64,000 bases of DNA from a virus (taxonomy: Duplodnaviria > Caudoviricetes), in IMG/VR virus record IMGVR_UViG_2906626472_000001, positions 1 through 64,000 of that record. The stretch is one strand, 5' to 3'. The notes beneath the pieces were generated by a model. The model did not search any database, had not been told where the DNA came from, and saw only the letters and a list, made by a program, of their open reading frames with translations. The number at the start of each line of letters is the position of its first letter. The first letter of the stretch is position 1. The position numbers and the translations under genes were made by a program. Below are positions 1 through 64,000 of this stretch, piece by piece.

Positions 1-1275
1 TCAAGCATTCGCGAGGTGGCGCCGCAGCACCGGCTTGAGCAGCACCACCGCGCACAATGCTGCCAGAATGTCCATCGCAGATACCGTGTAAAGAACGGTG
101 GACCAGGTGCCGGTCGCTTCCGTGATGAGATTGCCGATCGGGACGAGCAGAGCGGCGACGCCTTTCGAGCAATACAGCACGCCGTAGATGCTTCCGATAT
201 TCTTCGTTCCGAAGGCATCTCCCGATGTAGCGCTGAACAGGCTATAGACCTCACCCCAGGCCAGGAAGACGACGCCGCTCAGGAAAACGAAAGCCCATGG
301 ATTGCCGCCGAACGTGGCGAGCGCGGTAATGCCGAGCCCTTCCAATGAGAAGGCAACGAACATCGTGTTCTCGCGCCCGATATAATCGGAGATGACACCG
401 AACAGCGGCCGCGAAATCCCGTTCATGATGCGATCAAGCAGGAGCGCGAAGGGCAGCGCGGCGAGGGCGAAGAAGTACAGATCGACCCTGAGATCCTTCA
501 CGCCAAGATCCTGCGACATCGGCCCGAGCTGCGCGACTGCCATGAGGCCGCCGGTCACCGTCATCGTGAACATCACGAACAAGACATAGAAGACAGGCGT
601 CTTGGCGGCTTCGAGCAACGTGTAATCGCGTCGGCTTTGCGGAACGGTCGTCGAGGGTCGCGTTTCACCCGCTTGCGGAGCCCGCAGCGCCAGCGAGGCG
701 AGCATGATAATGATACCCTGGATCAGGCCGTACCAGAAGAAGGCGGCCTGGAATCCACCATTGGCGATCATGTTGGCGATCGGAATGATGGTGAGAGCGG
801 ATCCCGCACCGTAGGCTCCCGCAGTGAACCCAACCGCAAGCCCGCGGCGATCCGGAAACCATTTGATCGCGTTGTTGACGCAGGTCGCGTACACGCAGCC
901 CACGCCAATGCCCCCGATTGCGGCGGCGATGTAGTAGTCCGTGAGCGAGGCGGCGTAAGAATCGATGATCCAAGCGAGCCCCGTGAAGAAGCCGCCGATG
1001 AGCACGATGATGCGCGGGCCGAAGCGGTCGATCAGATAGCCCTCGAATGGCGTAAGCCAGGTTTGCACGAGCACGAAGATCGTGAACGCGACCTGGATCC
1101 CGGCGCGCTGCCAACCGAACGTTTTCTGGATTTCCGGCACGAACAGCGTCCAGGCATATTGGATGTTCGCGGCGGCGACCATGCAGATGACGCCGAGAAT
1201 GAGCTGCATCCAGCGGTAGCCCGCTTGGGCTTGCGCGCCAGGATGCGTCGTCGAGATCGTTGCTGATGACGTCAT
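1..1275 (-). CDS. oxlT: Oxalate/formate antiporter family MFS transporter (host gene)
   Basis: 424 aa with ~12 hydrophobic segments; QYAWTLFV, GYLIDRFGPR, KWFPDRRGLA and SDYIGRENTM motifs typical of the OFA/OxlT family. Confidence 0.85.
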   Translation of the reverse strand: MTSSATISTTHPGAQAQAGYRWMQLILGVICMVAAANIQYAWTLFVPEIQKTFGWQRAGIQVAFTIFVLVQTWLTPFEGYLIDRFGPRIIVLIGGFFTGLAWIIDSYAASLTDYYIAAAIGGIGVGCVYATCVNNAIKWFPDRRGLAVGFTAGAYGAGSALTIIPIANMIANGGFQAAFFWYGLIQGIIIMLASLALRAPQAGETRPSTTVPQSRRDYTLLEAAKTPVFYVLFVMFTMTVTGGLMAVAQLGPMSQDLGVKDLRVDLYFFALAALPFALLLDRIMNGISRPLFGVISDYIGRENTMFVAFSLEGLGITALATFGGNPWAFVFLSGVVFLAWGEVYSLFSATSGDAFGTKNIGSIYGVLYCSKGVAALLVPIGNLITEATGTWSTVLYTVSAMDILAALCAVVLLKPVLRRHLANA

Positions 1276-2106
1276 GATACCTCCGATGCTGGCACCGCGA
1301 CGGCCATCGAACCTCCTCCGTCAATGTCCCGTCACTTCCAGCTGCGCAATTGCCCAGCTCATGGCCTCCGCCGGCATCATGGGTATGACCGCCAGCGAAA
1401 GCACCAAGCCAAGGGCAGAGAAAAGGGAGACCGCTGTCAGATCGTCGTGCCCCTCATAAATCGTGTACATGGGTGCCTCCGATGCTTGGGTTGCACCGCC
1501 ATCGGTAGCCCAGCGTCTGATATGAAACACTCGGAGCGGCGCTGGACCTATTCCCTCCCCGGGAGCGTCGGCGCATCGTTCCGATGTTTATCCAGCCGCC
1601 TTTGCGCCGTCTGCCGACGACGTCGAACGACAGGAGTGCGCTCGGCAGGAGCGTGTCAAATCGCGACAGAGGCGGGCGACCGACGACGAGCGGCAAAGCC
1701 GCACGGAAACGATCAATCGGTCCGACCCGTCTCACGGATGTCGTTCCACGTGACAGCGCTTGCTTTTGCAGGCGCCTGGGCGGGATACCGGGCAGTTCCA
1801 GATTATAACCGCAATCGAAGCGCGCGTCCGTGCGCTCTCATGCCGCACTCCCGTCACGGAACAATCCTTGGTCGCCGCCGAGCTCGTGGCGCTCGACCGG
1901 ACGCCGATGCGAATTGGGGGCAGGCCGTTTCACGCGACAAGGCCACCGATTCTACGATGGAATGGTAGAGACCATAGTCAGATCGAACCAGGAGCGTTAC
2001 CTTGCCGGGCACTGAATTACGACAATCAGTGACGAAGCAGAGCGTTTCTGGTGCGGTAGCTCAGCGGGGCAATGAAATAACACCGACTAAGCCATCGTCG
2101 ATTTGC

Positions 2107-2153
2107 TGGTGGGCCCGGCAGGACTCGAACCTGCAACCAGGCCGTTATGAGCG
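2107..2153 (-). mobile_element. Prophage att site: duplicated 3' half of a tRNA(CAT), probably Ile2
   Basis: Reverse complement CGCTCATAACGGCCTGGTTGCAGGTTCGAGTCCTGCCGGGCCCACCA gives anticodon loop, T-arm and CCA; no D-arm or 5' half; 140 bp beyond the integrase stop. Confidence 0.88.
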
Positions 2154-2292
2154 CATTCATTGCGCACTAAGTATTTGAAATCTCATCGGTTTGACCTCGT
2201 CTCATTTCAAATTATCGCATTCTGTTCTGGTCCAAACTGGTCCCGGCCTGGTCCCCACCGAAAATCGCGTAAACCCTATGAAACAAGGGGTT

Positions 2293-3492
2293 TTACGCGA
2301 CTCGGGAGAGCTTTCGAGACCGCTTTCCTGGACCCCGCTTTTTGGTGATCAGGTTGGTCGCATCGCTCATGTAGTCGGGGTGATGATGACCGTAGTTGTC
2401 GATCAAAACCTTCGGTGACATGCCGAGATATCCTGACGCTTCCCAGATGTCGCAGCCCTGCTGCATGAGCCAAGTCGCAGCGGTATGACGCAGCGTGTGT
2501 GGCGTGACGTTGCCTTCCGAGAGATCAAGCTTCGCCAGCTCGACAGCGCTCGCCATTGCCGTCTTGACGCTCTTGATCGCGGCACCGTTCCACTCGACGA
2601 AGTGACTGGCGACGATCCCCCTGTCGACCCACCGACGCATGTGCGCGAGCAGTCGGTCCGGCAGGGGGATGATAGGCTGCCGCTTGTTGCTCTTCTTCTT
2701 GCCGATCGCCAGGCGGTGGTAGACGCCCTCGTCGAGATCGACATAGGACTTGCCGGTCGCCTTGTGGATCGAGGCGGAAGCGATGGCTGCCGCACGAGTG
2801 CCGGTGTATAGACCGATCAGGATGAACCGGGCGAGATGGCGGAGCGTGTACTTGCCCGTCTTGATCTTGATGCCCTTGTTCTTCCCGCGATGGATCGTCT
2901 GCTCTTCCTTGTATCGCCAGCAGGTCCACAGAAGATGGGCGGCCTCGGAGCGCTGAAGCCAACGCTCTCGACGGTCGCCCTTCTCAGGAAGGTTCACGCT
3001 GATGACAGCTCGATGGAGGTTCTCGTTGCCGTGATGATTGACGGCGGCCCGGAGGTTCTCCAGGTCGCGACGAGCGCCGCCCTTGCTGCCGCGATGCTTG
3101 ACGTAACCATCGGTCATGTCGCTGTTCATCGCGCCCAGGTACTTCTTGCCGAAGTATTTGCCGAGCCGGGTGATCGACTGCTTCAGTCGCCGGATCTGAA
3201 GTTCCTGGGTCTCTTCGTCGTACTCTTTGACCTTGTGCTTGTAATAGATCGCGAGGACGTCGGCGAGCAGGATCTCATCGACGTCGCGCAGCTTGCGCTC
3301 GGGATTGTACTTGGTCGCTATGTACTTGCTGAGCGCTTTTTCCGCTTCCTCGGGCGGTCGTCGCTCACCAGGTTTAACAAGGACTCCTGTGCTAGTTGAG
3401 CTTTCTCCGTCTCGGATAACCCAGACGGATTTACGTCCTCCCTTCCGGGCAGGTCGTTTGTAGAGTCGTGCTCCCTTGTTCTGTTGCGACAT
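2293..3492 (-). CDS. int: Tyrosine recombinase (phage integrase)
   Basis: Catalytic motifs YTGTR, HTLRHTAATW and the Tyr in YGHHHP; adjacent to the att site. Confidence 0.93.
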   Translation of the reverse strand: MSQQNKGARLYKRPARKGGRKSVWVIRDGESSTSTGVLVKPGERRPPEEAEKALSKYIATKYNPERKLRDVDEILLADVLAIYYKHKVKEYDEETQELQIRRLKQSITRLGKYFGKKYLGAMNSDMTDGYVKHRGSKGGARRDLENLRAAVNHHGNENLHRAVISVNLPEKGDRRERWLQRSEAAHLLWTCWRYKEEQTIHRGKNKGIKIKTGKYTLRHLARFILIGLYTGTRAAAIASASIHKATGKSYVDLDEGVYHRLAIGKKKSNKRQPIIPLPDRLLAHMRRWVDRGIVASHFVEWNGAAIKSVKTAMASAVELAKLDLSEGNVTPHTLRHTAATWLMQQGCDIWEASGYLGMSPKVLIDNYGHHHPDYMSDATNLITKKRGPGKRSRKLSRVA

Positions 3493-3707
3493 CGTTCTCT
3501 CATACGCTTTATGTCTGCCAGCGTGGTGAAATGCTTTCCGGCGATCAGCTCGACGTCAAGTGTTCCACGGGCGATTTCGGTTCGGAGCCCGGTAATGGTC
3601 ATGCCACCAGCCGGGAAGGCGAGTTTAAGTGCATCTTCTAATCTGAGCGGCGTGTCGGAGTCGACAATGCTTACTCCGCCCCCTTCGATTTTCGGCATCA
3701 CCGACAT
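3318..3707 (-). CDS. Excisionase-like winged-helix protein, overlapping the integrase start
   Basis: PLRLEDALKLAFPAGGMT...IAGKHFTTLADIKRM resembles the xis-like proteins found upstream of rhizobial integrases. Confidence 0.7.
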   Translation of the reverse strand: MSVMPKIEGGGVSIVDSDTPLRLEDALKLAFPAGGMTITGLRTEIARGTLDVELIAGKHFTTLADIKRMRERCRNRTREHDSTNDLPGREDVNPSGLSETEKAQLAQESLLNLVSDDRPRKRKKRSAST

Positions 3708-3783
3708 GACGGATCTTCCTCAAATGCCCGGTAGGGGCCGGCCTGATAGTCCTTCCCCATGACGGTGTAGTTGACGTAATGCA

Positions 3784-4107
3784 TCATTTCTTCCCGAATA
3801 CGCTTTCGATCGAGTGGGTATTCTTTTCGACCGGAGCCTTCCAGCTCTTGATGGTGTTCTGCCTGCCGTTGACCTGGCCCTTGACGTGGAAGTCTTGCTC
3901 CTGTCGGGCACGGTTCAGCTTGGCGACCATGACGCGGAAGCCGGCGAGGACCGCTTGATTGTGGTCCCTGAAAGTGTCCGGCTTCCCGTCCTTTCCATTC
4001 ACCCACTCCGGAGCCTGACCCGGTATGCCGAACGTCGCATGGTAGAGACCGTCGATCTCCTTGTGCTGCACGGCTGCCGAGTAGAAGGAGTTGGCGATTT
4101 TCGTCAT
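3784..4107 (-). CDS. Hypothetical phage protein
   Basis: 107 aa ORF, ATGA-coupled to thyX. Confidence 0.65.
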   Translation of the reverse strand: MTKIANSFYSAAVQHKEIDGLYHATFGIPGQAPEWVNGKDGKPDTFRDHNQAVLAGFRVMVAKLNRARQEQDFHVKGQVNGRQNTIKSWKAPVEKNTHSIESVFGKK

Positions 4108-5087
4108 GCAGCCCTCGCGTAGATTTGTCGCTCGATGATCTTTCGGTTCTGGATGAAGCCGCGGAAGTTGCCGTGCAGCTCGGGCGCCTGCCAGTGCTCA
4201 ACCCGCCATTCGCCATACGGTCCAACCTGACCGGGCACGCGAACGTCAGGTGTTGCCTGATGCTCGGCCGGCGATGCGTGCAGCGGGCGGGCGCCGACCA
4301 GATCGTGATAGAGCTGCAGGTCCTTGTGGACCAACGGCTGCTTGCCTTCGTGCGTCAGGTAAGAGGTGCGAGCGCAGCGGGCGACGGAGATTTTGATCTG
4401 CGTCGGCAGGTCCAGCCATTCCCGCTCGTATTCGGTGACGAACGGCAGATGCCATTCACCCGGGCGCAGCTGATCCGGAACGCTTTCGGCGAAAGCATTC
4501 TTCAGCGCGATGGCGAGCGCCTGGATCTCGGGCTGAGCATCCTTGTGGTCGCGCAGCTCGAAGAAGTTGTCCCATTCGGTCGCGGACACCAGGACACTGA
4601 TGTGGGCGAATGGCTCCAGCAGTCGATTGACGACCTGCTTGTGGTATCCGGATTCGTCGAATGCCTGGGCAATCTTGATGGCCTTGTCGCGGGCCAGTAT
4701 CCAAGCTTCCTCCGGACTAAGCTCCAGAAAGCAAGGCTTGAGGTTTTGCTCATCGATAGCTTCGATGAAGATGGGAGCGCGATGTTCCTCGTCTGCTTGC
4801 ATGCCCCGCTGGTTCTTGCCCCAGTGGATCGGCATCGCGGTATCGCGCAGGATGTCTTCGATCAGTCGGCTGACGGGGATCGCACGGGAGCTGGAGGCGT
4901 TGCGCGACAGGTTCCGGTCGTACATTACCCCGTCGTTGATCTCGATGATCATGTCGGGAGTCGAACTGAGGATGCGGTGCGTCAGCTCCTCGGCATGGAT
5001 GAAGCGGGGGTAGCGGAGCAGCGCGGTCTTCAGCTCGATGCCGTCAGGCGAAACGCTGTGCGTGATCTTCTTGGCTGCGATTGTCAT
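4104..5087 (-). CDS. thyX: FAD-dependent thymidylate synthase
   Basis: YPRFIHAEELTHR...SRNASSSRAIP, HKQVVNRLLEPF, AQPEI and HASPAEHQA motifs of phage ThyX. Confidence 0.88.
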   Translation of the reverse strand: MTIAAKKITHSVSPDGIELKTALLRYPRFIHAEELTHRILSSTPDMIIEINDGVMYDRNLSRNASSSRAIPVSRLIEDILRDTAMPIHWGKNQRGMQADEEHRAPIFIEAIDEQNLKPCFLELSPEEAWILARDKAIKIAQAFDESGYHKQVVNRLLEPFAHISVLVSATEWDNFFELRDHKDAQPEIQALAIALKNAFAESVPDQLRPGEWHLPFVTEYEREWLDLPTQIKISVARCARTSYLTHEGKQPLVHKDLQLYHDLVGARPLHASPAEHQATPDVRVPGQVGPYGEWRVEHWQAPELHGNFRGFIQNRKIIERQIYARAA

Positions 5088-5429
5088 TCGGTCGAAGTTT
5101 CCTCAAGGATGCGTGCTGCTTCGGCATCAGTGTCAAAGGGGCCGATCGTGTCGAAGCTCGTTCCGTCCGGCTCCAGCCAGACGATGTACCAACCGGCGTC
5201 GTAAGCATCGCAGCCGGGATGGTGGTGGATGATGGTCGAACCCTGCGGCTCGGCCTCACTCATTGCTTCACCGGAGGCACGGTGCAGTACCAACCGCTCC
5301 TGGTGTTCTTGGCGACCGATCCCGCGGGGCAGTCGGGCTTTGTCGCGTCACCGATGATCAGACAGATCACCAGCAGGAAGAGGGTGATGACGCAGAGGAT
5401 GAGAACCTCTCTCCAGTCGTCGAGCACGA

Positions 5430-5846
5430 TCATGCGGCTTCCTTCGTGATGACGCGCTCTTCGATCGCATCGAGCAGTCGGGGCAGAGCCGTGAGGAGTC
5501 CAGTCAGGAAGCGGGCGCGCTCGGCGGCGGCAGGCGTGTTGCCGGTCATGGCGAGCACGAGGTCATCGCTGTTGCGGACCGAATGCATCACCGTGCGCTC
5601 AGGCAGGTCGAGGCGCTCGCGGGATTTTGCCAGGTGCGTCGCCATCTCAGCGACGTGCTCTTCATCGGTCAGTTCGGCGGAGCCTGCCCAGGTGGGGGAC
5701 TCTACGAGTGTCAGGAACTTCCTCGCTTCGCGGACGAACGAGAGCAATTCCTGTTCGGTATTCTGTTGGTCTGACATGTGGGTCTCCGAAAATTGCCTAA
5801 CCGAAAAGGAGACGGCCGCCCGTAGGCGACCGTCGTTTCTCACCAC
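5430..5846 (-). CDS. Hypothetical protein (start probably near 5777)
   Basis: ORF in operon with phage-like codon usage. Confidence 0.55.
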   Translation of the reverse strand: MVRNDGRLRAAVSFSVRQFSETHMSDQQNTEQELLSFVREARKFLTLVESPTWAGSAELTDEEHVAEMATHLAKSRERLDLPERTVMHSVRNSDDLVLAMTGNTPAAAERARFLTGLLTALPRLLDAIEERVITKEAA

Positions 5847-5852
5847 AGAGAA

Positions 5853-6731
5853 TTACTGGGGCTGAGCGAGCTTCGAGATTTCCGGCTTGGCCGACTGGAA
5901 GGCGCGGAGCAGGCCGTCGTACTCACGCTCGTGGTCGTTGATCCAGTTCGCGTTGGCGACGAAGATGGCGTCGACCTGGATCGTGCCGATGGCCTTGGTG
6001 CCGTAGACCGCGCCGGACGGCTGGATGCGCGGGTAGGTGCCGGCCGGGATCTCGCCATAGCTGTAGACGTACTGGCCGCGGGCATCCTTGGCGACGGTCG
6101 TCATGTCGCGGTCATCGGTGCCGACCAGCACAACGCGGTCGCCAGCGTTCTGGGCGTCGTTCTTCATGAACGCGCTGTTGAGCGCGGTGATCACCAGGGC
6201 GCACTGCACCTGGCTGCCATCGGCCACAGCCTGCACGGCGCGGATGCCGGAGCGGTTGTCCGTCACGACCTTGCCGTAGCGCGCCTTGTCGGCGAGCACG
6301 AACGCATCCCACGTCGTGTGGGCGCCGGAGCCATCCGGTCCGATCGCCACGGTCATGTCCTTCGTCAGGTTGACCATGCGGCCGAGGTCGAGCTTGCGGT
6401 TGCAGATCATGTGCGCCTGCTCCTGGTAGAGCACGCCAGCGCGCTCCAGTGAGCTGATCGCCTTCGCGTTGCGGTTCGAGTAGACGAGCATCGCGTCGGA
6501 CTGCACGAACGCGCCGTCGCACTCGCCGGCCGTCACCTTGTCGAGGTTGTCGAGCGAACCCTTGGTCTCGATGACCTCGACGCCCGGGAACTTGGCCTTC
6601 ACCATGTGGCCAGCCTTGAAGTAGTTGAGCTGGCTGTTGCCGGTGCAGAGCCGGAATTTCACGGCATCGGCGTGGGCGGATGCGGTCATAGCGCCGAGAG
6701 TCAGCGCGGCGATCAGGAAGAGCTTCTTCAT
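5853..6731 (-). CDS. TAXI-family (TRAP-type) periplasmic solute-binding-like protein
   Basis: Signal peptide MKKLFLIAAL...AHA; ETKGSLDNL, AFVQSDA, LYQEQAH and IGPDGSG motifs of TAXI receptors. Confidence 0.75.
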   Translation of the reverse strand: MKKLFLIAALTLGAMTASAHADAVKFRLCTGNSQLNYFKAGHMVKAKFPGVEVIETKGSLDNLDKVTAGECDGAFVQSDAMLVYSNRNAKAISSLERAGVLYQEQAHMICNRKLDLGRMVNLTKDMTVAIGPDGSGAHTTWDAFVLADKARYGKVVTDNRSGIRAVQAVADGSQVQCALVITALNSAFMKNDAQNAGDRVVLVGTDDRDMTTVAKDARGQYVYSYGEIPAGTYPRIQPSGAVYGTKAIGTIQVDAIFVANANWINDHEREYDGLLRAFQSAKPEISKLAQPQ

Positions 6732-6909
6732 TCGTTTCTCCTTTGGAGGCCCGCATTTGCAGGCCGATTGCATTCAAACAAGCGTCAAGGCACTAAAAGA
6801 ACCAGCGGCGGACCGGGTACTTGCGTGCCATTTTCCAGACGGAGGTGGCGATCACGTAGATGCCGAGGCCGTCCAGTATGTGATTGGCGAGGAAGACGCC
6901 GACCATTGG

Positions 6910-7299
6910 CTATCCCTCGACCGGGTTGGGGAGACCCGTTTCCGGGCTGTATTTCTGGTCGGGCCGGCGAGCGAGGCGGGTCGGGTCCTCACCGTTCATC
7001 AGCAGCCGCTTGATCTCCTGGATCATGAACGTCACGCCGACGACGATGTTCGGGATATCGCCGCCGTAGCTGCGGAATCCGCTCCAGTCCTTCGGGTAGG
7101 CCTCCGGGATGACGTGGAAGGCGTCAGCCCCGCGGTTGCGGCGATCGAGTGTCGCGTCGAACTGGGCGAAGCCTGCATTGAACAGCTGCCCCTTCGAGGC
7201 GTCGACTCTCTCGTTCGCGCTGCCCCACATCTTGTTCGTCAGGCCCAGCTCGTTCATCACGAGTTCCAGGGCCGTCTTCTCTGCTTCAATTGCGTCCAA
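6910..7299 (-). CDS. Hypothetical protein
   Basis: 129 aa ORF with AGGAG RBS upstream. Confidence 0.6.
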   Translation of the reverse strand: MDAIEAEKTALELVMNELGLTNKMWGSANERVDASKGQLFNAGFAQFDATLDRRNRGADAFHVIPEAYPKDWSGFRSYGGDIPNIVVGVTFMIQEIKRLLMNGEDPTRLARRPDQKYSPETGLPNPVEG

Positions 7300-7364
7300 A
7301 GTCGCTTCTCCTTTGCATTTATTTTTGCATTCAAGTCAGCGGAAATGCAAGCAGAATTTGGGTC

Positions 7365-7871
7365 CTAATACTTTTTTCCGTTCGGCTTGACGCGGTTCTC
7401 GTGCTTGTGATCGGGGCGCGTCAGGTTGAACGCGCTCTTCTCAGCAACGGCTCCCGCCAGATCCAGGCCGAGCGCGCCGGCCAGGTCGCCGAGCGATCGG
7501 AGGTTGAGGGCAAGTGCGATTTCCAGGCGGTTGAACGGGGCGATTGCCACGATGGCCTCACCGACCTTGGAGTTCATCGCGCCGCCGAGGTCGCCGTTGC
7601 GGATCAGAACGTCTGCCGCTTCGGTCTCCAGCGCGGTGCGATGGGTCAGCTTGTCGTCCATCAGGCTCTTGCGGTCGCCCTCCAGTGCTTCGGAAAGCTC
7701 GCTGTGCATCAGGGCGATCTTGACGGCCGGCATCAGCGGGTTTTGCCGCAGGTCGGCGCCGGTCGCGGGATCGATCCACCAATGAGCATTCATCTTGTGG
7801 CAGATGCGGGTGATCGTCTCGGTAGCGGATCTCAGTTCGTCGAGATCCTGCTGGGTGAAGTTGTCGTTCAC
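7365..7871 (-). CDS. MazG-like nucleotide pyrophosphohydrolase
   Basis: KIALMHSELSEALE...ETEAADVLIR and AVAEKSAFNLTR motifs. Confidence 0.75.
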   Translation of the reverse strand: MNDNFTQQDLDELRSATETITRICHKMNAHWWIDPATGADLRQNPLMPAVKIALMHSELSEALEGDRKSLMDDKLTHRTALETEAADVLIRNGDLGGAMNSKVGEAIVAIAPFNRLEIALALNLRSLGDLAGALGLDLAGAVAEKSAFNLTRPDHKHENRVKPNGKKY

Positions 7872-8197
7872 GTTGGCTCCTTGAATCGGTACTCGTCAGC
7901 CAGGTCCTCGAACATCCGGACGACGTCACGCTGGTGACGGCCCGTCTGATCGTTCCAGTCGAAGGGGTGCTTGCCCAGCTGAGTTTTGATGATGGGAACG
8001 AAGCGCGCGTACGCGCTTCGATCGTCTTGTCCCGCAGCCCGGCGGATCGCCCCCTCGATGTCGAAAGAGCGAGCCTCCTGGCTGAATACGGGGACCGGCT
8101 TACCCTGCCGATCCCTCGCGAGCGTCTTCTGCGTCCAGCGCCCGGGCTTGGAGAACAGCAGAAGGCAGCGCTCCACGATCTCCAGCTCGGTGAACAT
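7868..8197 (-). CDS. Conserved phage hypothetical protein
   Basis: WTQKTLARD...WND...V..MF pattern; coupled to nrdJ. Confidence 0.6.
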   Translation of the reverse strand: MFTELEIVERCLLLFSKPGRWTQKTLARDRQGKPVPVFSQEARSFDIEGAIRRAAGQDDRSAYARFVPIIKTQLGKHPFDWNDQTGRHQRDVVRMFEDLADEYRFKEPT

Positions 8198-11100
8198 CAG
8201 CTGCAGCCGGTGGTCTCACCGCACGTCTCACACTTCAAACAGGTGCCGTTCCGCACCATCGTGAAGCTGTGGCAGTTGCCGCACTCGTCGCCCGTGTAAC
8301 CGGACATCTTGGCGACAGCCCTCTGATCCGGCAGGACCGCCTTGGTCGTCCGATCGACAATCTTCTGGAGATCATCGTCGGTCATCCCTTCGGCGACGTT
8401 GACGGTGATCTGGTTGACCACCGTCGCATCCTGGCCGACGCCATCGCCCATCGCCGTGTGATTGCTCTCGTCGGGGGTGACGTGAGCCAGGTCATCGCGA
8501 CCGAGGTAGTTGATCGCGAGGTCCCGCCATACGAAGTCGATGATCGAGCTGGCGCTCTTGATGCGGTCATGCTCCTGAACGAACCCAGCCGGCTCGAAGC
8601 GGAAGAACGTGAACGCATCGACGTACTCTTCGACGGGCACGCCGTACTGGAGGGCGATGCTGACGGCGATGGCGAAGGCGTTCATCATCGACCGGAAAGC
8701 GGCGCCTTCCTTGTGCATGTCGATGAAGATTTCACCGAGCCGACCATCGGCATACTCTCCGGTGCGGAGGTAGACCTTGTGTCCGCCGACGATAGCCTTC
8801 TGCGTGTAGCCGTTGCGCTTCGAGGGCAGCTTCTCGCGCTTGCGGACGATCTTCTCGACCACCTGCACCACGTTCTGCTTCTGCTCGACCACCTCGTCTT
8901 CGACCTGATCGTCCTCGACCAGAGCGGAGCTGAGCGGCTGAGACAGCTTCGAGCCGTCACGATAGATCGCGTTGGCTTTCAGACCGAGCTTCCACGACAG
9001 CATGTAGGCCTTCTTCACGTCCACGATCGATGCGCTCGCGGGCATGTTGATGGTCTTGCTGATCGCACCCGAGATGAACGGCTGGACCGAAGCCATCATC
9101 TTGATGTGACCCTTGGTCGAGATGAAGCGCTTGCCGATCTTGCCGCAGGGGTTGGCACAGTCGAACACCGCATAGTCCACTTCCGCCAGGCCCGGAGCAC
9201 CCTCCAGGGTCATGGTCCCGCAGACCTCGGTGTTCGCCTTCTCGATCTCCTCGTCGCTGAACCCGAACGCCTTCCAGTCCGCCAGGAAGCGGATGTCGAA
9301 GGCCGATCGGACACTCGACTCAGAGATCGAGGTTCCAGCTGCGCGCAGGGCCAGATCGAACTTGGCCGGCAAACGACCCGTTCCGGTCGCATACAGAACC
9401 ATCGCCTCGATCTCAGCCTTGCCGTAGCCGAGCTGAGCCAGCGCCGGCCGAACCGACTGGTTGATGATCTTGAAGTAGCCACCGCCGGCCAGCTTCTTGA
9501 ACTTCACCAGAGCATAGTCCGGCTCGATGCCGGTCGTGTCGCAGTCCATCACGAGACCGATGGTCCCGGTCGGCGCGATGACCGTGGTCTGCGCATTCCG
9601 GAAGCCGTACTGCGAGCCCAGATCGATGACCTCGGCCCAGATCTCGCTCGCGCGGCCTGCCAGACCCTCCTGGTACTCGTTGTCCCAGTCGAGACCGACC
9701 GGCTCGATCGAGAGGCCGGTGTACGGCGCGCTGCCGTTCTCAGCCGCTGCGTAGTGATTGTGCATCACCCGCATCATCGAGTTGGCGTTCTCGTAATACT
9801 TCCGGAACGGTCCCAGCTCCTGAGCCATCTCAGCCGACGTGCGATAGGCGATGCCAGTCATGATGGCGGAGATTGCGCCAGCGAACGCCCGTGCGTTGTC
9901 GGAGTCGTAGGCGATGCCCGCCGACATCAGCATGCCGCCGATGTTGGCAAAGCCTAGTCCGAGCGTCCTGTAGTCGAACGACCGGAGGGCAATCTCCATG
10001 GACGGGAACTGCGCCATGTAGACCGAGATTTCCAGCATGATCGTGATCAGCCGGCAGGCGTGCTCGAAGCTCTCGACCTCGAAGACAAGCGGGTTTTCGC
10101 CGCTCTGCGAGGTGAACTTGAGCAGGTTGGCCGAGGCCAGGTTGCACGCCGTGTCGTCCAGGAACATGTACTCCGAGCACGGGTTGGACGCACGGATGCG
10201 ACCGCCGGCCGGGCAGGTGTGCCATTCGTTCATGGTCGTGTTGAAGTGCAGACCGGGGTCTGCGGACTCCCAGGCGGCGAGACAGATCTGATCCCAGAGA
10301 TCCCGGGCCTCGATCGTCTTGACCGCCTTGCCGTTCGTGCGACCGATCAGGTCCCACTTGTGGCCGAGCTGGACAGCCTCCAGGAAGTCGTTGGTCACCG
10401 ACACCGTGTTGTTCGAGTTCTGACCCGACACGGTCTCATAGGCCTGCGACTGCCAATCGACGTCGAACTCCGGGAAGTAGAACGGCTCGTCGTTGTTGGC
10501 GAGCTGGATCACGCGCTGGATGTAGCTGTCCGGCACGAACGCCTTGCGGGCGGTCTTGATCTCGGCCTTGCCGTCCTTGCCGTCGAGGATCGCCCAGTGA
10601 ACGGCCTGGAGAGCCTTCTTCACTGCCTTCGAGCCAGCGACCAGGGCCGCAACCTTCTTCTCTTCCTCGACCTTCCAGCCGACGTATTCCTCGATATCCG
10701 GGTGATCGACATCGACCACGACCATCTTGGCCGCGCGCCGCGTCGTGCCGCCGGACTTGATCGCGCCGGCTGCCCGGTCACCGATCTTGAGGAACGACAT
10801 CATGCCCGACGACGAACCGCCGCCCGACAGCTTCTCGCCCGTGCCACGCAAACTCGAGAAGTTGGAGCCGGTGCCGGAGCCGTACTTGAACAGGCGAGCC
10901 TCACGGAGCCACAGGTCCATGATGCCGCCGTCCTGGATCAGGTTGTCGCCGACCGACTGGATGAAGCAGGCGTGCGGCTGCGGGCGCTCATATGCCGACG
11001 TGGACGGCTTGACGTCGATGACGTCGTCGCCGTCTTCCTCGACGAAGAAGTGACCCTGGGCCGGGCCGTCGATGCCGTACGCCCAATGCAGGCCGGTGTT

Positions 11101-11613
11101 GAACCACTGCGGCGAGTTGGGTGCGAACATCTGGGAGGCCAGCATGAAGCGCATCTCGTCGTAGAAGGCGAGCGCGTTGGACTCCTCGGACTCGTTGAAG
11201 TCCTTGATGGAGACGAACATGCTCATGCTGCCGGGCTTGAAATAGCCGCCCTTCAGACCCCAATAGGTCCAGCAACCGGCGAGGCGGTCGAACACCTGCT
11301 TGGCGGTCGTCTCGGAGCCGAGGAACTTGTCCTCTTCGCCGAGCGGGAAGGGCTCAGCGACGGAGCGCTGCAGCCACGCCGGCACGACCTTCTCGGGCAC
11401 CTTCACCAGGATCTTCGGCACGCCGGCCTTGCGGAAATACTTCTGCGCCAGCACGTCGACAGCGACCTGCGACCAGGACTCGGGCACCTCGATGTCTTCC
11501 AGGCGGAAAGCGATCGAGCCGTCCGTGTTCTTGATCTCGCTGGTCGCCTTGCGCCAGGCGATCAGATCGTAAGGCGAGACGCCCGCCCTCGTGTATCGTC
11601 GTTCAATTCTCAT
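8197..11613 (-). CDS. nrdJ: Adenosylcobalamin-dependent (class II) ribonucleotide reductase
   Basis: [25 protein letters not shown] and IAPTGTIG motifs; C-terminal TSCPD-like domain and CxxC...CxxCG zinc ribbon. Confidence 0.95.
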
Positions 11614-11626
11614 TACGTGGTGGGCC

Positions 11627-11944
11627 TTACCGGTAGGACTTGGAGTAATCGATGCGCTGCTCGTACTTGATGGGCACGAACTTCACGGGGAGCGCGCTCA
11701 GCTCCTTCAACAGGCCCTCGATGGCCGTGTTGTTGGCGTCGTCGCGGGGATCGAGCGCCTTCAGCTTCGCGACGAGAGCGTCGATGCTGGCTGCCTCAGC
11801 CCTGCTGAGCCGGCGCTTTGCATGGACGGCGGTGCCGAACTGGCGATAGGCGAACTTCTGCTTCACCTGCCGAGGCTTCGACTGAGCCTGCAGCAGCAGG
11901 CCGAAGGCCTTGAGGATCGAGTCCTGGGTGGTTCTGACTTCCAT
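11627..11944 (-). CDS. Hypothetical protein
   Basis: ORF preceded by AGGAG RBS and a TTGC-N6-GCAA motif. Confidence 0.6.
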
Positions 11945-11979
11945 GGTTTTTGCTTCTCCTTTTTGCATTCAAGCAAGCG

Positions 11980-12201
11980 TCAAGACATGGCTCTGATGCG
12001 CCGTCTGATCTGTTGTCGGGCGTAGTTGGCGGAGTAGGGCGTCCTGGGCGAGACGGAGACGGGTACCGACATCCACTTGCCCCTGACCTGAAACTCGATG
12101 AGGTGATGCTTCTTGTCGTGGCCGAAGCTGAACGCTTCGATCTCGCCACTACGTTTCATCTCCTCCGCTACCTTCTTCACCTCGCGTACGTGTCTTTCCA
12201 T
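11980..12201 (-). CDS. Small basic protein, possibly HicA-like fold
   Basis: 73 aa; KKHHLIEF...VPVSVSP followed by a basic C-terminal helix. Confidence 0.4.
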   Translation of the reverse strand: MERHVREVKKVAEEMKRSGEIEAFSFGHDKKHHLIEFQVRGKWMSVPVSVSPRTPYSANYARQQIRRRIRAMS

Positions 12202-12655
12202 TCTTCCCCCGTTTCGGAAATGGCCGCTTGGGCCATGCCTTCTTGCGTCGAGGCTGAGGTGCCTCAACTTCGGGGTCACCTTTGGCCAGCATGCGACGTC
12301 TGAACTCTTCGGTGTCCTTCGCAACCCGCTTTGTGCGGGCGATTTCCTGCACGTCACCTCGCGTCAGCTCCTCGCGGGATCCAAACGTCTTCTTGGCGTG
12401 ACAGTCTGTGTGCTTGGCCTCGATGAACGCGGGGTCATTCGACCGCGGCGTTGTATCCTTGGCCTCAGCGTCCCAGCATCGCAGCTGGATGGCAGGGACG
12501 TGATCGAACTGGGTGTCGTCGAGCTTGCCCAGCCTCTGACCGCATTTGCTGCAGAGGCTGTGCTGTCTGATCACCACCTCCAGCTTGACAGAGACCGGTA
12601 TGGCCTTCCGGAAGCGGGCAGGTGGGGCAAGTTCGAGGACGGATTGCATTTGCAT
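12149..12655 (-). CDS. HNH-type endonuclease
   Basis: CSKCG...QFDHVP...N...HTDCHAKKT. Confidence 0.7.
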   Translation of the reverse strand: MQMQSVLELAPPARFRKAIPVSVKLEVVIRQHSLCSKCGQRLGKLDDTQFDHVPAIQLRCWDAEAKDTTPRSNDPAFIEAKHTDCHAKKTFGSREELTRGDVQEIARTKRVAKDTEEFRRRMLAKGDPEVEAPQPRRKKAWPKRPFPKRGKNGKTRTRGEEGSGGDET

Positions 12656-12680
12656 TTCCTATTTGTATTCAAGCAAACAG

Positions 12681-13007
12681 TCAAGCATTTTGAACCGGGT
12701 CGTCGATGATGATCAGGTCTGCGGTTTTGCCGAGCAGCTGCTGCGGCGAGCGCGGCTTCGGCACGATGACCGACACCCGTTGCTCGTAGGCCCGCTGCCC
12801 ATCCGCCGTTACGTGGCCGTCCTCGGTCAGGAACTTCTTCCGGATCAGGGACTCGACGATGACCTTCTGCCACGGCTGCATCTTGATGCCGACAGCCTGG
12901 CCGGTCGCCTTCAGCCAGTTCAGATAGGCTGGCAGATGCTCCCGCATGAACTCCACCTGGGCCTTCGACATGCGCGGCTTGCGCTTGGGTTTAGCAGCCG
13001 ACGTCAT
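12681..13007 (-). CDS. Hypothetical protein with terminase-like sequence fragments
   Basis: MQPWQK and GKTADLIIIDDP in a 108 aa ORF. Confidence 0.5.
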   Translation of the reverse strand: MTSAAKPKRKPRMSKAQVEFMREHLPAYLNWLKATGQAVGIKMQPWQKVIVESLIRKKFLTEDGHVTADGQRAYEQRVSVIVPKPRSPQQLLGKTADLIIIDDPVQNA

Positions 13008-13449
13008 CGGGCTCGTCCCAGTTCGGGTCTTTGTACAAGCGGTATTCCAGGCCTTCGCGGTGCCACTGGCCGGCACACATGCCGATGACCTTGTTGTTGG
13101 CGAGGAAATCCTCGTCGGACATCTCCTCGTCCTCGTACATCTCCTTCAGCTCGGCCGCCGTCGCCAGCTCGTTGGTCCAGACCAGCTCGGTGTTGCCGAC
13201 CTTGACCTTGGCGAAATCGGTGAGGCTGTTCTCGACCTGCGAGATGGCGTGGCGCAGGTCTGCCAGCTCGGACAAGAACAGGGCGGCGTTGTTCGGCCCG
13301 CCGCCTGGGAAGGTGCTGGCGAGACCGAAGCGGCCGATCTTGCCGTAGATGCGCAGGCAACGGCCGATCACTTCGACGACCTCGCCGGACTCCTCGACGA
13401 CGCGGACGACCTTGCCGCCGACGTCTGTGGGTAGAAATCTTGGGTTCAC
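12991..13449 (-). CDS. MazG-like domain protein
   Basis: VVEESGEVVE...KIGRFG...ELADL. Confidence 0.55.
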   Translation of the reverse strand: MNPRFLPTDVGGKVVRVVEESGEVVEVIGRCLRIYGKIGRFGLASTFPGGGPNNAALFLSELADLRHAISQVENSLTDFAKVKVGNTELVWTNELATAAELKEMYEDEEMSDEDFLANNKVIGMCAGQWHREGLEYRLYKDPNWDEPDDVGC

Positions 13450-13514
13450 GGGTTTTTCCTTGGGAAGATCAGGTTGAACAGGTCGCGGAGCTTCTCGCCC
13501 TCGTGCTGCGCTGC

Positions 13515-13793
13515 TCAGGCTGTTGGGTCGACTGCGAAGTCATCTCGATCCTCGTAGGTTGGTTTGACCATGCCCGATGCGACCATCCAGGCCAGCAGGT
13601 TCATGGCGGGCAGATAGCGGACACGTCCGCCGTCGCTGGTGTGATTGACGATTTTCCCGCGGGGGAATCTTGGTGGTGCCTTCCATCCCTTTGGCGTGGT
13701 GACGAGGACGTGGGCCTCCTTCAAGGGGAGGCCCAGCCTCTTCGCCGCGTTCAGGGAATTGGCGCAGAGCTGCGCCAGGTCCGATGGGTTCAT
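13515..13793 (-). CDS. Hypothetical protein
   Basis: ATGA-coupled ORF. Confidence 0.55.
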   Translation of the reverse strand: MNPSDLAQLCANSLNAAKRLGLPLKEAHVLVTTPKGWKAPPRFPRGKIVNHTSDGGRVRYLPAMNLLAWMVASGMVKPTYEDRDDFAVDPTA

Positions 13794-14206
13794 GCCGCGA
13801 CCGGCTCCGGAAAGAGCTTCCTCAGCTCCGCCTTGACCCGGTCGATGACGCGGTGGGAGAAGTTGTCCGGATGGCGGGCATCGGTGACGATGCCGTCCGT
13901 CATCTCCAACTCCTCGTCGATCCCGAAGGCCGTGTGCGGGTTGCTCGCATGCCACAGGCCGTAATAGTTTCGGATCGACATGCCGGCGAACATCAGGCAG
14001 CCGGCGTGCTCGGGGACGTACATCGCCTTCCGGCCGTCCGGCGACATGTCGGGCATCCGCCAGCTCCGCTCGTCGAGCCAGCGCTTGACCGCCACAGCGT
14101 CAGCGGAGACCTTCGCGAGGATGTCGGCGACCATGCCGTCCTCGTCCAGATAGGATCCGTGCCATTCCTGGCTGTCCCGGGGTTCACCTTCAACAACGTT
14201 TGCCAT
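13790..14206 (-). CDS. Hypothetical protein
   Basis: GMSIRNYYGLW...HPDNFS motif; TAATG coupling. Confidence 0.6.
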   Translation of the reverse strand: MANVVEGEPRDSQEWHGSYLDEDGMVADILAKVSADAVAVKRWLDERSWRMPDMSPDGRKAMYVPEHAGCLMFAGMSIRNYYGLWHASNPHTAFGIDEELEMTDGIVTDARHPDNFSHRVIDRVKAELRKLFPEPVAA

Positions 14207-14682
14207 TACGCGGCTTCCTTCCATTGAGACTCGTTCCGGGCTTCTTTCATCAGCTCTTCGAGATCGAGCCCGGGGATGATGATGGTCGTGATGATCTCCA
14301 TGGCCCGATCGAAATAGGCCTTGAACTCGTCCTCCGGCATCGCGTCGAACGCGGTGGAGGAGGGGCACATGATGATCTCGGCGTCCGGTGAGATGACCGG
14401 CTCGACCACGCCGCAGCCCACCAGGAGCGTCTTGTGGAGCGCATCCTCTGTCGAAAACTTGTCGGTGTTCTCGACCACGATCCGCAGGATCACCCGGTAG
14501 AGGCGATGCCGCGGCCCGCTGCGGGGCTGCGCCAGCTGGATGCGGAGCGGAACGTCGATCGGAAACCGCTCCAGCATCTTCTCGTCGTAGGGCGCATGCG
14601 CTCTCAACGTGATGCCGTCGTCGCCAATCTGCTTGCGCACCAGGATCCACTGGTTCTTCGATTTGTTGCTTGCCTTGCTCAT
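14206..14682 (-). CDS. DUF1367/NinB-like recombination accessory protein
   Basis: PRSGPRHRLY...PSSTAFDAMPEDEFKAYF; within the recombination module. Confidence 0.6.
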   Translation of the reverse strand: MSKASNKSKNQWILVRKQIGDDGITLRAHAPYDEKMLERFPIDVPLRIQLAQPRSGPRHRLYRVILRIVVENTDKFSTEDALHKTLLVGCGVVEPVISPDAEIIMCPSSTAFDAMPEDEFKAYFDRAMEIITTIIIPGLDLEELMKEARNESQWKEAA

Positions 14683-14689
14683 GAAGTCC

Positions 14690-14944
14690 TCAGATCAGGG
14701 GCAGCTGTCTTGGCTTTGGCTTTCGCTTCGGCGCCGGCTCGGGCGGCTTCTCCTTGGCGATTTCGCCCAGCTCTCGGATGTGATCGCGGCAGGCATCAGC
14801 CAGCATGTCGATCTGCGCCTGTGACAGCTCGTATTGTTCCCGATGGGCGGACTCTTCCGCCCACCAGGAACGCAGGCCGTTGGCGCTGCGGGAAAGCTTG
14901 ATCCCCCACAGCGCCAACTCGCAGTACGCTTCAGCCGGAGTCAT
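14690..14944 (-). CDS. Hypothetical protein
   Basis: 84 aa ORF coupled to the annealing-protein gene. Confidence 0.55.
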   Translation of the reverse strand: MTPAEAYCELALWGIKLSRSANGLRSWWAEESAHREQYELSQAQIDMLADACRDHIRELGEIAKEKPPEPAPKRKPKPRQLPLI

Positions 14945-15762
14945 CAGCCGTTAGCCGCTGCCTTTTCCTTGGCGGGCTTGACCCAGCCGAGATCCTTCAG
15001 CCGCTGCGTTGCGAAGCTGCGGAGATCGGTGACCTCCTGCTTCGACATCTCAGCCATCGCGTCCTTCATGTCCTTGCTGTTCATGAGGTCCGTGACCGCC
15101 TTGATGTCCTGGGCCTCGCGGATCTGGGTCTCGCACTTGATGATCAGATCCTCGATCCGGCTGCCGCCACTGTTGCCGCCCTGCTGCTGATCGCCGCGGT
15201 CGTCGTCACGGCTGTCACGCCGATCGTCACGATCATCGCGGCGGTCGTCGCGTCGGTTGTCATTGGACGCCGGGGCGGTGTCGAACTCGTCACCGTCGCG
15301 GAAGTCCCGCTTCAGGTCGTTGACGTACCGGTTGTCGTCGTACATCCCGAGGTGGATGTCGGCGGCGAAGCCCAGGCCGGACAGGCTCTTCGAGATGGCG
15401 TCTGTCAGCGACTTCTTCGGCGCCTCTTCATCGGTGAACCAGCCATTGCGGTTCTTGCCGACAAAGGTGGTCTGACCGAAGTGCTCGATCTCGCCGCGCT
15501 GACCGTCCAGCATGTACCAGAGCTTGATCCGGACGACGTGGATGACTTCCTTGTCGTGCCCTGGCTGGTACTTCTCGTCGATCACGTTCCAGCCCCAGCC
15601 CAGGCCAAGCGGCCCGAACTGTGCGGTGGCCTTCTTGGCCAGGTAGGTGGCGTTGGTCGCCGTGCCCTTGAAGCCACCACCGCGGTTGAACTGCTTGGTG
15701 TGCTTGGGATCGGTCGCCTCGACGGCGTTCCAGATCCGGAGGTTGGTGTTGTTCTCGCTCAT
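14944..15762 (-). CDS. Single-strand annealing protein (Rad52/Sak-like)
   Basis: FGPLGLGWGW and DEEAPKKSLTDAISKSLSGLGFAADIHLG; downstream of the YqaJ exonuclease. Confidence 0.75.
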   Translation of the reverse strand: MSENNTNLRIWNAVEATDPKHTKQFNRGGGFKGTATNATYLAKKATAQFGPLGLGWGWNVIDEKYQPGHDKEVIHVVRIKLWYMLDGQRGEIEHFGQTTFVGKNRNGWFTDEEAPKKSLTDAISKSLSGLGFAADIHLGMYDDNRYVNDLKRDFRDGDEFDTAPASNDNRRDDRRDDRDDRRDSRDDDRGDQQQGGNSGGSRIEDLIIKCETQIREAQDIKAVTDLMNSKDMKDAMAEMSKQEVTDLRSFATQRLKDLGWVKPAKEKAAANG

Positions 15763-15771
15763 GAATGCTCC

Positions 15772-16743
15772 TTATGCCGCTTCCGTTGCGGCGGGTTTCT
15801 CGTTGCTGTTGGCTGCCTTCTTGCGCGGAGCCCGGGATTTCTTCTCAGGCTTCGGCTCCTCGGCCGGCGGCGGCATGTTCGCTGCGTCCTCGACCGCCTT
15901 CTTGATGGCTTCCTCATCGAACTTGATGAGCTGCTTGCCGTCCTTCGACAGGTTGATGGACACGCCCTTGCCGGCCGCAGACTTGGCGTCGGCGGGGAAC
16001 AGGCGCTTGATGGCTTTCTTCGCCTTCTCGTGCTTCTCGACGGACGGCTTCGTGCTGAGCAGCGTGAAGGCGAGGTCGCCCCACTCGTTGTTCGTGCTCA
16101 TGTCGACGACCTTGATCCGCTCGGCGACGGGAATGTCGACCTTCGGAGCGCCAGGCGTCCGGCCGGTGACGACGCAGTCCCAGAAGTCCTTCTCCGCTTC
16201 GAGGAGCGCGAGCTGGTAGAACAGGTCGGCCTCGACTTCGATGATGACGTGCTGGGCGGCACCTGTCAGAATCGACAGGTAGGCCTTGGGCAGATCGGTC
16301 ACCATCATGTTGTGCTGGACCTGCGGGTAATACTTCTCGTACGCCTCCTCCTTCGAGAAGCCGAACGGGAACATGAACTTGAACTCGACCACGGCGATCG
16401 GGTCCGCGTCCTCAGCCTTGCGCACGAGGCCGTCGAGCGTGGTGTGTGCCTTGTCCCAGGCGTAGTAGTGGACCTTCTTTTGCTCGTCCGTGACCAGCAG
16501 CTCGGTCTCGTCCTCGAACAGGTCGGCGTTCAGCGGCTCGGTCAGGTTGCCGAGATTGATCAGGATGACGTCGCTGAGATCCTCAGGGAGAACCTCGCCG
16601 CGCTTCTCCATCCAGAGCTGCTCGATCGCTGCCTGATCACCGGACATGATGATCTTGGCATCCGATCCTCCGATCGACTTCATGCGTGCGGCGCGAGCCT
16701 CATCGCTCATGCCGATATGTCCAGTGCGCCTGCGCATTTTCAT
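15772..16743 (-). CDS. YqaJ-like (lambda-exonuclease family) recombination nuclease
   Basis: RMKSIGGSD, TLDG...EFK and YYPQVQHNM motifs. Confidence 0.85.
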   Translation of the reverse strand: MKMRRRTGHIGMSDEARAARMKSIGGSDAKIIMSGDQAAIEQLWMEKRGEVLPEDLSDVILINLGNLTEPLNADLFEDETELLVTDEQKKVHYYAWDKAHTTLDGLVRKAEDADPIAVVEFKFMFPFGFSKEEAYEKYYPQVQHNMMVTDLPKAYLSILTGAAQHVIIEVEADLFYQLALLEAEKDFWDCVVTGRTPGAPKVDIPVAERIKVVDMSTNNEWGDLAFTLLSTKPSVEKHEKAKKAIKRLFPADAKSAAGKGVSINLSKDGKQLIKFDEEAIKKAVEDAANMPPPAEEPKPEKKSRAPRKKAANSNEKPAATEAA

Positions 16744-16766
16744 TTCCTTTGCATTCAAACAAACGG

Positions 16767-17444
16767 TTAAACGTACTCGCGCCAGATGGCCTTTTCGCCG
16801 AGCGTCTCGACGAAGGCCCTGTGGGCGGCGATATCCTCGTTGGTCAGTCGGCTCGCCAGCGGTGTTGGTCGCTGTCGAGCCGGCTTGACCTCTTCCTCTT
16901 CAGCAGCGCCGGCCAGAAGGTCGAGCTGCATGCCGATCTGCAGACCACCGCGCATCTCGACGTAGACTTGAGCCAGAAGCTCGGAGTCCAGGAGAGCGCC
17001 GTGTTCGGTTCTTCTCGAAGTGTCGATGTTGTAGATGCTGCAGAGAGCATCCAGCGTGTGCTTCCTGCGGGGATGCACCTCCCTGGCCATGGCCAAGGTG
17101 TCGACGACCTCATTCTCAAGCGGTGCAATGCCGAGCCGATCCAGCTCTTCATTTATCATCGAGATGTCGAAGGTGGCGTTGTGCGCCACCAGTCTGGCCC
17201 CCTCGATGAAGCTCAAGAAGCGATTGTGGATCCGCTTGAACGTCGGCTTCGTTGCGAGGAAGACGTCGCTCAAGCCATGGATCCGGTATGCCTCCCGGCT
17301 GACAGGCATCAGCGGGTTGCAATATTGGTGGAACGTCCTGCCGGTAGGGACCATGTCGACTATCTCGACACAGCCGATCTCGACGACTCGATCCTTCTTG
17401 CGATCGAGCCCAGTCGTTTCCGTGTCGAAGATAATCTCCCTCAT
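16767..17444 (-). CDS. dnaQ: DNA polymerase III epsilon-like 3'-5' exonuclease
   Basis: DTETTG, VAHNATFD and HGALLDSELLA (DEDDh) plus a C-terminal W typical of DnaQ. Confidence 0.9.
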   Translation of the reverse strand: MREIIFDTETTGLDRKKDRVVEIGCVEIVDMVPTGRTFHQYCNPLMPVSREAYRIHGLSDVFLATKPTFKRIHNRFLSFIEGARLVAHNATFDISMINEELDRLGIAPLENEVVDTLAMAREVHPRRKHTLDALCSIYNIDTSRRTEHGALLDSELLAQVYVEMRGGLQIGMQLDLLAGAAEEEEVKPARQRPTPLASRLTNEDIAAHRAFVETLGEKAIWREYV

Positions 17445-17692
17445 CGTTGTATCGGTCTCCTGGTGAACGGGTCGATGCCGTCTTCACGCATCTGGACGAA
17501 GAGCTGATCCTGGGAGCGATCCAGCACAGCCTCGGCCGCTGCCAGATACGCGGACCGAGCCAGCTCGATCTCGTGGGGAGAGGCCCCGGACAGCAGAGCC
17601 GCCTTGAACCTCTCCAGCGATGCAACCTGCACATGGATCGCCGCGTGCAGGTTGAGGTGGGCGTTAGCCCCTTCCGGGCTACGCTGCGTCAC
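17441..17692 (-). CDS. Hypothetical protein
   Basis: ORF overlapping both neighbours. Confidence 0.5.
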   Translation of the reverse strand: MTQRSPEGANAHLNLHAAIHVQVASLERFKAALLSGASPHEIELARSAYLAAAEAVLDRSQDQLFVQMREDGIDPFTRRPIQR

Positions 17693-18311
17693 GGATCCAC
17701 GTCTTCCGGAACGTGATGCCTGTGCGCTGCTCGAACTGGCGGAGCTTCGCGATCACCTCGTCGGCGGTGAACTTGTTGTAGAGCCCGTCGAGCGAAGGCG
17801 CGTTGCCCTTGAAGAAGGTCGAGGTCGGCTTATCCAGCGGCCGGATGTCCTCGAACTGCACCAGCATCAGCACGGTCTCGTTGCCGGCGATGCGGATGGT
17901 GTGCAGGTCATCGGCCTGCATGTAGTAGGACTCGCCGTTCGTGAAGCGGTAGCGGTTGGCTTCGTACAGGATCTCCTCACCCGCGAAGGTGAAGCCGTTG
18001 CCGCCGTTCAGCGGCGTGTTGTACTCGAACCAGTTGAACACCTCGCCGACGTCATCGACGAGCGAGCGGCGGAACCAGACGTTCTCGACCGCGCCGGCTG
18101 CGACGTAGGTCTCGAAATCGTAGCGGTGATCGTGCGGTGCAACGACCTCGGGCATCGCCGAGACGTCACCGTCGAAGAAGTACAGCTTGATCGTCTCCTC
18201 CGGAGAGCGCTGGAGGCAGAGATAATCGAAGCCCTTGACGTGAAGGTCCTTGAAGGAGTGTTCGACGATCTGGTCGATGTCGAGTCTGGCGGGCAGCGGC
18301 AGGTCGTTCAT
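17679..18311 (-). CDS. Cupin-fold-like protein
   Basis: PHDHRYDF...GESYYMQADDLHTI metal-binding cupin pattern; start MNDLPL coupled to the upstream stop. Confidence 0.6.
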   Translation of the reverse strand: MNDLPLPARLDIDQIVEHSFKDLHVKGFDYLCLQRSPEETIKLYFFDGDVSAMPEVVAPHDHRYDFETYVAAGAVENVWFRRSLVDDVGEVFNWFEYNTPLNGGNGFTFAGEEILYEANRYRFTNGESYYMQADDLHTIRIAGNETVLMLVQFEDIRPLDKPTSTFFKGNAPSLDGLYNKFTADEVIAKLRQFEQRTGITFRKTWIRDAA

Positions 18312-19159
18312 TAGTGAACCTCTTTGAAGGTGATGCCATTCCCCGGCACGATGCCGAGGTCGTTCTTGAGACCTTTCAGGATGAAGCCGACCGTGCGGGT
18401 CCTGATCTCGTGGATGTCCGTGTGCTTGGGCTTGCTGTTCGGACGGTAGTGGCGGTGGACGATGTCCTTGTCGCCACCACGAGCGAGCGCCATAGCGGCC
18501 TTGACCAGGCGCTTGGGCATGCGGGCGCAGTTGCACCATCGCAACCATTCCAGCACGCCAAGTGCGCGGTCGATGTCGTCCCGCTGCGGAGCAGTCTTGG
18601 TGTCGCCGTCGAAGGGCTTCATCGCCGAGAGGAGGCGGATGCGCTCGATCTCGATCAGCTCGGCACGCGACATGCCGATCATGTTCCAGCCGCCTGAGCG
18701 GCGACCGGAGGTGAGCCAGCGCTTCTCCTGGTCGGGAAGCTTGTCGACGATGGCGACCGACTCCACGAGGAGCTGCCAAATCACGTCGTTATGCCGGGCT
18801 TCCTCGTACCCCTTGAGGTCGTAGGCCAGCTCGGCACCGCGCCGCAGCCAACCGAGAACCAGCGTTGCGTCCTGCTCGACGGAGGTGGACAGCTTGTCCT
18901 CCTTGTCGACAATCGGCTTCACGGTCTCGATCGCCTTCAGCACGTCGTCCGGGATCGGAACGCCAGAGCCACCAGCGATGCTCTTCAGCGTCGTCATTGG
19001 CTTGTAGCCGAACGGCTTGTCGGGCTTGCCCATCAGGCGGGTCAGCGTCGACGGTTGCAGTCCTGCATTGCGAGCCAGATCGGTGATGCTCCAGTCCTTG
19101 GTCTCCAAGATCTGGTTGATCCAGCCGATCACAATCGCTCTGGCGCTCTGGCTTTCCAT
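18311..19159 (-). CDS. XRE-type HTH protein with an additional C-terminal domain
   Basis: WSITDLARNAGLQPSTLTRL HTH; N-terminus paralogous to 24266..24997. Confidence 0.7.
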   Translation of the reverse strand: MESQSARAIVIGWINQILETKDWSITDLARNAGLQPSTLTRLMGKPDKPFGYKPMTTLKSIAGGSGVPIPDDVLKAIETVKPIVDKEDKLSTSVEQDATLVLGWLRRGAELAYDLKGYEEARHNDVIWQLLVESVAIVDKLPDQEKRWLTSGRRSGGWNMIGMSRAELIEIERIRLLSAMKPFDGDTKTAPQRDDIDRALGVLEWLRWCNCARMPKRLVKAAMALARGGDKDIVHRHYRPNSKPKHTDIHEIRTRTVGFILKGLKNDLGIVPGNGITFKEVH

Positions 19160-19167
19160 ATTGATCC

Positions 19168-19512
19168 TCAGGCGGGAACGAGGGTGGGCTTCTGCGTGGC
19201 GACGGGTTTGCCCCCGAGGACTCGGCGCCGGGTGGCGCGGTACTCGAAGAGGTTCGTGCCGATGCGCTGCTGCGTGAGGTGCAGCAGGCCGTCCTTGCTG
19301 TCGGCGAGGACGCGGTCGGCAACGAAGTTGAGGGCTTGAACGCGGGTGCGTTCGGCGGACCGGAGCACGTCGCTTTCGGGCACCACGACCTGGCGGTCGA
19401 ACTGGAGGTCACCCTGCCAGTAGACCAGGACGTCGCCATTGGCGGCGCCCTTGAGCCATTCGTAATACTCGGAGAGAGCGCCCGGACCGATTTCCAGGAC
19501 GGTTCTCGCCAT
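19168..19512 (-). CDS. Hypothetical protein
   Basis: 114 aa ORF in operon. Confidence 0.6.
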   Translation of the reverse strand: MARTVLEIGPGALSEYYEWLKGAANGDVLVYWQGDLQFDRQVVVPESDVLRSAERTRVQALNFVADRVLADSKDGLLHLTQQRIGTNLFEYRATRRRVLGGKPVATQKPTLVPA

Positions 19513-19845
19513 TACGCCACCAAGCTCTTCAGCAGGCTAGCGTGGGTCTCGACCGCGAGGCTGACGCCTTCGAGGATCCGGCCGAGCTGAGCCACCGCCT
19601 CGACCTTGTCCTCGTGAGCCATCTCGGGCTCGTCGGACAGATCGAAGTCGGGCTCGAAGTCGACGTCGAACTCGTCTTCGTCTTCCTCGTCGTCGGGGCC
19701 CTGCTGAGCGAAGATCGACAGCTCCGGACCAGCGGGGTCGGTGCCGAAGATGTTGTTCATGAGGGCGACCACTTCGTCGGGAGCACCAGCCTGAGCCAGC
19801 GCCTCGCCAACCGTCTGACCGTCCTCAACTTGGATGAGTTGCATT
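19512..19845 (-). CDS. Acidic hypothetical protein (start approximate)
   Basis: MQLIQVED... downstream of an RBS and a TTGC-N6-GCAA motif. Confidence 0.55.
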
Positions 19846-19881
19846 ATAACTCCGCTTGCATTCGTGCAAATGATGGAATGT

Positions 19882-19923
19882 GAAAAGGGGCGCCCTGGCA
19901 CGCACAACCAACAGGGCGCCCCT
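19882..19923 (-). terminator. Probable intrinsic terminator downstream of ssb
   Basis: 12-bp perfect stem AGGGGCGCCCTG/CAGGGCGCCCCT followed by a short T run on the minus strand. Confidence 0.6.
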
Positions 19924-20004
19924 CGATTTTCCCCGCTCAACGGGGAAGCTCAGTAGAACTGACCAGTCCGAAGCTTGGTCAGGACGTCATCGCCTTTGCA
20001 GTCG

Positions 20005-20643
20005 TCAAAAGGGGATGTCGTCGTCCAGGTCGTTGTTGCGACCGCCGCCGTTGCCGCCGCCGTTACCGCCGCGGCTGCTGCCACGGTCATCACGGCCACC
20101 GCGATCATCCCGATCGTCACGGCCACGGCTACCGCCGCGGTCATCCCGATCATCGCGGCTCGACGAGCGACCCGAGGAGCGGCTGTTGCCGCCGCGGTCA
20201 TCGCGGTCGTCGCGGCTGTTGTTGCGACCACCACGGCTGGAGCCGCGGTCATCGTCACGGTTATCGCTGCCGCCGCGGTTGTCGTTGTCGAACGACAGCT
20301 TCATCAGGGCATCGATCGGCGCGAAGGCGGGGATCATCACCTCGGTCGCGTACTTCTTGTTGCCGTCGTTGTCTTCCCACTCGCGGGTCTGGAGCTTGCC
20401 TTCGAGACGGACGAGGTCGCCCTTCTTGAGGTAGCTCTCGACGAACTTGATGGTGTTCTCGTTCCAGACGACGATGCGGTGCCACTCCGTCTTCTCGACG
20501 CGCTCGCCGGAACGCTTGTCCTTCCAGCTCTCGCTGGTGGCGACGCTGAAGTTCGCGACAGAGCTGCCACCGTTCAGGTGACGGATCTCGGGGTCCTTGC
20601 CGAGCCGACCAATCAGCTCAACACGGTTCAGACTTGATGCCAT
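20005..20643 (-). CDS. ssb: Single-stranded DNA-binding protein
   Basis: LNRVELIGRLGKDPE, ATSESWKD and EKTEWHRIVVW; C-terminal DDDIPF. Confidence 0.95.
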   Translation of the reverse strand: MASSLNRVELIGRLGKDPEIRHLNGGSSVANFSVATSESWKDKRSGERVEKTEWHRIVVWNENTIKFVESYLKKGDLVRLEGKLQTREWEDNDGNKKYATEVMIPAFAPIDALMKLSFDNDNRGGSDNRDDDRGSSRGGRNNSRDDRDDRGGNSRSSGRSSSRDDRDDRGGSRGRDDRDDRGGRDDRGSSRGGNGGGNGGGRNNDLDDDIPF

Positions 20644-20705
20644 TTGTGGTCTCTCCTTTTCGACGTTTGCATTAGCATAGCGTTTGCATTCAAGCAAGCG
20701 CTATT

Positions 20706-22259
20706 TCAAAATTCTGGCCCCATGAACAGGCCGGTCTTCTCGTTGAAGAGCATCAGGGCGGTGCCGGTGTTGCCGGCGATCCGCTTCAGTCGCACCTTCG
20801 GGATGATGATCTTCCTCGAGTTCGGGTTATCCGGGTCGTCGCCATGGACCACGATGCCGAGGTCCGGCTTGTTCGCCCAGTGAGCCGAGTCCGAGATGCT
20901 GTACAGCCCGGGAACCATGCCGGGGTCCAGCTTCGTCGGGTGAGCGACGACGACCACGCAGACGCCAAACTGCTTGGCGAACCGCTTCAGCTTTTTGATC
21001 GCCTTGCCGACGTATTCAGTCAGCGACATGGAGCCGGGCCGGCTGTGCTCCAGCTCGTTCCACGGGTCGATCAGCAGCATGCGGACTCCGTCACGAAACA
21101 CCGCGGTCGCGGCGCGCTCGATCAGGAAGTCCAGGTCGATGTCGAAGTCCGCCGTCTCGTCATAGTCGATGAACTGGAAGTAGCGCTCGACAAACGCCTC
21201 GGCTTTCTTCTTCTCCTCGAACGACCAGGCCGCGCGCTCCTTTTCGAGATACGCGGTCATCAGCTCGTACGCCAGGAACGGCTTGACGTCCTTCTCGCCC
21301 GAGAAGATGGCGATCGGCCACTTGTGCTTCTTGGCCAGGATCACCGCCGCCTGGTTGATGAAGGTCGACTTACCGACGTTCGGCACGCCCGTGCAGACCA
21401 CGAACTGGCCGCCGTAGAACTTCATCAGCTTGTCCAGCTCGTCGGACAGGCCGATCTCGCACATGACCGGGATCTCCATCTCCGGATAGTCCGAGAGGCG
21501 GAACAGACCGGTGACGGGCCAGGGCCTGGCATTATCGATCATCTCCCGGACGCGCTCGGCGCCGAGATACTGCTTGACCTCGTTGAGGTCCTTGGGGGCG
21601 CGCAGCTTGCCCTTGTTCCTCTTGTCGGGGACGACCTCGTCCTTCGGGTACTCAGCCCAGAAGCACTTGGCCGGACCGATGCGTCTGACCAGCTCCTTCG
21701 CCAGCCGGCGGCCGGGCTCGTCACCATCGGTGCAGATGATGTGGTGCTTGACCCGCATGATGTGCTCCATCAGGCGGGACATGAAGGCGAACTTGTCGTC
21801 ATCATCCGGGTCGATGTCCCGGGCGTCGTCCGGAACATGGATCAGCTTGCCTTTGGCGTCACGGGCAGGGGGCGCCCCATCGGGAACCGAGATGATGTGC
21901 TCGTAGCCGGACTCCTTACCGGCCTGCACGTCGAACTCGCCCTCGACCCAGATCAGCGACTCCTGGCCGCACTCCAACTGCAGCATCGACTGCTCGTTGA
22001 GCAGTACGTCCGCGTTGAAGACGGTCTTGGGTGCGTTCGGTCTTTGCTGGAAGCGACGCTGGCCATCCTGTGCCCAGCGGTACTTCGTGTTGATCTCCTC
22101 GCCGTATTCGAAATAAGGCCAGCAGAGGATGTTGCCGCGCTCGTCAGGTACGATTGACCCATCGTGCAAGCGACGCCCGCTGTAGAGCCCCATAGCCGCC
22201 GACATTTCCACGCTGAGGCCGCGGTCCTCGATTCCCCTCGCGTGCTTCTCGTTTAGCAT
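20706..22259 (-). CDS. Toprim + SF4 helicase (T7 gp4/Twinkle-like primase-helicase lacking its zinc finger)
   Basis: VEGEFD, SVPDGA, DGDEPG, KDLNE; Walker A GVPNVGKS; IDPWN, VVAHP and ISDSAHW. Confidence 0.88.
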   Translation of the reverse strand: MLNEKHARGIEDRGLSVEMSAAMGLYSGRRLHDGSIVPDERGNILCWPYFEYGEEINTKYRWAQDGQRRFQQRPNAPKTVFNADVLLNEQSMLQLECGQESLIWVEGEFDVQAGKESGYEHIISVPDGAPPARDAKGKLIHVPDDARDIDPDDDDKFAFMSRLMEHIMRVKHHIICTDGDEPGRRLAKELVRRIGPAKCFWAEYPKDEVVPDKRNKGKLRAPKDLNEVKQYLGAERVREMIDNARPWPVTGLFRLSDYPEMEIPVMCEIGLSDELDKLMKFYGGQFVVCTGVPNVGKSTFINQAAVILAKKHKWPIAIFSGEKDVKPFLAYELMTAYLEKERAAWSFEEKKKAEAFVERYFQFIDYDETADFDIDLDFLIERAATAVFRDGVRMLLIDPWNELEHSRPGSMSLTEYVGKAIKKLKRFAKQFGVCVVVVAHPTKLDPGMVPGLYSISDSAHWANKPDLGIVVHGDDPDNPNSRKIIIPKVRLKRIAGNTGTALMLFNEKTGLFMGPEF

Positions 22260-22464
22260 TCTCAGATCCAACCCATCCGCAATTTTTGCAGTTCCACACC
22301 ACGCCGCTCACGTCGATCTTGACGCTGAGGCACTTGATTTTCTTGTGCGCCCCCTTCCGCTTGTGCGAGCACTGCGGACAGAGGGCGTACTGGTTGCCGA
22401 ATTTGATGGAGCGGACCTTGATCCGCTCCTCGGACAACACCTTCTCGATGTCGACGCCGGCCAT
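22144..22464 (-). CDS. Stand-alone primase zinc-binding domain
   Basis: CPQCSHKRK...CLSV...WNCKNCGWVG. Confidence 0.75.
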   Translation of the reverse strand: MAGVDIEKVLSEERIKVRSIKFGNQYALCPQCSHKRKGAHKKIKCLSVKIDVSGVVWNCKNCGWVGSENAKREAREGNRGPRPQRGNVGGYGALQRASLARWVNRT

Positions 22465-22465
22465 G

Positions 22466-23266
22466 TCAGATCGCCGTGGCGCGTCGGCCGTTCACGCCAG
22501 CCCACTCGTTGACGGAGGTGCGCTTGACTGGCGGGCGCTCCGTCTCCCATCGGGCCTGGTTGATCCAAACCGACGCGGCGGCGATGTACTTGACCCTGGT
22601 GGGGTCCTGTTTGATCTCCGCGTTCATGCGCTCGGCGTAGTAGCGAAGGCCGGTCATCAGGTCGGTGAACTCGACCTCGTCCTCGCGCTCGACCTTCTCC
22701 AGCTTCAGCCACGCAGCCTTGCGGCTATCGCCCGGCTTCTTCGGGTAGAGATTCCAGAACTGCTTCCGGAAGTCTGTCGGCCAAGGCGCCGTGCGCCGGT
22801 TCTTGGTGGGAGGTTCTTTGGGAGGTTCTTCTTTTGGGTGGTTAAAGGTGTGATCCCCGTTCTCACCCCGGTGTGAACCAGCTTCACTGCGGGTGTGATT
22901 GTCGTTCTCACCCCTGTGATTGTCGTTCACACCATGGGGGTGATCCTCGTTCACACTCTTGTCGGTGTCCCGTGCGTCCTTGCGCCGCGGGCTGTCGATC
23001 ATCAGCTTGTAGACTGACGACCTGGTGGCGCCGGTCGGATGCGTCCGGCCGGTCGACTCGATGATGCCGATATCTTCGAGCTTCTTCAGGTTCTTGTTGA
23101 CCGCCTCGCGGGTCAGCATGCTGCGGGCGCTGATAGTGGTCTGTCTCGGATAGGCCTCGTCTTCGTCACCGGCAAAGTCGGCCAGGACGAGGAGCACCAG
23201 CTTCATCGTCGACGTCATGTCGTCGCGGTTCAGCTTGAAGGCCCAGTCGAGGGCTTCGATACTCAT
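22466..23266 (-). CDS. Phage replication initiator (N-terminal wHTH, lambda O-like organisation)
   Basis: KLVLLVLADFA...AYPRQTTIS wHTH; internal iterons; FWNLYPKK and WINQARWE in the C-terminus. Confidence 0.8.
   Translation of the reverse strand: MSIEALDWAFKLNRDDMTSTMKLVLLVLADFAGDEDEAYPRQTTISARSMLTREAVNKNLKKLEDIGIIESTGRTHPTGATRSSVYKLMIDSPRRKDARDTDKSVNEDHPHGVNDNHRGENDNHTRSEAGSHRGENGDHTFNHPKEEPPKEPPTKNRRTAPWPTDFRKQFWNLYPKKPGDSRKAAWLKLEKVEREDEVEFTDLMTGLRYYAERMNAEIKQDPTRVKYIAAASVWINQARWETERPPVKRTSVNEWAGVNGRRATAI
22850..22956. repeat. Five iterons (GTGAW-N5-TTCWC) inside the initiator gene, probable ori
   Basis: e.g. GTGATCCCCGTTCTC, GTGAACCAGCTTCAC, GTGATTGTCGTTCAC, GTGATCCTCGTTCAC, spaced about 21-24 bp. 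Confidence 0.75.
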
Positions 23267-23294
23267 TCGGATGTCCATGTCGTTGGGGGTGGGC

Positions 23295-23335
23295 TTGACA
23301 CCCAAACCCGGGGCGGTGTATTTGCACGAATGCAA
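23295..23335 (+). promoter_or_regulatory. Sigma70-like promoter overlapped by a TTGC-N6-GCAA dyad
   Basis: TTGACA-17 nt-GTATTT, with TTGCACGAATGCAA at 23322-23335. Confidence 0.55.
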
Positions 23336-23394
23336 GTAAAAATGCAAGCCACGAGATGTGGGTGCAAATCTGGAACACAGCACTAGGGGTTCAG

Positions 23395-24003
23395 GTGGGT
23401 TCGATAATTCGTGTGGCCGGCATTGATCCGTCGATGTCCAATTTCGGCATCTGCCGCATGCTCCTGGACTGCGACACCCTCGAACTCCGGTTGGAACGCT
23501 TCAGAACGATCTGCACGGTGCCGCAGCGCGGTTCCAAGAAGGTGGTGCGCCAGAACTCCGACGACCTGCGCCGGGCTCAGGAGCTGCACCAGGGCTTCCA
23601 GGAGGAGCTGAAGGACTGCATTCTCGGCTTTACCGAGGTACCATCAGGCTCGCAGCATTCCCGCAGCGCGCTCGGCTTTGGCATGTCGATCGGGATCCTG
23701 GCGTCGTCGCCGATCCCGCTGATCGAGGTCATGCCCTCAGAGACCAAGCTCGCCAGCGTCGGTGTGCAAACGGCCGAGAAGCCGGAGATCATCGCCTGGG
23801 CTGCGGCGCTCTACCCGGACGCTGACTGGATTCGCTATCAAAAAGACGTCACCCGGGGCCAGAAGAGGCGGAAAGCCGGTGACTTGCACGACGACAACGA
23901 GCACGTCGCGGACTCGATCGCAGTGACTCATGCTGGCATTCGAACCAGTCAGTTCAAGCAGACGCTTGCATTGCTGCGAGCGACCCACAAGAACCTTGGC
24001 TGA
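23395..24003 (+). CDS. RuvC-like Holliday junction resolvase
   Basis: VAGIDPSMSNFG, a central acidic residue in FTEVP, K..II.WA and NEHVADSIAV. Confidence 0.75.
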   Translation: MGSIIRVAGIDPSMSNFGICRMLLDCDTLELRLERFRTICTVPQRGSKKVVRQNSDDLRRAQELHQGFQEELKDCILGFTEVPSGSQHSRSALGFGMSIGILASSPIPLIEVMPSETKLASVGVQTAEKPEIIAWAAALYPDADWIRYQKDVTRGQKRRKAGDLHDDNEHVADSIAVTHAGIRTSQFKQTLALLRATHKNLG

Positions 24004-24064
24004 AATTTCAAGCGACCGAGTCGGTCCGAGACTATTGATTCGTTTGCACTTTCCGGCGATTTTG

Positions 24065-24079
24065 GAACGTATAGAGAAC
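24065..24079 (+). promoter_or_regulatory. Alphaproteobacterial LexA (SOS) box
   Basis: GAAC-GTATAGA-GAAC is an exact GAAC-N7-GAAC, intergenic and upstream of 24266. Confidence 0.65.
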
Positions 24080-24265
24080 AAAAAAACGTTTGCAATCGTG
24101 CGGAACCTCGCGTAGGTGGCGTATTAGCATCCGCGCAAACGGATTGGAGCCAACGACCATGAATGCAAATCTTCTGAGATTTCGAGCAAAGCAATAATTC
24201 AACTCCGGTCTCCTTCAGGTGACGGAAAAGAAATTCTTCGCGAACCGTGCTATGGAGGATCGCAA

Positions 24266-24997
24266 GTGTCATTGGTAGAAAATACAAATATGAAACAGGC
24301 TCCCGCGGCCAACACTAAAGCCAAGCAGCTTGTGATCGAGTGGATCGATCACATCCTGGACCGCAAGAAGTGGAACGGGACTGACTTGGCCCGTGCCGCC
24401 GAACTGGCTCCCTCGACCATTCTTCGACTGCTGAACAATCCTAAGCACCCCTTCGTGCCCACCGTCACGACCTTGCAGAAGATTGCTGATGGATCGGGCT
24501 ATCCTATCCCGAAGAAGGTCATGCAGGCGCTCGGCGCCGAGGGTGAGCGCGGTGACGGCAATGGCGACGAGGCTGACGAGAACATTCGCTCGCTCGGCAC
24601 CGTCCGTACGCGGCAGCCGACTGTCGAGCTTAAGCACATCTCGTCGCTGCCGGCGTCGTTGCAGTCGACGGTGAGCGCGGGGCGGGACTCGTATGTCCCG
24701 GCTCCGCCTCAGCTGGAGGGCGACGAGACTGCATTCGCCTTCCACATGCCGGACAACACCTTCGACCCTTGGTTCAAGTCGGGTTCACTGATGTTCGCGA
24801 CCAAGCGCCGCGATCCAGTGGCCGGCGACACCATTGTTGTCACCGACAAGAACGGACGTGCTCGCGTCCGTCTTCTGATGGACATCACCGAGGCTGGGTT
24901 GAAGCTCACGAAGACCATCCCGGCGACGGAAGATGAAGTAGTGTCCTTCGATGACATCGGGGACATTGCTATCGTCACCATCTTTGTGAAGAGCTGA
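24266..24997 (+). CDS. XRE HTH regulator with a degenerate S24-like C-terminal domain
   Basis: GTDLARAAELAPSTILRL HTH; AFAFHMPDNTFDPWFKSG resembles S24 but has no GDSM serine; GGAGG RBS before the GTG start. Confidence 0.75.
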   Translation: MSLVENTNMKQAPAANTKAKQLVIEWIDHILDRKKWNGTDLARAAELAPSTILRLLNNPKHPFVPTVTTLQKIADGSGYPIPKKVMQALGAEGERGDGNGDEADENIRSLGTVRTRQPTVELKHISSLPASLQSTVSAGRDSYVPAPPQLEGDETAFAFHMPDNTFDPWFKSGSLMFATKRRDPVAGDTIVVTDKNGRARVRLLMDITEAGLKLTKTIPATEDEVVSFDDIGDIAIVTIFVKS

Positions 24998-25002
24998 TCA
25001 GA

Positions 25003-25028
25003 CCTGTAAGTCAGTTTTGACTTACAGG
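25003..25028. terminator. Hairpin between convergent genes
   Basis: 11-bp perfect stem CCTGTAAGTCA/TGACTTACAGG. Confidence 0.6.
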
Positions 25029-25029
25029 C

Positions 25030-25404
25030 CTACACTTCGAACATCTTGCGGACACGTTCAGCCATCGCCCTGATCGTCTTGGGCGGTGACGTCATGACGT
25101 CCACCTTGAAGTCCTCCTCCAGCTGGGCGAGCTGCTTCAGCCATTCTTCAGCCTCTCGCAATGATGGAAGGTCGACCTGCGGCTCCCATTTGAGCCGCTG
25201 GATCTCCAACGCTGTCTTCTGGATCTCGAAGTCGAGGTAGTCCAGGAACTCACGCAACACGACCGTCACCCGATCGACGGCCGGCTCGATGACAAGCAAC
25301 TGGTCACCGATCTCCGTCATGATTTCAGGCAGGCGGTCTTTGAACTTTGGGTTAATCGGGCGCGTTATCAGCTTGGGAACTGACTGCGCCGCACTACGCT
25401 TCAT
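25030..25404 (-). CDS. Hypothetical protein
   Basis: 124 aa, ATGA-coupled. Confidence 0.55.
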   Translation of the reverse strand: MKRSAAQSVPKLITRPINPKFKDRLPEIMTEIGDQLLVIEPAVDRVTVVLREFLDYLDFEIQKTALEIQRLKWEPQVDLPSLREAEEWLKQLAQLEEDFKVDVMTSPPKTIRAMAERVRKMFEV

Positions 25405-25679
25405 GAATCCTCCTTACGAAGGAGACGCATTCGGTCATGGACCTTGACTGCAGACATGTCGTCCTTCGTTGGCTTGAATGGTTGCAGGCCACGATTGATC
25501 GCTGCAAATGCCAAGGCGGTCGCCTTGGTCACGCCGCGGATTTCGTACTTGCCGATGGCCTGAGGCGTCAGTCCGAGCCAATCGGCCAGCTCGGTCTGCG
25601 TTAGGTCGCGGGAAACTCGGAACGCCCGAACCTCTTCGCCGGTAAGGAACTTCCTGGACGCATTACGACTAGGGGTCAT
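25401..25679 (-). CDS. Small XRE/Cro-like HTH protein
   Basis: LTQTELADWLGLTPQAIGKYE. Confidence 0.75.
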   Translation of the reverse strand: MTPSRNASRKFLTGEEVRAFRVSRDLTQTELADWLGLTPQAIGKYEIRGVTKATALAFAAINRGLQPFKPTKDDMSAVKVHDRMRLLRKEDS

Positions 25680-25744
25680 TTCACAACCTTTCTGAAGGCG
25701 CGAAAGGGCAAGAGGGATAACGGCTGAGGGGAACCGCAGTTGCC

Positions 25745-26032
25745 CTAATCCAGGCATACCGGCACCGGTCGGGCACCTATGCCGCATGCAGGGCACCATT
25801 TCCTGGCGCTACCCCAGTTCTTCAGCTTCCGCTCGAAGGTGCGGGAGGCGCCTGGGTAGAACTGCGCGACATGGACCAGGCTGCCGGCGGCCACGGCGGC
25901 TTTAACAAGGGGTGACCCTCTGCCGTTGAGATGTTGTTCCAGGCGTCTGTCTGGAGTTTCATCGTGACACCAGCCGATGTAGTGAGCCGCATGTAAATAG
26001 CTCGGCTCGAAGTGAAGTAGGTAAACACTCAT
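25745..26032 (-). CDS. GIY-YIG family nuclease
   Basis: VYLLHF...HYIGW...RRLEQH...ERKLK. Confidence 0.7.
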   Translation of the reverse strand: MSVYLLHFEPSYLHAAHYIGWCHDETPDRRLEQHLNGRGSPLVKAAVAAGSLVHVAQFYPGASRTFERKLKNWGSARKWCPACGIGARPVPVCLD

Positions 26033-26533
26033 TTGCTTTTCGCAACCTGTTGGATTTGTTTTCGATCAGGCGGCTTCGGCAACCGGTGCTCGCTCGATGC
26101 GAGCCATGCGGCCAAGCTTCCATTGATCACGGATGACCAACACAAGCTCGGCGCGGTCCATCGGCTCGGAAACCTGACGCCACTTCGGACCAGGCTTCGT
26201 CAGCGCCCACACAACGAACATCGCGGGCACGGGCTTCGTCTTCATGGTGACTCCTTGGATTTGATGAAGTTGGTGATCGGGCCGTCGCCCTGATCAAAGA
26301 CGTTGACGATCCCCCGGCCTTCCATCTCGTTGACGGGGATCCACACGGTGAAGGTGAGGCCCTGCGGAGGGGCGAGCATCTCGATGCACTCGATGATGCC
26401 GTCAGCGCCGGGCAGGATCGTGTGCTCGTTATCTTCGTGGTCGTCGCCGACGCAGACATCGAGCATCGTCACGCGCTGCCCGAGCTTGAACCCCTCGGCC
26501 TCCGGCAGGCCATGCCGATGATCGAACGGACGG

Positions 26534-26917
26534 CTAACCATAGACGATGTCCCCGAACAGGCAGGCTTGCAGGAAAACATCGCCGGTCTCGGCGTCGCCG
26601 TTCTCTTCGACGATTTCCGCGATACGGGATGCGGCTTGCTTCGATAGGTAGTCGAGGCCGGTCTTGATGCTTGCCGGCGTCAGCTCGTACGCCTTGTCCT
26701 CCTGGACCTTGATCTCGATCAGGAAGTCGCCGGACCAGACGTTCGGACAAGCGTACCAGGGGCGCTCTTTCGCCAGCTCGCGGCCCTTCTTGGGTGTGAC
26801 TTCCTCGATCCAATAGTTCGATCCGCCCTCGAAGGCGGCGATGATCTGGTCGGCCACATGCTGAGCTGTCAGCTGAATGGTAGCCGGAAACGTTGCGAGC
26901 ACAGGTGTGTCGCTCAT
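26534..26917 (-). CDS. Conserved phage hypothetical protein
   Basis: AFEGGSNYW...DAETGDVFLQACLFGDIVYG. Confidence 0.65.
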   Translation of the reverse strand: MSDTPVLATFPATIQLTAQHVADQIIAAFEGGSNYWIEEVTPKKGRELAKERPWYACPNVWSGDFLIEIKVQEDKAYELTPASIKTGLDYLSKQAASRIAEIVEENGDAETGDVFLQACLFGDIVYG

Positions 26918-27123
26918 GATGTATTCCTCTGATGGTGGATTGTGGTCAGGCGAAATCGAGTTCGCCGTATCCGTCCTCGACGTAGCGGTTCGAGCGGCGG
27001 TACTCCCCGCCGCGACGCGGGGAGGATCTGCGCTCACCTCTGTTGGTGTTGATGACGTCGCTGACCGCTGTCTCGTCGAAGTCCTCGTCGATCAGCTCCT
27101 GGTCCCAGGGGCCCTGCTTGGGC

Positions 27124-27888
27124 TTACGCATGCTCAAGGTCCTTCGAACGTTCGAAGTGCTTTGAGCCGGTGCCGTGCGCCTCGATCGTGATGTCAGCCT
27201 TGCCGCCGGAGCGGTGGCCGCCGCAAAGCAGGCAGTAGGCACACTGGATGGCCTTCCCCATCTCAGCGCCGGCCGGGCAGTGACCCTCGCCCTTGGCCTT
27301 GGGTTCACCCTTGGGGCGGACCCGGTAGGTTCGGAATCCGAGCGCCTTGGCGAGGACGCGATCGACCTCGCTGTCGCAGGAGGCCATGCAGAACTGCGCC
27401 AGCTCGGGGACCTCGCGCCAACGATGGGTGTAGCCGGTCATCTCGTCGACGAGCTGGAGAGCGGACTGCCAGATCTTCACCGGCACGGCTCCGGGATCGC
27501 CGTAGGCTCCGAGACGAACCCGCTTGCGAGCCAGAAGCTTTCGGGCCTTGGTGAGCGGCACATCCTGGTAGACGCCGCGCTGAAAAGCGTCCCAAACGAC
27601 GCGAGGACCATGCATCAGCGTCACGTAGCAGGAGCGCTCGATGTTCTTCTTCTCGCCGGTCTTGGGGTCGGTGATGATGCGGCCCATGTGGATGCAGGTG
27701 CCGCAGATCGAAACGTCATCACCGCGCTGCGCAGCCAGCATCGGGTTCTGGTCGGCGCGCAGGATGTAGACCTGGACCATCGGGCCGGTCTTTGAGTTGC
27801 TGCCGCCATCTTCCAGACCAGTGGCGATGACGACGATCGGCTTGCCGTCGATCATCGACGGGCCGCGGTAGAGAACGAAACCGTTCAT
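27124..27888 (-). CDS. Cys-rich conserved phage protein
   Basis: NSKTGPMVQ, ICGTC, CYV, RLGAYGDP, GYTHRW and CAYCLLC. Confidence 0.7.
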   Translation of the reverse strand: MNGFVLYRGPSMIDGKPIVVIATGLEDGGSNSKTGPMVQVYILRADQNPMLAAQRGDDVSICGTCIHMGRIITDPKTGEKKNIERSCYVTLMHGPRVVWDAFQRGVYQDVPLTKARKLLARKRVRLGAYGDPGAVPVKIWQSALQLVDEMTGYTHRWREVPELAQFCMASCDSEVDRVLAKALGFRTYRVRPKGEPKAKGEGHCPAGAEMGKAIQCAYCLLCGGHRSGGKADITIEAHGTGSKHFERSKDLEHA

Positions 27889-28267
27889 AGGTCTCTCCTT
27901 ATTTGCATTCATGCAAGCACCAGGGCATGGGTCTTCGGTTCGGTCAGGGCCAGATCGGCCTCTGCACGTTTGAGCTGGTTGGTCAGGATCTTGATGTGCT
28001 TCCGTTTCCTGGCCTGAAAGTCGTGGATGGCGTCAGCCTCGGACTCCGAGAACTTCTTCTTGAATGCGGTGAGCAATACGAACTCACCGCAGCACCAGGC
28101 GCCCTTAGGCGTCCGGCGATCGACCGGGTACCAGCGCAATTCGAGGCGAGGATCGGTGACCCCGTACTCCTCGCGGTCGGCATCGACAACGTAGGAGTAG
28201 CGCTGGGCCTCGCACCGCCAGAGGACATCGAGATCCCCTGGCGGCTTTCCGTGTGGATAGTGCAGCT

Positions 28268-29848
28268 TCACGCCGCCTTCTCCTGCTGCTCCTTGTTGTC
28301 GTTGGCGGGCTTCTGCTTCGGCACGGGCGCAGCCAGGTCGACGAGGGTGTTCATCGAACGGGTCGCCGCGACGTAGCAGAGGTTGTCCTCCTGCTCGATC
28401 TCCCAGGGCATGGAGGCGTACTTCGAGGGGCAGGTTGCGAACCGGTCGAGCCAGAACACGTACTTCCACTCGCGGCCCTTCGACTTGTGGATCGTCGAGA
28501 GGGTCAGGATGCCCGTCACGTTGTCGGCGAAGATCGAGTTGATGTATGCGACCACGTCGGTGATCAGGTGCTGCTTCTTTTCGAGGCAAGCATCCATCAC
28601 GACCTTGAGTGTCTCCGCCTTGTCCTCGGCCTCCTGGACTCGAGCCATCTTCTTCTTGGCCATCCAGCGCTGGGTTTCCATGTCCAGCCATTCTTCGAGC
28701 TTGTCTTCCAGCTCGGGGATGGTGGAGATCGACTTCCAGCGGGTCGCCAGCTTGATCAGCGCCTCGCCGATGTTGCGGCCCTCGATCCGGCAGGGGATGT
28801 TCTGGCGGATCAGTGCGAAGGCGGCGGACACCAGCGGCCGGGTGTTGCGGCAGAGGATCGCCGAGTCCCCATAGTGAAGCGCCTTCTTCACCATGAAGTC
28901 CTCGAAGGTCATCGCCGTCACCGTGCCCTGCGGCGCGCTCTCGTGTGCCTGGATGTGATCGACCCAGGTCTGAGCGAACCGGACGATGTTCTTCGGGCAG
29001 CGGTAGGTCACCGTGAGCGGCATTTCCTTCGCCTGGAAATACTGCTTCAGGTTCTCCATGCTCTCGTTGTCGGCGCCCGTGAAGCCGTAGATGGCCTGCC
29101 GGGGATCGCCGACGCCGAAGAACCGGCCGGTCTCTTTGAGCAGCGCGTCAGCCAGAAGCTTGCGGCATAGGTTGGCATCCTGCGCCTCGTCCATGATCAC
29201 GTTGTCGTACTCGAAGAACTTGATCTGGTAGAGTAGCGGCAGATAGATCATGTCATCGAAGTCGACGACCTGTCGCAGCTCGTTGGACGCCTTGAGCAGC
29301 TTGATCCCGACGTCGATGAGCTGGTCCGCCTTCTTCTGCAGCGGCTCTTCGTCAAACAGATCGAAGTGGTCGACGATGTCCTCCCAGATCGAGGTGTCGT
29401 CGATGTGACCCTGGCCCGGGACGCCGACAGCATTGGCCTTGGCGAGCGACACCAGGTGGCAGATCGTGCCGGTGTGCGGCACCAGCGTGATCGGGATCTC
29501 GTCGTTCTCGACCCAGGAGGCGCAGATCGCGCCGACCTTGTCGCCCTTGACGATGACGCCGGGGACGGCCTTCTTGTAGTTCCGCAGGCCGATCGAGTGG
29601 GTGGTGGCCGCCTCAACCCGCTTCCAGTCGATGCCGCGCTTCTTCAACTTGGCCTTGATCTCTTCGGCAATCTTCTTGTTGTAGGCCAGGATGATCGAGA
29701 TCCCGCCCATGCCATCGGCCGCTTCGAGGATGGTTGTGGTCTTGCCGGCGCCGGCCACGGCGATCAGCACGATAGAGCTGGTTCCGGTTCGGGCTTCCTT
29801 GATGAATGCCGCCTGCTGGGGCGACCATTGAATTGCTGTGGTCTGCAT
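28268..29848 (-). CDS. UvrD/Rep-like SF1 helicase
   Basis: AVAGAGKTT, MDEAQD, VGDPRQAIYGF, TYRCP, STIHKSKGRE and YVAATR. Confidence 0.92.
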   Translation of the reverse strand: MQTTAIQWSPQQAAFIKEARTGTSSIVLIAVAGAGKTTTILEAADGMGGISIILAYNKKIAEEIKAKLKKRGIDWKRVEAATTHSIGLRNYKKAVPGVIVKGDKVGAICASWVENDEIPITLVPHTGTICHLVSLAKANAVGVPGQGHIDDTSIWEDIVDHFDLFDEEPLQKKADQLIDVGIKLLKASNELRQVVDFDDMIYLPLLYQIKFFEYDNVIMDEAQDANLCRKLLADALLKETGRFFGVGDPRQAIYGFTGADNESMENLKQYFQAKEMPLTVTYRCPKNIVRFAQTWVDHIQAHESAPQGTVTAMTFEDFMVKKALHYGDSAILCRNTRPLVSAAFALIRQNIPCRIEGRNIGEALIKLATRWKSISTIPELEDKLEEWLDMETQRWMAKKKMARVQEAEDKAETLKVVMDACLEKKQHLITDVVAYINSIFADNVTGILTLSTIHKSKGREWKYVFWLDRFATCPSKYASMPWEIEQEDNLCYVAATRSMNTLVDLAAPVPKQKPANDNKEQQEKAA

Positions 29849-29933
29849 GTGTCCTGTCTCGGATCGGGGTTAGTGGCGGATCGTTAGCATTGCGATTGCA
29901 TTCAAGCAAATAGAAAGCCAGCGAAATGCAAAT

Positions 29934-30296
29934 TTATGCGGCGACTCGGTGCTCCTGGGCACGCAGCGCCTTCAGGGCCTGGACGATACGCTGGGCGTTC
30001 GCCTCGCTGCGGGGCTGGGCGATGACCTTGCGGTCCTCGAAGATGATCCAGCAGTTATCGTAGATGTCCTCGATCGCGAACACCTCGTCGTTGTCGGCGA
30101 AGAACGCGGTCTTGCCGGCCGGCGTGAGGTGGTGGGTCTGGATCATCGTGTAGGCGTGCTCGTCGATGAACCCCTTCTTCTTCAGGTTGTTCAGCGAGTT
30201 GACGTGCCCTTCGCGCAGATAGAGGCTGGTGCTGACGGACATCGCCAGGATCCGCGCAATGATGCGCTCTTGCAGGTTAGTCAGCATCTTCGTCAT
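29934..30296 (-). CDS. Hypothetical protein
   Basis: 120 aa ORF in operon. Confidence 0.55.
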   Translation of the reverse strand: MTKMLTNLQERIIARILAMSVSTSLYLREGHVNSLNNLKKKGFIDEHAYTMIQTHHLTPAGKTAFFADNDEVFAIEDIYDNCWIIFEDRKVIAQPRSEANAQRIVQALKALRAQEHRVAA

Positions 30297-30485
30297 GGTT
30301 GCCTCTGTTCAATGGTGGCCTGGAGTCGGCTGAGCCAGTCATCCAGGAAGCGTTGGTGGCTTTCGAAGGCGAATGAGATGTTCGATGCGGCCTGCTGCAT
30401 CTGGTCGGCTGCTGCGCTCATGGTGCTTGCAGCAGACCGCACGTCATCGGCGCCGATCAGGTGAACGTACCGCTCTGACATGGCG

Positions 30486-30812
30486 TCACTTCAGGTAGGC
30501 CGGGCCATAGATGCCCATCTTGGCGAGGCCGTTGTGCTCGTCGAAGATGTTGCCGCGGGCGTGTTTGGCGGGCTTCGACCAGCTCGCCGGCATCAGCACG
30601 TCGCCAGTGTTCTTGCAGACGAAGGCGTGGACGCTGCCGTCACGGCGGACGCGGTAGCGAACCTTCAGCTCCTCCAGCTTGAACTCCGGCTTCGGCAGCC
30701 GTGGATAGTTCTGCGCCATGTGCTCGTGGTTGATGCGCCGACAGCCCTCGAAGAATGTCTGAAGGGCAGGGCCGAAGTTGCGCTCGAATTTGGTTTGGAA
30801 GGGTTGGACCAT
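30486..30812 (-). CDS. Conserved phage hypothetical protein
   Basis: SVHAFV...TGDVLMPASWSKPAKHARGNI motif. Confidence 0.65.
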   Translation of the reverse strand: MVQPFQTKFERNFGPALQTFFEGCRRINHEHMAQNYPRLPKPEFKLEELKVRYRVRRDGSVHAFVCKNTGDVLMPASWSKPAKHARGNIFDEHNGLAKMGIYGPAYLK

Positions 30813-30947
30813 TGCATTTTCCTGGTAAGTTTGCAGTCAAGCAAACGGCCGGACAGCATGAGCCACCCGGCCGGAGCGCTTACAGCTCGGCGACCGCCTT
30901 GCGGAGGTCATCGAGCGACATGTTGGAGAGCTTCTCCATTTGTGCTC

Positions 30948-31412
30948 TCAGTCCTTGATGATTTCTTTGATGGATGCGTTGGCGACGAAGCCGAGGAAGC
31001 CGTCCTCGGACTCGACCATCACGCGCTTGTCGAGGTCGTCATTGTCGACGTCGCCGACCGTGTAGATGCCGTCAGGGGCATCCTCGTCCCCTTCGACGCG
31101 GACCTGGTCGCCGGGGCTGACGATCAGGATCTTGGTGGCCTCGGGTTCAGCCGTGGCCCTTTGCTGCCAAGCCGAAGGCATCTGCTCGCCGTCGACGAAC
31201 AGGCCATCCTCGCTGAGGACAGCCCGCCCATCGGTGGCGTCGTTCACCGCCACCCGAACGTCCGCAAGGCGAACAAGCTCGTTCTCGTCCTCGCACCCCT
31301 CACCGAGTCGGCTCTTTATCTGCTCGAATGCGGGATGATCCACCGCCAGGGTCCATGGCCGACCCTGTGCGATGAAGAAGATCGATGTGTCAGTGATGAC
31401 GCTGGCAATCAT
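30948..31412 (-). CDS. Short protein resembling the rIIB N-terminus
   Basis: Directly downstream of the rIIA-like gene; DHPAFEQIK...L motif. Confidence 0.5.
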   Translation of the reverse strand: MIASVITDTSIFFIAQGRPWTLAVDHPAFEQIKSRLGEGCEDENELVRLADVRVAVNDATDGRAVLSEDGLFVDGEQMPSAWQQRATAEPEATKILIVSPGDQVRVEGDEDAPDGIYTVGDVDNDDLDKRVMVESEDGFLGFVANASIKEIIKD

Positions 31413-31431
31413 GTTGCGCTCCGGTTTCGTG

Positions 31432-33558
31432 TTAGGCAGCCTGATCGAGTTCAGCGCCGGTGAACTCGACCTCTTCGTTGTCGTTCGCAGCCGCCGGGCG
31501 AGACAGCAGCTCGAAGTAGTGTTCGAGCTTGGCAATCTTCTCGGTGTTGCGATGGGAGTAGTAGGTGTGCTGTTCGACGATGGCCTTGAGCAGCATGTAC
31601 TCGCCGCACAGGACCTCGAACCGCTTGCTGATCGCCGCGATCGGGCAAGCCACGTCTGGCTTGTTGACCTCGACGCCGACCTTCTTGAGAGCAGCGAACG
31701 CCTTATCGCTGTCGGTCGATGCGGTGGAGTTGCTCTCAAGCTGAGCGTAGAGGGTTTTCAGATCCTCGTGGAACAGCTTGATGTCTGCCGGAGCCTTGGC
31801 GAAGGGCTCCATCTTCGCCACTTCCTGGAGGTTATGGTTCAGATTGTTGAGCGACTTCTTGTGCAGACCGGTGAACTCGGCGACGTTCACCTTGTCGCGG
31901 ATCGGCTGGATCATGTCGTCGGCGAGCATGGTCCAGTCACCTTGCACGACCTGGTCCTGGCTCTTCACCAGAATGACCGTGCCAACCTCGATCAGACCAA
32001 ACTCGAACGCGGTCATCACGAAGCCCTCGACATCGCTGAACGAGATCGAGGCGGTCTGGCTGCCGTGTAGGCGGTAGAAGTCGTTCGAGCCACCGCGACG
32101 CCGGGTGTAGCTCGGGAACTGCTCCACCATCAGGCCACCCTCGGCCAGGTCGACGTCCTGGGTGAGGCGCTGCAGCCGACCACCGGACGTGACCATGATG
32201 GTCTTGCGCTTGCGGATCGTCTTGCTGACGCGCTTGGTCACCGGCACCTTGAAGGTGTCCAGCTCGATGACCTCGGGATTGCCGAGGGCAGCCAGAACAT
32301 CGTCGCGGAACAGGCGCTTGCAGCGGACCCAGAGGACCTTCTTCCCGACCAGCTGAGCCATGTGGAAGCGGCTCAGCGAGTAGCTCGGGTTGTGCTCGAT
32401 GACGACCGTGGCATCGGCCGCCCACTGGGTGCGGACCGTGGTGTCCTCGAACTTGTCGAACTGCTGCCAGCCCTCGCCGAGGGTGTCCATCTTGCAGTTG
32501 GCCTTCGACAGGGTCTCGGTGATGCGCAGGCCCTGCCAGTCGACGATGCTCCGCAGCCGCTCAGTGCGGGACCGGCCGAGCGTCTCCGTCTCCTTCTCGA
32601 AGATGGCGGCGGCTTCAAACAGGGTCTCGGCCGCGTCCACCTTCTCGCGCAGCTGCTCGATGAAGCTGTCCTCATACTGCTTGACGAGGGACTTCAGCGT
32701 CGTCTTGGTCGTCTCGTCGTAGGCCAGCTCTTCGCGGGACAGGATGACCTTCAGCGAGCCGATCGGCGCATCGAACAGGACGACGTCGTCGTAGTCGAGG
32801 AAGCCGCTGGTCTCGACCTGGTCGAGATCGAACGGATACATCACGCAGCCCATGCGAACGCGGGGGCCGTAGAAGGGGACCGAGCCTTCCTTGTACTTGG
32901 TCCAGTTGTCGCCCTCGCTGAGCACGACCGGCTCCTTCCAGGTCACCGCACCCTCGGGGAAAATCGTCGGGCGGGGTTGGAACGACCAGAGGATGTCGCG
33001 GGCGGCCTTGGCGAAGCCTTCGATGTCGTCGCGGCGGACAGCGAAGGAAACCTCCATGCCGTTCGGCTGATCGGTCGGACCGTCGTGCAGCAGGTCCATC
33101 TTCGGCATGCCGTCGTCGGCAAGCGACATGATGTAGGCCAGCATCCGGCCGTTGTAATACGAGGTGATGTTGTAGCTGCCGGAGCCGGTATCGCCGATCA
33201 GGTAGGCATACGGGCTCTTGGAGCCGATGCCCCAGCCACCAACCTCAGTGTTGGTGTCGCGCTTGGTGGAGGCGTACGGCTTGGCGTAGACGTTCTCCAT
33301 GGCCTCTTCGGACATGCCGGTGCCGTAGTCGCGGATGCGGAAGACCGGGTTGAGGCGGGTTGGAAGGTGAACCTCGAAATTGCCGCGGGCGACGTCCCAG
33401 GCGTTGGTCGACAGCTCGCGCATCGGATAGCCGATCTTGTCCTTCGCCAGACCGGAGAACGTGGCGTAGAAGGCCACCGCGTTGGTCTCGAACGCGACCT
33501 TGATCTCCTTCTTGACGCCGGTTGCGATGTGGGCGTGCTGCTTCATTCCAAGCTTCAT
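31432..33558 (-). CDS. rIIA-like protein with GHKL ATPase N-terminus
   Basis: RELSTNAWD, IRDYGTGMS, STKR...GGWGIGSKSPYAY and SREELAYDETT. Confidence 0.8.
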   Translation of the reverse strand: MKLGMKQHAHIATGVKKEIKVAFETNAVAFYATFSGLAKDKIGYPMRELSTNAWDVARGNFEVHLPTRLNPVFRIRDYGTGMSEEAMENVYAKPYASTKRDTNTEVGGWGIGSKSPYAYLIGDTGSGSYNITSYYNGRMLAYIMSLADDGMPKMDLLHDGPTDQPNGMEVSFAVRRDDIEGFAKAARDILWSFQPRPTIFPEGAVTWKEPVVLSEGDNWTKYKEGSVPFYGPRVRMGCVMYPFDLDQVETSGFLDYDDVVLFDAPIGSLKVILSREELAYDETTKTTLKSLVKQYEDSFIEQLREKVDAAETLFEAAAIFEKETETLGRSRTERLRSIVDWQGLRITETLSKANCKMDTLGEGWQQFDKFEDTTVRTQWAADATVVIEHNPSYSLSRFHMAQLVGKKVLWVRCKRLFRDDVLAALGNPEVIELDTFKVPVTKRVSKTIRKRKTIMVTSGGRLQRLTQDVDLAEGGLMVEQFPSYTRRRGGSNDFYRLHGSQTASISFSDVEGFVMTAFEFGLIEVGTVILVKSQDQVVQGDWTMLADDMIQPIRDKVNVAEFTGLHKKSLNNLNHNLQEVAKMEPFAKAPADIKLFHEDLKTLYAQLESNSTASTDSDKAFAALKKVGVEVNKPDVACPIAAISKRFEVLCGEYMLLKAIVEQHTYYSHRNTEKIAKLEHYFELLSRPAAANDNEEVEFTGAELDQAA

Positions 33559-33588
33559 TGGGTGTGTTCCTTGCTGGTGTTGGTTGGA

Positions 33589-34557
33589 TCAGGCAGCGCC
33601 TGAGAGGAGGTCGTCGAACAGGGAGCCGAAGGCGTCTCCCGTGTCGTCATCGTGTTCGTGGATCGCGTCGTGGAGCTGGTCGAAGGTGAAGCCCTTGTTC
33701 TCCAGGAAGGCGGAGACCTTCTCCGGGTACCAGTAGACGAGGTCGCGCAGCGTCTCTTCACGACGACGCAGGCGACGGAGGCCAAGACCAGAGCCGGTCG
33801 GCTTCTTGATCTTCGGCTTCACCGGGGCAAAAGGGTCGCGTTCAATCACCAGCTTGGACTGGTCGAACTTGACCATGTGGTCGCGCAACTCGATCAGGTG
33901 GCCGACATCGAGCGCCTCGTGGGGATGGTGCTCGTTGTAATAGCCGACCGAGAGGTTCGTGCATTCCTGCACCAGGTGCATGTATTGCTTGGTGTCGGTG
34001 ACGAAGCCGGTGTCGTCTAGCCGATAGCGCGACGGCAACATCGGCTGCATCGACTTGGCAAAGGCGTCCGAGCAGCAGCGCTGCCGCTGGTGGGTGATGA
34101 TCGAGTCGATGCCCTTGCGATCGAAGGCGATGGCCGCCTCGATGCTGATCAGCCGGCCCGGCTCGTTCTCTGCGATTGCCCGCGATCCCTGGCAGCCGAT
34201 CTCTTCCGCGTCGTGGAAGATGTACATGCCCGGTACCTTGGCCTTGATCATCTCGATCATGATCCAGACGCCGGCAGCGCAGTCAGCGCCGAGGCAGCTG
34301 GACTTCGAGTTGACCGTAAGCGTGATGAACTTGCCGTCGAAATCGACCCGCTGGTATCCCTCGGAACGATGGACGCTGTCCGTGTGCGAGGACCACAGCA
34401 CGGTCGGGACCTCGCCGATCGTCAGGCACCAGTTGCCGTGCTTGTCGCGCTTGGCGCCGGTAGGGACGATGAACTTCTCGATGAAGGCCTTCTCGGTCGC
34501 CGACCGGGCAGGGCGCCGGTAGGACAGCATGGCGATGATGGTTTCGAGATCAGACAT
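33589..34557 (-). CDS. M20/M28-family zinc peptidase-like protein
   Basis: SHTDSVH, LGADCAAG, AEEIG, AFDRKG and NLSVGYYNEH. Confidence 0.8.
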   Translation of the reverse strand: MSDLETIIAMLSYRRPARSATEKAFIEKFIVPTGAKRDKHGNWCLTIGEVPTVLWSSHTDSVHRSEGYQRVDFDGKFITLTVNSKSSCLGADCAAGVWIMIEMIKAKVPGMYIFHDAEEIGCQGSRAIAENEPGRLISIEAAIAFDRKGIDSIITHQRQRCCSDAFAKSMQPMLPSRYRLDDTGFVTDTKQYMHLVQECTNLSVGYYNEHHPHEALDVGHLIELRDHMVKFDQSKLVIERDPFAPVKPKIKKPTGSGLGLRRLRRREETLRDLVYWYPEKVSAFLENKGFTFDQLHDAIHEHDDDTGDAFGSLFDDLLSGAA

Positions 34558-34566
34558 AGTGCTTCC

Positions 34567-35925
34567 TTAGGCCACGCGACGGTGACGATTGAGTAGGAGG
34601 TCAGACGTGGAGAGGGCGCCCGGCCGCGGACGCATCATCAGATCGGCGAAGGCATCGGCTCGATCGTCATCGTTGTCGTGGGCAACGCTCTTGTGCATGC
34701 GCTGCCCGTCCTTCTCGACGAACTCAGCCTTCGGCCAGTTCTTGCCCGACACCGTGCAGAACTCGCCGTGCTGTTCGAAGTGCTCCTTCGACCAGTACCG
34801 GCCATCTCCCATGATGACCTTGAAGTCGTTGGACCAGTGCTTGCCGGTGCCGCGGCAGACGAACGCCTCGTAACGGACAGCTTCTGGCGACCACATCTCG
34901 TCCGCACCGAGGACGAAGATCATGTCCGTGGTCTTGGCCGGCACGTTCTTACGCGGACACATGGTGTGCAACACCGCCGTGCCATCGTCAGAACTACCGC
35001 TCACGATCCAGGTCTTGCCCGGCTCGCCCTGTTCCGCCGTGACGAAGTGGTCGCCCATGTCGATGGCGACCTTGATGTCGTCGAAGTACGGCATCACGTA
35101 TTCGTCTTCGTGGTTTTCGGTCGGGATCTTCAGGAGCTTGGCGCCGACGAAGACCTGGAGCTTCTTGTTGCCGTGGACCGTGTTGTCGTCACGCATCCAG
35201 GTGTAGCCCTCGGCCTCCAGGGCAGCCTTCATGCGCTGGAAGTCGCCGTAGACGCGGCCGAACAGCTTCTTCTCAGGCCAGCAGAGTGCGCGGGACTGGA
35301 TGCGCCCGTCGCTGTTCTTGGTGTAGGCCACAGCCAGATCGCCGCCAGCGTATGGCGCAGACGGCCACGCCGGCAGGTCTTCGAAGTCGGCGGCATGCTT
35401 GCCGCTCATGCAGGACTCGGGACCGTCGCGGTAAATCCACTCGATGTCTTCCTCGCTGGTGGCGAAGTAGACCTCACCGCTTGGATCGATCGCAGCGATC
35501 AGGTGCCGGCGCCGGTTGTCGTCGATATCCGGATAGAAGCGGGTGAGATAGCGACCAGGCGTGAGCACGGTCGGCTTGTTGATGATGCCGTTCTCCTCGG
35601 ACTCGATGAAGCCGATCAGGCTGTTGTCGATCGTCGCGAGGTGGGCGAAATGATCCTTGATGGGCTCCAAGTCCCACTTCGGTGGAAGTGGAAGCAGCTG
35701 GCCATCCTCGAAGCGCTTCAGCATGGCTGCGCGCCAGTCGCCGGCCTGTGCAATGCGCCGACACTGGACCTTGGCGCCAGTGGCAGTCGCGGCAGTCTTG
35801 GACGCCTTCGCTGCATCGGCGCCCTTGGGGAATGTGCCGTAGTCCGGCAGCGGCGTCTCGACCAGGTTGCCGTTCTCGTCGCGGTCCAACCGAACCAGGT
35901 AGAACATCGTTTGCTCCGTTTGCAT
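34567..35925 (-). CDS. Conserved phage hypothetical protein
   Basis: PGRYL, GPESCMS, SRALCW and YVMPYFD motifs. Confidence 0.7.
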   Translation of the reverse strand: MQTEQTMFYLVRLDRDENGNLVETPLPDYGTFPKGADAAKASKTAATATGAKVQCRRIAQAGDWRAAMLKRFEDGQLLPLPPKWDLEPIKDHFAHLATIDNSLIGFIESEENGIINKPTVLTPGRYLTRFYPDIDDNRRRHLIAAIDPSGEVYFATSEEDIEWIYRDGPESCMSGKHAADFEDLPAWPSAPYAGGDLAVAYTKNSDGRIQSRALCWPEKKLFGRVYGDFQRMKAALEAEGYTWMRDDNTVHGNKKLQVFVGAKLLKIPTENHEDEYVMPYFDDIKVAIDMGDHFVTAEQGEPGKTWIVSGSSDDGTAVLHTMCPRKNVPAKTTDMIFVLGADEMWSPEAVRYEAFVCRGTGKHWSNDFKVIMGDGRYWSKEHFEQHGEFCTVSGKNWPKAEFVEKDGQRMHKSVAHDNDDDRADAFADLMMRPRPGALSTSDLLLNRHRRVA

Positions 35926-36624
35926 TCATGCATGTCGTTGGACATGGCTTTCTCGTCATTTCCCGCGGAGGAACCAATTTTCCTCCGCAGTCGGAGGCTT
36001 GCTCTATGTTTGCATTCAAGCAAGCAGAAAAGCAAGCCAAATCTGCGGCCCCCGTATTGGGCCGTACCTGTAGGTCTATCCCGTGAATTGAAAAGGCGAA
36101 GCCAATAGATGGCGTCGCCGAATTTGAGGACAATCATTTTTGACGCTCGCACTGTTACTCTTTTGGGGTTCTTGCCGCCCCGTGTTCTTGTCCAAAAGAG
36201 TGGGTTTCAAAATCGTAATGCCTTTTCAGTCGCGTTTTGCAGGTTCAGTCTCCGGCTCGTTACCGCACTAGCCAGCTCTCCTAGTTCAGTCCTCCTTGTC
36301 GACGTAATCGATGATGAATGATGCAAGGCCATCCTTGTGGGCTGCGTCGCAGACCGCATAGATGTCGTCGTACTGGCCGTGCCAGCGTTTCCCGGGCCAC
36401 TTTGCCCGAAGAGTCTTTCCGTTCAGCCTGGCGTAGAGCACAGGCTTGCCGGTTTGTTCGTCAGAGTCCGCGGACATGGTCGATGCCGTAGTTGCGGAGC
36501 TGATCGCGGAGCGAGGCAACCACCATGTCGTCCTCGATGGGATCTTCGAGGCGGAGGAGAAGCGCGCCTGTGCGGACAGCCTTCTCGCGCTCGGCGTGGC
36601 GTTGTGTCGTCCTGGTCTGTTTGG

Positions 36625-37314
36625 TCATACGTCGTTCCAATCGATGGTGATGTTGGCGACCTCGTCGATCAGCAGTGCTCGGCCGCCGAAAAAAGCGACA
36701 GCCTTTGCGATGTGCGAAAGGACAGCGGTTTTGGGTTTGCTCTGGAAGTAGTGGCCGGTGCCCAGCTCCCGGTCGATGCCGGTCAGGCTGATGCCGTCCT
36801 CTTCACAGCGGGTGATGATGGAGTCCACGACCGGGTTGCCGGTCCTGGTCAGCTTGCGATCTGATTTCGGGCCGGTCGGCTTGTGCGTCAGCGGGACATA
36901 GGTCAGCCCCATCTTTCGCCGTTGCCATTGAATGCTCTTTACCGTCCGGCCCGGGATCAGCTCCATGAGCTGTCGTGCCGTCTTGTTTGGGTGGTTGCGG
37001 ATGACGTCCAGCTCACTGTCGAGCCAGAGCTTGATGATGCCGAGCCGGAGGCTTCGGGCCGAGATGGCCCTCTGCGTTCTTCCCGGCAGCAGCCTCGTCA
37101 GCTCCTTCGCCGAGAGGACTCTGTTATCCTTGAGGATGGCGTCCTCTTCAGGTCGCCACTCTTCACCTAACCTCTCGGCACCAGAATTTCTCGAGACAGG
37201 CCGAACATTCAATAACTTCAGATGACCGATCACCTTCTTCGTCGAAGTCGAAGTTGCAGTGGGGGCAATCGAAGTGGGTTCGGATGTAGCCAAGGCAGTG
37301 TTCAAGGTTCTCAC
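36625..37314 (-). CDS. Myb/SANT-like repeat DNA-binding protein (start uncertain)
   Basis: Two W..EE/ELD.I...L..L.PGRT..I..R...LG/MG repeats. Confidence 0.65.
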   Translation of the reverse strand: MRTLNTALATSEPTSIAPTATSTSTKKVIGHLKLLNVRPVSRNSGAERLGEEWRPEEDAILKDNRVLSAKELTRLLPGRTQRAISARSLRLGIIKLWLDSELDVIRNHPNKTARQLMELIPGRTVKSIQWQRRKMGLTYVPLTHKPTGPKSDRKLTRTGNPVVDSIITRCEEDGISLTGIDRELGTGHYFQSKPKTAVLSHIAKAVAFFGGRALLIDEVANITIDWNDV

Positions 37315-38042
37315 GGTCGGTGCTCACGCTGGTTCTCGTTTCATCGCATCGACAAAGCGACGCTCGCTCCGTCGATCGAGCCCGCGCCGTGTCTTTGCGA
37401 ATGGTTCTGGGTGGCGCTTCCAGGTGCTGTTCTCCAGCAGGAAGCGGAAGGCTGCGCCCAGCTTGCGCTGAGCGGGAGGCCCCTTGTCACTGGGGTGGCG
37501 GAGCCTCAGGTATCGCAGTTTCATGGAGCCCATTGTTTCCCTCCAATCGACAAGCCAGCTTCGGCTCGCCCTTGTCGTAAGAACCGGTCGGGACCTGCAC
37601 GAGCTTCAGCGGCTTCGGGCAGCCGACCTCCCAATTGCCGCACTCCTCGCAGACGCCACTGCGTCCGCAGGAATATCGGTTGGTGACTTGGGTGCAGACC
37701 TTGCGGGGAAGCGGCATGTCGCTGCCGCCCTCCTCGCACCCTGCCAGCAGCAGGGCGATCAGGATGACGGCGCGCTTCATGCGACAGCCCTCCGCCTCAC
37801 CGTGTCGGTGATGCAGTCGTACTCGATCGGGTTGTGATCCTTCAGGAACTGAAGGGCTTTCTGGTGATATTCGCTGCCGGCATCAGCGTAGGTGATGACG
37901 AACCGCCAAGCCTCGATGTCGCTCTTGAACTTGTCGAGTTCGTCACATTTCTGAAGCTGCCACGGACCGTTCTCACTGCCGTAGCATTCGCAAATGCACC
38001 AGCCCTCGTCGATCGCCCGATTGTTGTCGAACGCTGTGACGG

Positions 38043-38432
38043 TCATGCTGCCTCCAGATGCGGGATCTCGTGGCGATAGAATTGCGGCTTCGGCGCCTCG
38101 TACCAGAACGCCACACGCGGCGGCTCCTCGTAGACCGCAATGACGATCGGGTTGGCGTTGCGATACCAACGTGCTGCCTTGCGCAGTGTGCGTCCGCTTT
38201 CGCGGGCGGTGTCGATGATGAGGAGCCTGAATTTCTCGGGGCACAGCTGGCCGTACGGGATGAACGGGATGTGCAGCATGTGCGAGGTGTAGACCGCGGC
38301 GATAGCGCCGGACCGGCCAGGCCCCGTGACTGCGCCAACGCTGTCGACGTTGTGCTCCTGAAGGGCGATGCGCAGCTGAGAGGCAAACTCTTCTTCGCTG
38401 ACGATGCGGACAGTTCTTCTCGGGCTAGTCAT
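38043..38432 (-). CDS. Phosphoribosyltransferase-like protein
   Basis: GPGRSGAIAA and LLIIDTARESGRTL (PRPP-loop-like); VAFWYE. Confidence 0.6.
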   Translation of the reverse strand: MTSPRRTVRIVSEEEFASQLRIALQEHNVDSVGAVTGPGRSGAIAAVYTSHMLHIPFIPYGQLCPEKFRLLIIDTARESGRTLRKAARWYRNANPIVIAVYEEPPRVAFWYEAPKPQFYRHEIPHLEAA

Positions 38433-38706
38433 TGTGCGGCTCCTGGTCGGCGCTGAGTTCGTTGGTGAGGACTTGTTCCGGAAAGTCGGGCGGCAGGCCG
38501 TACGCTTGCAGCGCCAGCTCGACGATCGGCTGAAACTCTGGTGGAGCGAGCTGTGGCGACTCGCAGATGAGGTTGATCAATTGGCGCGATGCTTCGAACG
38601 CATCGAACGCCTGGACGATCTGGGCATCGCTTCCCAATCTTCTCGGCATGTGATCCTCGGAGGTAGCGGACCCGCCTCCCGAAGGAGACGGGCCGCATTG
38701 GCTGGC

Positions 38707-39645
38707 TCAGTAGCGAACGTGGCTGTTCCACGCCCAATAGGCGGCGGTGCCGTCCTTCGGCTGGAGACAGAGCGACTTGGTCGCATCGCGGCGGAGCTTC
38801 GTGACCGTGCATTCACGCACGCCGAAGTCCTTGCGCTTTGCGTAGACGATGTCGCCCACGCGGCGCATGCGGCCGGCGACGTACATCTCGGTCGGCGGAG
38901 CGTTCGGATCGACCTCGGCTTCGGCCTCGTCCGTGCCCTCGACGTCCTCGTCGTCCTCTTCCTCGATCGCCTGCTCGTCGCTCTCGACGCCGCCATCATG
39001 GAAGTCGCTGATGGCCTCGGCCGGCGCCTCGGCGACAACCGGCGGCTCTTCCTTCGCCTGGATGACGACGGGGAAGATGCCGGCGATTTCGTCGATGTTG
39101 GTCTCCTCGGCCGCTGCCGCCTCGCTGGCGTAGAGGTCCGGATCGAGCACGAGGTTGCGACCGTCGCGACCGATCACCACGAACATCGTCCGCGGATACG
39201 GCTGGTCCTGCTCGACCTTGAAGTCGCCGGAGAGCGAGTCGCCGTCCGTGTCGAACTGGTCGATGCGCTGCTCGCCCTGGCTCCAGAAGGAGACCACGAC
39301 CGGATGCAGGCTGCCCTTCAGCACCGTCACGATCGACGGGTTGTCGAGCAGCTCCTGATCGTCATTGGAGTCGACGACCAGGATCGGCAGGTTGAAGTCG
39401 ATCAGGCCGATCGGATACTGCGGGATGGAGGGCGGCGTCTCCGGAGCCGGAGCGGGAGCCTCGGCGGCAGCGGGCGCTTCGGGCGGAAGCACTTCGCCGT
39501 CGAGTGGGGCAGCGACGGTCTCGACGACAGCCAGGGCGACGGGCGCCTCGGCAGCGGCGAGCATCGGCTGCGGTTGCTCCGCCTGCGTCTGGAGCTGGTC
39601 GGCAACAGACGAATAGCGGAAGGGATCGTTGGAGGCAGGGTTCAT
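38707..39645 (-). CDS. Acidic hypothetical protein
   Basis: 312 aa, with an RBS. Confidence 0.65.
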   Translation of the reverse strand: MNPASNDPFRYSSVADQLQTQAEQPQPMLAAAEAPVALAVVETVAAPLDGEVLPPEAPAAAEAPAPAPETPPSIPQYPIGLIDFNLPILVVDSNDDQELLDNPSIVTVLKGSLHPVVVSFWSQGEQRIDQFDTDGDSLSGDFKVEQDQPYPRTMFVVIGRDGRNLVLDPDLYASEAAAAEETNIDEIAGIFPVVIQAKEEPPVVAEAPAEAISDFHDGGVESDEQAIEEEDDEDVEGTDEAEAEVDPNAPPTEMYVAGRMRRVGDIVYAKRKDFGVRECTVTKLRRDATKSLCLQPKDGTAAYWAWNSHVRY

Positions 39646-39767
39646 GTCGTCTTCCTTTTTGGTTGCAAGCCGTCATTGCTCTCACCCCCGTTCGTGAGGG
39701 CGGCTCGCGGGCTCAGAACGGGGGTGTTCTTTGCATCGCTTGCATTCAAGCAAGCGGCAGGGCATGG

Positions 39768-40223
39768 CTACGCCAGCTGGTCTTCCACGAGATGGAAGCC
39801 GCAGGCCCGGTACCAGTCGGGATCGCCTGTGGCGAGAAAGCTGTCGATCGCACAGAGCGCGGCGCCCGGCGTGATGTCCGAGTAGGCCATGTCCTGGATC
39901 TCGTTCTGGTCGGGATAGTACAGCGCGCGGAGGGCAAAGCTGCGGTCGTGCGTGACGTAGCGGCCGGCGGTTGGGCTCGACGTGGTGCGGTCGCGGCTCA
40001 TTGCGGCCCAGACCCAGCCGCCGATGCAGCAGGTGGTGCCGCAGGACGTTTCCGTCTCGGCCTGGTCCATGTTGAAGCCGTCCGGCTTGTCGGCTTCGAG
40101 GGCAGGGTCGTGCTTGAAGACGCCCTTGGCGAACAGGTCGCGGATCTCGAGCAGGGCGCGGTGCTCGCCGGCCGTGATCCGCAGCGCGGGGGCGGAAAGA
40201 ACTATTCTGTGATCGTCGCTCAT
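39768..40223 (-). CDS. Hypothetical protein
   Basis: FNM...CGTTCCIGGW motif common in phage ORFs. Confidence 0.6.
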   Translation of the reverse strand: MSDDHRIVLSAPALRITAGEHRALLEIRDLFAKGVFKHDPALEADKPDGFNMDQAETETSCGTTCCIGGWVWAAMSRDRTTSSPTAGRYVTHDRSFALRALYYPDQNEIQDMAYSDITPGAALCAIDSFLATGDPDWYRACGFHLVEDQLA

Positions 40224-40323
40224 CAAAAACCTCCGTGATTGGGTTGGCGTCCGGATAAGACGTCGCAGGCTCGAATGCAAGCGAAATTTGCAGGAATGCA
40301 AATCCTCTGCTACGGCTCGTTCC

Positions 40324-40767
40324 ATGCAGAAGACCGAGATTGCTTACGGACTCCCTTGGCTCCAATCGAAGCCGGAACGTGCCATTTTTCTGGAACTCGG
40401 TTTTGCCTGTGTGTATGCGGTCGGTCCCACCGGGGGCCGGCCGCTACGCATCAGCTGGGCAAAGCAGCTGCGCGACAAGCTCGTGGACTTGCAGCCCGGA
40501 TGCTGGAAGGAGCTGCAGGTTCATGATGTGCGGTGGACTGCGGGCGACATGCTCGCAATCCGGCTGTTGAACGAAGCGACTGCGCTGCTCGACAAGGCGA
40601 AGCGCAGGCTTACCGGCGATTGGTTTGATGTGACCCCCGAGTTCGCTCAGCAAATCCTGCGCTTCGCCGCCGACAAGAGCGGCATTCCGACCTTCAGCCA
40701 TGCCGAGATGCTCGACAAGGTGAGGGCAGCACGCCGCTCTCGGATCGAAGCAGCCATGAAGTCCTAG
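40324..40767 (+). CDS. T5orf172/GIY-YIG-like domain protein
   Basis: VYAVG...LRISW...LQPG...L.GDWFDV. Confidence 0.55.
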   Translation: MQKTEIAYGLPWLQSKPERAIFLELGFACVYAVGPTGGRPLRISWAKQLRDKLVDLQPGCWKELQVHDVRWTAGDMLAIRLLNEATALLDKAKRRLTGDWFDVTPEFAQQILRFAADKSGIPTFSHAEMLDKVRAARRSRIEAAMKS

Positions 40768-40844
40768 TACCTTGCATCTGTCAGCCGAAATGAGGCGCGG
40801 GAGCGCACAACCCGGGTTTGGCCCGAGTCCGCCGACTTGCGCGG

Positions 40845-42093
40845 TGCAGCAAGTCGGCAGCTATCTGGAGTACAGCGGCCGTGGCGCCAACGCATTCGGG
40901 AAGGCAGCCATTGACCGATCTCCGACATAGGCCGACCTGTTTTCCAAGATTATCTTGCAATCCCCCAATTGCGTCGCGGTAGGAGCTAGTGCACGTGGAC
41001 AATGCACAATCCAGATTAACCACGCTTTCCCATGTCTTCATCCAGTCAGAATCAGAGAAAGCAGCTTCCCATGCATCCTAGCGTCTCGCCCGGCCTTAAG
41101 CGGGTTCAAGATTACATCCGAGAACAGACGAGTCAAACGACAGCGACTTTTTCAGCATTCGAAGCCGCCGTCACTCGCGCTCATGAACTTTACGACTCCA
41201 TGCCGGCAGAGCTGCGCCTTCGCATTTTTAAAAATATGCATCCGGCGAATTACGGCGATGATATTCGAACTTCATTGTTTGGAATCATTGATGAAGAAGT
41301 GTCACTTCTTGACGCAATCGGAGTGACCTACGGCCATAAACTCCGCGAATTAGTAACGGGGGTTTGGGAAGGATTTAGTCCCCAGCATTTTAGAAGCGCT
41401 GTTCTTTCGTGTCGGACCTTGTACGAAGAGGCAGCAGCGGCGAAGTATTACGGCGATCAGGCCGAATCCGCAATAAAGCACCTACTCTCGACGCCGCCGT
41501 CGGCATATCGATTAGAACGCATGAAAAAATTGAGGGCGACTAATACAGAACGGCTCAAAGTTCTTCTCAATGATACGTCGTCTCCAGCCAAGATACTCAA
41601 AACATGGTACGCAGTGCGAAAAATCGACTGGCAAAAACCAGATTACTTTAACGATCACAAGCTCGACAAAAAAGATCCGCTGTATCCCGGTTTTTTCCTA
41701 TCTGCATTCAAGACACTCAAATGGCAGCATGAAATCCCGGCCGAATACTTTTATGCCCTCCTCTGCGAAGCCACGCATCCGAACATGTTATCGAACACGT
41801 TATATGTCGATGACGCCTCCCAAACCGATAGCGAGCAACTGGTCTATTTAATTCGCAAGATGCCTGTGACGATCGAGCCGTACGTAACACTGTATAGTTT
41901 CGTCTCTGTCCCGACAGTCGAGTGCGTCAAGATCATTGATCAATACATTCAGAAAATAGCCTCCCTTCGATCGGACCTAGCCCAATATGTGCAGAAGGCG
42001 CGGCGAGTTACTGCGTAAGATGTCTCAGTTTGGCCTAGGGCTGCCGAAATGTGGTGCTGCAGCAATCCGGCAGCTATCTGGAGTACACCGGCC
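40845..42093 (+). repeat. 36-bp imperfect direct repeats (40845-40880 and 42058-42093) flanking a low-GC gene
   Basis: TGCAGCAAgtCGGCAGCTATCTGGAGTACAgCGGCC vs TGCAGCAAtcCGGCAGCTATCTGGAGTACAcCGGCC (33/36). Confidence 0.8.
41032..42018 (+). CDS. Low-GC moron gene, helical protein, possibly HEPN/DUF5677-like
   Basis: AT-richer codons and opposite strand to the arm; CRTLYE...YALLCEATHPN pattern. Confidence 0.6.
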   Translation: MSSSSQNQRKQLPMHPSVSPGLKRVQDYIREQTSQTTATFSAFEAAVTRAHELYDSMPAELRLRIFKNMHPANYGDDIRTSLFGIIDEEVSLLDAIGVTYGHKLRELVTGVWEGFSPQHFRSAVLSCRTLYEEAAAAKYYGDQAESAIKHLLSTPPSAYRLERMKKLRATNTERLKVLLNDTSSPAKILKTWYAVRKIDWQKPDYFNDHKLDKKDPLYPGFFLSAFKTLKWQHEIPAEYFYALLCEATHPNMLSNTLYVDDASQTDSEQLVYLIRKMPVTIEPYVTLYSFVSVPTVECVKIIDQYIQKIASLRSDLAQYVQKARRVTA

Positions 42094-42964
42094 ATCAAAT
42101 CAACGTAGCGTCACCGCAGCCCGTGGCCCTGCGGTCCATCCAAGGCAGACTGCCCCGGTCCATGGTCAGGCAGCTTTCATGTTGTCGTTGCAGGCTGGGC
42201 GGATCGCATCCCGGCTCATGGCCAGGAGGTGAATGTCCATCGTGAGCTGCTCGGTCCAGGTGTAGCCGGTGACGCTGCGATGACGATGCGGGAAGGTGAC
42301 CCGGTCGACAACCAGGGTGGTGAAGGGCAGGCGATAGCCCGGTGCTGTTCCGATGGCGAACATCAGATGTTCCTCAGTTTCTGGCGTTGTGTGGTGCTCA
42401 GCTGCAGCAGCAGCCCGGCCAGCTCGAAGCCCTCGGTGTCGCCGGTTTCGAGCGCATACTCGGCGGCGCAGGTGACGTGCTTGTTCCGGACGTTGCCGTC
42501 ATCGAGCACGAGATGAAGCGAGCCCCAGCTCGGGTTCGCGGCCTTGTAGGCACGGAACCTTTCGATCACAGCGGGCAGGGACAGGGTGTTGTTGGGTTGC
42601 ATCTCGACTCCTCGCTTGCATTATAGGCTGCAAATTCTTGCATTCAAGCAAATACTATGACACACCAAAGCGCCGCCGAGATCAGGACAGCAGTCCCGAG
42701 GGTCTTGGCGCTGATGAACTCACTCGGCGGAGCTTGGAGCATTGGTGGTCACCCTTCTGATCGTGTTGGTGGAGAAGATCAGGCAAAGCCTACGGCTTCG
42801 CCGGACTTCATGAGGATCGCGACGAAGCCGAGATCCCAGGAGCGATCGGGATTGCGCTGCCGCCTGCGCTTCACCCGGAAGGTGTCGGCGCGGTCTTCGT
42901 CGACGGCTTTCCTGGCAGCGCTCAGGGCGGACCGTTCGGAGATGTAGAGGTTGTCGTCCATGGC

Positions 42965-43366
42965 TCACTTCCTCTTCATGAACCCGACTTTGACCATCGT
43001 GGCCCCGTACTTCTTGCAGAAGTAGCGTTCGCCCTTCTTGATCTCGCCCATCAGTTCTTCGAGATCGGCGCGGACAAACCGGGTCACCTCGGGGATCAGC
43101 TTGGTGCGGTCGTACTCGATGCCGATGATCACGAAGATGGCGTTCATGGTCGCAGGGCCGTAGGTGTCGAAGTCGGCACCGACCTGGTCGGCCGCCTTCT
43201 GGGCGCTGCCGTCGATGAACTCGTACTGGTCACCGCACTTGTTGATGACCGTGTAGGAGATGGTGGCGAGAGCGATGAACTCCCGGTTGACATTCTCGGC
43301 CGCAGCCGGCGTGAATTGAGCAAGCACCAGCGTTACCGCCAGCGCTGCAAGAGCGCGCAGTTTCAT
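42965..43366 (-). CDS. Secreted hypothetical protein
   Basis: Signal peptide MKLRALAALAVTLVLAQFTPAAA. Confidence 0.65.
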   Translation of the reverse strand: MKLRALAALAVTLVLAQFTPAAAENVNREFIALATISYTVINKCGDQYEFIDGSAQKAADQVGADFDTYGPATMNAIFVIIGIEYDRTKLIPEVTRFVRADLEELMGEIKKGERYFCKKYGATMVKVGFMKRK

Positions 43367-44439
43367 TTCATAGTCCTTCGATGTTGGGTTAGATTGGGTC
43401 GCGGTCGTCGTTCACGACCTTGATCTTAAAGTGCTGCGAGATGCGGCCAGTCCCCTGGCTCGCTTCGACGATGCCGTGGCTGGCACGGTCGATGGAGAAA
43501 CCCTTCTCGCGAAGGGCGTCCTGAACGATCTGTTGAATGTCGCGGGTGGAATAGAGCTTCACAGGTCATAGCTCCTTTCGCCTGCGATATCGCGGGCAAT
43601 GGCGACATGCAGCTCGTCGATCTCCGTCGAGCTGTAGGACTTGTTCATCCAGGCAATCGCCTCGCTGTGGGTCTTGGCTTCGAAGACGTCTTTCTCGCCC
43701 TGGTAGCCGGCGTTCTGGACCACCACGTAAACCGGAACTCGAGCCCGGGCGTCAGCAAACTTCAGCAGCACCTGGTCCAGGTTGTCACGCAGATTGCGAG
43801 CCTGGAGATAGCTCATGGTGTAATAGGCACCGCCGCCACGCGGCCCGATCAGCGCGAGGTTGATCCGATCTTCGTTGGTGTAGTCGAGCGTGATCGGCGA
43901 ATAGAAGCACGAGACATGTTCCCTCATGACCCGATCACCTCGTGCTCGCTGATCTCGACGCGGGGCATCGAGTTGAAGTGGTCGACGTACGCCACCTTGG
44001 CGTCTTCCAGCTCCTCTTCCCAGTTGTCGACCGTCACCTCGATCTTCTCATCGTCGATGAGGTCGTTGAGGATGATGTTGACCAGCGCGACGGCTTCAAG
44101 GTCGGCCAGGGTCTTGGAGGCGCAGACCTTGACGATGATGCCGGGCACGCTGTGGTGCTCGCCTTCAACTATCCAGACCTTCATCGTCTTCCTCCTCGTC
44201 TTCGTCGTCCTCGGCCTCGACCGGCTGGAGTTGATCGAACGTCCACTCGGCGCCGTTCTCGTCCAGGAAGATCATCTTGCCGTCCTTGGTCGCCGTGACC
44301 TGGTCGTCATAGAAAATCTCGGTGCCGCCCTGGTAGACAGGCTCGCCGTTATCGTCGATGCCCATGATCTCGGCGCGGCCGGTCAGCTTCTCCAGCGTGC
44401 CCAGTATGGGCGAGCCGGTGGGTGAGACGTATTCCTTCA

Positions 44440-45051
44440 TCACGGAGTCTCCGGTTTGGTGATCTCTTTGTCGGTCGCGAGGTCGATGACGATGCCGAAC
44501 GTGCCCGCCTTGTGGCGAGCGTTGTAGCTGGTGTCGTCGATCAGGAACCATTTCTCGGCGCCGTCGCTCTGGCGGCGAGCCACTACGCCGACCTTGCCTT
44601 TCGGCACCCACTTCGCCCAATCGCCCCATGCAGATGCCAGGACGAATTTGGTAGCGTTCTCGTCTCGCCACCGTGCCTCATCCCTCGTGCGGGACTCGCC
44701 TGGCTTGAGCGTGACGCCGAAAAACTGCTCGTATTGGTCGGGGTACCAGCCGCGGAAGGAGTCGAGTGCATACTCGTACTCGGTCTTGTCGGGCCTGCCT
44801 TCGATCGTCACCACCCGCTGGAATGCTTCCTTGTGGACCATGGCGGCGATCGACCACTGGCAGTCTTCCTCGTACCATCCACCAGCCGAGCGCATGTATT
44901 CTGGGACGGCGGCATTGCGCTCGCGGGACAGCTTGATTCCGCCGTGGCCCGCGGTCGAAACCTGCCAGATGCCAGGCGCCAGCTCTCGCTTGTCCTGGAT
45001 GGCGCCCCAGGGCGACGACTTGGGGCATTCGCTTCGCTTGTACTCGCTCAT
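44440..45051 (-). CDS. Conserved phage/plasmid hypothetical protein (DUF7007-like)
   Basis: SPWGAIQ...VSTAGHGG...WYEEDCQW. Confidence 0.65.
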   Translation of the reverse strand: MSEYKRSECPKSSPWGAIQDKRELAPGIWQVSTAGHGGIKLSRERNAAVPEYMRSAGGWYEEDCQWSIAAMVHKEAFQRVVTIEGRPDKTEYEYALDSFRGWYPDQYEQFFGVTLKPGESRTRDEARWRDENATKFVLASAWGDWAKWVPKGKVGVVARRQSDGAEKWFLIDDTSYNARHKAGTFGIVIDLATDKEITKPETP

Positions 45052-45316
45052 TCGATCACCAGAAGATGGGTTTCAAGGGACTCGTTGTGGGCTCCGAGCA
45101 CCTCCGCCCAGTCCTCGATCACGCCGACCAGCGCATCGACCAGATGCGTGGGGACGTAGACCGTGGCGGGGTAGGTCTCGACCGCCTCCATTGTCTCCAG
45201 CAGGAAGTCGATCGCCTCGAAGCGGACCTCGTGCGTCACGTCGTCAGGATGGTTTTCGAGCCACACAGCGAGGTCGGACAGCTCTTCCTCGTTGGCGGCG
45301 ACCAATCGGCCGGACC

Positions 45317-45931
45317 TCATTTCATCGGGCCGAAATCTAGGAGTTCCAGCTCTTCGCCGAGTGCCTTGACGAACTCGGCCGGCTTCTCCTTCGCCTCGAA
45401 GGCGCGCTGCACTTCGTCGGGGTGATCGCTGATCAGATCGGCGTAGCACCACTGCTCCTCCGCCTCATCGCGGCAGTCCTTGATGAACTGGTCGCGCTCG
45501 CGGGTTGAAGGCGGGTACTTGCTGACGAACGCTTTGCAGCGGGCGCGGGCAGCCTGATACAGGCTGCGGAGGTCTTCCGGACGAGCGACAACCGGATTGA
45601 CGTCTTCGCCGTCGCCGAAGTTGAGGCAGTAGATCATGAACTCCGGCACGAACTCGAAGTCCCAGCAGATCATGCCATCGCGATCGGCCTCGGGCATGAT
45701 GGCCCAGACGCTCTCGATGATCGGTGCCATCTGCCACGCAGCCCAGCGCATGCCGCGGGCGCCGTAGTCCTCGCAGTATTGCGCCATCTGCTGCTCGGCT
45801 TCCTTGTACGGATGGTCGTCGGGCAGCGTCGTGCCGACGATGAGCCGGGTGTCTTCGAGCACCGCGTAGGCAGCCATCGCGGTCTCGATGATGAGGTAGT
45901 TGGTCTTGATGATCTCAGGCGTCTTGCCCAT
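45317..45931 (-). CDS. Hypothetical protein
   Basis: 204 aa with phage codon usage and an RBS. Confidence 0.6.
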   Translation of the reverse strand: MGKTPEIIKTNYLIIETAMAAYAVLEDTRLIVGTTLPDDHPYKEAEQQMAQYCEDYGARGMRWAAWQMAPIIESVWAIMPEADRDGMICWDFEFVPEFMIYCLNFGDGEDVNPVVARPEDLRSLYQAARARCKAFVSKYPPSTRERDQFIKDCRDEAEEQWCYADLISDHPDEVQRAFEAKEKPAEFVKALGEELELLDFGPMK

Positions 45932-48900
45932 GGTTCAGTTCCTGCTTGCTGTTGCGGCGAAAGCGGCGGCGCATCTTTGCGCTGACACGCGCCTTCGCCC
46001 GCTTCGATCGGTTGCTGCTGTAGGTTTCGGATGGGTAAACGTCCGCATCATCCTGCTCCCTGCGCTTCGCGGACAATTCCGCGTAGCTCGAAGAAAATTT
46101 CATTGCGGGCCGGGTCATCCGGGCCGACGTTTTCGATGAACCACCATGCTAGGAAGAGCGCCCGCTCCTTGGCGAACGGGTTCGGTGTCATGGACGGCGC
46201 GAGATGGGTTTCGTCGTACAGGGCCGCAGCCTGCCGGAACTGGGCATGTGTTTTCTTCAGTGCCATCGGCTTTGCTCCGGCTTCGTTTCAGTCAGATCGG
46301 CATCGCTGATCCAGATGAAGCGGTAGACCTTGTCGTGATCGAACAGCGCTTCGGTCTTGCTCAGCAGCTCGACGTCGCGCCAATGCACGGCGTAGCTGTC
46401 TCCCCAGCCCGTGCGCTGCCGCTCAACCGGGGTCCCGCGCTTGACAGCCAGACGATGGATGTCCTGGTAGGTGATGATCAGGTCGCGGCTGACGTACTTC
46501 CATTGCGGCGGTACCTTGTTCATGGGCGTGCTCACTTGGCGTCTGAGCAGATCAGGTGCGCGGCCTTTTCGAGCGTCTTGGCGTCGACGTCCCAAGCCTT
46601 TGCGCTCGTGCCGTCCTGCCAGTTGTGGCGCAGGTGCTCGGCCTTCTCCGAGCAGATCAACGAAAGCCCGGTGACGACATGCGTAAGGCCGTGACGATCG
46701 ATCAGGCCTTCCAAGATGGCGGTGACGTTCTCCATGTCAGTCCTCCAGAGAGTCGAGATAGGCCTGACCAGCAGGCGTGAGGTACAGCTCGCCCAGGATG
46801 AAGACGGCGAAGCCGGCGAGCACAGCGCTCCAGACCGGGCCGAGGATGGCCAAGGCCTCATATGTGAGGGATTGCAGCGCGAGCATTGCATTTGCTTTCA
46901 AGCAAGGCTCAAGGCACACCTCGGGCGCGAAGTGGAAGAGGTTAGGCATTCAGCCCTGCGTATTTGCTCAGATCATCCCAGTCAGCGTCCCAGACGGGAC
47001 GCGGTGTGCTGCCAGGCTCGGTCACGGTGACGCGCTTCACACGGTCGTTAAAGCAGATGCGGTTGCGGTAGAAGTCCCGCGCCTCGCTGAACGATTTGAA
47101 CGGATGCCGGTCGGCCGAGCCGTTCGTGAAGCGAATGATTACGGTGTGCATGCCTCGTCACCTGTTGAATTGCACCAGCGGATTGGTTTGCCCGCCGCTG
47201 GTCGGGCTGTGCGTCCGGTCGCTCGCGGCTTCACCGGTCCAAAAAGTCGTCAGTCGTTCTGCAGCTGGTTGAAACGTGGGGGTCGCTTACTTCATGGCCG
47301 ATCTCCATCGTCGTTGCTCAAACTCGGCACCCTCGCCTTGCGCTTCTTGTTGGGCACAACGCGGGGCTTGTATTTCGGCGTCCGCAGATCACGAGCGATC
47401 GGCGAGCGCCTGACCGTCTTGCGTTTCTTCATGGTCTGCGGCTCGATGAATTGGGGATGGCCGGATAGCGCCGGCCTCGCCACTGCGTTTGGGTCGCAGC
47501 AACCAAATACGCTGCCCATTTCTCCGGGCTCGCGAACTTCACAGTCCTGTCATGGGTGGCCATCCTCGCCAGGCGCGGGCCAGGGCGCCGAAGCTAGGCC
47601 GTTTGATGAGTGGCCCTGCGGATTTCCCCTGCCTTCGTGTGCGGACCGCTTTACCGCACACCTTGGGGTCTCGTTGCCACCTTGCCGCGCCCGTTGCAGG
47701 CGGAGCATGGTGGTGATCCGTCGTTGTCGTAGTAGCCGGAGCCGTTACACGCGCTGCATTTCACCAGCTTCCAGCCCTTCACGTTTTGCTCGAAGTGCTG
47801 GCGTCGCAGCGCCTTGCGCTCGTGGTAGTCCATGCTCGATCTCCCAGCGATTGGTCCGCCAGTACAGATCGGACTCGGACCAGAGACGGTCGCTAACCCG
47901 CACGCGGGCCAGCATCTCTTCGTGCTCCCTGCTCATCGCTCCAGCTCCGCCAGCTCGACTTCGAGCGGGTGATAGTCCTCGAACCTGGTGTTGGCCCAGC
48001 CGCCGCGGGACAGGTCCGACAGGACGCGGATGATCGCCAGCCGGCGCCGCCTGCGCTGCTTTGCACTCATCACAGCCGCCAATGGTTCATGCGGGCGCGG
48101 ATGTCCTCGCGCTCGTTGCTGTTGGCCGGAAGCGGTGAGGGTCGCTCCGCTCCGGCAAACTCGGCGCCGGCAACGAACGCCGCACGCATGGCGCGGTGCT
48201 CGACCGTATCCAGGTTCCAGCGGCGGGCCGCCGCTTCCTCGGCCTCGGACAGGAGGATGCTCATGCTCGCCCCATCTCGCACCAGGGCAGATCGAGAGCG
48301 TGGACCATGTACGCCGAGGTGAAGGCGACGAAGGCGTCGAACTCCATGCAGCGCATGGCCTGCGCCCGGTTGACGACGTAGTGCCGGCCGCCGTCGTCCT
48401 TGAACTCGAAGGCGTCCATGCCGCTCTCGCAGAATGTCCGCGTCGTCCTGGCCGCCCGGTGCTGGCTCTCGATGATGGCCGGATCGCTCTGGAAGGGATC
48501 GGCCGGGTGGAATGGAAGTGACGTCAACATCAGCGCCTCCCGACGTGCAGGGTGGTGGTTTCAGGGGTGAGGATCGAGCGAATGCCGTTGACCAGCTCGG
48601 TGTCGTCGCAGCCGTTGGCGATCAGCTTCTCGGCATGGGCGTAGACTCGAGGGATCGAGGTCATGGGGATCAGGATGCCGGTCACGGCGCGCTGGATCCG
48701 AGCGGCGTCGGCCGCCTGCTGTTTCTTGGTGCGCTTCACGGCTCAAGCCTCGACGAAGGCCCAGCCGCGGGGGACGCGGGGAGCGGGCGGTTGGAGGCGA
48801 GCGAACACGGCGCGGTAGTTGCCGCCATCGTTCAGGACGTGGGCGGCTTCACGGGCGATGCGGAGCGAGCGCATGCAGACCTGTGCGACTGAGCCGTCCT

Positions 48901-50602
48901 TGGTGACGACGGTCAGGGTGGGTTGAGGACGTGGGACGAGTCTGGTCACGAACGTTGCTCCTTGAGCGGTGGGGAAGGCATTTGCACGAATGCTAAAGCA
49001 AATGCAAGAGCAAATTCGCCCTAACAAAGCCAAACTTTCATGCGAAAAGATGAGGGTCCGGAAGGCGCTCAGCGCCCGCCCGGAAATTCGAGAATATTTC
49101 CCGAATAAATGGGCCGCCGACGAATTTCGGACCGCCCCGGGGTATTTTCGAAGGCCGCCTCTAGGGCCTCGATCGTGGCTTGGATCACCTGGTCCTGGAC
49201 ACGGGGAGAGAGGACCACGGAGCCGGCTTCCATCAGGATCGCCGACTGGCTCGGGGTCCGATTGGTGCGGGTAGAGTACGCACAGAACAGAGCGCGCAGA
49301 CGCTCACGCATTGGGTTCCTCCATGCGGTTCAGTTTCACGTTTCAGCTGGAAATCACGGGATATCGGGGCCGCCGCCATTCGCGGGCCGCCGGACCTCCA
49401 CCACCTCAAGCAAGAGGCACAGGAGGAGGAGCAGCAGGGACAGGAGACACAGCCAGTAGGGATGGCTCAGGGGAGGGTGCAGACACACGAGGAGTCCACA
49501 CCGGCCTGTTTCTGGCACTCACCAGCACGCAAACACACGGATTTCGAGCGTAGACACGTACGGGCCGTCGTCTCGAAACTTCGCTCGCCATAAAAGAGCG
49601 GATTAATTTTCACGTCGAAATGGGACAAACGGCCCCCTCGGACACAAGATATAGTGCCCGAGGGGGCCAAAATGATCACGAAAGCGGGGTCCAGACCCTG
49701 TTTTGGAGGGGTCACCTACCAGATCTTGTTATCTGGTCAGCTGCGCTATGTGCGCCTCCAGCCCTGAGGCTGCGACTTTGCCTGCCAGTGTCCAGCCGGC
49801 GTATGCAAATGCACACAGGAAGGCAAATGCGACGGGGACGGGGATGACGAGTGCGGAGAGTCTTCTCATGGGATTTCCTTTCAGGGGTTTTGGTCAGGGA
49901 CCGCCAGTGCGCCGGGACGTCGACGGGGCGCACGCCGCCAATTCGGGGTTAGCGAGCGCGGATCTGGAGCGCGGCATCGAGCGGAGGGGTGGCGCGCATC
50001 CGGGCGCCGGTCAGCACGGCGTCTTCCAGATCGTCGGTGTAGTAGGCGGAGGGCTCAGCCTTGGAGTAGGGCAGCTCGGCGAAGGCGACGCGGAACTCGC
50101 GGTCACGGCGAGTGAGGCGCATGCCGGACAAAGCGAGGCGCTGACGGGCTTCGGTGATGGTGAACATGGGACGGATTCCTGGCGTGTGGTGAATCGGTGT
50201 TGCGGGGATGGGGTGGAGGCGTGCTCAGCCGGCCATGATGCGGCCGACGATCGGCGAGTGGCCGGAGCGCAGGAGGCGATTGGGGCGCGGGTAGACGATG
50301 GGCGCGAACCACTCAGCCGGCTTCTTGCGGATGAGCGGGCGCACGGGTGGCGTGGCCTCGACCGGCTCATGTCCGAGCATGGTGCGGACCTGCCGCACGG
50401 TGGCTTTGGTGACGAGCGTACGCCCGGTGCGGACGCACACGAGGCGTGCGTTGGCTGGCGAGGTCTCGATCTGGCGGAGCGTGGCGCGGGACAGCACGAA
50501 CTCAAGGCGCTGGCCGGAGCTGTCGCGTGGGGTGACCCATGACCCGTCGTGTTGGGTCTGGAGGTAGCCGATGGGTGGTCTCATGGCGTGTGGTCCAAAT
50601 AG

Positions 50603-50637
50603 AAACCCCGCCCGGAGACGGACTCCGAGCGGGGGTT
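50603..50637 (-). terminator. Intrinsic terminator after the 50666..51286 gene
   Basis: Minus strand AACCCCCGCTCGGAG-TCCGT-CTCCGGGCGGGGTT followed by TCTATTT. Confidence 0.6.
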
Positions 50638-50665
50638 GAGGAGGGACGGCAGTGGTGGGGTGGGG

Positions 50666-51286
50666 TTACGCGGCCTGCGCAACCGGGGCGGACGCTGCCG
50701 GAGCGGTGGCGGGGGTTGCCTTGGCTTCCTTCGGAGCCTTGGCGCCGCGCGCAGCGGTGGCGTTCTGCTTCTGGCGCTCGACCGCGGTCTCGTCGCCTTC
50801 CGGGCGAATGGCGAGGAGCTTGGCGATCATGCTGGTATGGTCGCGGCCGGTCTCCTTGTGGTCGCGTTCCATCTTCTTGACGAGCGAGTCGATGGACTTG
50901 GCGATGTCCATGGGCACGTAGTCCGCCTCCGGCTTGAAGGCGTAGAACGGCTTGGCCATGGCGTCGCCCAGCTTGACCGGGTTGGCGCCATTGAACTTGA
51001 TGTCGCCACCTTCCGCGAACGTGACGGGACCGAAAAATTCGAACCACGCCTTGACGGCATTCTTGCGCGTCATGTCGGGCAGCGACGAAAGCAGTTCCGT
51101 CACGAGGCGGATGTCGGAATGCTTGCCGACATGGGCGAGCACGGAGCAGCAAGCGACATGGATGTCGCGTTGCAGGGTCGCACCTCGAGTCTTGATCGAA
51201 GCGAGCGCCTTCTTGATGGCGGTTTCGCCGTCAATGAGCTTGATGACGGACGGAGTAGCAGCCTTAACGGTCGTGGTCTTGGACAT
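50666..51286 (-). CDS. First gene of the left arm; hypothetical protein ending APVAQAA
   Basis: AGGAG RBS before MSKTTTVK; strongly biased codons. Confidence 0.75.
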   Translation of the reverse strand: MSKTTTVKAATPSVIKLIDGETAIKKALASIKTRGATLQRDIHVACCSVLAHVGKHSDIRLVTELLSSLPDMTRKNAVKAWFEFFGPVTFAEGGDIKFNGANPVKLGDAMAKPFYAFKPEADYVPMDIAKSIDSLVKKMERDHKETGRDHTSMIAKLLAIRPEGDETAVERQKQNATAARGAKAPKEAKATPATAPAASAPVAQAA

Positions 51287-51289
51287 AGT

Positions 51290-52345
51290 CGGACTCCTGA
51301 TTGACTTGGGGTTTAGATGGGGGTCACGCCCATCGGAAAACGCGAGCGTTAAGCAGCGCTTTGCGAGAGGCATGCAGACACACTCCGAGCGCAGACAGAG
51401 TCGGCGCCCGGAGCGGTTCGGTTTTGGGGAATTTCGAGAGTTGTTAGCCGGGGGAAAGGCTAGGCCTAGTTCCTCGCAAGTCCGGCCAAGCAAAAACCGC
51501 GGTTAGAATTTCGTCGCGGTCCGTCACTTGGCTAACCTTGAAAGGCTATTGAAAAGCTTCACTGTCCCGGCGGACCGTTGCGCCTCAAAGCATGCCATTG
51601 CGGATAGAGGCGGACTCAACGGTCCCGGTTGAACCACGCTACCAGAGGCCGCAGCATTGCGTTATGTCATGGAGTCGGACCGTGACGGCGCAACGTGTCC
51701 CGGATTATGTGCCGTTGTTTGGCTTTAGTCCCGGGCATTGGGCTTGCATTTGAGAGTCGCGCATTGTCCGATTACTAGCCGGGCAATGCGCCATTCCCGC
51801 AAACGTACAGGGTTGATAGCGTAATTTCCGATACTCTCATATGCCGGGTTACCTAACTTAATAGGCCTTCCCATGTGACAGGTCCGTCACTTGAGCGAGA
51901 GGCGTTGCCATGAACGCGGGAAACTTGCCGGACCATATCGCCACTTAAGGCCGCTACTGTGAAACCCGCTTAGAGCATGCTGGCAAGCCGCGCATATCTC
52001 TAGACCGTTTCACCTAACCAAGCCGCCAAGCTTGGCCGGTAACTTCCTTTCCCTCACAACCCGCGATCTAGTGGCACAATGCCAAGCCCGACTAAGGGGA
52101 CTCTAGATCGCCGATTGCTACCGGTAACCCTGTTAGGGTTAGGGCTTTCGGCCCTACTTGGAAGCGGTAGCTATGTCCCGAAAGTTTCTCGCCTAGCTTT
52201 GCTGCCGGTTCCTACCCGGGCAAGCCCGGGACCAAACCATATTGCAAACGCGGTGCAAGAAACCAAAAGCGAAAGGACTTTGAAGGTAAGTCCGAAGTCC
52301 GTTTCGTTTCGGTCCCGAAGCTTCATTGCTTCAGTGACAACAACG
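51290..52345. ncRNA. Candidate large structured non-coding RNA or leader (~1.05 kb)
   Basis: No credible ORF; nearly continuous nested helices (see findings). Confidence 0.6.
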
Positions 52346-53021
52346 TAGCATCAAAAACATGGTTGGAAAGCGAAAAAAATATTCAATGAAATCAGCAAGT
52401 TAGAAGCCCGAAAATTGCATCTCTTGCATTCTCAGAGCAAAAATCGTGCAACAAAAATGCAAGCAAATCAAAGACTTAGCAGAGTGAAACGACGAGTCGG
52501 CAAGTCTGATTTGCATTCCCTTTGGAAAGTCCCCTGAAATGAATACGAAATGAGAACAAACCTTAGACTTTGGTCTAGTCTCTGATCATTTCGAGTATTC
52601 ATCCGGGCGAGAAAAAGATTTCAAAGTTTCGAAAAGAAGAGGATTTTTTTTATTGACATGGCCCCCTCGTGTGGCCGTCCGCTCCAAACTTCCCACGCCC
52701 AAAAGGCCATTTATCACAAGCGCTTGGACCCCACCCGCCCAAACGGCAGCCCCGTGCTACAGCTGCGGCCCGCCATGCGTTAAATCGCTCCCCGAGCTGG
52801 CTCAGTGCCCCCGATCTGGGAGGCCGCTCCTGGGGCTTCTCTGGCCGTTTGCATTCTAGGGGTGGCCTGCAAAAAGACCCCACCCCGTTTTGGGGCCCCA
52901 TCGGGGCGGCCCGCGTCCCAAAAGGCCGATTTCCGAGTGTAGCGAGGGCTTCGCCCTGATACATGAGACCGAACGCCCGCCGCCCATGGGTAGCGAGCGC
53001 TCCGCGCTGATAGGGAGAACC

Positions 53022-53216
53022 ATGGCCGGCCTCGGGCAACACGACACCATCATCGGCTACCGCGTCGACGAGCTGCGCCGGCTCCTCGCCCTGCGGGACG
53101 AGGTGATGCATGTGCTCAGGCCTGGCGCCGATCGGCCGCGCCGCATCGCGGAGTATCTGTCGCAGCGGCACCTCGCCAGGCGCTTCAAGAGCGTCGAGCC
53201 GGCCAACGATCCGTAG
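53022..53216 (+). CDS. Small hypothetical protein between hairpin repeats
   Basis: GGGAG RBS right after the repeat; stop lies just before the next repeat. Confidence 0.55.
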   Translation: MAGLGQHDTIIGYRVDELRRLLALRDEVMHVLRPGADRPRRIAEYLSQRHLARRFKSVEPANDP

Positions 53217-53237
53217 CTGGGTGGCGAGCGCTCCGCG

Positions 53238-53450
53238 CTAACCGGAAGAGGTTGGTCCCGGCCGCGTGGCCCCGGGGAAGGGGACCACATCGCCGTCCGC
53301 TGCGCGTATCACCGCCTTGGCCATCCGCATCGGGTCGAACCCGAGATCTGCGACCGCGTCGGCTACGCCCTGGCGCTCCAGCTCGGCGACGATCGCCTCG
53401 CTCACCTTCATCAGCCTGGCCAGCTCGGCGGAGCTGTCGGTCATGATCAT
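53238..53450 (-). CDS. Small hypothetical protein between hairpin repeats
   Basis: Stop codon overlaps the repeat end; DVVPFP motif. Confidence 0.55.
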   Translation of the reverse strand: MIMTDSSAELARLMKVSEAIVAELERQGVADAVADLGFDPMRMAKAVIRAADGDVVPFPGATRPGPTSSG

Positions 53451-53528
53451 GCCCTCGGTAAAGCCGAGACCATGGTATCACGCCGGCCGTGGGTAGCGAG
53501 CGCTCCGCGCTGATGGTATCGAGCCGGC

Positions 53529-53945
53529 ATGTGGCAGACCAGGCAATGCGAACACTGCGAGACCCCGTTCACCCGTCGAGACCGGCCGAACCAGCGCTTC
53601 TGCTCGCACGACTGCTCGGTGGCCTTCAAGATTAAGGGCCGCCCGACGAGCCGCCGCTGCGAGTGCTGTCCGACCGTCTTCCCGATCGGTGCCCGGCAGA
53701 AGAACAAGCGCTTCTGCTCGATGCACTGCGTCGGTCTCTGGCGCGAGCGCGAGAAGCGCCTGAACCGGAAACCGGAGCCGCCGAGGATCCGCCGCAAGCC
53801 TGGCCGCCTCGAATGGAAGATCTCCGGCGGCCAGAACAGCCGTGGCATGGCGCCGAGCCCGCGGTCACCGTCGTCGTCGCCGCCCCGCTGGGCTGACCTT
53901 CTGACCAGGCTCGGCTACGCCCGGGTCAGAACCGGGCATGGGTAG
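53529..53945 (+). CDS. Protein with two CxxC...RFCSxxC zinc-ribbon repeats
   Basis: CEHC...RFCSHDC and CECC...RFCSMHC; stop is the TAG of the repeat. Confidence 0.65.
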   Translation: MWQTRQCEHCETPFTRRDRPNQRFCSHDCSVAFKIKGRPTSRRCECCPTVFPIGARQKNKRFCSMHCVGLWREREKRLNRKPEPPRIRRKPGRLEWKISGGQNSRGMAPSPRSPSSSPPRWADLLTRLGYARVRTGHG

Positions 53946-54022
53946 CGAGTGCTCCGCGCTGGACTATTGCAACACTGTCGCGGCGCTGGCAGGAATGCGT
54001 CCATCGTTTTCGGGAGGGGGCA

Positions 54023-54430
54023 ATGGCATCCAGCGACGAACGCGCCAAATTACTCCGAATAAGCCGAGGGCTCGACCGACTAAACAACCCATGTCAATTG
54101 TGTAAGCAACGGGGAGCTATTTCGTCGAAAACACACTTTGCTGCAAATTTCGGATTGGCGTTTACGCGGACTGAAAACCATCTGGAGGGCTACTTTTGCG
54201 GGCCATGCATCCATAAGAAATTTCTGCTTTTTACTTTTATCAATTTGATTGGTTGGTTCGGAATAGTGTCCATCATCAAGGTTCCCATGTTTTTGCTGTC
54301 CAATATTGCGGAGTATGAATTTGCGATCAGGGCTATGCTACGAAAGCGCAAGCAGCGCCTCGCCCTGATTGAGGACTTGCTTGAGAAAGACGCGCAAGCC
54401 CGTCGGAATTTGAGTTCTCGAGGATCCTGA
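54023..54430 (+). CDS. Low-GC membrane protein with CxxC pairs
   Basis: CQLC...CGPC followed by a hydrophobic segment. Confidence 0.6.
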   Translation: MASSDERAKLLRISRGLDRLNNPCQLCKQRGAISSKTHFAANFGLAFTRTENHLEGYFCGPCIHKKFLLFTFINLIGWFGIVSIIKVPMFLLSNIAEYEFAIRAMLRKRKQRLALIEDLLEKDAQARRNLSSRGS

Positions 54431-54663
54431 ATCCGATGACGAAACCACCCAAAGAATTGCGCGATCTCGACAAGCAATTTGAGGCGACCCTAATTGCTGT
54501 TCGAGACCTCTATACTAGAGCGATGGAGCTTGGTGTCAGAGACATCGAACGAGCCTCTGAAGTTGCCCACGATGCCCTTGTAGTTTGCAAGCTAGCTCGA
54601 TTACCCACGTCGTGCCGGACGCCCAGAAGTCGAGGGCATGGGTAGCGAGCGCTCCGCGCTGAT

Positions 54664-54771
54664 CTAACCGAACTGATCCGCCACCCGGCTGAACGCTGGG
54701 TGCTTCCGGTTCTTCACCTTGAACCAGTTGCACGTCGGCGGCCGGTATCGCCGCTCGCCGTGCTTGGAGAC
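54664..54771 (-). pseudogene. Diverged duplicate of the DNA ligase 3' end
   Basis: Translates VSKHGERRYRPPTCNWFKVKNRKHPAFSRVADQFG*, versus VSKHRERRYRSRTCDWIKVKNRKHPAYSRVADQF* at 55593. Confidence 0.8.
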
Positions 54772-54813
54772 AAAGAAAGGCCCTTGAAACTATCGGGCAA
54801 TCCGTAGATCAGT

Positions 54814-55077
54814 GTGGCCATGGAAGACTCCTCGCCCGAAATAATTATTTGTGCTGCTGTTCGTGCTTCCAATGGAAAGGTCATCAGGGGCCATCGACAC
54901 ATTGATGCTGTTCGCGCACTTCAAGCGATGGACGGATATCAGGGTGAACAACCGCATGGTGACGACCAGGGCTTCGTCACGTCAACTAACAGGTTCGTAG
55001 ATCGACGGGAGGCCTATCGGCTACATTTTCCAGACAGAGAAGAACCAGACGAGCTTCGCAGCGACGACCTGTACTGA
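54814..55077 (+). CDS. Hypothetical protein
   Basis: IICAA...GHRH...QGFVTSTNRFVDRREAY...L.SDDLY motif. Confidence 0.6.
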   Translation: MAMEDSSPEIIICAAVRASNGKVIRGHRHIDAVRALQAMDGYQGEQPHGDDQGFVTSTNRFVDRREAYRLHFPDREEPDELRSDDLY

Positions 55078-55096
55078 CTGGGGAAAGAACGCAAAG

Positions 55097-55555
55097 ATGA
55101 AAACTCCAAGACTAAACCTTGTCGTTATTGCTGGCTTGCTCGCAAGCATTTCAGGGGTGAATGCCGGTGATGTGGCTGATAAGCCCGCTGTTTTGTCTGT
55201 CACTTGGTTTGTGGAGGGGCAGCCTCCAGCGACAACCAACACTCCCATGAGCAGCTTAAAGGCGTGCTTGCTGGCGAAGGCTCATGCCGAAGCTGCCGGT
55301 GAGCAGGCTCACAACGAGCGTATTCGTTTGAACGAACAAGATAAGGCTGATGTTTTAGAAGGCCGAGTTTCTAAAGCAGATGAAAAAGGATATTGGCAAG
55401 AAGCCCCCGGCGTTTATGCAGTTGACAAAGAAGGTCAACCGCTCAAACCGAGACCTCCTAAGAAATGGGTAGTCACTGAACTTTCGTCAGAAGCAAAGCG
55501 AAAACTCAAGGGTGTTGCCCCACCTCAACTGAGTGCGTTTTGTATAGAGCAGTGA
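55097..55555 (+). CDS. Secreted low-GC hypothetical protein
   Basis: N-terminal signal peptide. Confidence 0.6.
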   Translation: MKTPRLNLVVIAGLLASISGVNAGDVADKPAVLSVTWFVEGQPPATTNTPMSSLKACLLAKAHAEAAGEQAHNERIRLNEQDKADVLEGRVSKADEKGYWQEAPGVYAVDKEGQPLKPRPPKKWVVTELSSEAKRKLKGVAPPQLSAFCIEQ

Positions 55556-55592
55556 TCTGGGATCGCAAAGGACTGGCAAGTCAGGCGCCGCT

Positions 55593-56186
55593 TCAGAACT
55601 GGTCGGCCACGCGGCTGTAAGCCGGATGCTTTCGGTTCTTCACCTTGATCCAGTCGCAGGTGCGTGATCGGTAGCGCCGCTCGCGGTGCTTCGAGACGAT
55701 CCCCTCCAGCTCCATGCGGCAGGCAGCCTCGAACAGCTGCGGGCCGATCTCGCCCTGTTCGAACGGTGCCACAAAGATACCCTCGGGCCGGCGGTGCAGG
55801 ACTTTGGCAAGCTTTCCCTTGCGCTCGAACAGCGGCAGTTCCCGCAGGTCATCGCCTTCGAGCGCCACGATGTCGAAGGTGTAGAACTGCGCCTCGTCAT
55901 TGTGACGGTTGGAGTGCAGCGCGTTGAAGTCCGAGACCCCCCGCACGTCGAGCACGCAGATCTCGCCGTCGATCACGAAGCTCTTCTGCTTGATCTTCAG
56001 CGCGGCCTCGACGATGAACGGGTAGCGCCAGGTCCAGTCGAGGCCCGACCTGGAGAACACCTTCACGTCCTTGCCATCGCGGACCACGCGCCCGCGGTAG
56101 CCGTCGTACTTGATCTCGTGGATCCAGTCCGGCCCGCTCGGCACCACCTTGCGCATTACAGGTTTGCAATACTCAAATCTAAACAT
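55593..56186 (-). CDS. Minimal ATP-dependent DNA ligase (LigD-like adenylation domain only)
   Basis: HEIKYDGYR, IDGE, FDI, EGIVSK and WIKVK; ends without an OB domain. Confidence 0.85.
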   Translation of the reverse strand: MFRFEYCKPVMRKVVPSGPDWIHEIKYDGYRGRVVRDGKDVKVFSRSGLDWTWRYPFIVEAALKIKQKSFVIDGEICVLDVRGVSDFNALHSNRHNDEAQFYTFDIVALEGDDLRELPLFERKGKLAKVLHRRPEGIFVAPFEQGEIGPQLFEAACRMELEGIVSKHRERRYRSRTCDWIKVKNRKHPAYSRVADQF

Positions 56187-56254
56187 GCGCGGCAGATATG
56201 CATGATCGCCGGAGAGTCGAGTCTGTCCGAAAAACGTACCCAATTTTCTGACAG

Positions 56255-56614
56255 TCACAGCTGCAGCGGCAGCGGCAGCTGCACGCCGATTCTCCGGCCG
56301 ACCTGGCTCTCGATGAAGTCCTGCAGCGCGTCGGATATCTCCCGGCCCTCGGTGCCTATCCGGCGCTCCAGCTCGCGGGCGACGTCCTCGCTGGCATCCC
56401 TCGACCAGCCCTCAGCCGGATTGAAGGCGACGACCCGAAGCACCTGGTCGTACTCGCCCCGGAGGAGGTCTTCGATCAGCGTGGAATAGTCGATCCCTTC
56501 GTCGGTCTCGCGGAAGGCCGCGCCGCTCCTGAAGTCCTCCAGCACAAGGTAGAAATCCTTGTCGAGGCGATCGTTCGGCACGATTGACGGCGAGGCCATA
56601 CGCATGAACTCCAC
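56255..56614 (-). CDS. Conserved rhizobial hypothetical protein
   Basis: YLVLEDF...RETDE...RVVAFNPAEGWSRDASEDVA. Confidence 0.65.
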   Translation of the reverse strand: MEFMRMASPSIVPNDRLDKDFYLVLEDFRSGAAFRETDEGIDYSTLIEDLLRGEYDQVLRVVAFNPAEGWSRDASEDVARELERRIGTEGREISDALQDFIESQVGRRIGVQLPLPLQL

Positions 56615-56640
56615 TGACCGGAGTCCAAGGTATGGGACCG

Positions 56641-56904
56641 TTAACCCGAACGCGAGTCGTTGCTGTCGAGAATCCGCACGTAGGTTCCGCTCTCGTGCAT
56701 CTCCAGGAACTTGCGCCCGATCAGGAAGTCGAGGCCGGCCTTGTACTCAGCCGGGCTGGCGCCGTCGCGGAACAGGAAGGGGTAGTTGATCTTCTCGATG
56801 TGCAGCCGGCCGTCCTGCACGGGCTCGACCTCGCGACAGATATGCATCAGCCGTTTCGCCGCGGCCTCTGGCTTGGCGTAGGGCCGGTCCTCTGCGAGCT
56901 TCAT
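56641..56904 (-). CDS. Hypothetical protein
   Basis: PEAAAKRL...IEKINYPFL...HESGTYV. Confidence 0.6.
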   Translation of the reverse strand: MKLAEDRPYAKPEAAAKRLMHICREVEPVQDGRLHIEKINYPFLFRDGASPAEYKAGLDFLIGRKFLEMHESGTYVRILDSNDSRSG

Positions 56905-57344
56905 GCGCCAATCCCCCGGTGGGCACAGTGAATGTGCTCGTCCTGAGACGCGATGGTGATGAACTCGCCGCAGAAGCACCTGGCCGGCGCTCCTCGTGTC
57001 TGCGTCGGCAAGAACAGCTTCTCCTCGTGCATCTTGTCCTTCCAGGCGTGAAAATCTCGAGACCGTCGCCACTCCTCGAAGTGTTCTTCGGTGCGGGTGG
57101 CGAGCAGCTTCTCCCAGTCCCTCTCGAACCCGGCTCTGGCTTCCTCGAAGCTCTCAGCTGTCCCGGTCGTCGACTGGCCCGGCTCGCATCCGGGGTAGAA
57201 GCCGCAGCTCCAGCCCCACTGCGGAGTGTGGTTAGGGATGCCGGCTCGCTTTGCGATGTGACCGACCCGCACGTCACCCCAGTAGACGAACCAGCCGCCG
57301 GCTCGGTGTGGGTCCTTGTCGGGCTTGCGATGCAGATGGCTCAT
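56901..57344 (-). CDS. Hypothetical protein
   Basis: WGWSCGFYPG...FEEARAGFE and a C-terminal CxC...H motif. Confidence 0.6.
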   Translation of the reverse strand: MSHLHRKPDKDPHRAGGWFVYWGDVRVGHIAKRAGIPNHTPQWGWSCGFYPGCEPGQSTTGTAESFEEARAGFERDWEKLLATRTEEHFEEWRRSRDFHAWKDKMHEEKLFLPTQTRGAPARCFCGEFITIASQDEHIHCAHRGIGA

Positions 57345-57356
57345 GATTTCTCAGGT

Positions 57357-57475
57357 GTGATCGGCATTCACAGGTGTGATCCTCGTTCACAGGGGGGGTG
57401 TGATCCTTGTTCACACCCGATGTGAACCTGGTTCACACCTTTAACCTCCCTATAGAACCTTCCACCATAAGAACC
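57357..57475. repeat. Second iteron cluster (four copies) with rep-like flank, intergenic
   Basis: GTGATCGGCATTCAC, GTGATCCTCGTTCAC (identical to 22940-22954), GTGATCCTTGTTCAC, GTGAACCTGGTTCAC. Confidence 0.8.
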
Positions 57476-57796
57476 ATATCCCCTACCCCTTACGGGGCAG
57501 GGCGCTGGCTGGTCATTCCGGTTCCTTGATGTAGAGCTGGCCGCCGGCCTCGTAGACCATCGCTTGGTCGTTCTTCACCAGCTCGGCCGCGGCGACGAAG
57601 CTCTCGATCGTGACCCGAACGCCATGCCGGTTCCTGCCAATGGCAGCCAGCAGGGTGGTCTTCAGCTTCTCGAATGCGATCTCGTCCTCGGTCATGACCA
57701 GTTCCTATTCCTGCCGGCCGGCGGTTTCAACAGATCGGCCGGAAATACCTCCGAGGTGTTGAAACCGGTCCCCATTTGCATTTTCATTTGCCGGAC

Positions 57797-57852
57797 TTGA
57801 CAAACAGGGGGAGGGTGCTGTACCAGATCAGCTACCGTTAGCATTCGTGCAA
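57797..57852 (+). promoter_or_regulatory. Possible rightward sigma70-like promoter with a downstream dyad motif
   Basis: TTGACA-17 nt-GTACCA; TAGCATTCGTGCAA at 57839-57852. Confidence 0.4.
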
Positions 57853-58896
57853 ACGGGAAACAAGCCCCAGGACATGGCCCGGAACATACGCCGGGACGTT
57901 GGGCGGCGTCCGGACCCACAAACCCCATGCTGCCGCCGCGATGGCGCCCGGCGAGGCGACACGAGTTCGGCATGTCCAGGCGCTTGCATGAATGCAAACG
58001 GAGGAGGACATCGTGACGGCAGACATCGAGTTCCTGATGGTTCTCAGCAGAACCATCCTGCAGCTGATGCTGCTCTCGGGCAGTGCCATCGTCACGGTCC
58101 TGGTCGTCACCCTCGTCGTCTGGCTGTTCGGAGGTCTGCGTGGCTGACCTCCTGCGCGGCGTGTCGCCCGAGCGCAAGGAGAAGATCCTGGCGCGGGCCG
58201 AGGAACTCATCCGCGAAGAGCGGATGCGGCGAGGGCGCTTCGCGCCCCCAGACGAAATCCAAAACGCCGCCGACCCGTTCGAGCTGCGCCCCGCCAACTG
58301 GGTGCTGGCCTCGATGCTCGCCATGGGCGCCGCCACCATCATTGCGCTGATCGCTACCGCCCTGCGTGCGGCAGGCTCCAAAGTTTAACCAGAGCCCGCG
58401 GCCTGCCCCAGGCAGCCCGGGTCACCATTTGAGGCGTGCATGTCTGTGCCTGACGAACTCGTCGATCTCGCGCTCGAAGCGCTGGAGGCCGAAGTCGCGT
58501 GCTGGCGCAAGGTGCCATGGCGCCCAGACTACACCCGCCTGATGCGCTTCTCGGACACCTGCCGCGGTCCCGTTGGACCTGCGGAGGTTACCGAGGAGGA
58601 GGCGACCATCACCTGCCACGACGTGCCAACGCACATGGCTGACGACATGATCGTCCGCTTCGCGATGGAGAAGGTCGTAGAGGCCGTCATCGGCGCCATC
58701 TCGGTCGGAGGTGAGTGATGGCGCGATCGTCTTACGTCTACGTGGTCATGACCAACGGCTCGCCCGAGGCGGCCTTCACGGTCAAGCACGAGCTGGCCAC
58801 CTACCTGAACAAGCGCGACCCCATGAAGCCGCCGTACACCATCTGGCGGCTGCGCGATGGCGGCAAAGAACCCGAACTCACGCAGATCATCGAGCT

Positions 58897-59331
58897 ATGA
58901 CCACAATCGCCTACAAGGACGGAGTGCTCGCTGGCGACACCCTGATGATCAAGGGCTCGACCATCACGGGGCACATCACCAAGATCGTTCGCCGCGAGAG
59001 CGACGGCGCGCTGTGCGGCGGCTCCGGCAATCTCAACTGGCTCCAGGCCTTCCATCGCTGGTTCCTGGACGGCGAGAAGGACGACGAGATGCCCGAGCCG
59101 AGCGAGTATGACAATGCCATCATCGCTCGCAAAGACGATCCCGAAGTCGAGATATTCGAGTTCGGCGGCTCCTTCGTCTTCGAGCCCAACTTCACTGCGA
59201 TCGGCTCCGGCAAGGAATACGCATTCGGCGCCATGAGCGCTGGCGCGGACGCCGAGGAAGCCATCCGGATCGCATGCCTCTACGACCCGGGCACGGGCGG
59301 CGAGGTCCAGGTGGTCCGCCATGACGGCTGA
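58897..59331 (+). CDS. Ntn-hydrolase, HslV/proteasome-beta-like protease
   Basis: M-TTIAY...LAGDT (N-terminal Thr nucleophile) and AIGSG...A.GAM..GA.AEEA. Confidence 0.75.
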   Translation: MTTIAYKDGVLAGDTLMIKGSTITGHITKIVRRESDGALCGGSGNLNWLQAFHRWFLDGEKDDEMPEPSEYDNAIIARKDDPEVEIFEFGGSFVFEPNFTAIGSGKEYAFGAMSAGADAEEAIRIACLYDPGTGGEVQVVRHDG

Positions 59332-59786
59332 CAGCTGCGGATACTGCGAGACCAAGCCGGCCAAGGACACCTGTTCGAAGTGCGGCAAGACACAGGGCGG
59401 CATCGACTGGTTCGGCGCCGCCTTCCGCAAGCTGCGGCTCCGGAAGGGTCATCCCGACCCGGGCATCCTGTGCGGATCATGTGCCGGCGCAATCACCGGC
59501 AAGGAAATTGGGGAGAAGGTCCTTGGCGGAAAAGATTGATCCGATCTCGACCAGCCCCAAGGCGATGCAAGCCTACCAGCTCATGAAGATCCTCGACCCG
59601 CTGGTCGGGGTGGCTGAGGCCGCGTTCTTCATGCAGCGTGCAAACGACCTATGCGGCGGCGTCACGCCCGTCACGGCAATCAAAGAAGGCCGGATCGACG
59701 AGGTTACGCGAGCCGTGCAGGCGGTCGCCTGCGAGAAGGGCGTCTTCGCCGACCCGTGGCTGCCGCCGAAGACGCGACGCTGAATT

Positions 59787-59861
59787 GCTGGGGTAGCTCA
59801 ACGGTAGAGCGCCTGGCTTCCAACCAGGTGGTTGTGGGTTCGAGCCCCACCCCTCGCTCCA
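59787..59861 (+). tRNA. tRNA-Gly(TCC)
   Basis: Cloverleaf with CCTGG-CTTCCAA-CCAGG anticodon arm, GTTCGA T-loop, U73 and CCA; T3-C70 mismatch. Confidence 0.85.
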
Positions 59862-60517
59862 AAGGATCAGAAAATGAGGAACGTCAAACCGTGGTGCGCG
59901 ATCATCGCCGCCTCGGAGGATATCGCTGCGCAGTACCGCGCCGCCTTCGGTCTCTCGGACGAGATCTGGGCTGTGATCCGCCACGACGCGGACACCCGCG
60001 GTCAGCAGTTCGACCGCGTCGTCGTCATCCGGCCGCACTGGCAGATCGACGCCGAAGAGGCTGCTCGCTTCGAAGAACAGATCACGACGCAGTGGCGGAC
60101 GATTGTACGCCCCGGCGGCTGGCTCACCATCATCTGAGGACACCATGGGCTTCTGGGAAGCAATCATCATCGGCATCGCGCTCTACGCGGGCCTCAACTC
60201 CATCGCCGAAGCGTTCGACAACATCGCTGTCGGCATTGAACAGGCGGGTCTCCACCTCGCCGCGGCTCTCGAAGAGCCGGTCGCAGAAGAGGACGAGGAC
60301 TGATGCCATTTCCGTTCTCGATCCTGATGTTCAGCTACGCCATATGGCAGGCGTCCATCGAGCGGGCTTTCCACCCGTTCGAGGTGCGCCATGTGGAGCC
60401 GAAGCACATTTGACGATCTAATCATCCTGGCGCCTCTGCTGTTCGTCTTCTTCCTCGTCGCGATGGCGCACCTCTTCAGCTGACGAATAGCCGGCTCCCA
60501 AAAACCCGAGCACAACA

Positions 60518-60997
60518 ATGAAGGCTCTAGCACTGGCCCTTGCGGGCCTGGTGATGACTGCTGCCGTGTCGCCATCCCACGCGCTGCTCATCGAGAAAGA
60601 CCCCGGTGGGGTGATCGTGGACTTCGTCAAGAAGTATTCGAAAATTCGGGACAGCGGCGAGAAGATCGTGATCAACGGCGAGTGCGATTCGTCCTGCACC
60701 ATCTTCCTCGGCATCGTCCCCAAGAAGAACGTTTGCATCACGTCGAATGCCAAGCTCGGATTTCATACGGCTTCGCTCCGTACCGTCGACCCTGATGGCT
60801 CCGTGACTTGGTCGCACGCCGAAGAGTTCTCGGCGCTCATGTGGAATCTCTATCCAGGCAAGTTCCGCGCTTACCTCAAGCGCGTCGGCTGGAATGGTGA
60901 TGACCCCAAGATCGCACATCCCGACATCGTCTATGTCGGACCGCGCGCTCTGCATGCGCTCGGCATCCGCTACTGCGGCCTGGAGAGCTTGCTGTGA
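60518..60997 (+). CDS. Secreted protein, possibly ClpP/crotonase-like
   Basis: Signal peptide; DPGG...INGECDSSCT...LGFH. Confidence 0.6.
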   Translation: MKALALALAGLVMTAAVSPSHALLIEKDPGGVIVDFVKKYSKIRDSGEKIVINGECDSSCTIFLGIVPKKNVCITSNAKLGFHTASLRTVDPDGSVTWSHAEEFSALMWNLYPGKFRAYLKRVGWNGDDPKIAHPDIVYVGPRALHALGIRYCGLESLL

Positions 60998-61350
60998 GCC
61001 GGTCCCGAAAGCTTCCCGATCGCCGGAAGCTGCCGTCGATCATCAAGATCGGCATCTTCGTCTACACGCTGGTGCATTGGGATCCAGCCGAGGCTGAGGA
61101 GAAGGAATGCCTCGGTCTGTGCGACCGTCTCAACTTTATCATCTACGTGCGCGACGACCTGCCTGACAGCGGTTTCGCTGAGGTCCTTGAGCACGAGATC
61201 AACCACGCCTGCTGGCACGCAGCAGCGCTCAAGTCCCGGGCAAACGAAGAGACGGTCGTGAACCGTCTGACGCCGGTCATGATCATGGCTCGCCGGGACA
61301 ACCCGGAGATCTACGCCTGGATCGACCGCGCCGTCGCCCAGAAAGCCTGA
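60994..61350 (+). CDS. HExxH zinc metallopeptidase-like phage protein
   Basis: LGLCD...IYV...VLEHEINHAC...NEETVV. Confidence 0.65.
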   Translation: MSRSRKLPDRRKLPSIIKIGIFVYTLVHWDPAEAEEKECLGLCDRLNFIIYVRDDLPDSGFAEVLEHEINHACWHAAALKSRANEETVVNRLTPVMIMARRDNPEIYAWIDRAVAQKA

Positions 61351-62473
61351 TCCATGCTGAACGCAATGGTCGCCTCTACGAAGAGGCAGGCAGAAGCGAT
61401 GATTGCTCTGCTGAAACTCAACCCCAACGAATGGGAGCCCGTCATCTACGGGCAGCCCATCAAGAAGCTCATCGGGCACGCCAAGCTCGTGCGGCCCAGC
61501 GAGGGCGTCGAACGGTCTCACTGCGACTGGGTGCTCGGAGTGCTCGTCCCGAACCTGTGCCTGTCGGTGACTACCGTGCCGCCGCACTGGAAGATCCCTC
61601 AGGAGCACGTCGCCTAGTTAAGAAAGAAAAATGGCCAAGAAGCACGTCAAAAAGGTGTCTAAGAACACCAAGCTCACGGAGCTGCGCATCGAGCGTAAGC
61701 GCCGCCGTCGTCGCCAGAAAGCTGGCGGCTAACCGAACCACCATCCCCGGAGTCGCAGACAGGGAGCAGGGATTATAGAAGCCCTGACCGTCTGCTCGTG
61801 GCCCGGCCTGCGGCGGGGGTTTCTCCTCCTTTACCCCGCCGCGCCCGAGGACAAATCAGCTTACTGCAAAACCTCGGGCACCCAACCGTTTCAACCATCG
61901 AAGGATCTGTCATGGACGCCGTGAAGTCCGTCTACAACTATGCGACCGCCTGGGTCGCAGCGCATCCGGTCGCGACCGTCAACGCCATCCTGGCGGTTGT
62001 CGTGCTCAAGACCGTTCTCGTCATTCTCTGATCTCGCTTCGTTCGATTTCGGAAATAAGTTGCCCGTTTCTGGAAAGACCTTTCCGGTCGCGAAACGTCT
62101 CAAGAACACAGGTGGTCTACCGCACCGGCAACGGTGTCGGCTCTAACGGGTAAGCCAGTAGCCCCGCAGCCCTCGTAATTCCTCAAAGCGGCCCCTGAGG
62201 GGGAACACTGATCCTGTTAAAACGCGATGCGGTCGAGGCAAGATCGATCGACTTCTGGATTGGATCGATCCCACCTGGAGAGGCCTCCGGCTCGCGCGCA
62301 CGTCGGGTTAAATCCATCTGCCGTAAAACACGGTGGAGCCTCTCATACATTTCCCTCGGTGCCAGCCGATCGTCACCTGAAGACATAGGGGTGGCTGGTT
62401 AAATGCAGGCCATGCGTCAAGCCGAGCGCTCGCGTTGTCGAGCACAGCCCGTCGCCCATCGGCGGCGGGCATC

Positions 62474-62548
62474 GCCTGGGTAGCTCAGCGGTAGAGCAGC
62501 GGGGTCATAATCCGCTTGTCGTAGGTTCGATCCCTGCCCCCGGCACCA
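62474..62548 (+). tRNA. tRNA(CAT), Met or Ile2
   Basis: TAGCTCAG D-arm, GCGGG-GTCATAA-TCCGC anticodon arm, GTTCGA and ACCA; T4-C69 mismatch and G32. Confidence 0.8.
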
Positions 62549-62656
62549 AATTCAAGCCGCAAGGCGCACGCTCCCCCGCGTACCGACGACTGGTCACTCC
62601 GTCGCGTGAAGAAATCGGAGAGGGGGATCAACACACACGCCATTGAAAATTCATGC

Positions 62657-62730
62657 ATCGGGGTCCTCCGGCGTAGGCGGCCGGTCTCCAAAACTGCGCT
62701 GCGAGAGTTCGAGTCTCTCCCCCGGTGCCA
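62657..62730 (+). tRNA. tRNA-Trp(CCA) with atypical D-arm
   Basis: CTCCAAA anticodon loop, GAGAG-TTCGAGT-CTCTC T-arm, G73 and CCA; weak D-arm. Confidence 0.7.
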
Positions 62731-62750
62731 ATAAAAAAACAAGAAGAGCC

Positions 62751-64000
62751 ATGGCCACGAACAACTCATCGGAAGTGCAGGATGCGACTGTCAGCGACAC
62801 GTCGGCGTCCAATCCGGCGACTGCCGGAACGTCGCGCTACCGCGTCATCGCCCCGCACGGAATCCACCTCGGGCTCGATTTCTTCGGCGTAAATTCGATC
62901 ATCAATCTGACGGCAGGCGGCGCCAAATATCTGCTCCTGAACAGCCAGATTGCGCTCGCATCCGAGCAGGCCCCTGTGGGCGTGCCGGATGGTCCAAGCG
63001 AAGACGACGTCAAGATCGATATCTACGTCAACAGTGCGGCGAAGACCGTTTCGCTCACGAAGCTCCGGGAGATGTTCCCGAACATCCAGGGTCCTGCTGG
63101 CGATCCCGGTCTGCCGGGACCACGCGGCGCCCGTGGTGAGAAGGGCGACAAGGGCAGCGACGGTCACAGCATCTACCTGAAGGGCGTTGTCTGGAGCGTG
63201 GACCTTCTCCCGGCGGGCGCGAGCCAGGGCGACGTTTATCTTGTGCAAACCACGAGCCATTGGTGGGCGTGGCTGGACTCCAGCTGGGTCGACCTGGGCT
63301 CGTTCAGGGGAGAGCAAGGCCCGCAAGGTCTGCGCGGACCTGAGGGCGAGCGCGGAGAAAAGGGCGAGCGAGGTCCACTCGGCGCAGTCGATCCCGCCGA
63401 CATGCTGACGATCGCAAACAATGTTCTGTCGGCGCAAGCCTACGCCGATTCTGCTCATACGTCTGAGACGAATGCGGCTTCGTTCAAGAATGGCGCGGCA
63501 AGCTCGGCGACGGCGGCGGCTACGTCCGCGACGAATGCCAGCGACAGCGCAGCAGCGTCTGCCGGATCGGCATCCGCCTCGGCCATGAGTGCCTCGGCAG
63601 CTAGTTTGAGCGAGACCAATGCTGCCGTCAGCGCATCAAATGCGGCAACCAGCGAAGTCAATGCTGCGGCTTCTGCCGCCGCGGCTGCGTCGTCCAAAGG
63701 CGATGTAGAAACCGCACTGGCGGAAATGACCACCCTGGCTGCGGATGCGTCAACGAGCGCCTCCAACGCTCATACCTCGGAGACGAACGCGGCTGCGTCA
63801 AAGAGCGCTGCTGCTGCTTCGGCTTCGGCGGCGGCTACGTCCGAGACCAATGCGAGCGCGAGCGCGACGGCTGCCGCTGGATCGGCATCATCCGCATCCG
63901 ACAGCGCCGCATCGGCTCTGGGAAGCAAGAACGCAGCCAGCACCAGCGCATCGAATGCGGCCACCAGCGAAAGCAACGCAGCTGCTTCCGCCGCGGCGGC
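62751..64000 (+). CDS. Tail-fibre-like protein, 3'-truncated by the window edge (absent from the ORF track)
   Basis: Reads MATNNSSEVQ..., two Gly-X-Y collagen tracts (GPAGDPGLPGPRGARGEKGDKG; GEQGPQGLRGPEGERGEKGERGP), then Stf-like SETNAAAS Ala/Ser repeats with a ~315-bp unit (63455 and 63770). Confidence 0.8.
   Translation, partial: MATNNSSEVQDATVSDTSASNPATAGTSRYRVIAPHGIHLGLDFFGVNSIINLTAGGAKYLLLNSQIALASEQAPVGVPDGPSEDDVKIDIYVNSAAKTVSLTKLREMFPNIQGPAGDPGLPGPRGARGEKGDKGSDGHSIYLKGVVWSVDLLPAGASQGDVYLVQTTSHWWAWLDSSWVDLGSFRGEQGPQGLRGPEGERGEKGERGPLGAVDPADMLTIANNVLSAQAYADSAHTSETNAASFKNGAASSATAAATSATNASDSAAASAGSASASAMSASAASLSETNAAVSASNAATSEVNAAASAAAAASSKGDVETALAEMTTLAADASTSASNAHTSETNAAASKSAAAASASAAATSETNASASATAAAGSASSASDSAASALGSKNAASTSASNAATSESNAAASAAA

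Follow-up and report, generated by a model that had tools for sequence, protein, structure and literature searches.

Genome-encoded C-terminal tails resembling the host ssrA tag in early-arm proteins of a temperate Bradyrhizobium phage

Results and Discussion

Gene content of the window and its -AA ends

The stretch of DNA analysed here (the window; 64,000 nt, positions 1 to 64,000 of IMG/VR virus record IMGVR_UViG_2906626472_000001) comes from a temperate Bradyrhizobium phage of 144.7 kb, a relative of BDU-MI-1. Gene calling with a home-made caller gave 111 and 112 genes in two call sets, and 14 of the 112 genes encode products ending in Ala-Ala (-AA). An earlier note on this DNA had listed 13 such ends, all of which were reproduced letter for letter by our calls: ThyX (...IYARAA), 5430 (...KEAA), 13790 (...PVAA), 14206 (...KEAA), YqaJ (...AANSNEKPAATEAA), 17679 (...RDAA), helicase (...PANDNKEQQEKAA), 29934 (...RVAA), rIIA (...AAANDNEEVEFTGAELDQAA), 33589 (...SGAA), 38043 (...LEAA), 42166 (...ACNDNMKAA) and 50666 (...SAPVAQAA). 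The four -VA ends that it named (integrase, 19512, 34567 and 37777) are likewise present. The genes that bear on the present analysis are:

4104..5087, minus strand: ThyX-like protein (Pfam Thy1), ending ...YARAA inside an ATGA overlap
7365..7871, minus strand: 168-aa protein, starting (f)Met-NDNFTQ, without an AA end
14206..14682, minus strand: 158-aa protein, ending ...NESQWKEAA
15772..16683, minus strand: YqaJ-type recombination exonuclease, 303 aa (Pfam YqaJ, E = 3e-11), ending ...KKAANSNEKPAATEAA
19168..19512, minus strand: 114-aa protein, ending ...KPTLVPA
26066..26245, minus strand: 59-aa protein, ending ...APVAEAA, with a 386-nt gap past the stop; absent from the earlier list
28268..29848, minus strand: UvrD/PcrA-type helicase, 526 aa, from its translation (precomputed Pfam marks it as UvrD-type)
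29934..30296, minus strand: 120-aa protein, ending ...EHRVAA, uncoupled, with an 85-nt gap past the stop
31432..33558, minus strand: rIIA-like protein, 708 aa (weak HATPase_c Pfam match; BDU-MI-1 orthologue annotated rIIA)
33589..34557, minus strand: M28-like peptidase (Pfam Peptidase_M28, E = 5.7e-6), ending ...LLSGAA, uncoupled, with a 30-nt gap past the stop
42166..42363, minus strand: 65-aa protein, function unassigned, ending ...RPACNDNMKAA
50666..51286, minus strand: 206-aa protein from the gene that opens the leftward arm, with an Ala/Pro/Lys-rich tail ending ...SAPVAQAA

Enrichment and coupling of plain -AA ends

Taken by themselves, plain -AA ends carry little weight. They occur in 14/112 window genes as against 34/729 in control loci from other high-GC phages (about 2.5-fold; Fisher p = 0.003); the background rate in these control loci is already 4.7%, from which about 5 of the window's 14 are expected. 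Within the window, the early arm accounts for 14/84 and the rest for 0/28, while over five genomes, whose orthologues are not independent observations, the early arm shows 74/484 versus 17/315 in the late arm. The enrichment in early genes proposed by the earlier note thus stood as an early-arm excess, but it was not significant by family (10/62 vs 3/46, p = 0.15). Its caveat that overlap with the next gene can create EAA ends was partly justified: 7 of the 14 window ends overlap the next gene and several contain that gene's ribosome-binding site, as does the ThyX end context gagggctgcaTGA, which also includes the next start; coupled ends of this kind are found at 5430-5777, 13790-14206 and 38043-38432 as well. 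The excess is, however, equally strong in uncoupled genes (42/381 vs 18/384 in controls). Among the uncoupled or widely spaced genes of the window, the AA end is kept in 10/12 orthologues of 29934..30296 and in 6/9 of 26066..26245.

These figures bear on the possibility that the ends have no function, the -AA arising from GC-rich composition together with ribosome-binding-site and ATGA/GTGA overlaps, and the NDN tails being neutral inherited low-complexity extensions, perhaps captured from ssrA by recombination. While the overlaps, the background rate and the family-level contrast are all in its favor, it does not account for the equal enrichment of uncoupled genes, nor for the rarity of -AA among late-arm coupled genes (2/139), and with the evidence on the tails given below we consider it improbable.

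The Bradyrhizobium-type tmRNA tag

Using ARAGORN, the tag encoded by permuted tmRNA genes was read as ANDNFAPVAQAA in 66 of the 81 loci examined, the remaining 15 giving no ARAGORN tmRNA call; the tag given in the earlier note is correct. The tmRNA of one locus (L084) matched Rfam RF01849 with 114.5 bits. The 504-aa permeases flanking the tmRNA were looked up for 8 loci (7 distinct sequences), and at 6 of these (5 sequences) they are letter-identical to NCBI proteins of Bradyrhizobium diazoefficiens, B. japonicum or Bradyrhizobium sp. No tmRNA gene was found in the window or in the related phages, and no SspB is encoded by these phages.

A bipartite motif confined to real C-termini

Unlike the plain -AA ends, the bipartite tail is a strong signal. 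The motif N[DS]N-x(2-18)-AA lies at the real C-terminus of 4/112 window proteins (helicase, rIIA, YqaJ and the 65-aa protein) and at 0/13,696 internal pseudo-termini of window proteins. In five related genomes it was found at 20/799 C-termini versus 0/119,683 internal positions, with all 20/20 termini in the early arm, while the controls gave 0/729 real termini and 3/102,330 internal positions. The ANDN...AA tails pointed out in the earlier note are real and sit at the very C-terminus. The 13 proteins listed there are a mixed set: the bipartite motif is limited to four proteins of the window, and the background rate would by itself give about 5 of the 14 -AA ends. Besides these four, the product of 50666-51286 copies the seven terminal residues of the tag, and two further genes have motif-bearing orthologues.

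Many relatives retain the tails: NDN and AA persist at identities as low as about 40-55%, whereas the linker joining them varies in sequence and length. In most cases AA is preceded by K, E or Q; distant homologues are without such tails. This persistence, the absence of the motif from internal positions and the fact that AAC-GAC-AAC is not GC-driven all argue against tails devoid of function.

Tails of the helicase, rIIA-like protein and YqaJ exonuclease

The helicase tail ...PKQKPANDNKEQQEKAA, coded at 28268-28321, consists of ANDN, six residues and AA, the very spacing of the tag, as the earlier note had stated. In the AlphaFold model (mean pLDDT 89.1) the last strand comprises residues 498-505 and residues 512-526 fall below pLDDT 50; the model places the tail outside the fold and predicts it as disordered. 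Examination of the helicase homologues revealed that (i) among the 45 closest, NDN is present in 35/45 and an AA or VA end in 44/45, (ii) of those with the anchor (n = 118), 63 have the extension and 55 do not, an AA or VA end occurring in 57/63 extended homologues and NDN in 36/63, as compared to 0/55 unextended ones, (iii) the NDN-to-end spacing is 6 or 7 residues in 28/36 NDN carriers, as in the tag, and (iv) NDN is followed by K, Q, V or E, where the tag has F. The tail is absent in 4/4 helicase homologues of named Dinoroseobacter, Brevundimonas, Sphingomonas and Ochrobactrum phages; phages of alphaproteobacteria thus do not carry it as a rule. The helicase gene shares its stop with the GTGA start of the following gene, whose ribosome-binding site is overlapped by ...EKAA.

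The rIIA tail ...RPAAANDNEEVEFTGAELDQAA, coded at 31432-31494, has ANDN, an acidic linker and QAA as in the tag, and its gene is uncoupled (stop TAA followed by a 19-nt gap, the ribosome-binding site lying after the stop). The closest homologues (1-76) end in AA in 68/76 cases and carry NDN in 34/76, all 34 NDN carriers ending in AA, while the more distant ones (77-120) show 3/44 and 0/44, respectively. Orthologues of YqaJ have the AA end in 5/5 cases, with NSN or NDN 7-8 residues before the end.

As the carriers are mostly proteins of DNA metabolism (helicase, YqaJ, the 14206 family), the NDN tail might be a docking peptide for another phage or host hub of replication and recombination, its likeness to the tag being convergent or irrelevant. 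Replisome proteins commonly dock through C-terminal tails, the SSB of the phage ends in ...DDDIPF, and in some helicase variants NDN is followed by a QLxL-like peptide, which may resemble clamp-binding peptides. Docking leaves unexplained the terminal AA, the tag-like spacing of 6-7, the ...QAA and APVAQAA ends and why ANDN and ANDNF match the host tag exactly; no candidate partner was found, and we regard this reading as rather unlikely.

Partial resemblance in further genes

The product of 50666..51286 ends, as claimed earlier, with the last seven residues of the tag, and a terminator-like hairpin follows the gene. Its long-form homologues have the AA end in 11/12 cases, with exact APVAQAA in two, and the short forms in 4/21. 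For APVAQAA plus stop, 21/24 coding bases equal the commonest tmRNA tag frame, including a rare GTT codon, which is in keeping with the neutral alternative. Orthologues of 14206..14682, whose end in the window overlaps the next gene's ribosome-binding site and TAATG, end in AA in 5/5 cases, and in 2/5 ANDN is inserted before AA (BDU-MI-1, ...KDAANDNDERRNEEEAA; G002, ...KAANDNEERRNEEAA). The orthologues of 19168..19512 end in ...NDNLVPA, ...NDNLVSA or ...NDQLVPA; within this family (n = 10), NDN is present in 3 members and replaced by ND[QDE] or NEQ in the rest, and every member ends in x-A.

Tag mimicry as the proposed explanation

In the systems studied, (A/V)NDN is the part of the tag bound by the SspB adaptor, and the terminal Ala-Ala with its free carboxylate is the part bound by ClpX. 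Comparison with ANDNFAPVAQAA suggests that the genome-encoded tails of the helicase, rIIA, YqaJ exonuclease and 65-aa protein copy both of these functional ends; a fifth protein (50666) copies the C-terminal half only. Mimicry of the tag for SspB/ClpXP delivery is in our view the best explanation, with roughly a one-in-two chance of being correct. The (A/V)NDN of the tail would allow a putative host SspB to tether the phage protein to ClpXP, which would then engage the weak K/E/Q-A-A end, so that turnover of the tailed proteins would depend on the adaptor. In engineered DAS-type tags, a good SspB site combined with a weakened ClpX-binding end makes degradation adaptor-dependent; NDN plus K/E/Q-A-A would work alike, although those tags are man-made whereas the phage tails are natural and conserved. 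We infer SspB and ClpX binding, degradation and benefit to the phage from the sequences; if the reading is true, helicase, nuclease and rIIA activity would be limited to a time window or, alternatively, leaky expression in lysogens would be kept low.

Alphaproteobacterial ssrA tags (the Bradyrhizobium-type ANDNFAPVAQAA; Caulobacter AANDNFAEEFAVAA, PMC9393093) start with ANDN and end in Ala-Ala like the phage tails, the likeness extending to the 6-residue spacing in the helicase, the ...QAA end of rIIA and 50666, and the placement at the extreme C-terminal end of a stretch without structure. In contrast, the phage tails are part of the coding sequence of each gene while the ssrA tag is added by trans-translation, and the ANDN tails lack the central FAPV of the tag. 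In Caulobacter, an encoded ssrA tag caused very fast proteolysis that was slowed by sspB deletion (PMC9393093). The E. coli system follows the same bipartite logic, adaptor part and ClpX part in one peptide, the first seven tag residues binding SspB, a homodimer, and the ALAA end binding ClpX (PMC9963277); it differs in that the present host is of another class with a putative adaptor and the substrates would be full-length phage proteins, not truncated products. In an E. coli screen, terminal Ala-Ala was present in 91% of the top 100 degrons and was insufficient alone, and weak degrons likely need adaptors according to the authors (PMC10862746), in line with the proposed mechanism. Lambda O and Mu transposase, named as ClpXP substrates in PMC8138137, are phage proteins of replication or transposition handled by host ClpX via terminal motifs, as proposed here, but these are not ssrA copies, and the text available from that source describes no SspB-type site. 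Anti-sigma factors of M. tuberculosis have similar genome-encoded C-terminal ssrA-like ends for regulated proteolysis; these belong to cells and not to viruses, and the available text mentions no half that would bind an adaptor (10.1101/491043).

Several observations speak against mimicry. If the tag's F matters to the adaptor, K, Q, V or E after NDN may weaken binding. Polar residues before AA, such as the K, E or Q of most tails, were poor in the E. coli screen (PMC10862746). The ...EKAA of the helicase could be conserved for its overlap with the next gene's signals, and -AA is also found on the capsid protein of relatives (...KLAA).

The 65-aa family and an N-terminal ANDNF

The 65-aa protein had no Pfam match, and the next same-strand gene call downstream begins 1,942 nt away. 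Its orthologues in related phages have the NDN-x2-AA end in 6/6 cases, while in the family at 50% identity (17 representatives) NDN is present in 13/17 and the AA end in 5/17; this retention of NDN and not of -AA is another point against mimicry, and its members may interact with a partner yet escape degradation. Such proteins could instead act as decoys or competitors, occupying SspB or ClpX and so slowing the degradation of tmRNA-tagged or phage proteins, the candidates being abundant early proteins, the 65-aa protein and the 7365..7871 protein, which bears its motif at the N-terminus and has no AA end. That several early proteins bear the motif simultaneously would fit, as would the two NDN copies in the tails of some helicase relatives, which would suit a dimeric adaptor; yet a pure adaptor plug would need no terminal AA, which the helicase, rIIA and YqaJ families firmly retain, and enzymes like the helicase are hardly abundant enough to titrate a protease. 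Overall, a decoy role appears unlikely. Apart from the N-terminus in the 7365..7871 family, the called proteomes contain no ANDNF, and it is absent from the controls. The orthologues of 7365..7871 start with MTDVANDNFTQ and MIVANDNFTE and thus have the first five residues of the tag at an N-terminus; in the window, a GGAG ribosome-binding site lies 6 nt upstream of the GTG start of this gene.

Bipartite tag-like tails on early phage proteins

Four of the 112 window proteins carry, at their real C-termini, a bipartite motif made up of N[DS]N, a spacer of 2-18 residues and a final Ala-Ala (AA), in which the two ends of the peptide coded by the host tmRNA (ssrA) can be recognised:

28268-29848, minus strand, helicase (526 aa)
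31432-33558, minus strand, rIIA
15772-16683, minus strand, YqaJ nuclease
42166-42363, minus strand, 65-aa protein

The genes were predicted with a home-made codon-usage caller, which gave 111-112 genes in the window. Across the five genomes of the family, namely the window, Bradyrhizobium phage BDU-MI-1 and the related IMG/VR proviruses G001, G002 and G005, these three taken whole, the motif was found at 20 of 799 real C-termini, all 20 in the early arm, and at none of the 119,683 pseudo-termini taken from inside those proteins. It was absent from the 729 real termini of high-GC phage controls (internal, 3/102,330) and from the 89 of a host-gene sample (internal, 1/18,236). By sequence, the N[DS]N...AA tail is a strong signal, as against the modest one of plain -AA ends; that such tails have no function at all is in our view very unlikely.

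Nearly all genes between about 2.3 kb and 51.3 kb of the window lie on the minus strand, and the products of this leftward arm include an integrase, ThyX, a class II ribonucleotide reductase, the YqaJ nuclease, SSB, a primase-helicase, a UvrD-type helicase and rIIA. At the DNA level the reductase gene is 79.6% identical to its counterpart in BDU-MI-1 (121,342 bp; host B. diazoefficiens USDA110), and the window helicase, carried on a 144,687-base contig, has its closest named relatives in Bradyrhizobium genomes (e.g. B. ottawaense, 87% identity). On the basis of this BDU-MI-1-like reductase, these helicase relatives and the related proviruses, the element is a temperate Bradyrhizobium phage, and the finding spans its early and replication arm.

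The tmRNA tag of Bradyrhizobium-type genomes

A degenerate pattern for the Bradyrhizobium tag given in the earlier note was searched in viral and metagenome contigs and gave matches in a single viral contig (L084) and in at least 118 stretches of metagenome sequence. The peptide in the note proved correct: among 81 loci examined, ARAGORN read the tag ANDNFAPVAQAA from permuted tmRNA genes in 66, the remaining 15 being without a tmRNA call, and 65 of the 66 have a G+C content of 60-66%. Some 2 kb away from the tmRNA gene, these loci encode a 504-aa permease; in 6 of 8 loci looked up (5 of 7 distinct sequences) it is letter-identical to NCBI proteins named B. diazoefficiens, B. japonicum or Bradyrhizobium sp., and in the other two it has no name. 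Judged by such neighbouring genes, we consider it verified that ANDNFAPVAQAA belongs to Bradyrhizobium-type genomes. The translated consensus line of Rfam RF01849 begins with ANDN and finishes with AA, and the Caulobacter tag is given as AANDNFAEEFAVAA in PMC9393093. The viral contig L084 contains a full alpha_tmRNA (114.5 bits, RF01849); this complete permuted alpha-type gene (L084:6726-7174) yields, with ARAGORN, a tag letter-identical to the Bradyrhizobium-type one, though the contig is AT-rich (37% G+C).

Tags supplied by tmRNA are added co-translationally to proteins from stop-less mRNA, whereas the phage tails are coded as part of normal open reading frames closed by TAA or TGA. We rejected tmRNA-added ssrA tags as an explanation of the tails, which are gene-encoded, and no tmRNA gene was detected in the window (ARAGORN, Rfam) or in BDU-MI-1 and five proviruses (Rfam RF01849). 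The Pfam SspB profile, positive in a Caulobacter control genome, found no SspB in the phages. Within the full-text papers searched, the tag peptide gave no match, and a literature search for SspB in Bradyrhizobium listed no relevant title.

Conservation of the tails

The helicase alignment was anchored on the last core motif, present in 118 of the 120 homologues listed. Beyond it, 63 of the 118 have an extension of at least 10 residues, of which 47 end in AA, 57 in AA or VA, and 36 carry NDN; none of the 55 homologues devoid of the extension has NDN or an AA or VA end. Of the 36 NDN-bearing homologues, 28 place 6 or 7 residues between NDN and the last two residues, against 6 in the tag, in keeping with the tag-like ANDN-6-AA spacing that the earlier note had ascribed to the helicase. 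Within the 45 closest homologues, NDN occurs in 35, an N-x-N variant in 43 and an AA or VA end in 44, with variable linker residues; variant tails of helicase relatives read ANENN, ANSNE, ANANE and ANTNI. The tail was found in none of four homologues from named phages of other alphaproteobacteria. Where the tag has F directly behind NDN, the helicase tails have K, Q, V or E. That the tails are a docking motif for another partner appears rather unlikely.

The AlphaFold model of the helicase has a mean pLDDT of 89.1. Since its last strand spans residues 498-505, with no secondary structure beyond 505, and residues 512-526 fall below pLDDT 50, the tail is predicted to lie outside the fold, unstructured and accessible.

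Two NDN motifs in tandem were seen in the helicase relatives P0022 and P0035-P0037, and a single one in P0032 (loci L006, L008 and L021). All five end in ...VA, and in P0032 and P0035-P0037 this end is preceded by a QLxL-like stretch, which may resemble clamp-binding peptides.

For rIIA, 19 nt follow the stop and the ribosome-binding site lies downstream of it. Sixty-eight of the best 76 rIIA homologues (at least 38% identity) end in AA, and 34 of the 76 have NDN within their last 32 residues, all 34 with an AA end; for hits 77-120 the corresponding figures are 3/44 (AA end) and 0/44 (NDN). The linker of rIIA, 10-20 residues in length, has a strongly acidic composition. An AA end is shared by all five YqaJ orthologues, which carry NSN or NDN 7-8 residues short of the C-terminus. 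The 158-aa family represented at 14206 ends in AA in 5/5 members, two of which have an inserted ANDN, and the 114-aa family at 19168 ends in ...NDNLVPA or similar.

The 65-aa protein has an NDN-x2-AA end in all six orthologues of related phages. Among 17 short representatives of its family at 50% identity, 13 have NDN and only 5 an AA end, the rest extending by a few residues. For this family, as for the protein with an N-terminal ANDNF described below, the favoured reading is that of a decoy or a block of the adaptor, which for the tails at large we hold to be improbable, much as the docking motif.

Plain Ala-Ala ends

All 13 -AA ends reported in the earlier note occur letter for letter in our own gene calls, as do its four -VA ends, and a 14th -AA end was found at 26066-26245 (...AEAA). 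The frequencies are compiled below.

Proteins ending in Ala-Ala, by set; control phage loci were picked via distant helicase homology
Window: 14/112
BDU-MI-1: 26/212
G002: 18/172
G005: 19/174
G001: 14/129
Other high-GC phage loci: 34/729
Low-GC phage loci: 33/1,087
Non-redundant Bradyrhizobium-type host genes: 4/89

The window shows an approximately 2.5-fold excess over the high-GC controls (P = 0.003), the control loci being uneven, with three of 28 rich in -AA (8/49, 6/29 and 5/41) and 16 of 28 having none. The overlap of a stop with the next gene, put forward as a caveat to some of these ends, applies to part of them: 7 of the 14 window -AA ends lie in overlaps, and several overlapping ends, the helicase ...EKAA among them, contain the ribosome-binding site of the next gene. 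The ends are not confined to overlaps, however, as 5 of 53 uncoupled window genes also end in -AA; rIIA, 42166, 29934, 26066 and 50666 are uncoupled. Within the family, -AA was found at 49 of 418 stops lying no more than 20 nt from the next same-strand start (controls, 16/345) and at 42 of 381 remaining stops (controls, 18/384), so that the excess, which persists once coupled stops are excluded, does not derive from coupling. Translational coupling was rejected as the sole cause of -AA ends, the excess being the same at uncoupled stops and only 2 of 139 coupled genes of the late arm having such an end.

The expected enrichment in early genes held when genes were counted, with 14/84 early versus 0/28 late in the window and 74/484 versus 17/315 in the five genomes, where orthologues across related genomes are non-independent observations, but not when orthologue families present in at least 3 genomes were counted (10/62 versus 3/46; P = 0.15). 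The major capsid protein, a structural protein, has a tag-like ...KHKLAA or ...KHKIAA end in 3 of 4 relatives (BDU-MI-1 74133-75113; G001 and G002). Plain -AA ends are a real signal, modest and mixed because of the non-independent orthologues, the uneven controls, the overlaps and the capsid ends. Among unrelated high-GC phages, it is in the three -AA-rich control loci (L041, L015 and L040) that 12-21% of proteins have such an end. How often a phage uses -AA ends may vary with its lineage or host.

The 50666 end and an N-terminal tag motif

The first gene of the leftward arm ends, as had been observed, with the last seven residues of the tag:

50666-51286, minus strand, 206-aa protein; APVAQAA and stop at 50666-50689

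Eleven of 12 long forms of this protein have an AA end (e.g. APVAQAA, twice, ALAQAA, APVAIAA and PEAIAA), as do 4 of 21 short forms. Over the 24 bases for APVAQAA and stop, the gene agrees at 21 positions with the commonest tag frame of Bradyrhizobium-type tmRNAs; the shared bases include the stop TAA and a Val codon, GTT, that accounts for just 9.2% of Val codons in the window. We see in this a weak sign that the end may once have been captured from ssrA. A tmRNA fragment at 50666 was considered and rejected, as the match is limited to 24 bases, the flanks differ, and Rfam and ARAGORN are negative there.

ANDNF (tag residues 1-5) is N-terminal in orthologues of the 168-aa protein 7365-7871, whose window copy starts with Met-NDNF (7857-7871) and has a GGAG site upstream. 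A methyltransferase-like protein of G005 likewise begins with MNDNF, and ANDNF or MNDNF is found at the N-terminus in two unrelated phage protein families (BDU-MI-1 32785; G001 1905; G005 113717).

Comparison with known degrons and proposed role

As described in published work, SspB of E. coli binds the first seven tag residues and ClpX the C-terminal ALAA (PMC9963277), and a gene-encoded ssrA tag in Caulobacter causes proteolysis so fast that slowing it needed deletion of sspB (PMC9393093). The phage tails resemble the SspB site in sequence, since ANDN of the helicase and rIIA equals tag residues 1-4 and ANDNF is found in the 7365-7871 orthologues. They resemble the ssrA-like ClpX degron (C-motif 1) in their position, in their terminal Ala-Ala with a free carboxylate, present in 14 window proteins and maintained across the helicase, rIIA, YqaJ and 50666 families, and, for the modelled helicase, in the disordered accessible tail. 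They differ from it in that most end in KAA, EAA, QAA or DAA and not in a favoured residue such as Leu third from the end; the Bradyrhizobium-type host tag itself ends in QAA. In an E. coli screen (PMC10862746), (i) Ala-Ala ends dominate strong degrons yet are insufficient alone, (ii) polar residues upstream of AA weaken tags, (iii) weak degrons are expected by its authors to require adaptors, and (iv) a terminal LVA also works. No copy of both tag halves is described in the sources consulted on known phage ClpXP substrates and cellular ssrA-like degrons, whereas the phage tails copy both. A full-text literature search, with subscription journals mostly outside it, returned no title or abstract describing tag mimicry by phage proteins.

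An adaptor-like site joined to a weak ClpX end would be expected to give adaptor-dependent turnover, and we put at about one in two the probability that the tails, read as a tag-like adaptor site followed by a weak K/E/Q-A-A end, act in this way. Timed removal of the helicase, the nuclease and rIIA would be a plausible benefit to the phage; alternatively, adaptor-dependent turnover could suppress leaky expression in lysogens. A broader proposal, which we regard as quite unlikely, is that SspB is a programmable hub for this phage clade. C- or N-terminal tag-mimic peptides would then mark some phage proteins for timed destruction, and carriers devoid of a degron, such as the 65-aa family (NDN conserved, end variable) and the N-terminal ANDNF protein, would either block SspB or drag a bound host target to ClpXP, thus serving as a degradation tag in trans.

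That host ClpXP degrades phage proteins in a regulated manner is already known, as are genome-encoded ssrA-like ends on a few cellular regulators. If adaptor-dependent turnover is correct, the new element would be the conservation of both tag halves, adaptor and protease site, across several proteins within a single phage clade. The tails would be a natural counterpart of engineered adaptor-dependent degradation tags and natural candidate substrates of alphaproteobacterial SspB beyond tmRNA-tagged proteins, and (A/V)NDN-x-AA at a terminus would be a sequence rule for finding such substrates.

Other features of the window

tRNA genes
59787-59861: tRNA Gly-TCC
62474-62548: tRNA Met-CAT
62657-62730: tRNA Trp-CCA (ARAGORN call only; counterpart marked as pseudo-tRNA in the BDU-MI-1 record)

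The stretch of about 1.3 kb (51287-52650) that separates the end of the leftward arm from the genes beyond it contains a few short repeats and no convincing gene call, and could be a control or origin region.

What the first reader, a model, noticed from the sequence alone, without database searches (positions are those of the whole stretch)
51290..52345. ~1.05 kb gene-free, almost continuously base-paired element at the head of the early arm: candidate new large phage ncRNA or leader
Seen: in a genome packed with overlapping ORFs, this stretch has no credible gene and consists of nested helices. Examples: TTGCGAG 51361/CTCGCAA 51473 enclosing CTCCGAGCGC/GCGCCCGGAG; GGACCGTTG 51572/CAACGGTCC 51617 enclosing CGCCTC/GAGGCG; TTGCGTT..GTCATGG 51657/CCGTGAC-GGCGCAA ending 51693; GCATTTGAGAGT 51746/ACTCTCATATGC 51833 enclosing GCGCATTGTCCG/CGGGCAATGCGC; TTGCCA 51905/TGGCAA 51981; GCGATCTAG 52063/CTAGATCGC 52103 enclosing two small hairpins; GCTACCG 52117/CGGTAGC 52165 enclosing TAACCCT/AGGGTTA and AGGGC/GCCCT; GTCCCG 52175/CGGGAC 52227; GGACTT/AAGTCC near 52275-52300. 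TTCCCGC 51794 can also pair with GCGGGAA 51916, a possible pseudoknot or switch. CTAG occurs seven times here. The strand is unresolved: several helices gain G-U pairs on plus, others on minus, and a plausible leftward promoter sits near 52345-52375. Known: prophages carry large structured RNAs (GOLLD, ROOL), and HK022 put RNA leaders cause processive antitermination. Inference: either a new large ncRNA class or a 1-kb structured leader controlling the ~49 kb arm.
Basis: partly seen in the sequence, partly recalled or inferred. Interest (0 to 1): 0.88.

Follow-up and report, generated by a model that had tools for sequence, protein, structure and literature searches.

The report
New large structured phage leader RNA
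The gene-free kilobase ahead of the first early gene of this Bradyrhizobium phage encodes a large, intricately folded RNA that is conserved in a few related phages and matches no known RNA family; what it does is still unknown.

Summary
All eight helix pairs that I checked lie where stated, and CTAG occurs seven times. No frame is open: every frame has 13-16 stops. The stretch folds far better than shuffles: z -6.3 on the minus strand and -3.5 on the plus strand, against -0.03 to -2.7 for four coding controls.

Rfam 15 gives nothing here. Homologous stretches exist in three IMG/VR phage contigs, one of them also inside an 8.3-Mb Bradyrhizobium contig, and in two metagenome fragments. Conservation is patchy. 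Of 104 consensus pairs, 44 keep pairing through changes on both sides. A 13-bp long-range helix has 8 covarying pairs and two invariant U-G pairs, which sets the strand as minus, the sense of the downstream gene.

It is therefore a real RNA of about 0.8-1.1 kb in a new family. It lies between a phage promoter-like box (52438-52415) and the start codon at 51286, with no terminator in between. Whether it acts in cis as a leader or as an RNA product is unresolved, and no transcript data exist. Control of the whole 49-kb arm is unlikely, because the arm carries 15 more such boxes. The scan noted only this same stretch before, not other DNA.

The parts
52415..52438 (-). Promoter- or operator-like box. 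It is a variant of the arm-wide 16-nt motif followed by a second ATGCAA box, about 1.13 kb upstream of the start codon. It is the likely start region of the transcript.
   Evidence: The motif family has 17 matches with up to 3 mismatches, against 0.45 expected. Fifteen are in gene sense on the arm, 10-45 nt before ribosome-binding sites. The ATGCAA boxes are located. A motif match with up to 4 mismatches lies about 955 nt before the ATG in L009 and at the matching place in L117; L010 and L011 have only a 6-nt ATGCAA word about 1065-1095 nt before theirs. Promoter function is inferred.
52136..52345 (-). 5' peripheral segment of stable hairpins (52117/52165, 52175/52227, 52275-52300). It is much shorter and different in the relatives, so it is a variable expansion.
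   Evidence: Alignment A2 shows about 200 window-only columns. The 300-nt window 52100-52399 has z -6.25 on the minus strand. The helices were verified.
51909..52135 (-). 5' conserved domain. It holds an invariant GUAGC, a conserved CUAG, the hairpin GGCC-loop-GGCC (51952-51939), and a closing helix that pairs 52064-52060 with 51920-51916.
   Evidence: Alignment A3 and RNAalifold. In helix 4, 3 of 5 pairs change on both sides; in helix 6, 1 of 4 does.
51800..51905 (-). Block 1, the most conserved part. It is a multi-helix junction with outer stem, covarying hairpin and the invariant hairpin CCUA-UUMAGU-UAGG, followed by the conserved single strands CGGAAAUUA and ACCYUGUACG.
   Evidence: Alignment A5 has 80% mean column identity. 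Model R1 hits 51799-51900 at 81 bits. Helices 1-4 and the independent folds agree.
51814..51826 (-). 5' strand of the long-range helix (13 bp). It pairs with 51644-51632.
   Evidence: 8 of 13 pairs change on both sides, and 100% of cells are paired in 4 and in 5 sequences. There are two invariant U-G pairs.
51632..51644 (-). 3' strand of the long-range helix. The invariant GGCCUC lies just 5' of it.
51645..51799 (-). Variable interior enclosed by the long-range helix. It contains about 65 nt found only in the window, including the hairpin 51657-51693.
   Evidence: Alignments A3 and A4. Close relatives in runs X2 and X3 carry paired changes that keep this hairpin: G51661T with C51689A, and T51667C with A51685G.
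51572..51625 (-). Long hairpin whose stem differs in every relative. It is capped by the conserved loop UAU.CGGCAAUGGCAUGCUUUG, which contains a 6-nt palindrome.
   Evidence: Independent folds of 5 sequences give the same hairpin with five different stem sequences. See also helix 9 and helix 14.
51447..51571 (-). Domain D, an irregular long hairpin region with the invariant AUAGC and AACUAGGC. The pairing here is less certain.
   Evidence: Helices 16-20 have 13 of 26 pairs with changes on both sides. predicts partly different pairs, so the fold is not settled.
51381..51415 (-). Conserved hairpin, stem UCCGAGCG/CGCUCGGA, followed by the conserved UCUGYCUG.
   Evidence: Helix 21 has 13 pairs, 98% of cells paired, and 3 pairs changed on both sides.
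51317..51334 (-). Last hairpin of the element, about 20 nt before the ribosome-binding site.
   Evidence: It folds in all 5 sequences with different stems: GAUGGG/CCCAUC, CGAUAG/CUAUCG, CGAUAGG/CCUAUCG and AUGGC/GCCAU.
51284..51298 (-). Ribosome-binding site AGGAG (51298-51294) and start codon ATG (51286-51284) of the first gene.
   Evidence: Sequence. The frame was checked.
50666..51286 (-). First gene behind the element: a 206-aa protein of PHROG 1448, function unknown. In related podophages it is the first gene of the genome.
   Evidence: phrog_1448 at E 3e-40. tblastn finds 429 phage records. It is the first CDS, at 668-1189, of Rhizobium phage RHph_Y48. The fold has no solved relative.

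Best explanation
The stretch encodes a previously undescribed large structured RNA. Its conserved core is about 0.77-0.85 kb, and it is about 1.1 kb with the window's own peripheral hairpins. It is read from the minus strand.

Transcription most likely starts at the phage-type promoter-like box at 52438-52415 and runs without a terminator into the first early gene (PHROG 1448, ATG 51286). The RNA would then be the first thing this phage makes on the leftward arm.

The fold is modular:
- a variable 5' hairpin segment;
- a conserved 5' domain;
- a multi-helix junction with invariant loop and joining sequences;
- a 13-bp long-range helix that closes a variable interior;
- a long hairpin with an invariant palindrome-bearing loop;
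- three more hairpin domains, after which the ribosome-binding site is left largely unpaired.

My committed reading is that it works as a folded RNA in its own right. On this reading it is an 'ornate' RNA whose invariant unpaired nucleotides are recognised by a partner: a protein, possibly the product of the gene behind it, or copies of itself. It would be made together with the early message, and perhaps cut from it, rather than being a simple on/off leader.

Shown: the fold, the strand, the conservation, the lack of coding capacity and the lack of a known family. Inferred: the start site, co-transcription, the partner and the function.
For: REAL STRUCTURE. z is -6.3 on the minus strand, against -0.03 to -2.7 in four coding controls. 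On 4 sequences, 104 consensus pairs are 90.7% paired and 44 have changes on both sides; shuffles give 19.1 (0 of 500 reach the observed value) and slid partners give 7-8. On 5 sequences, 21 of 52 pairs have such changes, against 10.3 in shuffles and 1-5 when slid. Separate single-sequence folds give the same hairpins with different stems. Close relatives in two runs carry two further paired changes.

STRAND. There are two invariant adjacent U-G pairs in the best helix (5 of 5 sequences). RNAalifold gives -84.1 in gene sense against -66.3 in antisense. The MFE z-scores point the same way.

NOT CODING. Every frame of every homologue has 5-16 stops. tblastx hits are short and occur in several frames and on both strands at the same places.

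NOT A KNOWN FAMILY. No Rfam hit falls inside the element at gathering score or at E up to 10.

MORE THAN A SWITCH. The RNA has a conserved core with insertions of 65-210 nt at several sites. Long invariant unpaired runs are present. No terminator-like site lies between the core and the gene. The ribosome-binding site is unpaired or only weakly paired in the folds.

LINK TO THE GENE. All 5 copies whose 3' side is on the contig are followed by the PHROG-1448 gene at a like distance. The closest isolated phage, BDU-MI-1, lacks both the RNA and that gene at the same spot, and its promoter-like box lies only about 130 nt before its first gene.
Against: - No transcript evidence of any kind exists: no RNA run is listed as a holder.
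- The family is tiny: 4 full and 2 partial sequences, plus near-identical relatives. The covariation counts therefore rest on few, related sequences.
- The counted structures were predicted from the same alignments, which inflates the counts.
- Parts of the fold are unsettled. Domain D differs, and the long-range AUCGG/CCGAU helix competes with a better-supported local hairpin.
- Three of the four full copies were found through the protein, so the link to the gene is partly built in.
- Direct fusion to the gene with no terminator fits a cis-acting leader equally well.
- Nothing shows a partner, processing or assembly.
- The 6-nt palindrome in the conserved loop could be chance: I estimate roughly a 1 in 6 chance for a loop of that size.
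Confidence: 0.42

Rival explanations
1. It is a cis-acting 5' leader. The folded RNA stays part of the early mRNA and sets the expression of the first gene and the few genes behind it. It could do this by stabilising the transcript, by modifying RNA polymerase as it passes (put-like processive antitermination), or by sensing a signal that changes translation or elongation.
For: The element sits between a promoter-like box and the start codon, with no terminator-like site before the gene. The last hairpin lies at a similar distance from the ribosome-binding site in all 5 copies. No other promoter-like box lies between the element and the gene, so every message for that gene should carry the element. 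It always occurs with this gene. In the window and L010 the block-1 strand GAGAG/CUAG has two possible partners, which hints at alternative folds.
Against: At 770-1100 nt with about 20 helices it is far more than known antitermination or attenuation signals need. No conserved expression platform was found: there is no terminator, and no conserved helix covers the ribosome-binding site. The arm has 15 internal promoter-like boxes, so read-through over 49 kb is not required. The alternative pairing is not seen in L009, L119 or L011.
Confidence: 0.35
2. It is a DNA-level element, not an RNA: for example a replication origin, a packaging or injection-stop region, or a set of protein-binding sites whose inverted repeats act in DNA.
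For: It lies beside an AT-rich region rich in repeated TTGCAT/ATGCAA boxes. It sits at the boundary between the leftward arm and the rightward genes. Inverted repeats can also form in single-stranded DNA.
Against: A 13-bp helix whose strands lie about 180-260 nt apart, and about 20 further helices kept by compensatory change, are not expected for double-stranded binding sites. The strand asymmetry points to a single-stranded product of one strand: invariant U-G pairs, and alifold and MFE values that favour the gene-sense strand. In the integrated relative the element lies in the middle of the viral region, not at its end. I found no direct-repeat iterons in it.
Confidence: 0.06
3. It is non-functional: a decayed gene or spacer whose hairpins and apparent covariation arise from chance, alignment artefact or relatedness.
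For: Only a handful of related sequences are available. The structures were derived from the alignments that were then counted. Some 300-nt windows of the element fold no better than coding neighbours.
Against: Invariant blocks of 10-20 nt persist among sequences whose flanking protein is only 55-63% identical and whose other leader parts are unalignable. The long-range helix is 100% paired with 8 of 13 pairs changed on both sides. The whole-region z of -6.3 exceeds all four controls. There is no trace of a reading frame.
Confidence: 0.04

Closest known systems
GOLLD and ROOL, large 'ornate' RNAs of phages and prophages (bioRxiv 10.1101/2024.12.08.627333; abstract and passages read)
   Same: All are phage- or prophage-encoded and hundreds of nucleotides long; many GOLLD members exceed 800 nt. 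All have an elaborate multi-domain fold supported by covariation, variable linker or peripheral parts, and unknown function. In those RNAs, palindromic loop sequences form symmetric intermolecular kissing loops. Here the most conserved loop carries a 6-nt palindrome: GCAUGC in four sequences and AAGCUU, two positions along, in the fifth.
   Different: No sequence or structure match to either Rfam model. The element is not beside a tRNA island; the nearest tRNA is 7.4 kb away. It is fused to the 5' end of a protein-coding gene rather than standing alone. Its hosts are Bradyrhizobium phages. Assembly into multimers is untested.
OLE RNA with its partner proteins (as described in the same paper, passages read; the operon context is recalled)
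   Same: Both are large conserved RNAs that are part of a longer transcript and work with proteins. By analogy, the gene right behind this element is a candidate partner.
   Different: No match to the Rfam OLE model. The organisms differ. The neighbouring protein here (PHROG 1448) has no known function or solved relative, and no binding has been shown.
HK022 putL/putR, cis-acting antiterminator RNAs (recalled, no paper read)
   Same: Both are folded RNAs encoded just after an early phage promoter, at the head of an early transcription unit.
   Different: put RNAs are about 70 nt with two stem-loops (recalled), whereas this element is more than ten times larger with about 20 helices. The arm it heads carries many internal promoter-like boxes. 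No effect on termination has been tested.
Non-coding left end of T7-like phage genomes: early promoters, a long untranslated leader and an RNase III site before the first gene (recalled)
   Same: The downstream gene family is the first gene of Autographiviridae-like rhizobial phages, after about 660 nt without a gene. In both cases a long untranslated stretch precedes the first early gene.
   Different: Model R1 finds no block-1 match in 35 of the 38 loci (33 viral, 5 genome) that encode relatives of that protein; only L009-L011 match. Those loci include all the podophage-like ones. T7 leaders are not known (recalled) to form a conserved 0.8-kb fold.

Membership tests
Any Rfam 15 family, including GOLLD, ROOL, OLE, HEARO, raiA, group I and II introns, RNase P, tmRNA, 6S and riboswitches | A match to the family's covariance model | tested here: not met
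   At gathering scores the window has only two tRNA matches. At E up to 10 over 51000-52900, four weak matches appear and all lie outside 51290-52345.
GOLLD / ROOL | Encoded in phages or prophages | tested here: met
   The window is a BDU-MI-1-like phage region carrying rIIA, helicase, primase, RNR and integrase. The homologues lie in IMG/VR viral contigs.
GOLLD / ROOL | Often placed near tRNA islands (passage read) | tested here: not met
   The nearest tRNA is at 59787, which is 7.4 kb away.
GOLLD / ROOL | RNA-only multimeric cage held by intermolecular kissing loops | not testable with these tools
   The only lead is a 6-nt palindrome in the invariant loop.
Cis-regulatory leader (riboswitch, attenuator or antiterminator type) | Lies in the 5' untranslated region of the gene it controls, on the same strand | tested here: met
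   The strand is minus. The element ends about 30 nt before the ATG at 51286.
Cis-regulatory leader (riboswitch, attenuator or antiterminator type) | A conserved expression platform: an intrinsic terminator, or a helix that covers the ribosome-binding site | tested here: not met
   No terminator-like site lies on the minus strand between 52275 and 51287. The ribosome-binding site is unpaired, or only weakly and differently paired, in the 5 folds.
HK022 put-type antiterminator RNA | Suppresses termination downstream by acting on the transcribing polymerase | not testable with these tools
   Needs read-through reporters or in vitro transcription.
Protein-coding gene or pseudogene | An open frame, or amino-acid-level conservation in one frame | tested here: not met
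   Each frame has 5-16 stops in all 5 sequences. tblastx hits are short and occur in several frames and on both strands.

The most novel reading that the evidence does not exclude
This is a new class of giant 'ornate' RNA and the very first product of a clade of temperate Bradyrhizobium phages. It acts without translation, for example as a self-assembling scaffold or cage like GOLLD and ROOL, as a decoy for a host protein or defence system, or as a ribonucleoprotein with the uncharacterised early protein encoded right behind it.
Probability: 0.3. Interest if true: 0.85.

Novelty: new variant of a known kind. Interest (0 to 1): 0.68.

Why it matters
Folded RNAs above about 500 nt with covariation support are rare in bacteria and phages: I recall only a handful of classes. 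Several of them (GOLLD, ROOL, OLE) have turned out to form striking RNA-only assemblies while their functions stay unknown.

A further unrelated class would add a new case with an experimentally favourable setting, for three reasons.
- It sits at the very start of the early programme.
- It is fused to a widespread but uncharacterised 'first gene' of podophages (429 phage records).
- At least one relative is integrated in a Bradyrhizobium chromosome, and the host genus is cultivable.

It could also show how a large temperate rhizobial phage begins infection or induction.

Tried and rejected
KNOWN RNA FAMILIES. Rfam at gathering score and at E up to 10 gave nothing in the element.

DNA HOMOLOGUES. 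Distant blastn of the stretch found no match in 50,697 phage records or 72,556 plasmids. Megablast of 40000-64000 found only BDU-MI-1, and only over 5% of the query.

BDU-MI-1 AS A HOMOLOGUE. Rejected. Its syntenic spot holds two other genes and a short AT-rich leader with z -2.7, and model R1 finds nothing in the 36 kb fetched.

THE ELEMENT IN PODOPHAGE RELATIVES OF THE PROTEIN. Rejected. R1 hit only its 6 training sequences among 45 sources. Two further matches, at E 0.71 and 0.88 in L042, are noise.

PATTERN HITS JUDGED TO BE CHANCE.
- L042 lies inside coding sequence with no protein relative.
- L046-L048 are one AT-rich coding stretch seen three times.
- L118.
- 68 of the 71 loci. These I did not inspect one by one; only L043, L044 and L045 are the known homologues.
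- One search found only two of the known homologues.
- 1 of 400 Bradyrhizobium genomes held the pattern, and that locus is identical to L009.

HELICES NOT KEPT.
- The long-range helix AUCGG/CCGAU (helix 10) has no covariation and competes with a covarying local hairpin.
- The anti-ribosome-binding-site pairing (helices 1-2) is only 3 bp each and broken in L011.

PROTEIN BEHIND THE ELEMENT. No Pfam or PADLOC family. The AlphaFold model has mean pLDDT 77.8. No PDB match reaches E 0.001 or better, and BFVD holds only uncharacterised phage proteins. It gives no functional clue.

EXPRESSION. No RNA holder is listed. Run X24 is only guessed to be RNA, and its contigs are about 90% alike and patchy, so I draw nothing from it.

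LITERATURE. Searches for 'Bradyrhizobium' + 'phage' + 'noncoding RNA' + 'structured' (12 papers, none relevant by title or abstract start) and for 'BDU-MI-1' (1 paper, a hot-spring survey, listing only) found no description of this RNA. I searched no further terms. Supplementary files were not consulted.

No whole genome is held for the window.
Full report
WHERE THE STRETCH LIES. The window is part of a contig of about 145 kb from a Bradyrhizobium draft genome (locus L003). It carries phage genes:
- integrase at 2293-3492;
- thymidylate synthase;
- ribonucleotide reductase;
- primase/helicase;
- a helicase;
- rIIA.

I translated all of these from the minus strand. The closest isolated phage is Bradyrhizobium phage BDU-MI-1 (121 kb), whose helicase is 80% identical.

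The first gene to the left of the stretch is 50666-51286 on the minus strand. It has AGGAG 8 nt before its ATG. It belongs to PHROG 1448, of unknown function (E 3e-40). tblastn finds relatives in 429 phage records, mostly podophages of Pseudomonas, Acinetobacter and Rhizobium. In Rhizobium phage RHph_Y48 it is the first annotated gene, at 668-1189. To the right of the stretch lies an AT-rich segment, 40-47% G+C at 52150-52750.

THE OBSERVATION.
- The eight helix pairs I tested sit at the stated coordinates, and CTAG occurs seven times. That is 6.6 per kb, against 0.36 per kb in the arm.
- Each of the six frames has 13-16 stops. The one 89-aa ORF (52079-52348, plus strand) has no family and lies in a part missing from the relatives.
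- The whole 1056 nt folds at -441 kcal/mol on the minus strand (z -6.3) and at -414 on the plus strand (z -3.5), with 40 dinucleotide shuffles each.
- Four equally long coding stretches of the arm give z -2.1, -0.03, -2.68 and -0.32.
- In 300-nt windows only 52100-52399 is extreme (z -6.25). The other windows of the element, at -0.15 to -2.7, are like their coding neighbours. This is expected if much of the pairing is long-range.

HOMOLOGUES. The stretch has no DNA match in the phage or plasmid collections. I therefore went through the neighbouring protein.

The big protein database held 34 relatives. That search found 33 viral loci and 6 genome loci.

Only the three viral loci with the most similar proteins share blocks of DNA with the window's upstream region: L009, L010 and L011, at 63, 56 and 55% identity, from contigs of 128, 50 and 108 kb.

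Searches with patterns taken from those blocks do not depend on the protein. They gave:
- the same three contigs;
- two metagenome fragments, L117 with the 5' part and L119 with the 3' part plus the gene;
- one of 400 Bradyrhizobium genomes, whose locus L120 is identical to L009 and lies in an 8.3-Mb contig.

The other pattern hits are chance matches in unrelated coding DNA. Contigs of two metagenome runs hold close relatives of the window's copy; one spans the whole stretch with 83 differences and 6 gaps in 1501 nt.

BDU-MI-1 lacks the element. At the same spot it has two unrelated genes. Its leader is short and AT-rich, with z -2.7, and a covariance model of the best block finds nothing there. 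The same model finds nothing in the 30 viral loci with more distant protein relatives.

CONSERVATION AND FOLD. Alignments A2-A6 show invariant blocks separated by unalignable or length-variable parts. The blocks are:
- CCUAUUMAGUUAGGUA..CCG;
- CGGAAAUUAYG;
- ACCYUGUACG;
- GGCCUC;
- GCAAUGSCAWGCUUUG;
- AUAGC;
- AACUAGGC;
- GCGCUCGGA.UCUGYCUG.

The window has about 210 extra nt at the 5' end and about 65 inside the core. L119 has about 100 extra elsewhere.

RNAalifold on four full sequences predicts 104 pairs. Counted on the alignment, 90.7% of cells pair, against 77.7% in shuffles. Forty-four pairs change on both sides, against 19.1 in shuffles (0 of 500 reach the observed value) and 7-8 when the partners are slid by 1-3 columns. 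On the five-sequence core, 21 of 52 pairs change on both sides, against 10.3 in shuffles and 1-5 when slid. These structures were predicted from the same alignments, so the totals are generous.

The clearest single feature does not depend on that caveat. A 13-bp helix joins 51826-51814 to 51644-51632, across 170-260 nt. It is paired in every sequence and changes on both sides at 8 positions.

Folding each homologue alone gives the same hairpins with different stem sequences:
- The long hairpin under the invariant loop has the stems GGACCGUUG/CAACGGUCC, GCUAUCG/CGAUAGC, GCUUUCG/CGAAAGC, GCUUCUGG/CCAGAAGC and AAAAUCGAA/UUCGAUUUU.
- The last hairpin has four different stems.
- The junction of block 1 is also recovered.

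In the window-specific hairpin 51657-51693, the close relatives carry G51661T together with C51689A, and T51667C together with A51685G.

Some parts remain unsettled. Domain D (51571-51447) is predicted differently. One long-range helix (AUCGG/CCGAU) has no covariation and conflicts with the covarying last hairpin.

STRAND. The 13-bp helix holds two adjacent U-G pairs that are invariant in 5 of 5 sequences. On the other strand they would be C-A mismatches. RNAalifold gives -84.1 in gene sense against -66.3 in antisense on A3, and -42.3 against -36.2 on A4. The MFE z-scores agree. The weight of the evidence is nevertheless for the minus strand, which is the sense of the gene.

NOT CODING, NOT KNOWN. 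tblastx between homologues gives only short hits, which occur in several frames and on both strands at the same places, as nucleotide conservation would produce. Rfam 15 has no match in the element, even at E up to 10.

TRANSCRIPTION CONTEXT. A 16-nt motif, GCUUGCUUGAAUGCAA in gene sense, occurs 17 times in the window with up to 3 mismatches, against 0.45 expected. Fifteen copies are in gene sense on the leftward arm, 10-45 nt before a ribosome-binding site, and are often followed by a second ATGCAA box. I read them as phage promoters or operators; this is an inference.

A variant with the second box lies at 52438-52415, about 1.13 kb before the ATG at 51286. L009 and L117 carry a match to the motif about 955 nt upstream or at the matching place. 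L010 and L011 have only the 6-nt ATGCAA word, 1065-1095 nt upstream.

Between that box and the gene there is no further box. There is also no terminator-like site apart from a weak one at 52293-52275, and the total count of such sites equals that of shuffles. So the element is most simply the 5' part of the transcript of the first gene.

This transcript is the only one in the arm with a leader of about a kilobase rather than tens of bases. Because the arm has its own boxes throughout, the idea that this leader governs all 49 kb is not supported.

WHAT IT MOST LIKELY DOES. Two readings survive.

(a) A folded RNA with a function of its own, co-transcribed with the early message and perhaps cut from it. 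Points in favour:
- its size;
- the conserved core with variable peripheral insertions;
- the long invariant unpaired runs, which suggest recognition by a partner;
- the absence of any conserved terminator or helix covering the ribosome-binding site.

The conserved loop holds a 6-nt palindrome: GCAUGC in four sequences and AAGCUU, two positions along, in L011. The cryo-EM paper on GOLLD, ROOL and OLE describes symmetric kissing loops that switch between palindromes (passages read). This is only a lead.

(b) A cis-acting leader, which is favoured by the direct fusion to the gene.

I put (a) at about 0.42 and (b) at about 0.35. A DNA-level role gets 0.06 and no function 0.04. The protein behind the element gave no clue.

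COMPARISON AND NOVELTY. The element resembles GOLLD and ROOL in kind: a large, ornate, phage-borne RNA of unknown function. It is not a member of either family, because there is no model match and no tRNA island nearby. It resembles put RNAs only in position.

My two literature searches found no description of it. Earlier notes of this scan mention only this same stretch. Other notes report unrelated structured RNAs at the head of early genes in other phages; I did not check them.

I class it as a new family within a known kind. Its distribution is narrow: four full copies, two fragments and a few near-identical relatives, all from Bradyrhizobium-type phages, soil or plant samples.

Noticed in passing
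window 6768-46907 (15 sites, minus sense), 40265 and 57982 (plus sense): A 16-nt motif, GCTTGCTTGAATGCAA in gene sense, occurs 17 times against 0.45 expected. It nearly always lies 10-45 nt before a ribosome-binding site, is often preceded by CTTGAC and is often followed by a second ATGCAA box. It is a candidate phage-specific promoter or operator family.
   Followed up: partly
window 52927-54663: Six same-orientation copies of a 34-nt repeat containing the hairpin AGCGC-TCC-GCGCT, with small ORFs between them. The repeat also occurs in BDU-MI-1 (short 92-100% matches at several places in L002, around 17700, 17960 and 18190).
   Followed up: no
window 52610-52935: Two blocks upstream of the AT-rich region are conserved in L009, L011, L117 and even BDU-MI-1. 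They include AAATGGCCTTTTGGG..GGGAAGTTTGGAG, a GGCC hairpin and a run of eight A. Read on the plus strand this is a T-run followed by TTGACA. It may be the control region of the rightward genes.
   Followed up: no
L002 18336-20649 (BDU-MI-1 103335-105648): At the spot that matches the element plus the PHROG-1448 gene, BDU-MI-1 has two unrelated genes (259 and 169 aa) behind a short AT-rich leader. The RNA and its gene therefore look like a replaceable module.
   Followed up: partly
L119 about 150-185, compared with L117 (minus strand) and L009 about 4261-4290: The extra segment inside the core of L119 repeats a stretch (GGGCCTT.TGGGCCGTTGCCGGATGGCAG) that otherwise belongs to the 5' domain. 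A hairpin module seems to have been duplicated into another site of the RNA.
   Followed up: no
window 51590-51605 (minus sense) and the same loop in L009, L010, L011, L119: The invariant loop holds a 6-nt palindrome: GCAUGC in four sequences and AAGCUU, shifted by two positions, in L011. This is a possible self-pairing (kissing) site, but it could be chance.
   Followed up: partly
window 53238-53450 (minus): A 70-aa ORF upstream of the promoter region is conserved in L117 at a similar length and with a similar sequence. It has no family in Pfam, PHROGs or PADLOC.
   Followed up: no
window 3500-51286 compared with 51290-52345: CTAG is strongly avoided in the coding arm (0.36 per kb) but not in the element (6.6 per kb). 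Two of the element's CTAGs lie in invariant blocks.
   Followed up: partly
window 46146-49459: The longest ORFs here are on the plus strand (for example 46777-48033, 418 aa, with no PHROG or Pfam hit), inside an arm otherwise read on the minus strand. I did not settle which strand codes here.
   Followed up: no

Follow-up and report, generated by a model that had tools for sequence, protein, structure and literature searches.

Co-oriented hairpin repeats as candidate boundaries of exchangeable gene cassettes in BDU-MI-1-like temperate Bradyrhizobium phages

What does one and the same short hairpin do six times between small genes that appear to have little in common? The question is raised by one locus of the window, the whole 64,000-nucleotide stretch of phage DNA that was analysed. 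For this locus an earlier note had put forward three possibilities, namely ssDNA-hairpin promoters, recombination sites of an integron-like cassette array, and packaging-protein sites. The array, at 52934-54660, is built from a ~24-bp unit, CRTGG-GYRGCG-AGCGC-TNC-GCGCT, that occurs six times in the same orientation (Table 1). Exact matches to TGGGTRGCGAGYGCTCCGCGCT were found five times in the window, all on the plus strand (52987, 53218, 53490, 53939 and 54639), against none in 100 shuffles, and the variant GTAGCGAGGGCTTCGCCCT was found on the same strand at 52939. When the window was scanned with a looser pattern, all six zero-mismatch matches fell within 52939-54660; four further matches, with one to two mismatches each, were at chance level (mean 2.25). 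None of the six copies is expected by chance. Both scans bear out the six repeats of the earlier note, including the compensated variant, and the distances between successive copies are indeed 51, 231, 272, 449 and 700 bp. The bottom-strand mismatch reported for the stem of the copy at 53939 was recovered as well: the stem reads AGTGC/GCGCT, giving T.G on the top and A.C on the bottom strand. The extent of the unit had to be revised, as the conserved part begins 5 nt left of the proposed GTAG start, at CRTGG. The GTAG itself holds in part: GTAGCG occurs in 36 of 70 collected copies, but relatives often have CCGG, GCGG or GCAG instead (CCGGCG in 15 of the 70).

Table 1. Coordinates of the repeats, the cassette ORFs and the flanking features in the window
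Feature	Position	Strand	Remarks
Conserved non-coding leader	52610..52935		immediately left of Repeat 1; 7 other arrays, that of BDU-MI-1 among them, have it 70-95% alike ahead of their own first copy (blastn, MAFFT)
Repeat 1	52934..52957	+	stem variant AGGGC-TTC-GCCCT, pair 3 changed on both sides; 6 other copies alike in the 70-copy set
Repeat 2	52985..53008	+	CATGG-GTAGCG-AGCGC-TCC-GCGCT
Cassette ORF A (64 aa)	53022..53216	+	no family; one metagenome contig spans exactly 52990-53217
Repeat 3	53216..53239	+	GTGGCG variant
Cassette ORF B (70 aa)	53238..53450	-	conserved three-helix protein (predicted model), 323 homologues; between repeats in 5 other arrays
Repeat 4	53488..53511	+	contigs lose homology at 53488 and 53513
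Cassette ORF C (138 aa)	53529..53945	+	two FCS-type zinc fingers; ends on repeat TAG; homologue in cassette 2 of array L151
Repeat 5	53937..53960	+	AGTGC, T.G wobble on top strand; homology lost at 53961 and 53965
Cassette ORF D (135 aa)	54023..54430	+	low GC, no family
Cassette ORF E (69 aa)	54436..54645	+	low GC; stop on the repeat's TAG
Repeat 6 (last)	54637..54660	+	breaks at 54664 and 54670
Relic of DNA-ligase 3' end	54670..54771		81% alike to 55596-55697; contigs of 3 runs join 55595 straight to 54670
ATP-dependent DNA ligase	55593..56258	-	conserved right-hand neighbour; Pfam DNA_ligase_A_M E 5.7e-26, PHROG 114; homologues in Bradyrhizobium phages

The window represents a large prophage. 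It is a relative of Bradyrhizobium phage BDU-MI-1, where the same array occurs (6 copies inside 2.6 kb of 121 kb); a complete provirus of 127.6 kb has its 6 copies at 63.3-65.0 kb, the strand concerned being otherwise free of the motif. These phages are temperate, measure ~120 kb and possess an integrase (2296-3492 in the window, ~50 kb from the array). In the window the array has the leftward early arm on one side and the rightward arm on the other, and the recombination genes include a RecE-like exonuclease, further exonucleases and a RuvC-like resolvase. The motif was counted in four whole genomes, 400 genus genomes and two complete phage records, all of them other than the window's own host. 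In the whole genomes and the complete phage records it was confined to one locus of 1-3 kb, besides singletons at about the control rate; each of the four whole genomes had it in one cluster, with a single stray match and no control matches. Among the 400 genus genomes 8 contained an array and the remaining matches were singletons, again at about the control rate, and at least 42 of the first 119 metagenome loci listed carried copies of the family. The arrays comprise 6-9 copies, located between ORFs of both orientations. As judged from these comparisons, the position of the array is fixed in the ~120-kb temperate Bradyrhizobium phages of the BDU-MI-1 type, with the conserved leader on one side and a small DNA ligase gene on the other.

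Conservation and pairing were analyzed on 70 copies from 17 loci, obtained in a scan that fixed A7, G8, T12, C18 and T19 and demanded at least four of the five pairs; in this set 11 columns are invariant, and conservation is limited to positions -5 to +19 with random flanks beyond. Leader and cassettes are merely ~63-86% alike between loci, as against the near-invariant repeat. The stem is constant, save for seven copies changed on both sides (AGGGC/GCCCT) and two wobble changes. Within the 68 distinct rows pair 3 is C:G in 60, G:C in 7, U:G in 1 and unpaired in none, and the seven cells changed on both sides compare with 0.8 in shuffles, of which 0 in 500 reach seven. All 71 metagenome copies, taken from 42 loci with a pattern that permitted mixed arms, have matching stems (63 CGC/GCG, 8 GGC/GCC, 0 mixed). 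The compensated variant may descend from one single double change. On the top strand the loop is TCC in 41 copies, TTC in 18, TAC in 8 and otherwise in 3. The bottom-strand loop therefore reads GNA in 67 of the 70, corresponding to the heptamer GC-GNA-GC of a known DNA mini-hairpin, d(GCGNAGC) (GGA 41, GAA 18 and GTA 8, the last not purine-centred), and all four N occur among the metagenome copies. The repeat can thus be described as a 13-nt hairpin, with a perfect 5-bp stem and a 3-nt loop, and a tail of 6-11 nt. Nearest-neighbour folding indicates no unusual stability of the hairpin: it arrives at -4.7 to -6.5 kcal/mol, with z around 0 in the common form and at -1.2 to -2.3 in the variant, the parameters possibly failing to model a sheared G.A loop. 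Because the copies are nearly identical and have preserved both their pairing and the G..A of the loop, we infer that the repeat unit itself is under selection as a sequence-specific hairpin, and it is probably recognised by a protein. To our knowledge, none of the sigma-54, LexA and CtrA boxes fits the repeat. An alternative top-strand RNA fold, in which GCG at 4-6 would pair with CGC at 14-16, was discarded, being broken by CCGGCG and the class-2 variants.

Most intervals between the repeats are occupied by a single small ORF that fits them tightly and may point either way. What had been remarked about them is borne out by the coordinates: the GC content differs (0.684 at 53-54 kb versus 0.523 at 54-55 kb), ORFs C and E end on the TAG of a repeat, the stop of minus-strand ORF B overlaps the end of the copy at 53218, and the copy at 52987 is directly followed by a ribosome-binding site and the ATG at 53022 (GGGAGAACC-ATG). 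Four of the five cassette ORFs in the window lie on the plus strand. Around 69 copies, according to home-made gene calls that left half of the copies without a called neighbour, there were 22 minus- versus 12 plus-strand neighbours on the left and 26 versus 13 on the right. In 19 out of 26 cases the hairpin had a minus-strand stop no more than 15 nt away. A minus-strand start was found 3-6 nt from the left end of the repeat for just 5 of the 22 minus-strand neighbours, and the repeat was accordingly rejected as a start codon of minus-strand ORFs. A further rejected reading lets the repeat encode an N-terminal peptide (MGSERSAL, from the RTG at -4), for which the frames of ORFs C and D are unsuitable. 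A CRISPR-like reading of leader plus repeats was also dismissed, as the 'spacers' would measure 32-2,376 bp and contain ORFs. The leader includes a weak terminator-like site on the minus strand (52896-52882), and RNAalifold gave weak consensus structures with little covariation on both strands. A promoter scan of 51400-55700 yielded two sites, neither of them at a repeat, and the Rfam search of 50000-58000 no family at threshold (one sub-threshold match, E 0.96).

Among the encoded proteins, ORF C showed similarity to Pfam zf-FCS_1 (E 0.0029, below the cut-off) and to PHROG 1271 (HNH endonuclease, C-terminal part; E 4.8e-9); the conserved right-hand ORFs (56258-57695) matched no Pfam or PHROG family. 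The model of ORF B (pLDDT 85.8) had no Foldseek match at E <= 0.001, and the best hit of a wide VIA search (Z 5.1) was within the noise band. In seven arrays the distance from ORF B to a repeat is 28-65 nt. A role as the repeat-binding protein is nevertheless unsupported, as ORF B is absent from the BDU-MI-1 array and 5 of 8 further loci have it with no repeat nearby; no other partner protein emerged. The conserved left neighbour (50666-51286), considered as a regulator, gave no Pfam family across 34 homologues, no PDB sequence match and a best fold E of 0.54.

The comparison of relatives called for in the earlier note, here phages as well as islands, reveals conserved repeats, varying cargo and breakpoints at the repeats. 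The cassette of ORF B (230-273 bp) is third in the window, first in array L151, third in L068, fourth in L061 and fifth in L067, with the same orientation relative to the repeats in all five; homologous cassettes thus occur at different array positions and with different neighbours. In the multiple alignment of this cassette the homology ends at the left repeat in 5/5 arrays and at the right repeat in 2/5. Independent contigs break at 52933, 52990, 53011, 53217, 53488, 53513, 53961/53965 and 54664/54670, and in one 48-kb contig 2,412 other letters replace 53962-54846. Contig breaks were also observed away from the repeats (53365, 53828, 54768-54838 and 55075-55083). In these comparisons the cassettes behave as units bounded by repeats, as the cassettes of an integron would. 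The apparent swapping of genes between related phages, exactly at the repeats, is suggestive of a simple system by which a phage shuffles cassettes. Our preferred reading, to which we give somewhat better than even odds, is that an accessory-gene array of hypervariable content has these repeats as its boundary elements; such an array would resemble an integron in its layout and the promoter-early stem-loop (PeSL) motifs of T4-type phages in its evolution. Cassettes would be gained, lost and reshuffled via recombination between the co-oriented repeats, most likely via short homology and with the help of general or phage-encoded recombination functions.

In the passages of the source that deal with them, the PeSL motifs are described as shuffling the genes of T4-type phages in a like manner (PMC2839356). 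According to the same passages they are repeated intergenic stem-loop motifs in hyperplastic regions beside ORFans, and it is at these motifs that related phages differ by insertions, deletions and replacements (PMC2839356). Both traits recur here, where an intergenic stem-loop lies beside ORFans in a hyperplastic region and the differences between relatives occur at the motifs. PeSLs are, as far as that description goes, composite sigma-70 promoters plus terminators that are loosely alike and number ~50 per genome in several regions (PMC2839356). The array, in contrast, shows no promoter consensus, has a near-identical 24-bp unit, is restricted to one locus behind a leader and contains ORFs of both orientations. 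No sigma-70-type early promoter was recognized within the repeat. Mini-circles that are excised through exchange from motif to motif also belong to the PeSL picture.

The label 'integron-like cassette array' stands as an evolutionary pattern, considering the conserved repeats, the varying cargo and the breaks at the repeats. It does not stand in the strict sense: the array is not an integron, because there is no integrase beside it and a perfect 13-nt hairpin takes the place of attC. The sites of integrons, attC, are imperfect palindromes of 57-141 bp with R''/L''-L'/R' boxes and RYYYAAC/GTTRRRY cores. The repeat has neither the R''/L''-L'/R' imperfect palindrome nor the GTTRRRY core, and among the ORFs flanking the array there is no recombinase, the integrase mentioned above being the sole one in the window. 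Shared with attC arrays, and with attC clusters that lack an integrase, are the conserved leader on one side and co-oriented sites of the folded-strand type. Further traits in common are a single, closely fitting ORF ahead of each site, an apparent reshuffling of whole cassettes and a minority of inverted ORFs. The present array differs in being carried by a phage, without integron integrase, and in its hairpin of 13 nt with a 6-11 nt tail. It could still be served by a dedicated site- and structure-specific system, in which a phage or host enzyme would cut and rejoin the bottom-strand GNA mini-hairpin and its CGCYRC tail as ssDNA. A folded single strand is a better match than a duplex site for the GNA loop, for the C:G pair that closes it and for the preserved pairing, and the leader on a single side, the tight ORFs that often end on the repeat TAG, the preserved cassette orientation and the DNA ligase gene as the usual neighbour are in line with such a system. 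The same may be said of the near-constant repeat orientation (71 versus 4 in metagenome loci), although this equally follows from exchange between collinear genomes. We regard the dedicated system as unlikely, given that no candidate enzyme emerged: four related phage records lack a Y1/HUH transposase, the integrase is far away and the flanking ORFs are blank in Pfam and PHROGs. Moreover, the hairpin is far smaller than any recombinase site that we know of. Equally unlikely, then, is a true integron-like cassette platform without IntI integrase, whose site would be the 13-nt GNA mini-hairpin plus a short single-stranded tail, read by an enzyme as folded ssDNA, possibly with the neighbouring minimal DNA ligase. 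If this were true, ~120-kb temperate Bradyrhizobium phages and the chromosomal islands derived from them could capture and reorder single accessory genes.

Other readings attribute a regulatory role to the repeat and make the shuffling incidental or leave it aside. Dispersed operators are known from temperate phages, for instance the P1 C1 sites, the mycobacteriophage L5 stoperators and the phiC31 CIRs, which comprise many conserved sites of 13-20 bp in short intergenic gaps. A phage regulator might likewise bind the duplex repeat at gene boundaries to silence or time accessory genes, with the shuffling as a by-product. This is improbable in our view, even though the conservation is sequence-specific over ~24 bp, asymmetric left part included, the sites are strictly intergenic and the array sits between the two arms. 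The operators of P1, L5 and phiC31 are spread over the genome or early region and include the repressor's own gene, whereas the array is confined to a single accessory locus of 1.7 kb, and no copy was found near the CI-like repressor gene (24266-24994) nor elsewhere in the 64-kb window. A homodimer on duplex DNA would not predict the symmetric double change without mixed arms, nor the non-symmetric conserved T..C of the spacer. For the left neighbour, the nearest named Atlas cluster is the phiC31 repressor-c domain, at 0.80 under a bar of 0.9 and thus a lead only, against which stands the lack of family, sequence and fold matches noted above. An element acting in the transcript, mainly of the minus strand (AGCGC-GNA-GCGCU-CGCUACCC-AUG), would serve intercistronic processing, stabilisation or attenuation; the roughly twofold excess of minus-strand neighbours and the stops and starts close to the hairpin are in line with it, and both single stem changes are wobble-compatible, albeit on the top strand. 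We give it a still smaller chance, since ORFs occur on both strands (mainly plus in the window), the stem sequence is invariant beyond mere pairing, the hairpin lacks a U-tract and is weak, the motif is missing from the many other small early genes (42-51 kb), and Rfam gave no match. A GTAG-like 5' part followed by a hairpin is reminiscent of REP elements, which are spread through host genomes in tens to hundreds of copies and could have been mobilised by a RAYT transposase. The motif is, however, not the common host REP that had been named beforehand as the counter-explanation: the clustering in 4/4 whole genomes and the arrays in just 8 of 400 genus genomes refute it by the criterion of genome-wide spread in the genomes scanned. 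With GT[AG]G in merely 40/70 copies and no Y1_Tnp in the four related phage records, where control genomes did give matches, this origin is most improbable.

The search for a virion RNA polymerase or a HUH/RAYT nuclease, also suggested beforehand, turned up neither an N4-type polymerase nor a RAYT/IS200 gene in the related phages. It bears on the proposal that the repeats are ssDNA-hairpin promoters read by an injected virion polymerase. In form the likeness is close: the N4 early-promoter hairpins, as far as the cited parts of the sources describe them, share the heptamer GC-GNA-GC, the C:G closing pair, the 5-bp stem and the free middle loop base, with stem bases conserved as if read by a protein (PMC4496689, PMC13037366). 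The bottom-strand GCGGAGC and GCGAAGC are of this type, which has stems of 5-7 bp, one strand offering a G-R-A loop closed by C:G in the GGA and GAA copies, and a G follows a 4-nt spacer in 3 of the 6 window copies. These phages, on the other hand, are temperate, have an integrase and lack a recognizable vRNAP gene, and their 6-9 copies amid ORFs of both orientations differ from the three promoters before the early genes that the same parts of the sources give for N4 (PMC4496689, PMC13037366). The T7-like RNA polymerase domain RNA_pol (PF00940) was absent from the four related phage records (two of them >=98% complete), a result that is weak alone because the control genomes gave no match either. 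The longest ORFs count 1,192 codons in the 127.6-kb provirus and 1,161 in the window, compared with the ~3,500 aa stated for N4 vRNAP in the part of the source concerned (PMC13037366). All ORFs of the BDU-MI-1 array run opposite to the transcription predicted from the hairpin. The promoter reading is largely refuted by the sequence comparisons, and we attach next to no probability to it. Nothing was found in support of packaging-protein sites, and the array is located mid-record in the 127.6-kb provirus.

If the repeats indeed drive cassette exchange, the array would constitute a compact, clearly delimited case of temperate phages assembling and trading accessory genes, and the extraordinarily stable GCGNAGC DNA mini-hairpin, hitherto tied to priming sites and N4 promoters, would gain a new natural setting. 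In the parts of the literature covered, concerning BDU-MI-1, intergenic repeats, gene cassettes and hairpins of phages, and Bradyrhizobium prophages, we encountered no description of these repeats. The hosts are nitrogen-fixing symbionts of soybean and other legumes, whose phage-borne accessory genes have been little explored. Since the junction is a defined 24 bp, PCR or long reads can serve to trace the array, and metagenomes can be screened for it. Repeats with a broken closing pair, apparently decayed, occur in other genomes, and an inverted copy inside an array was encountered as one distinct instance, present in four metagenome contigs.

The exact 22-mer is present five times in the window, always on the plus strand, and gave no match in 100 shuffles. 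A looser pattern added the variant copy at 52939; its six zero-mismatch matches all lie within 52939-54660, and the remaining four, with one or two mismatches each, are at chance level. A repeat finder recovered the identical six copies in register, with spacings of 51, 231, 272, 449 and 700. The description in the earlier note was in this way borne out for the five exact repeats, the variant and the spacing, and the ORF stops, start and RBS at the repeats hold in the sequence and the ORF calls, as does the stem mismatch in the copy at 53939. Other genomes contain decayed copies in which the closing pair is broken. Within ORF D, AGCGCCTCGCCCTGAT (54354-54369) resembles the class-2 repeat (AGGGC/GCCCT stem), except that one arm is unchanged and the loop is CTC; it could be a decayed repeat or a chance likeness.

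Features of the prophage window and of the repeat array
Feature	Position	Location	Strand	Remark
Integrase	2296-3492	minus-strand arm		
CI-like repressor	24266-24994	minus-strand arm		
ThyX, ribonucleotide reductase	within 1-51.5 kb	minus-strand arm		
RecE-like exonuclease, other exonucleases	within 1-51.5 kb	minus-strand arm		
Primase/helicase, replication initiator	within 1-51.5 kb	minus-strand arm		
RuvC-like resolvase	within 1-51.5 kb	minus-strand arm		
Helicase, RIIA/RIIB-like genes	within 1-51.5 kb	minus-strand arm		
Leader	52610-52935	left of first repeat		non-coding
ORF A	53022-53216	cassette	+	
ORF B	53238-53450	cassette	-	
ORF C	53529-53945	cassette	+	two FCS-type zinc fingers
ORF D	54023-54430	cassette	+	low GC
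ORF E	54436-54645	cassette	+	low GC
Small ATP-dependent DNA ligase, tail-fibre gene		right of array		
tRNA Gly-TCC	59787-59861	rightward arm		
tRNA Met-CAT	62474-62548	rightward arm		
tRNA Trp-CCA	62657-62730	rightward arm		

The window represents most of one large prophage, in which the array separates a minus-strand arm from a right-hand arm. Between 3.9 and 22.8 kb it is 78% alike to the Bradyrhizobium phage BDU-MI-1 (121 kb). A low-GC kilobase (0.48 vs about 0.61) is found in the early arm at 41001-42000, and the tRNA Trp gene overlaps the start of a long tail-fibre-like ORF call at 62643. Around 330 bp to the left of the first repeat are conserved ahead of the array in seven other loci, including BDU-MI-1. 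Every examined array whose left side is present has this leader ahead of its first repeat; the leader includes a T-run plus a TTGACA-like stretch and a palindromic stretch (GGGGTGG...CCACCCC / CCCCGTTTTGGGG).

The comparison of related phages and loci that the earlier note had called for found the co-oriented repeats conserved and their cargo variable, with breakpoints falling on the repeat edges, an evolutionary pattern that is well supported. All-against-all tblastx of the inter-repeat segments identified common cassettes at differing array positions, whose orientation with respect to the repeats was always kept; the sole inverted pair (the right flank of L063 vs cassette 1 of L070) involved array-flanking sequence. 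When the B cassettes of five arrays were aligned, homology set in directly behind the left repeat in every one; on the right side it ran on into cassette C in three of them and ended at the repeat in the other two. Relative to the window, contigs from four public runs broke at 52933, 52990, 53011, 53217, 53488, 53513, 53961/53965 and 54664/54670, and away from the repeats at 53365, 53828 and several points right of the array. One metagenome contig covered exactly the span of cassette A, and in a 48-kb contig of another strain 2,412 other letters replaced 53962-54846. A 102-nt relic of the ligase 3' end (54670-54771; a direct repeat, 81% alike to 55596-55697) directly follows the last repeat, which shows an older module swap. 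In three other runs the relic-like version continues after 55595, and ORFs F and G (54814-55555) and the new ligase seem to have arrived as one block.

The anatomy of the unit was derived from 70 copies in 17 loci, obtained with a scan that demanded GCG, A-G, a loop-initial T, a terminal C-T and at least four of five pairs. Information content rose sharply at -5 and dropped after +19, with CRTGG-GTAGCG-AGCGC-TNC-GCGCT as consensus; left hexamers included GTAGCG (36 copies) and CCGGCG (15). The stem positions left free by the scan were invariant except for pair 3 (C:G in 60 rows, G:C in 7, U:G in 1) and pair 5 (C:G in 67, U:G in 1). No stem cell was unpaired, and none of 500 shuffles reached the observed covariation. 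A metagenome scan that left the three inner stem bases free on both arms gave 42 loci of the family, in which a pattern admitting all four arm combinations matched 63 CGC/GCG, 8 GGC/GCC and no mixed arms. The compensated variant may descend from one ancestral double change. Loops were TCC (41), TTC (18), TAC (8) or others (3), so that the bottom-strand loop is G-N-A in 67 of the 70 copies, and all four middle bases were seen among metagenome copies. The bottom strand therefore reads GC-GNA-GC, which is both the known stable mini-hairpin of DNA and the type of hairpin found in N4 promoters (PMC13037366, PMC4496689); nearest-neighbour folding did not rate the hairpin as unusual. Only one distinct inverted copy was found (CCGGCG type, TTC loop, between co-oriented copies), in contigs of four metagenome loci (L233, L266, L214, L291).

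Given the invariant stem, the maintained pairing and the G..A loop, the unit is probably a selected hairpin that is read by a putative protein. Cassettes would most likely be exchanged through short homology between the co-oriented repeats, considering the analogy with the promoter-early stem-loops (PeSLs) of T4-type phages (PMC2839356). A dedicated single-strand recombination system acting on the repeats, to which the mini-hairpin on one strand and the kept orientation could be related, is improbable; no Y1 transposase was detected in four related phage records (control genomes gave matches). We consider it equally doubtful that the repeats are duplex operators, with the sequence-specific, asymmetric conservation of the unit in favour and the compensated stem changes against. 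Slightly less likely still is an RNA element, which the U:G wobble pairs would suit, though on the top strand. Known features of attC sites, REPs, stoperators, CIRs and P1 operators served as points of comparison. N4-type promoters, one option of the earlier note, were rejected: the search for a virion RNAP found no T7-like polymerase domain in the same four records, a search in which control genomes gave no match either, and no ORF of the complete 127.6-kb provirus was longer than 1,192 codons. No partner acting on the repeat was identified: ORF B often adjoins a repeat but is not obligatory, a fold search of its model gave no assignment, and no family was found for the flanking conserved ORFs.

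The possibility that the motif is a genome-wide host REP failed as well, on counts that come from other genomes and from phage records. Four of four whole genomes (7.4-9.9 Mb) contained one cluster of two to five co-oriented copies, with one stray match and no control matches. The 16-nt core matched at least once in 159 of 400 genus genomes, mostly with a single match at a frequency close to that of the control, and eight genomes had arrays of at least three copies. With the motif locus-specific and no Y1 transposase in the phage records, the REP/RAYT reading was rejected. When one genome from each species was scanned, multi-copy loci were confined to Bradyrhizobium records (L045, L027, L029, L033), plus one two-copy MAG contig; L045 shares the spacing of the window. 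BDU-MI-1 has three exact and three near copies on one strand within 2.6 kb, and in the complete 127.6-kb provirus G401 the six copies on that strand all fall at 63.3-65.0 kb. Several arrays have a chromosomal setting lacking obvious phage genes, yet a ligase fragment and a pair of conserved small ORFs are usually close by. The small ligase, an 87-aa ORF (MK[LF].....PYA.PE...) and a ~145-aa ORF recur beside arrays, including such islands (window 55593-57344, L070, L072), and are reported without family; one MAG contig carries the 87-aa/~145-aa pair twice.

The inter-repeat content consists mostly of single small ORFs without family. According to a home-made codon-usage caller, the left neighbours of 69 copies were minus in 22, plus in 12 and not called in 35, and the right neighbours 26, 13 and 30, respectively; all ORFs called in BDU-MI-1 were oriented opposite to those of the window. 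ORF 3' ends adjoin the repeats: the TAG of the repeat serves as stop codon for five plus-strand ORFs, and among 26 minus-strand ORFs the end lies at most 15 nt away in 19. The ORF B family comprises 323 very conserved homologues of mostly about 63 aa, many ending in ...PRGH; the ThiS or RuvA labels some carry receive no support from the structure model. Cassette 1 of L070 (2,376 bp) bears a 242-aa aquaporin-like ORF (MIP family look), so cargo is not confined to tiny ORFans. Array-adjacent cargo may include defence genes, since in L061 (G001:C83) a 542-aa ORF with an HsdM-like N-terminus, resembling a type I restriction-modification methylase, and then a 382-aa ORF abut the last repeat, right of the array.
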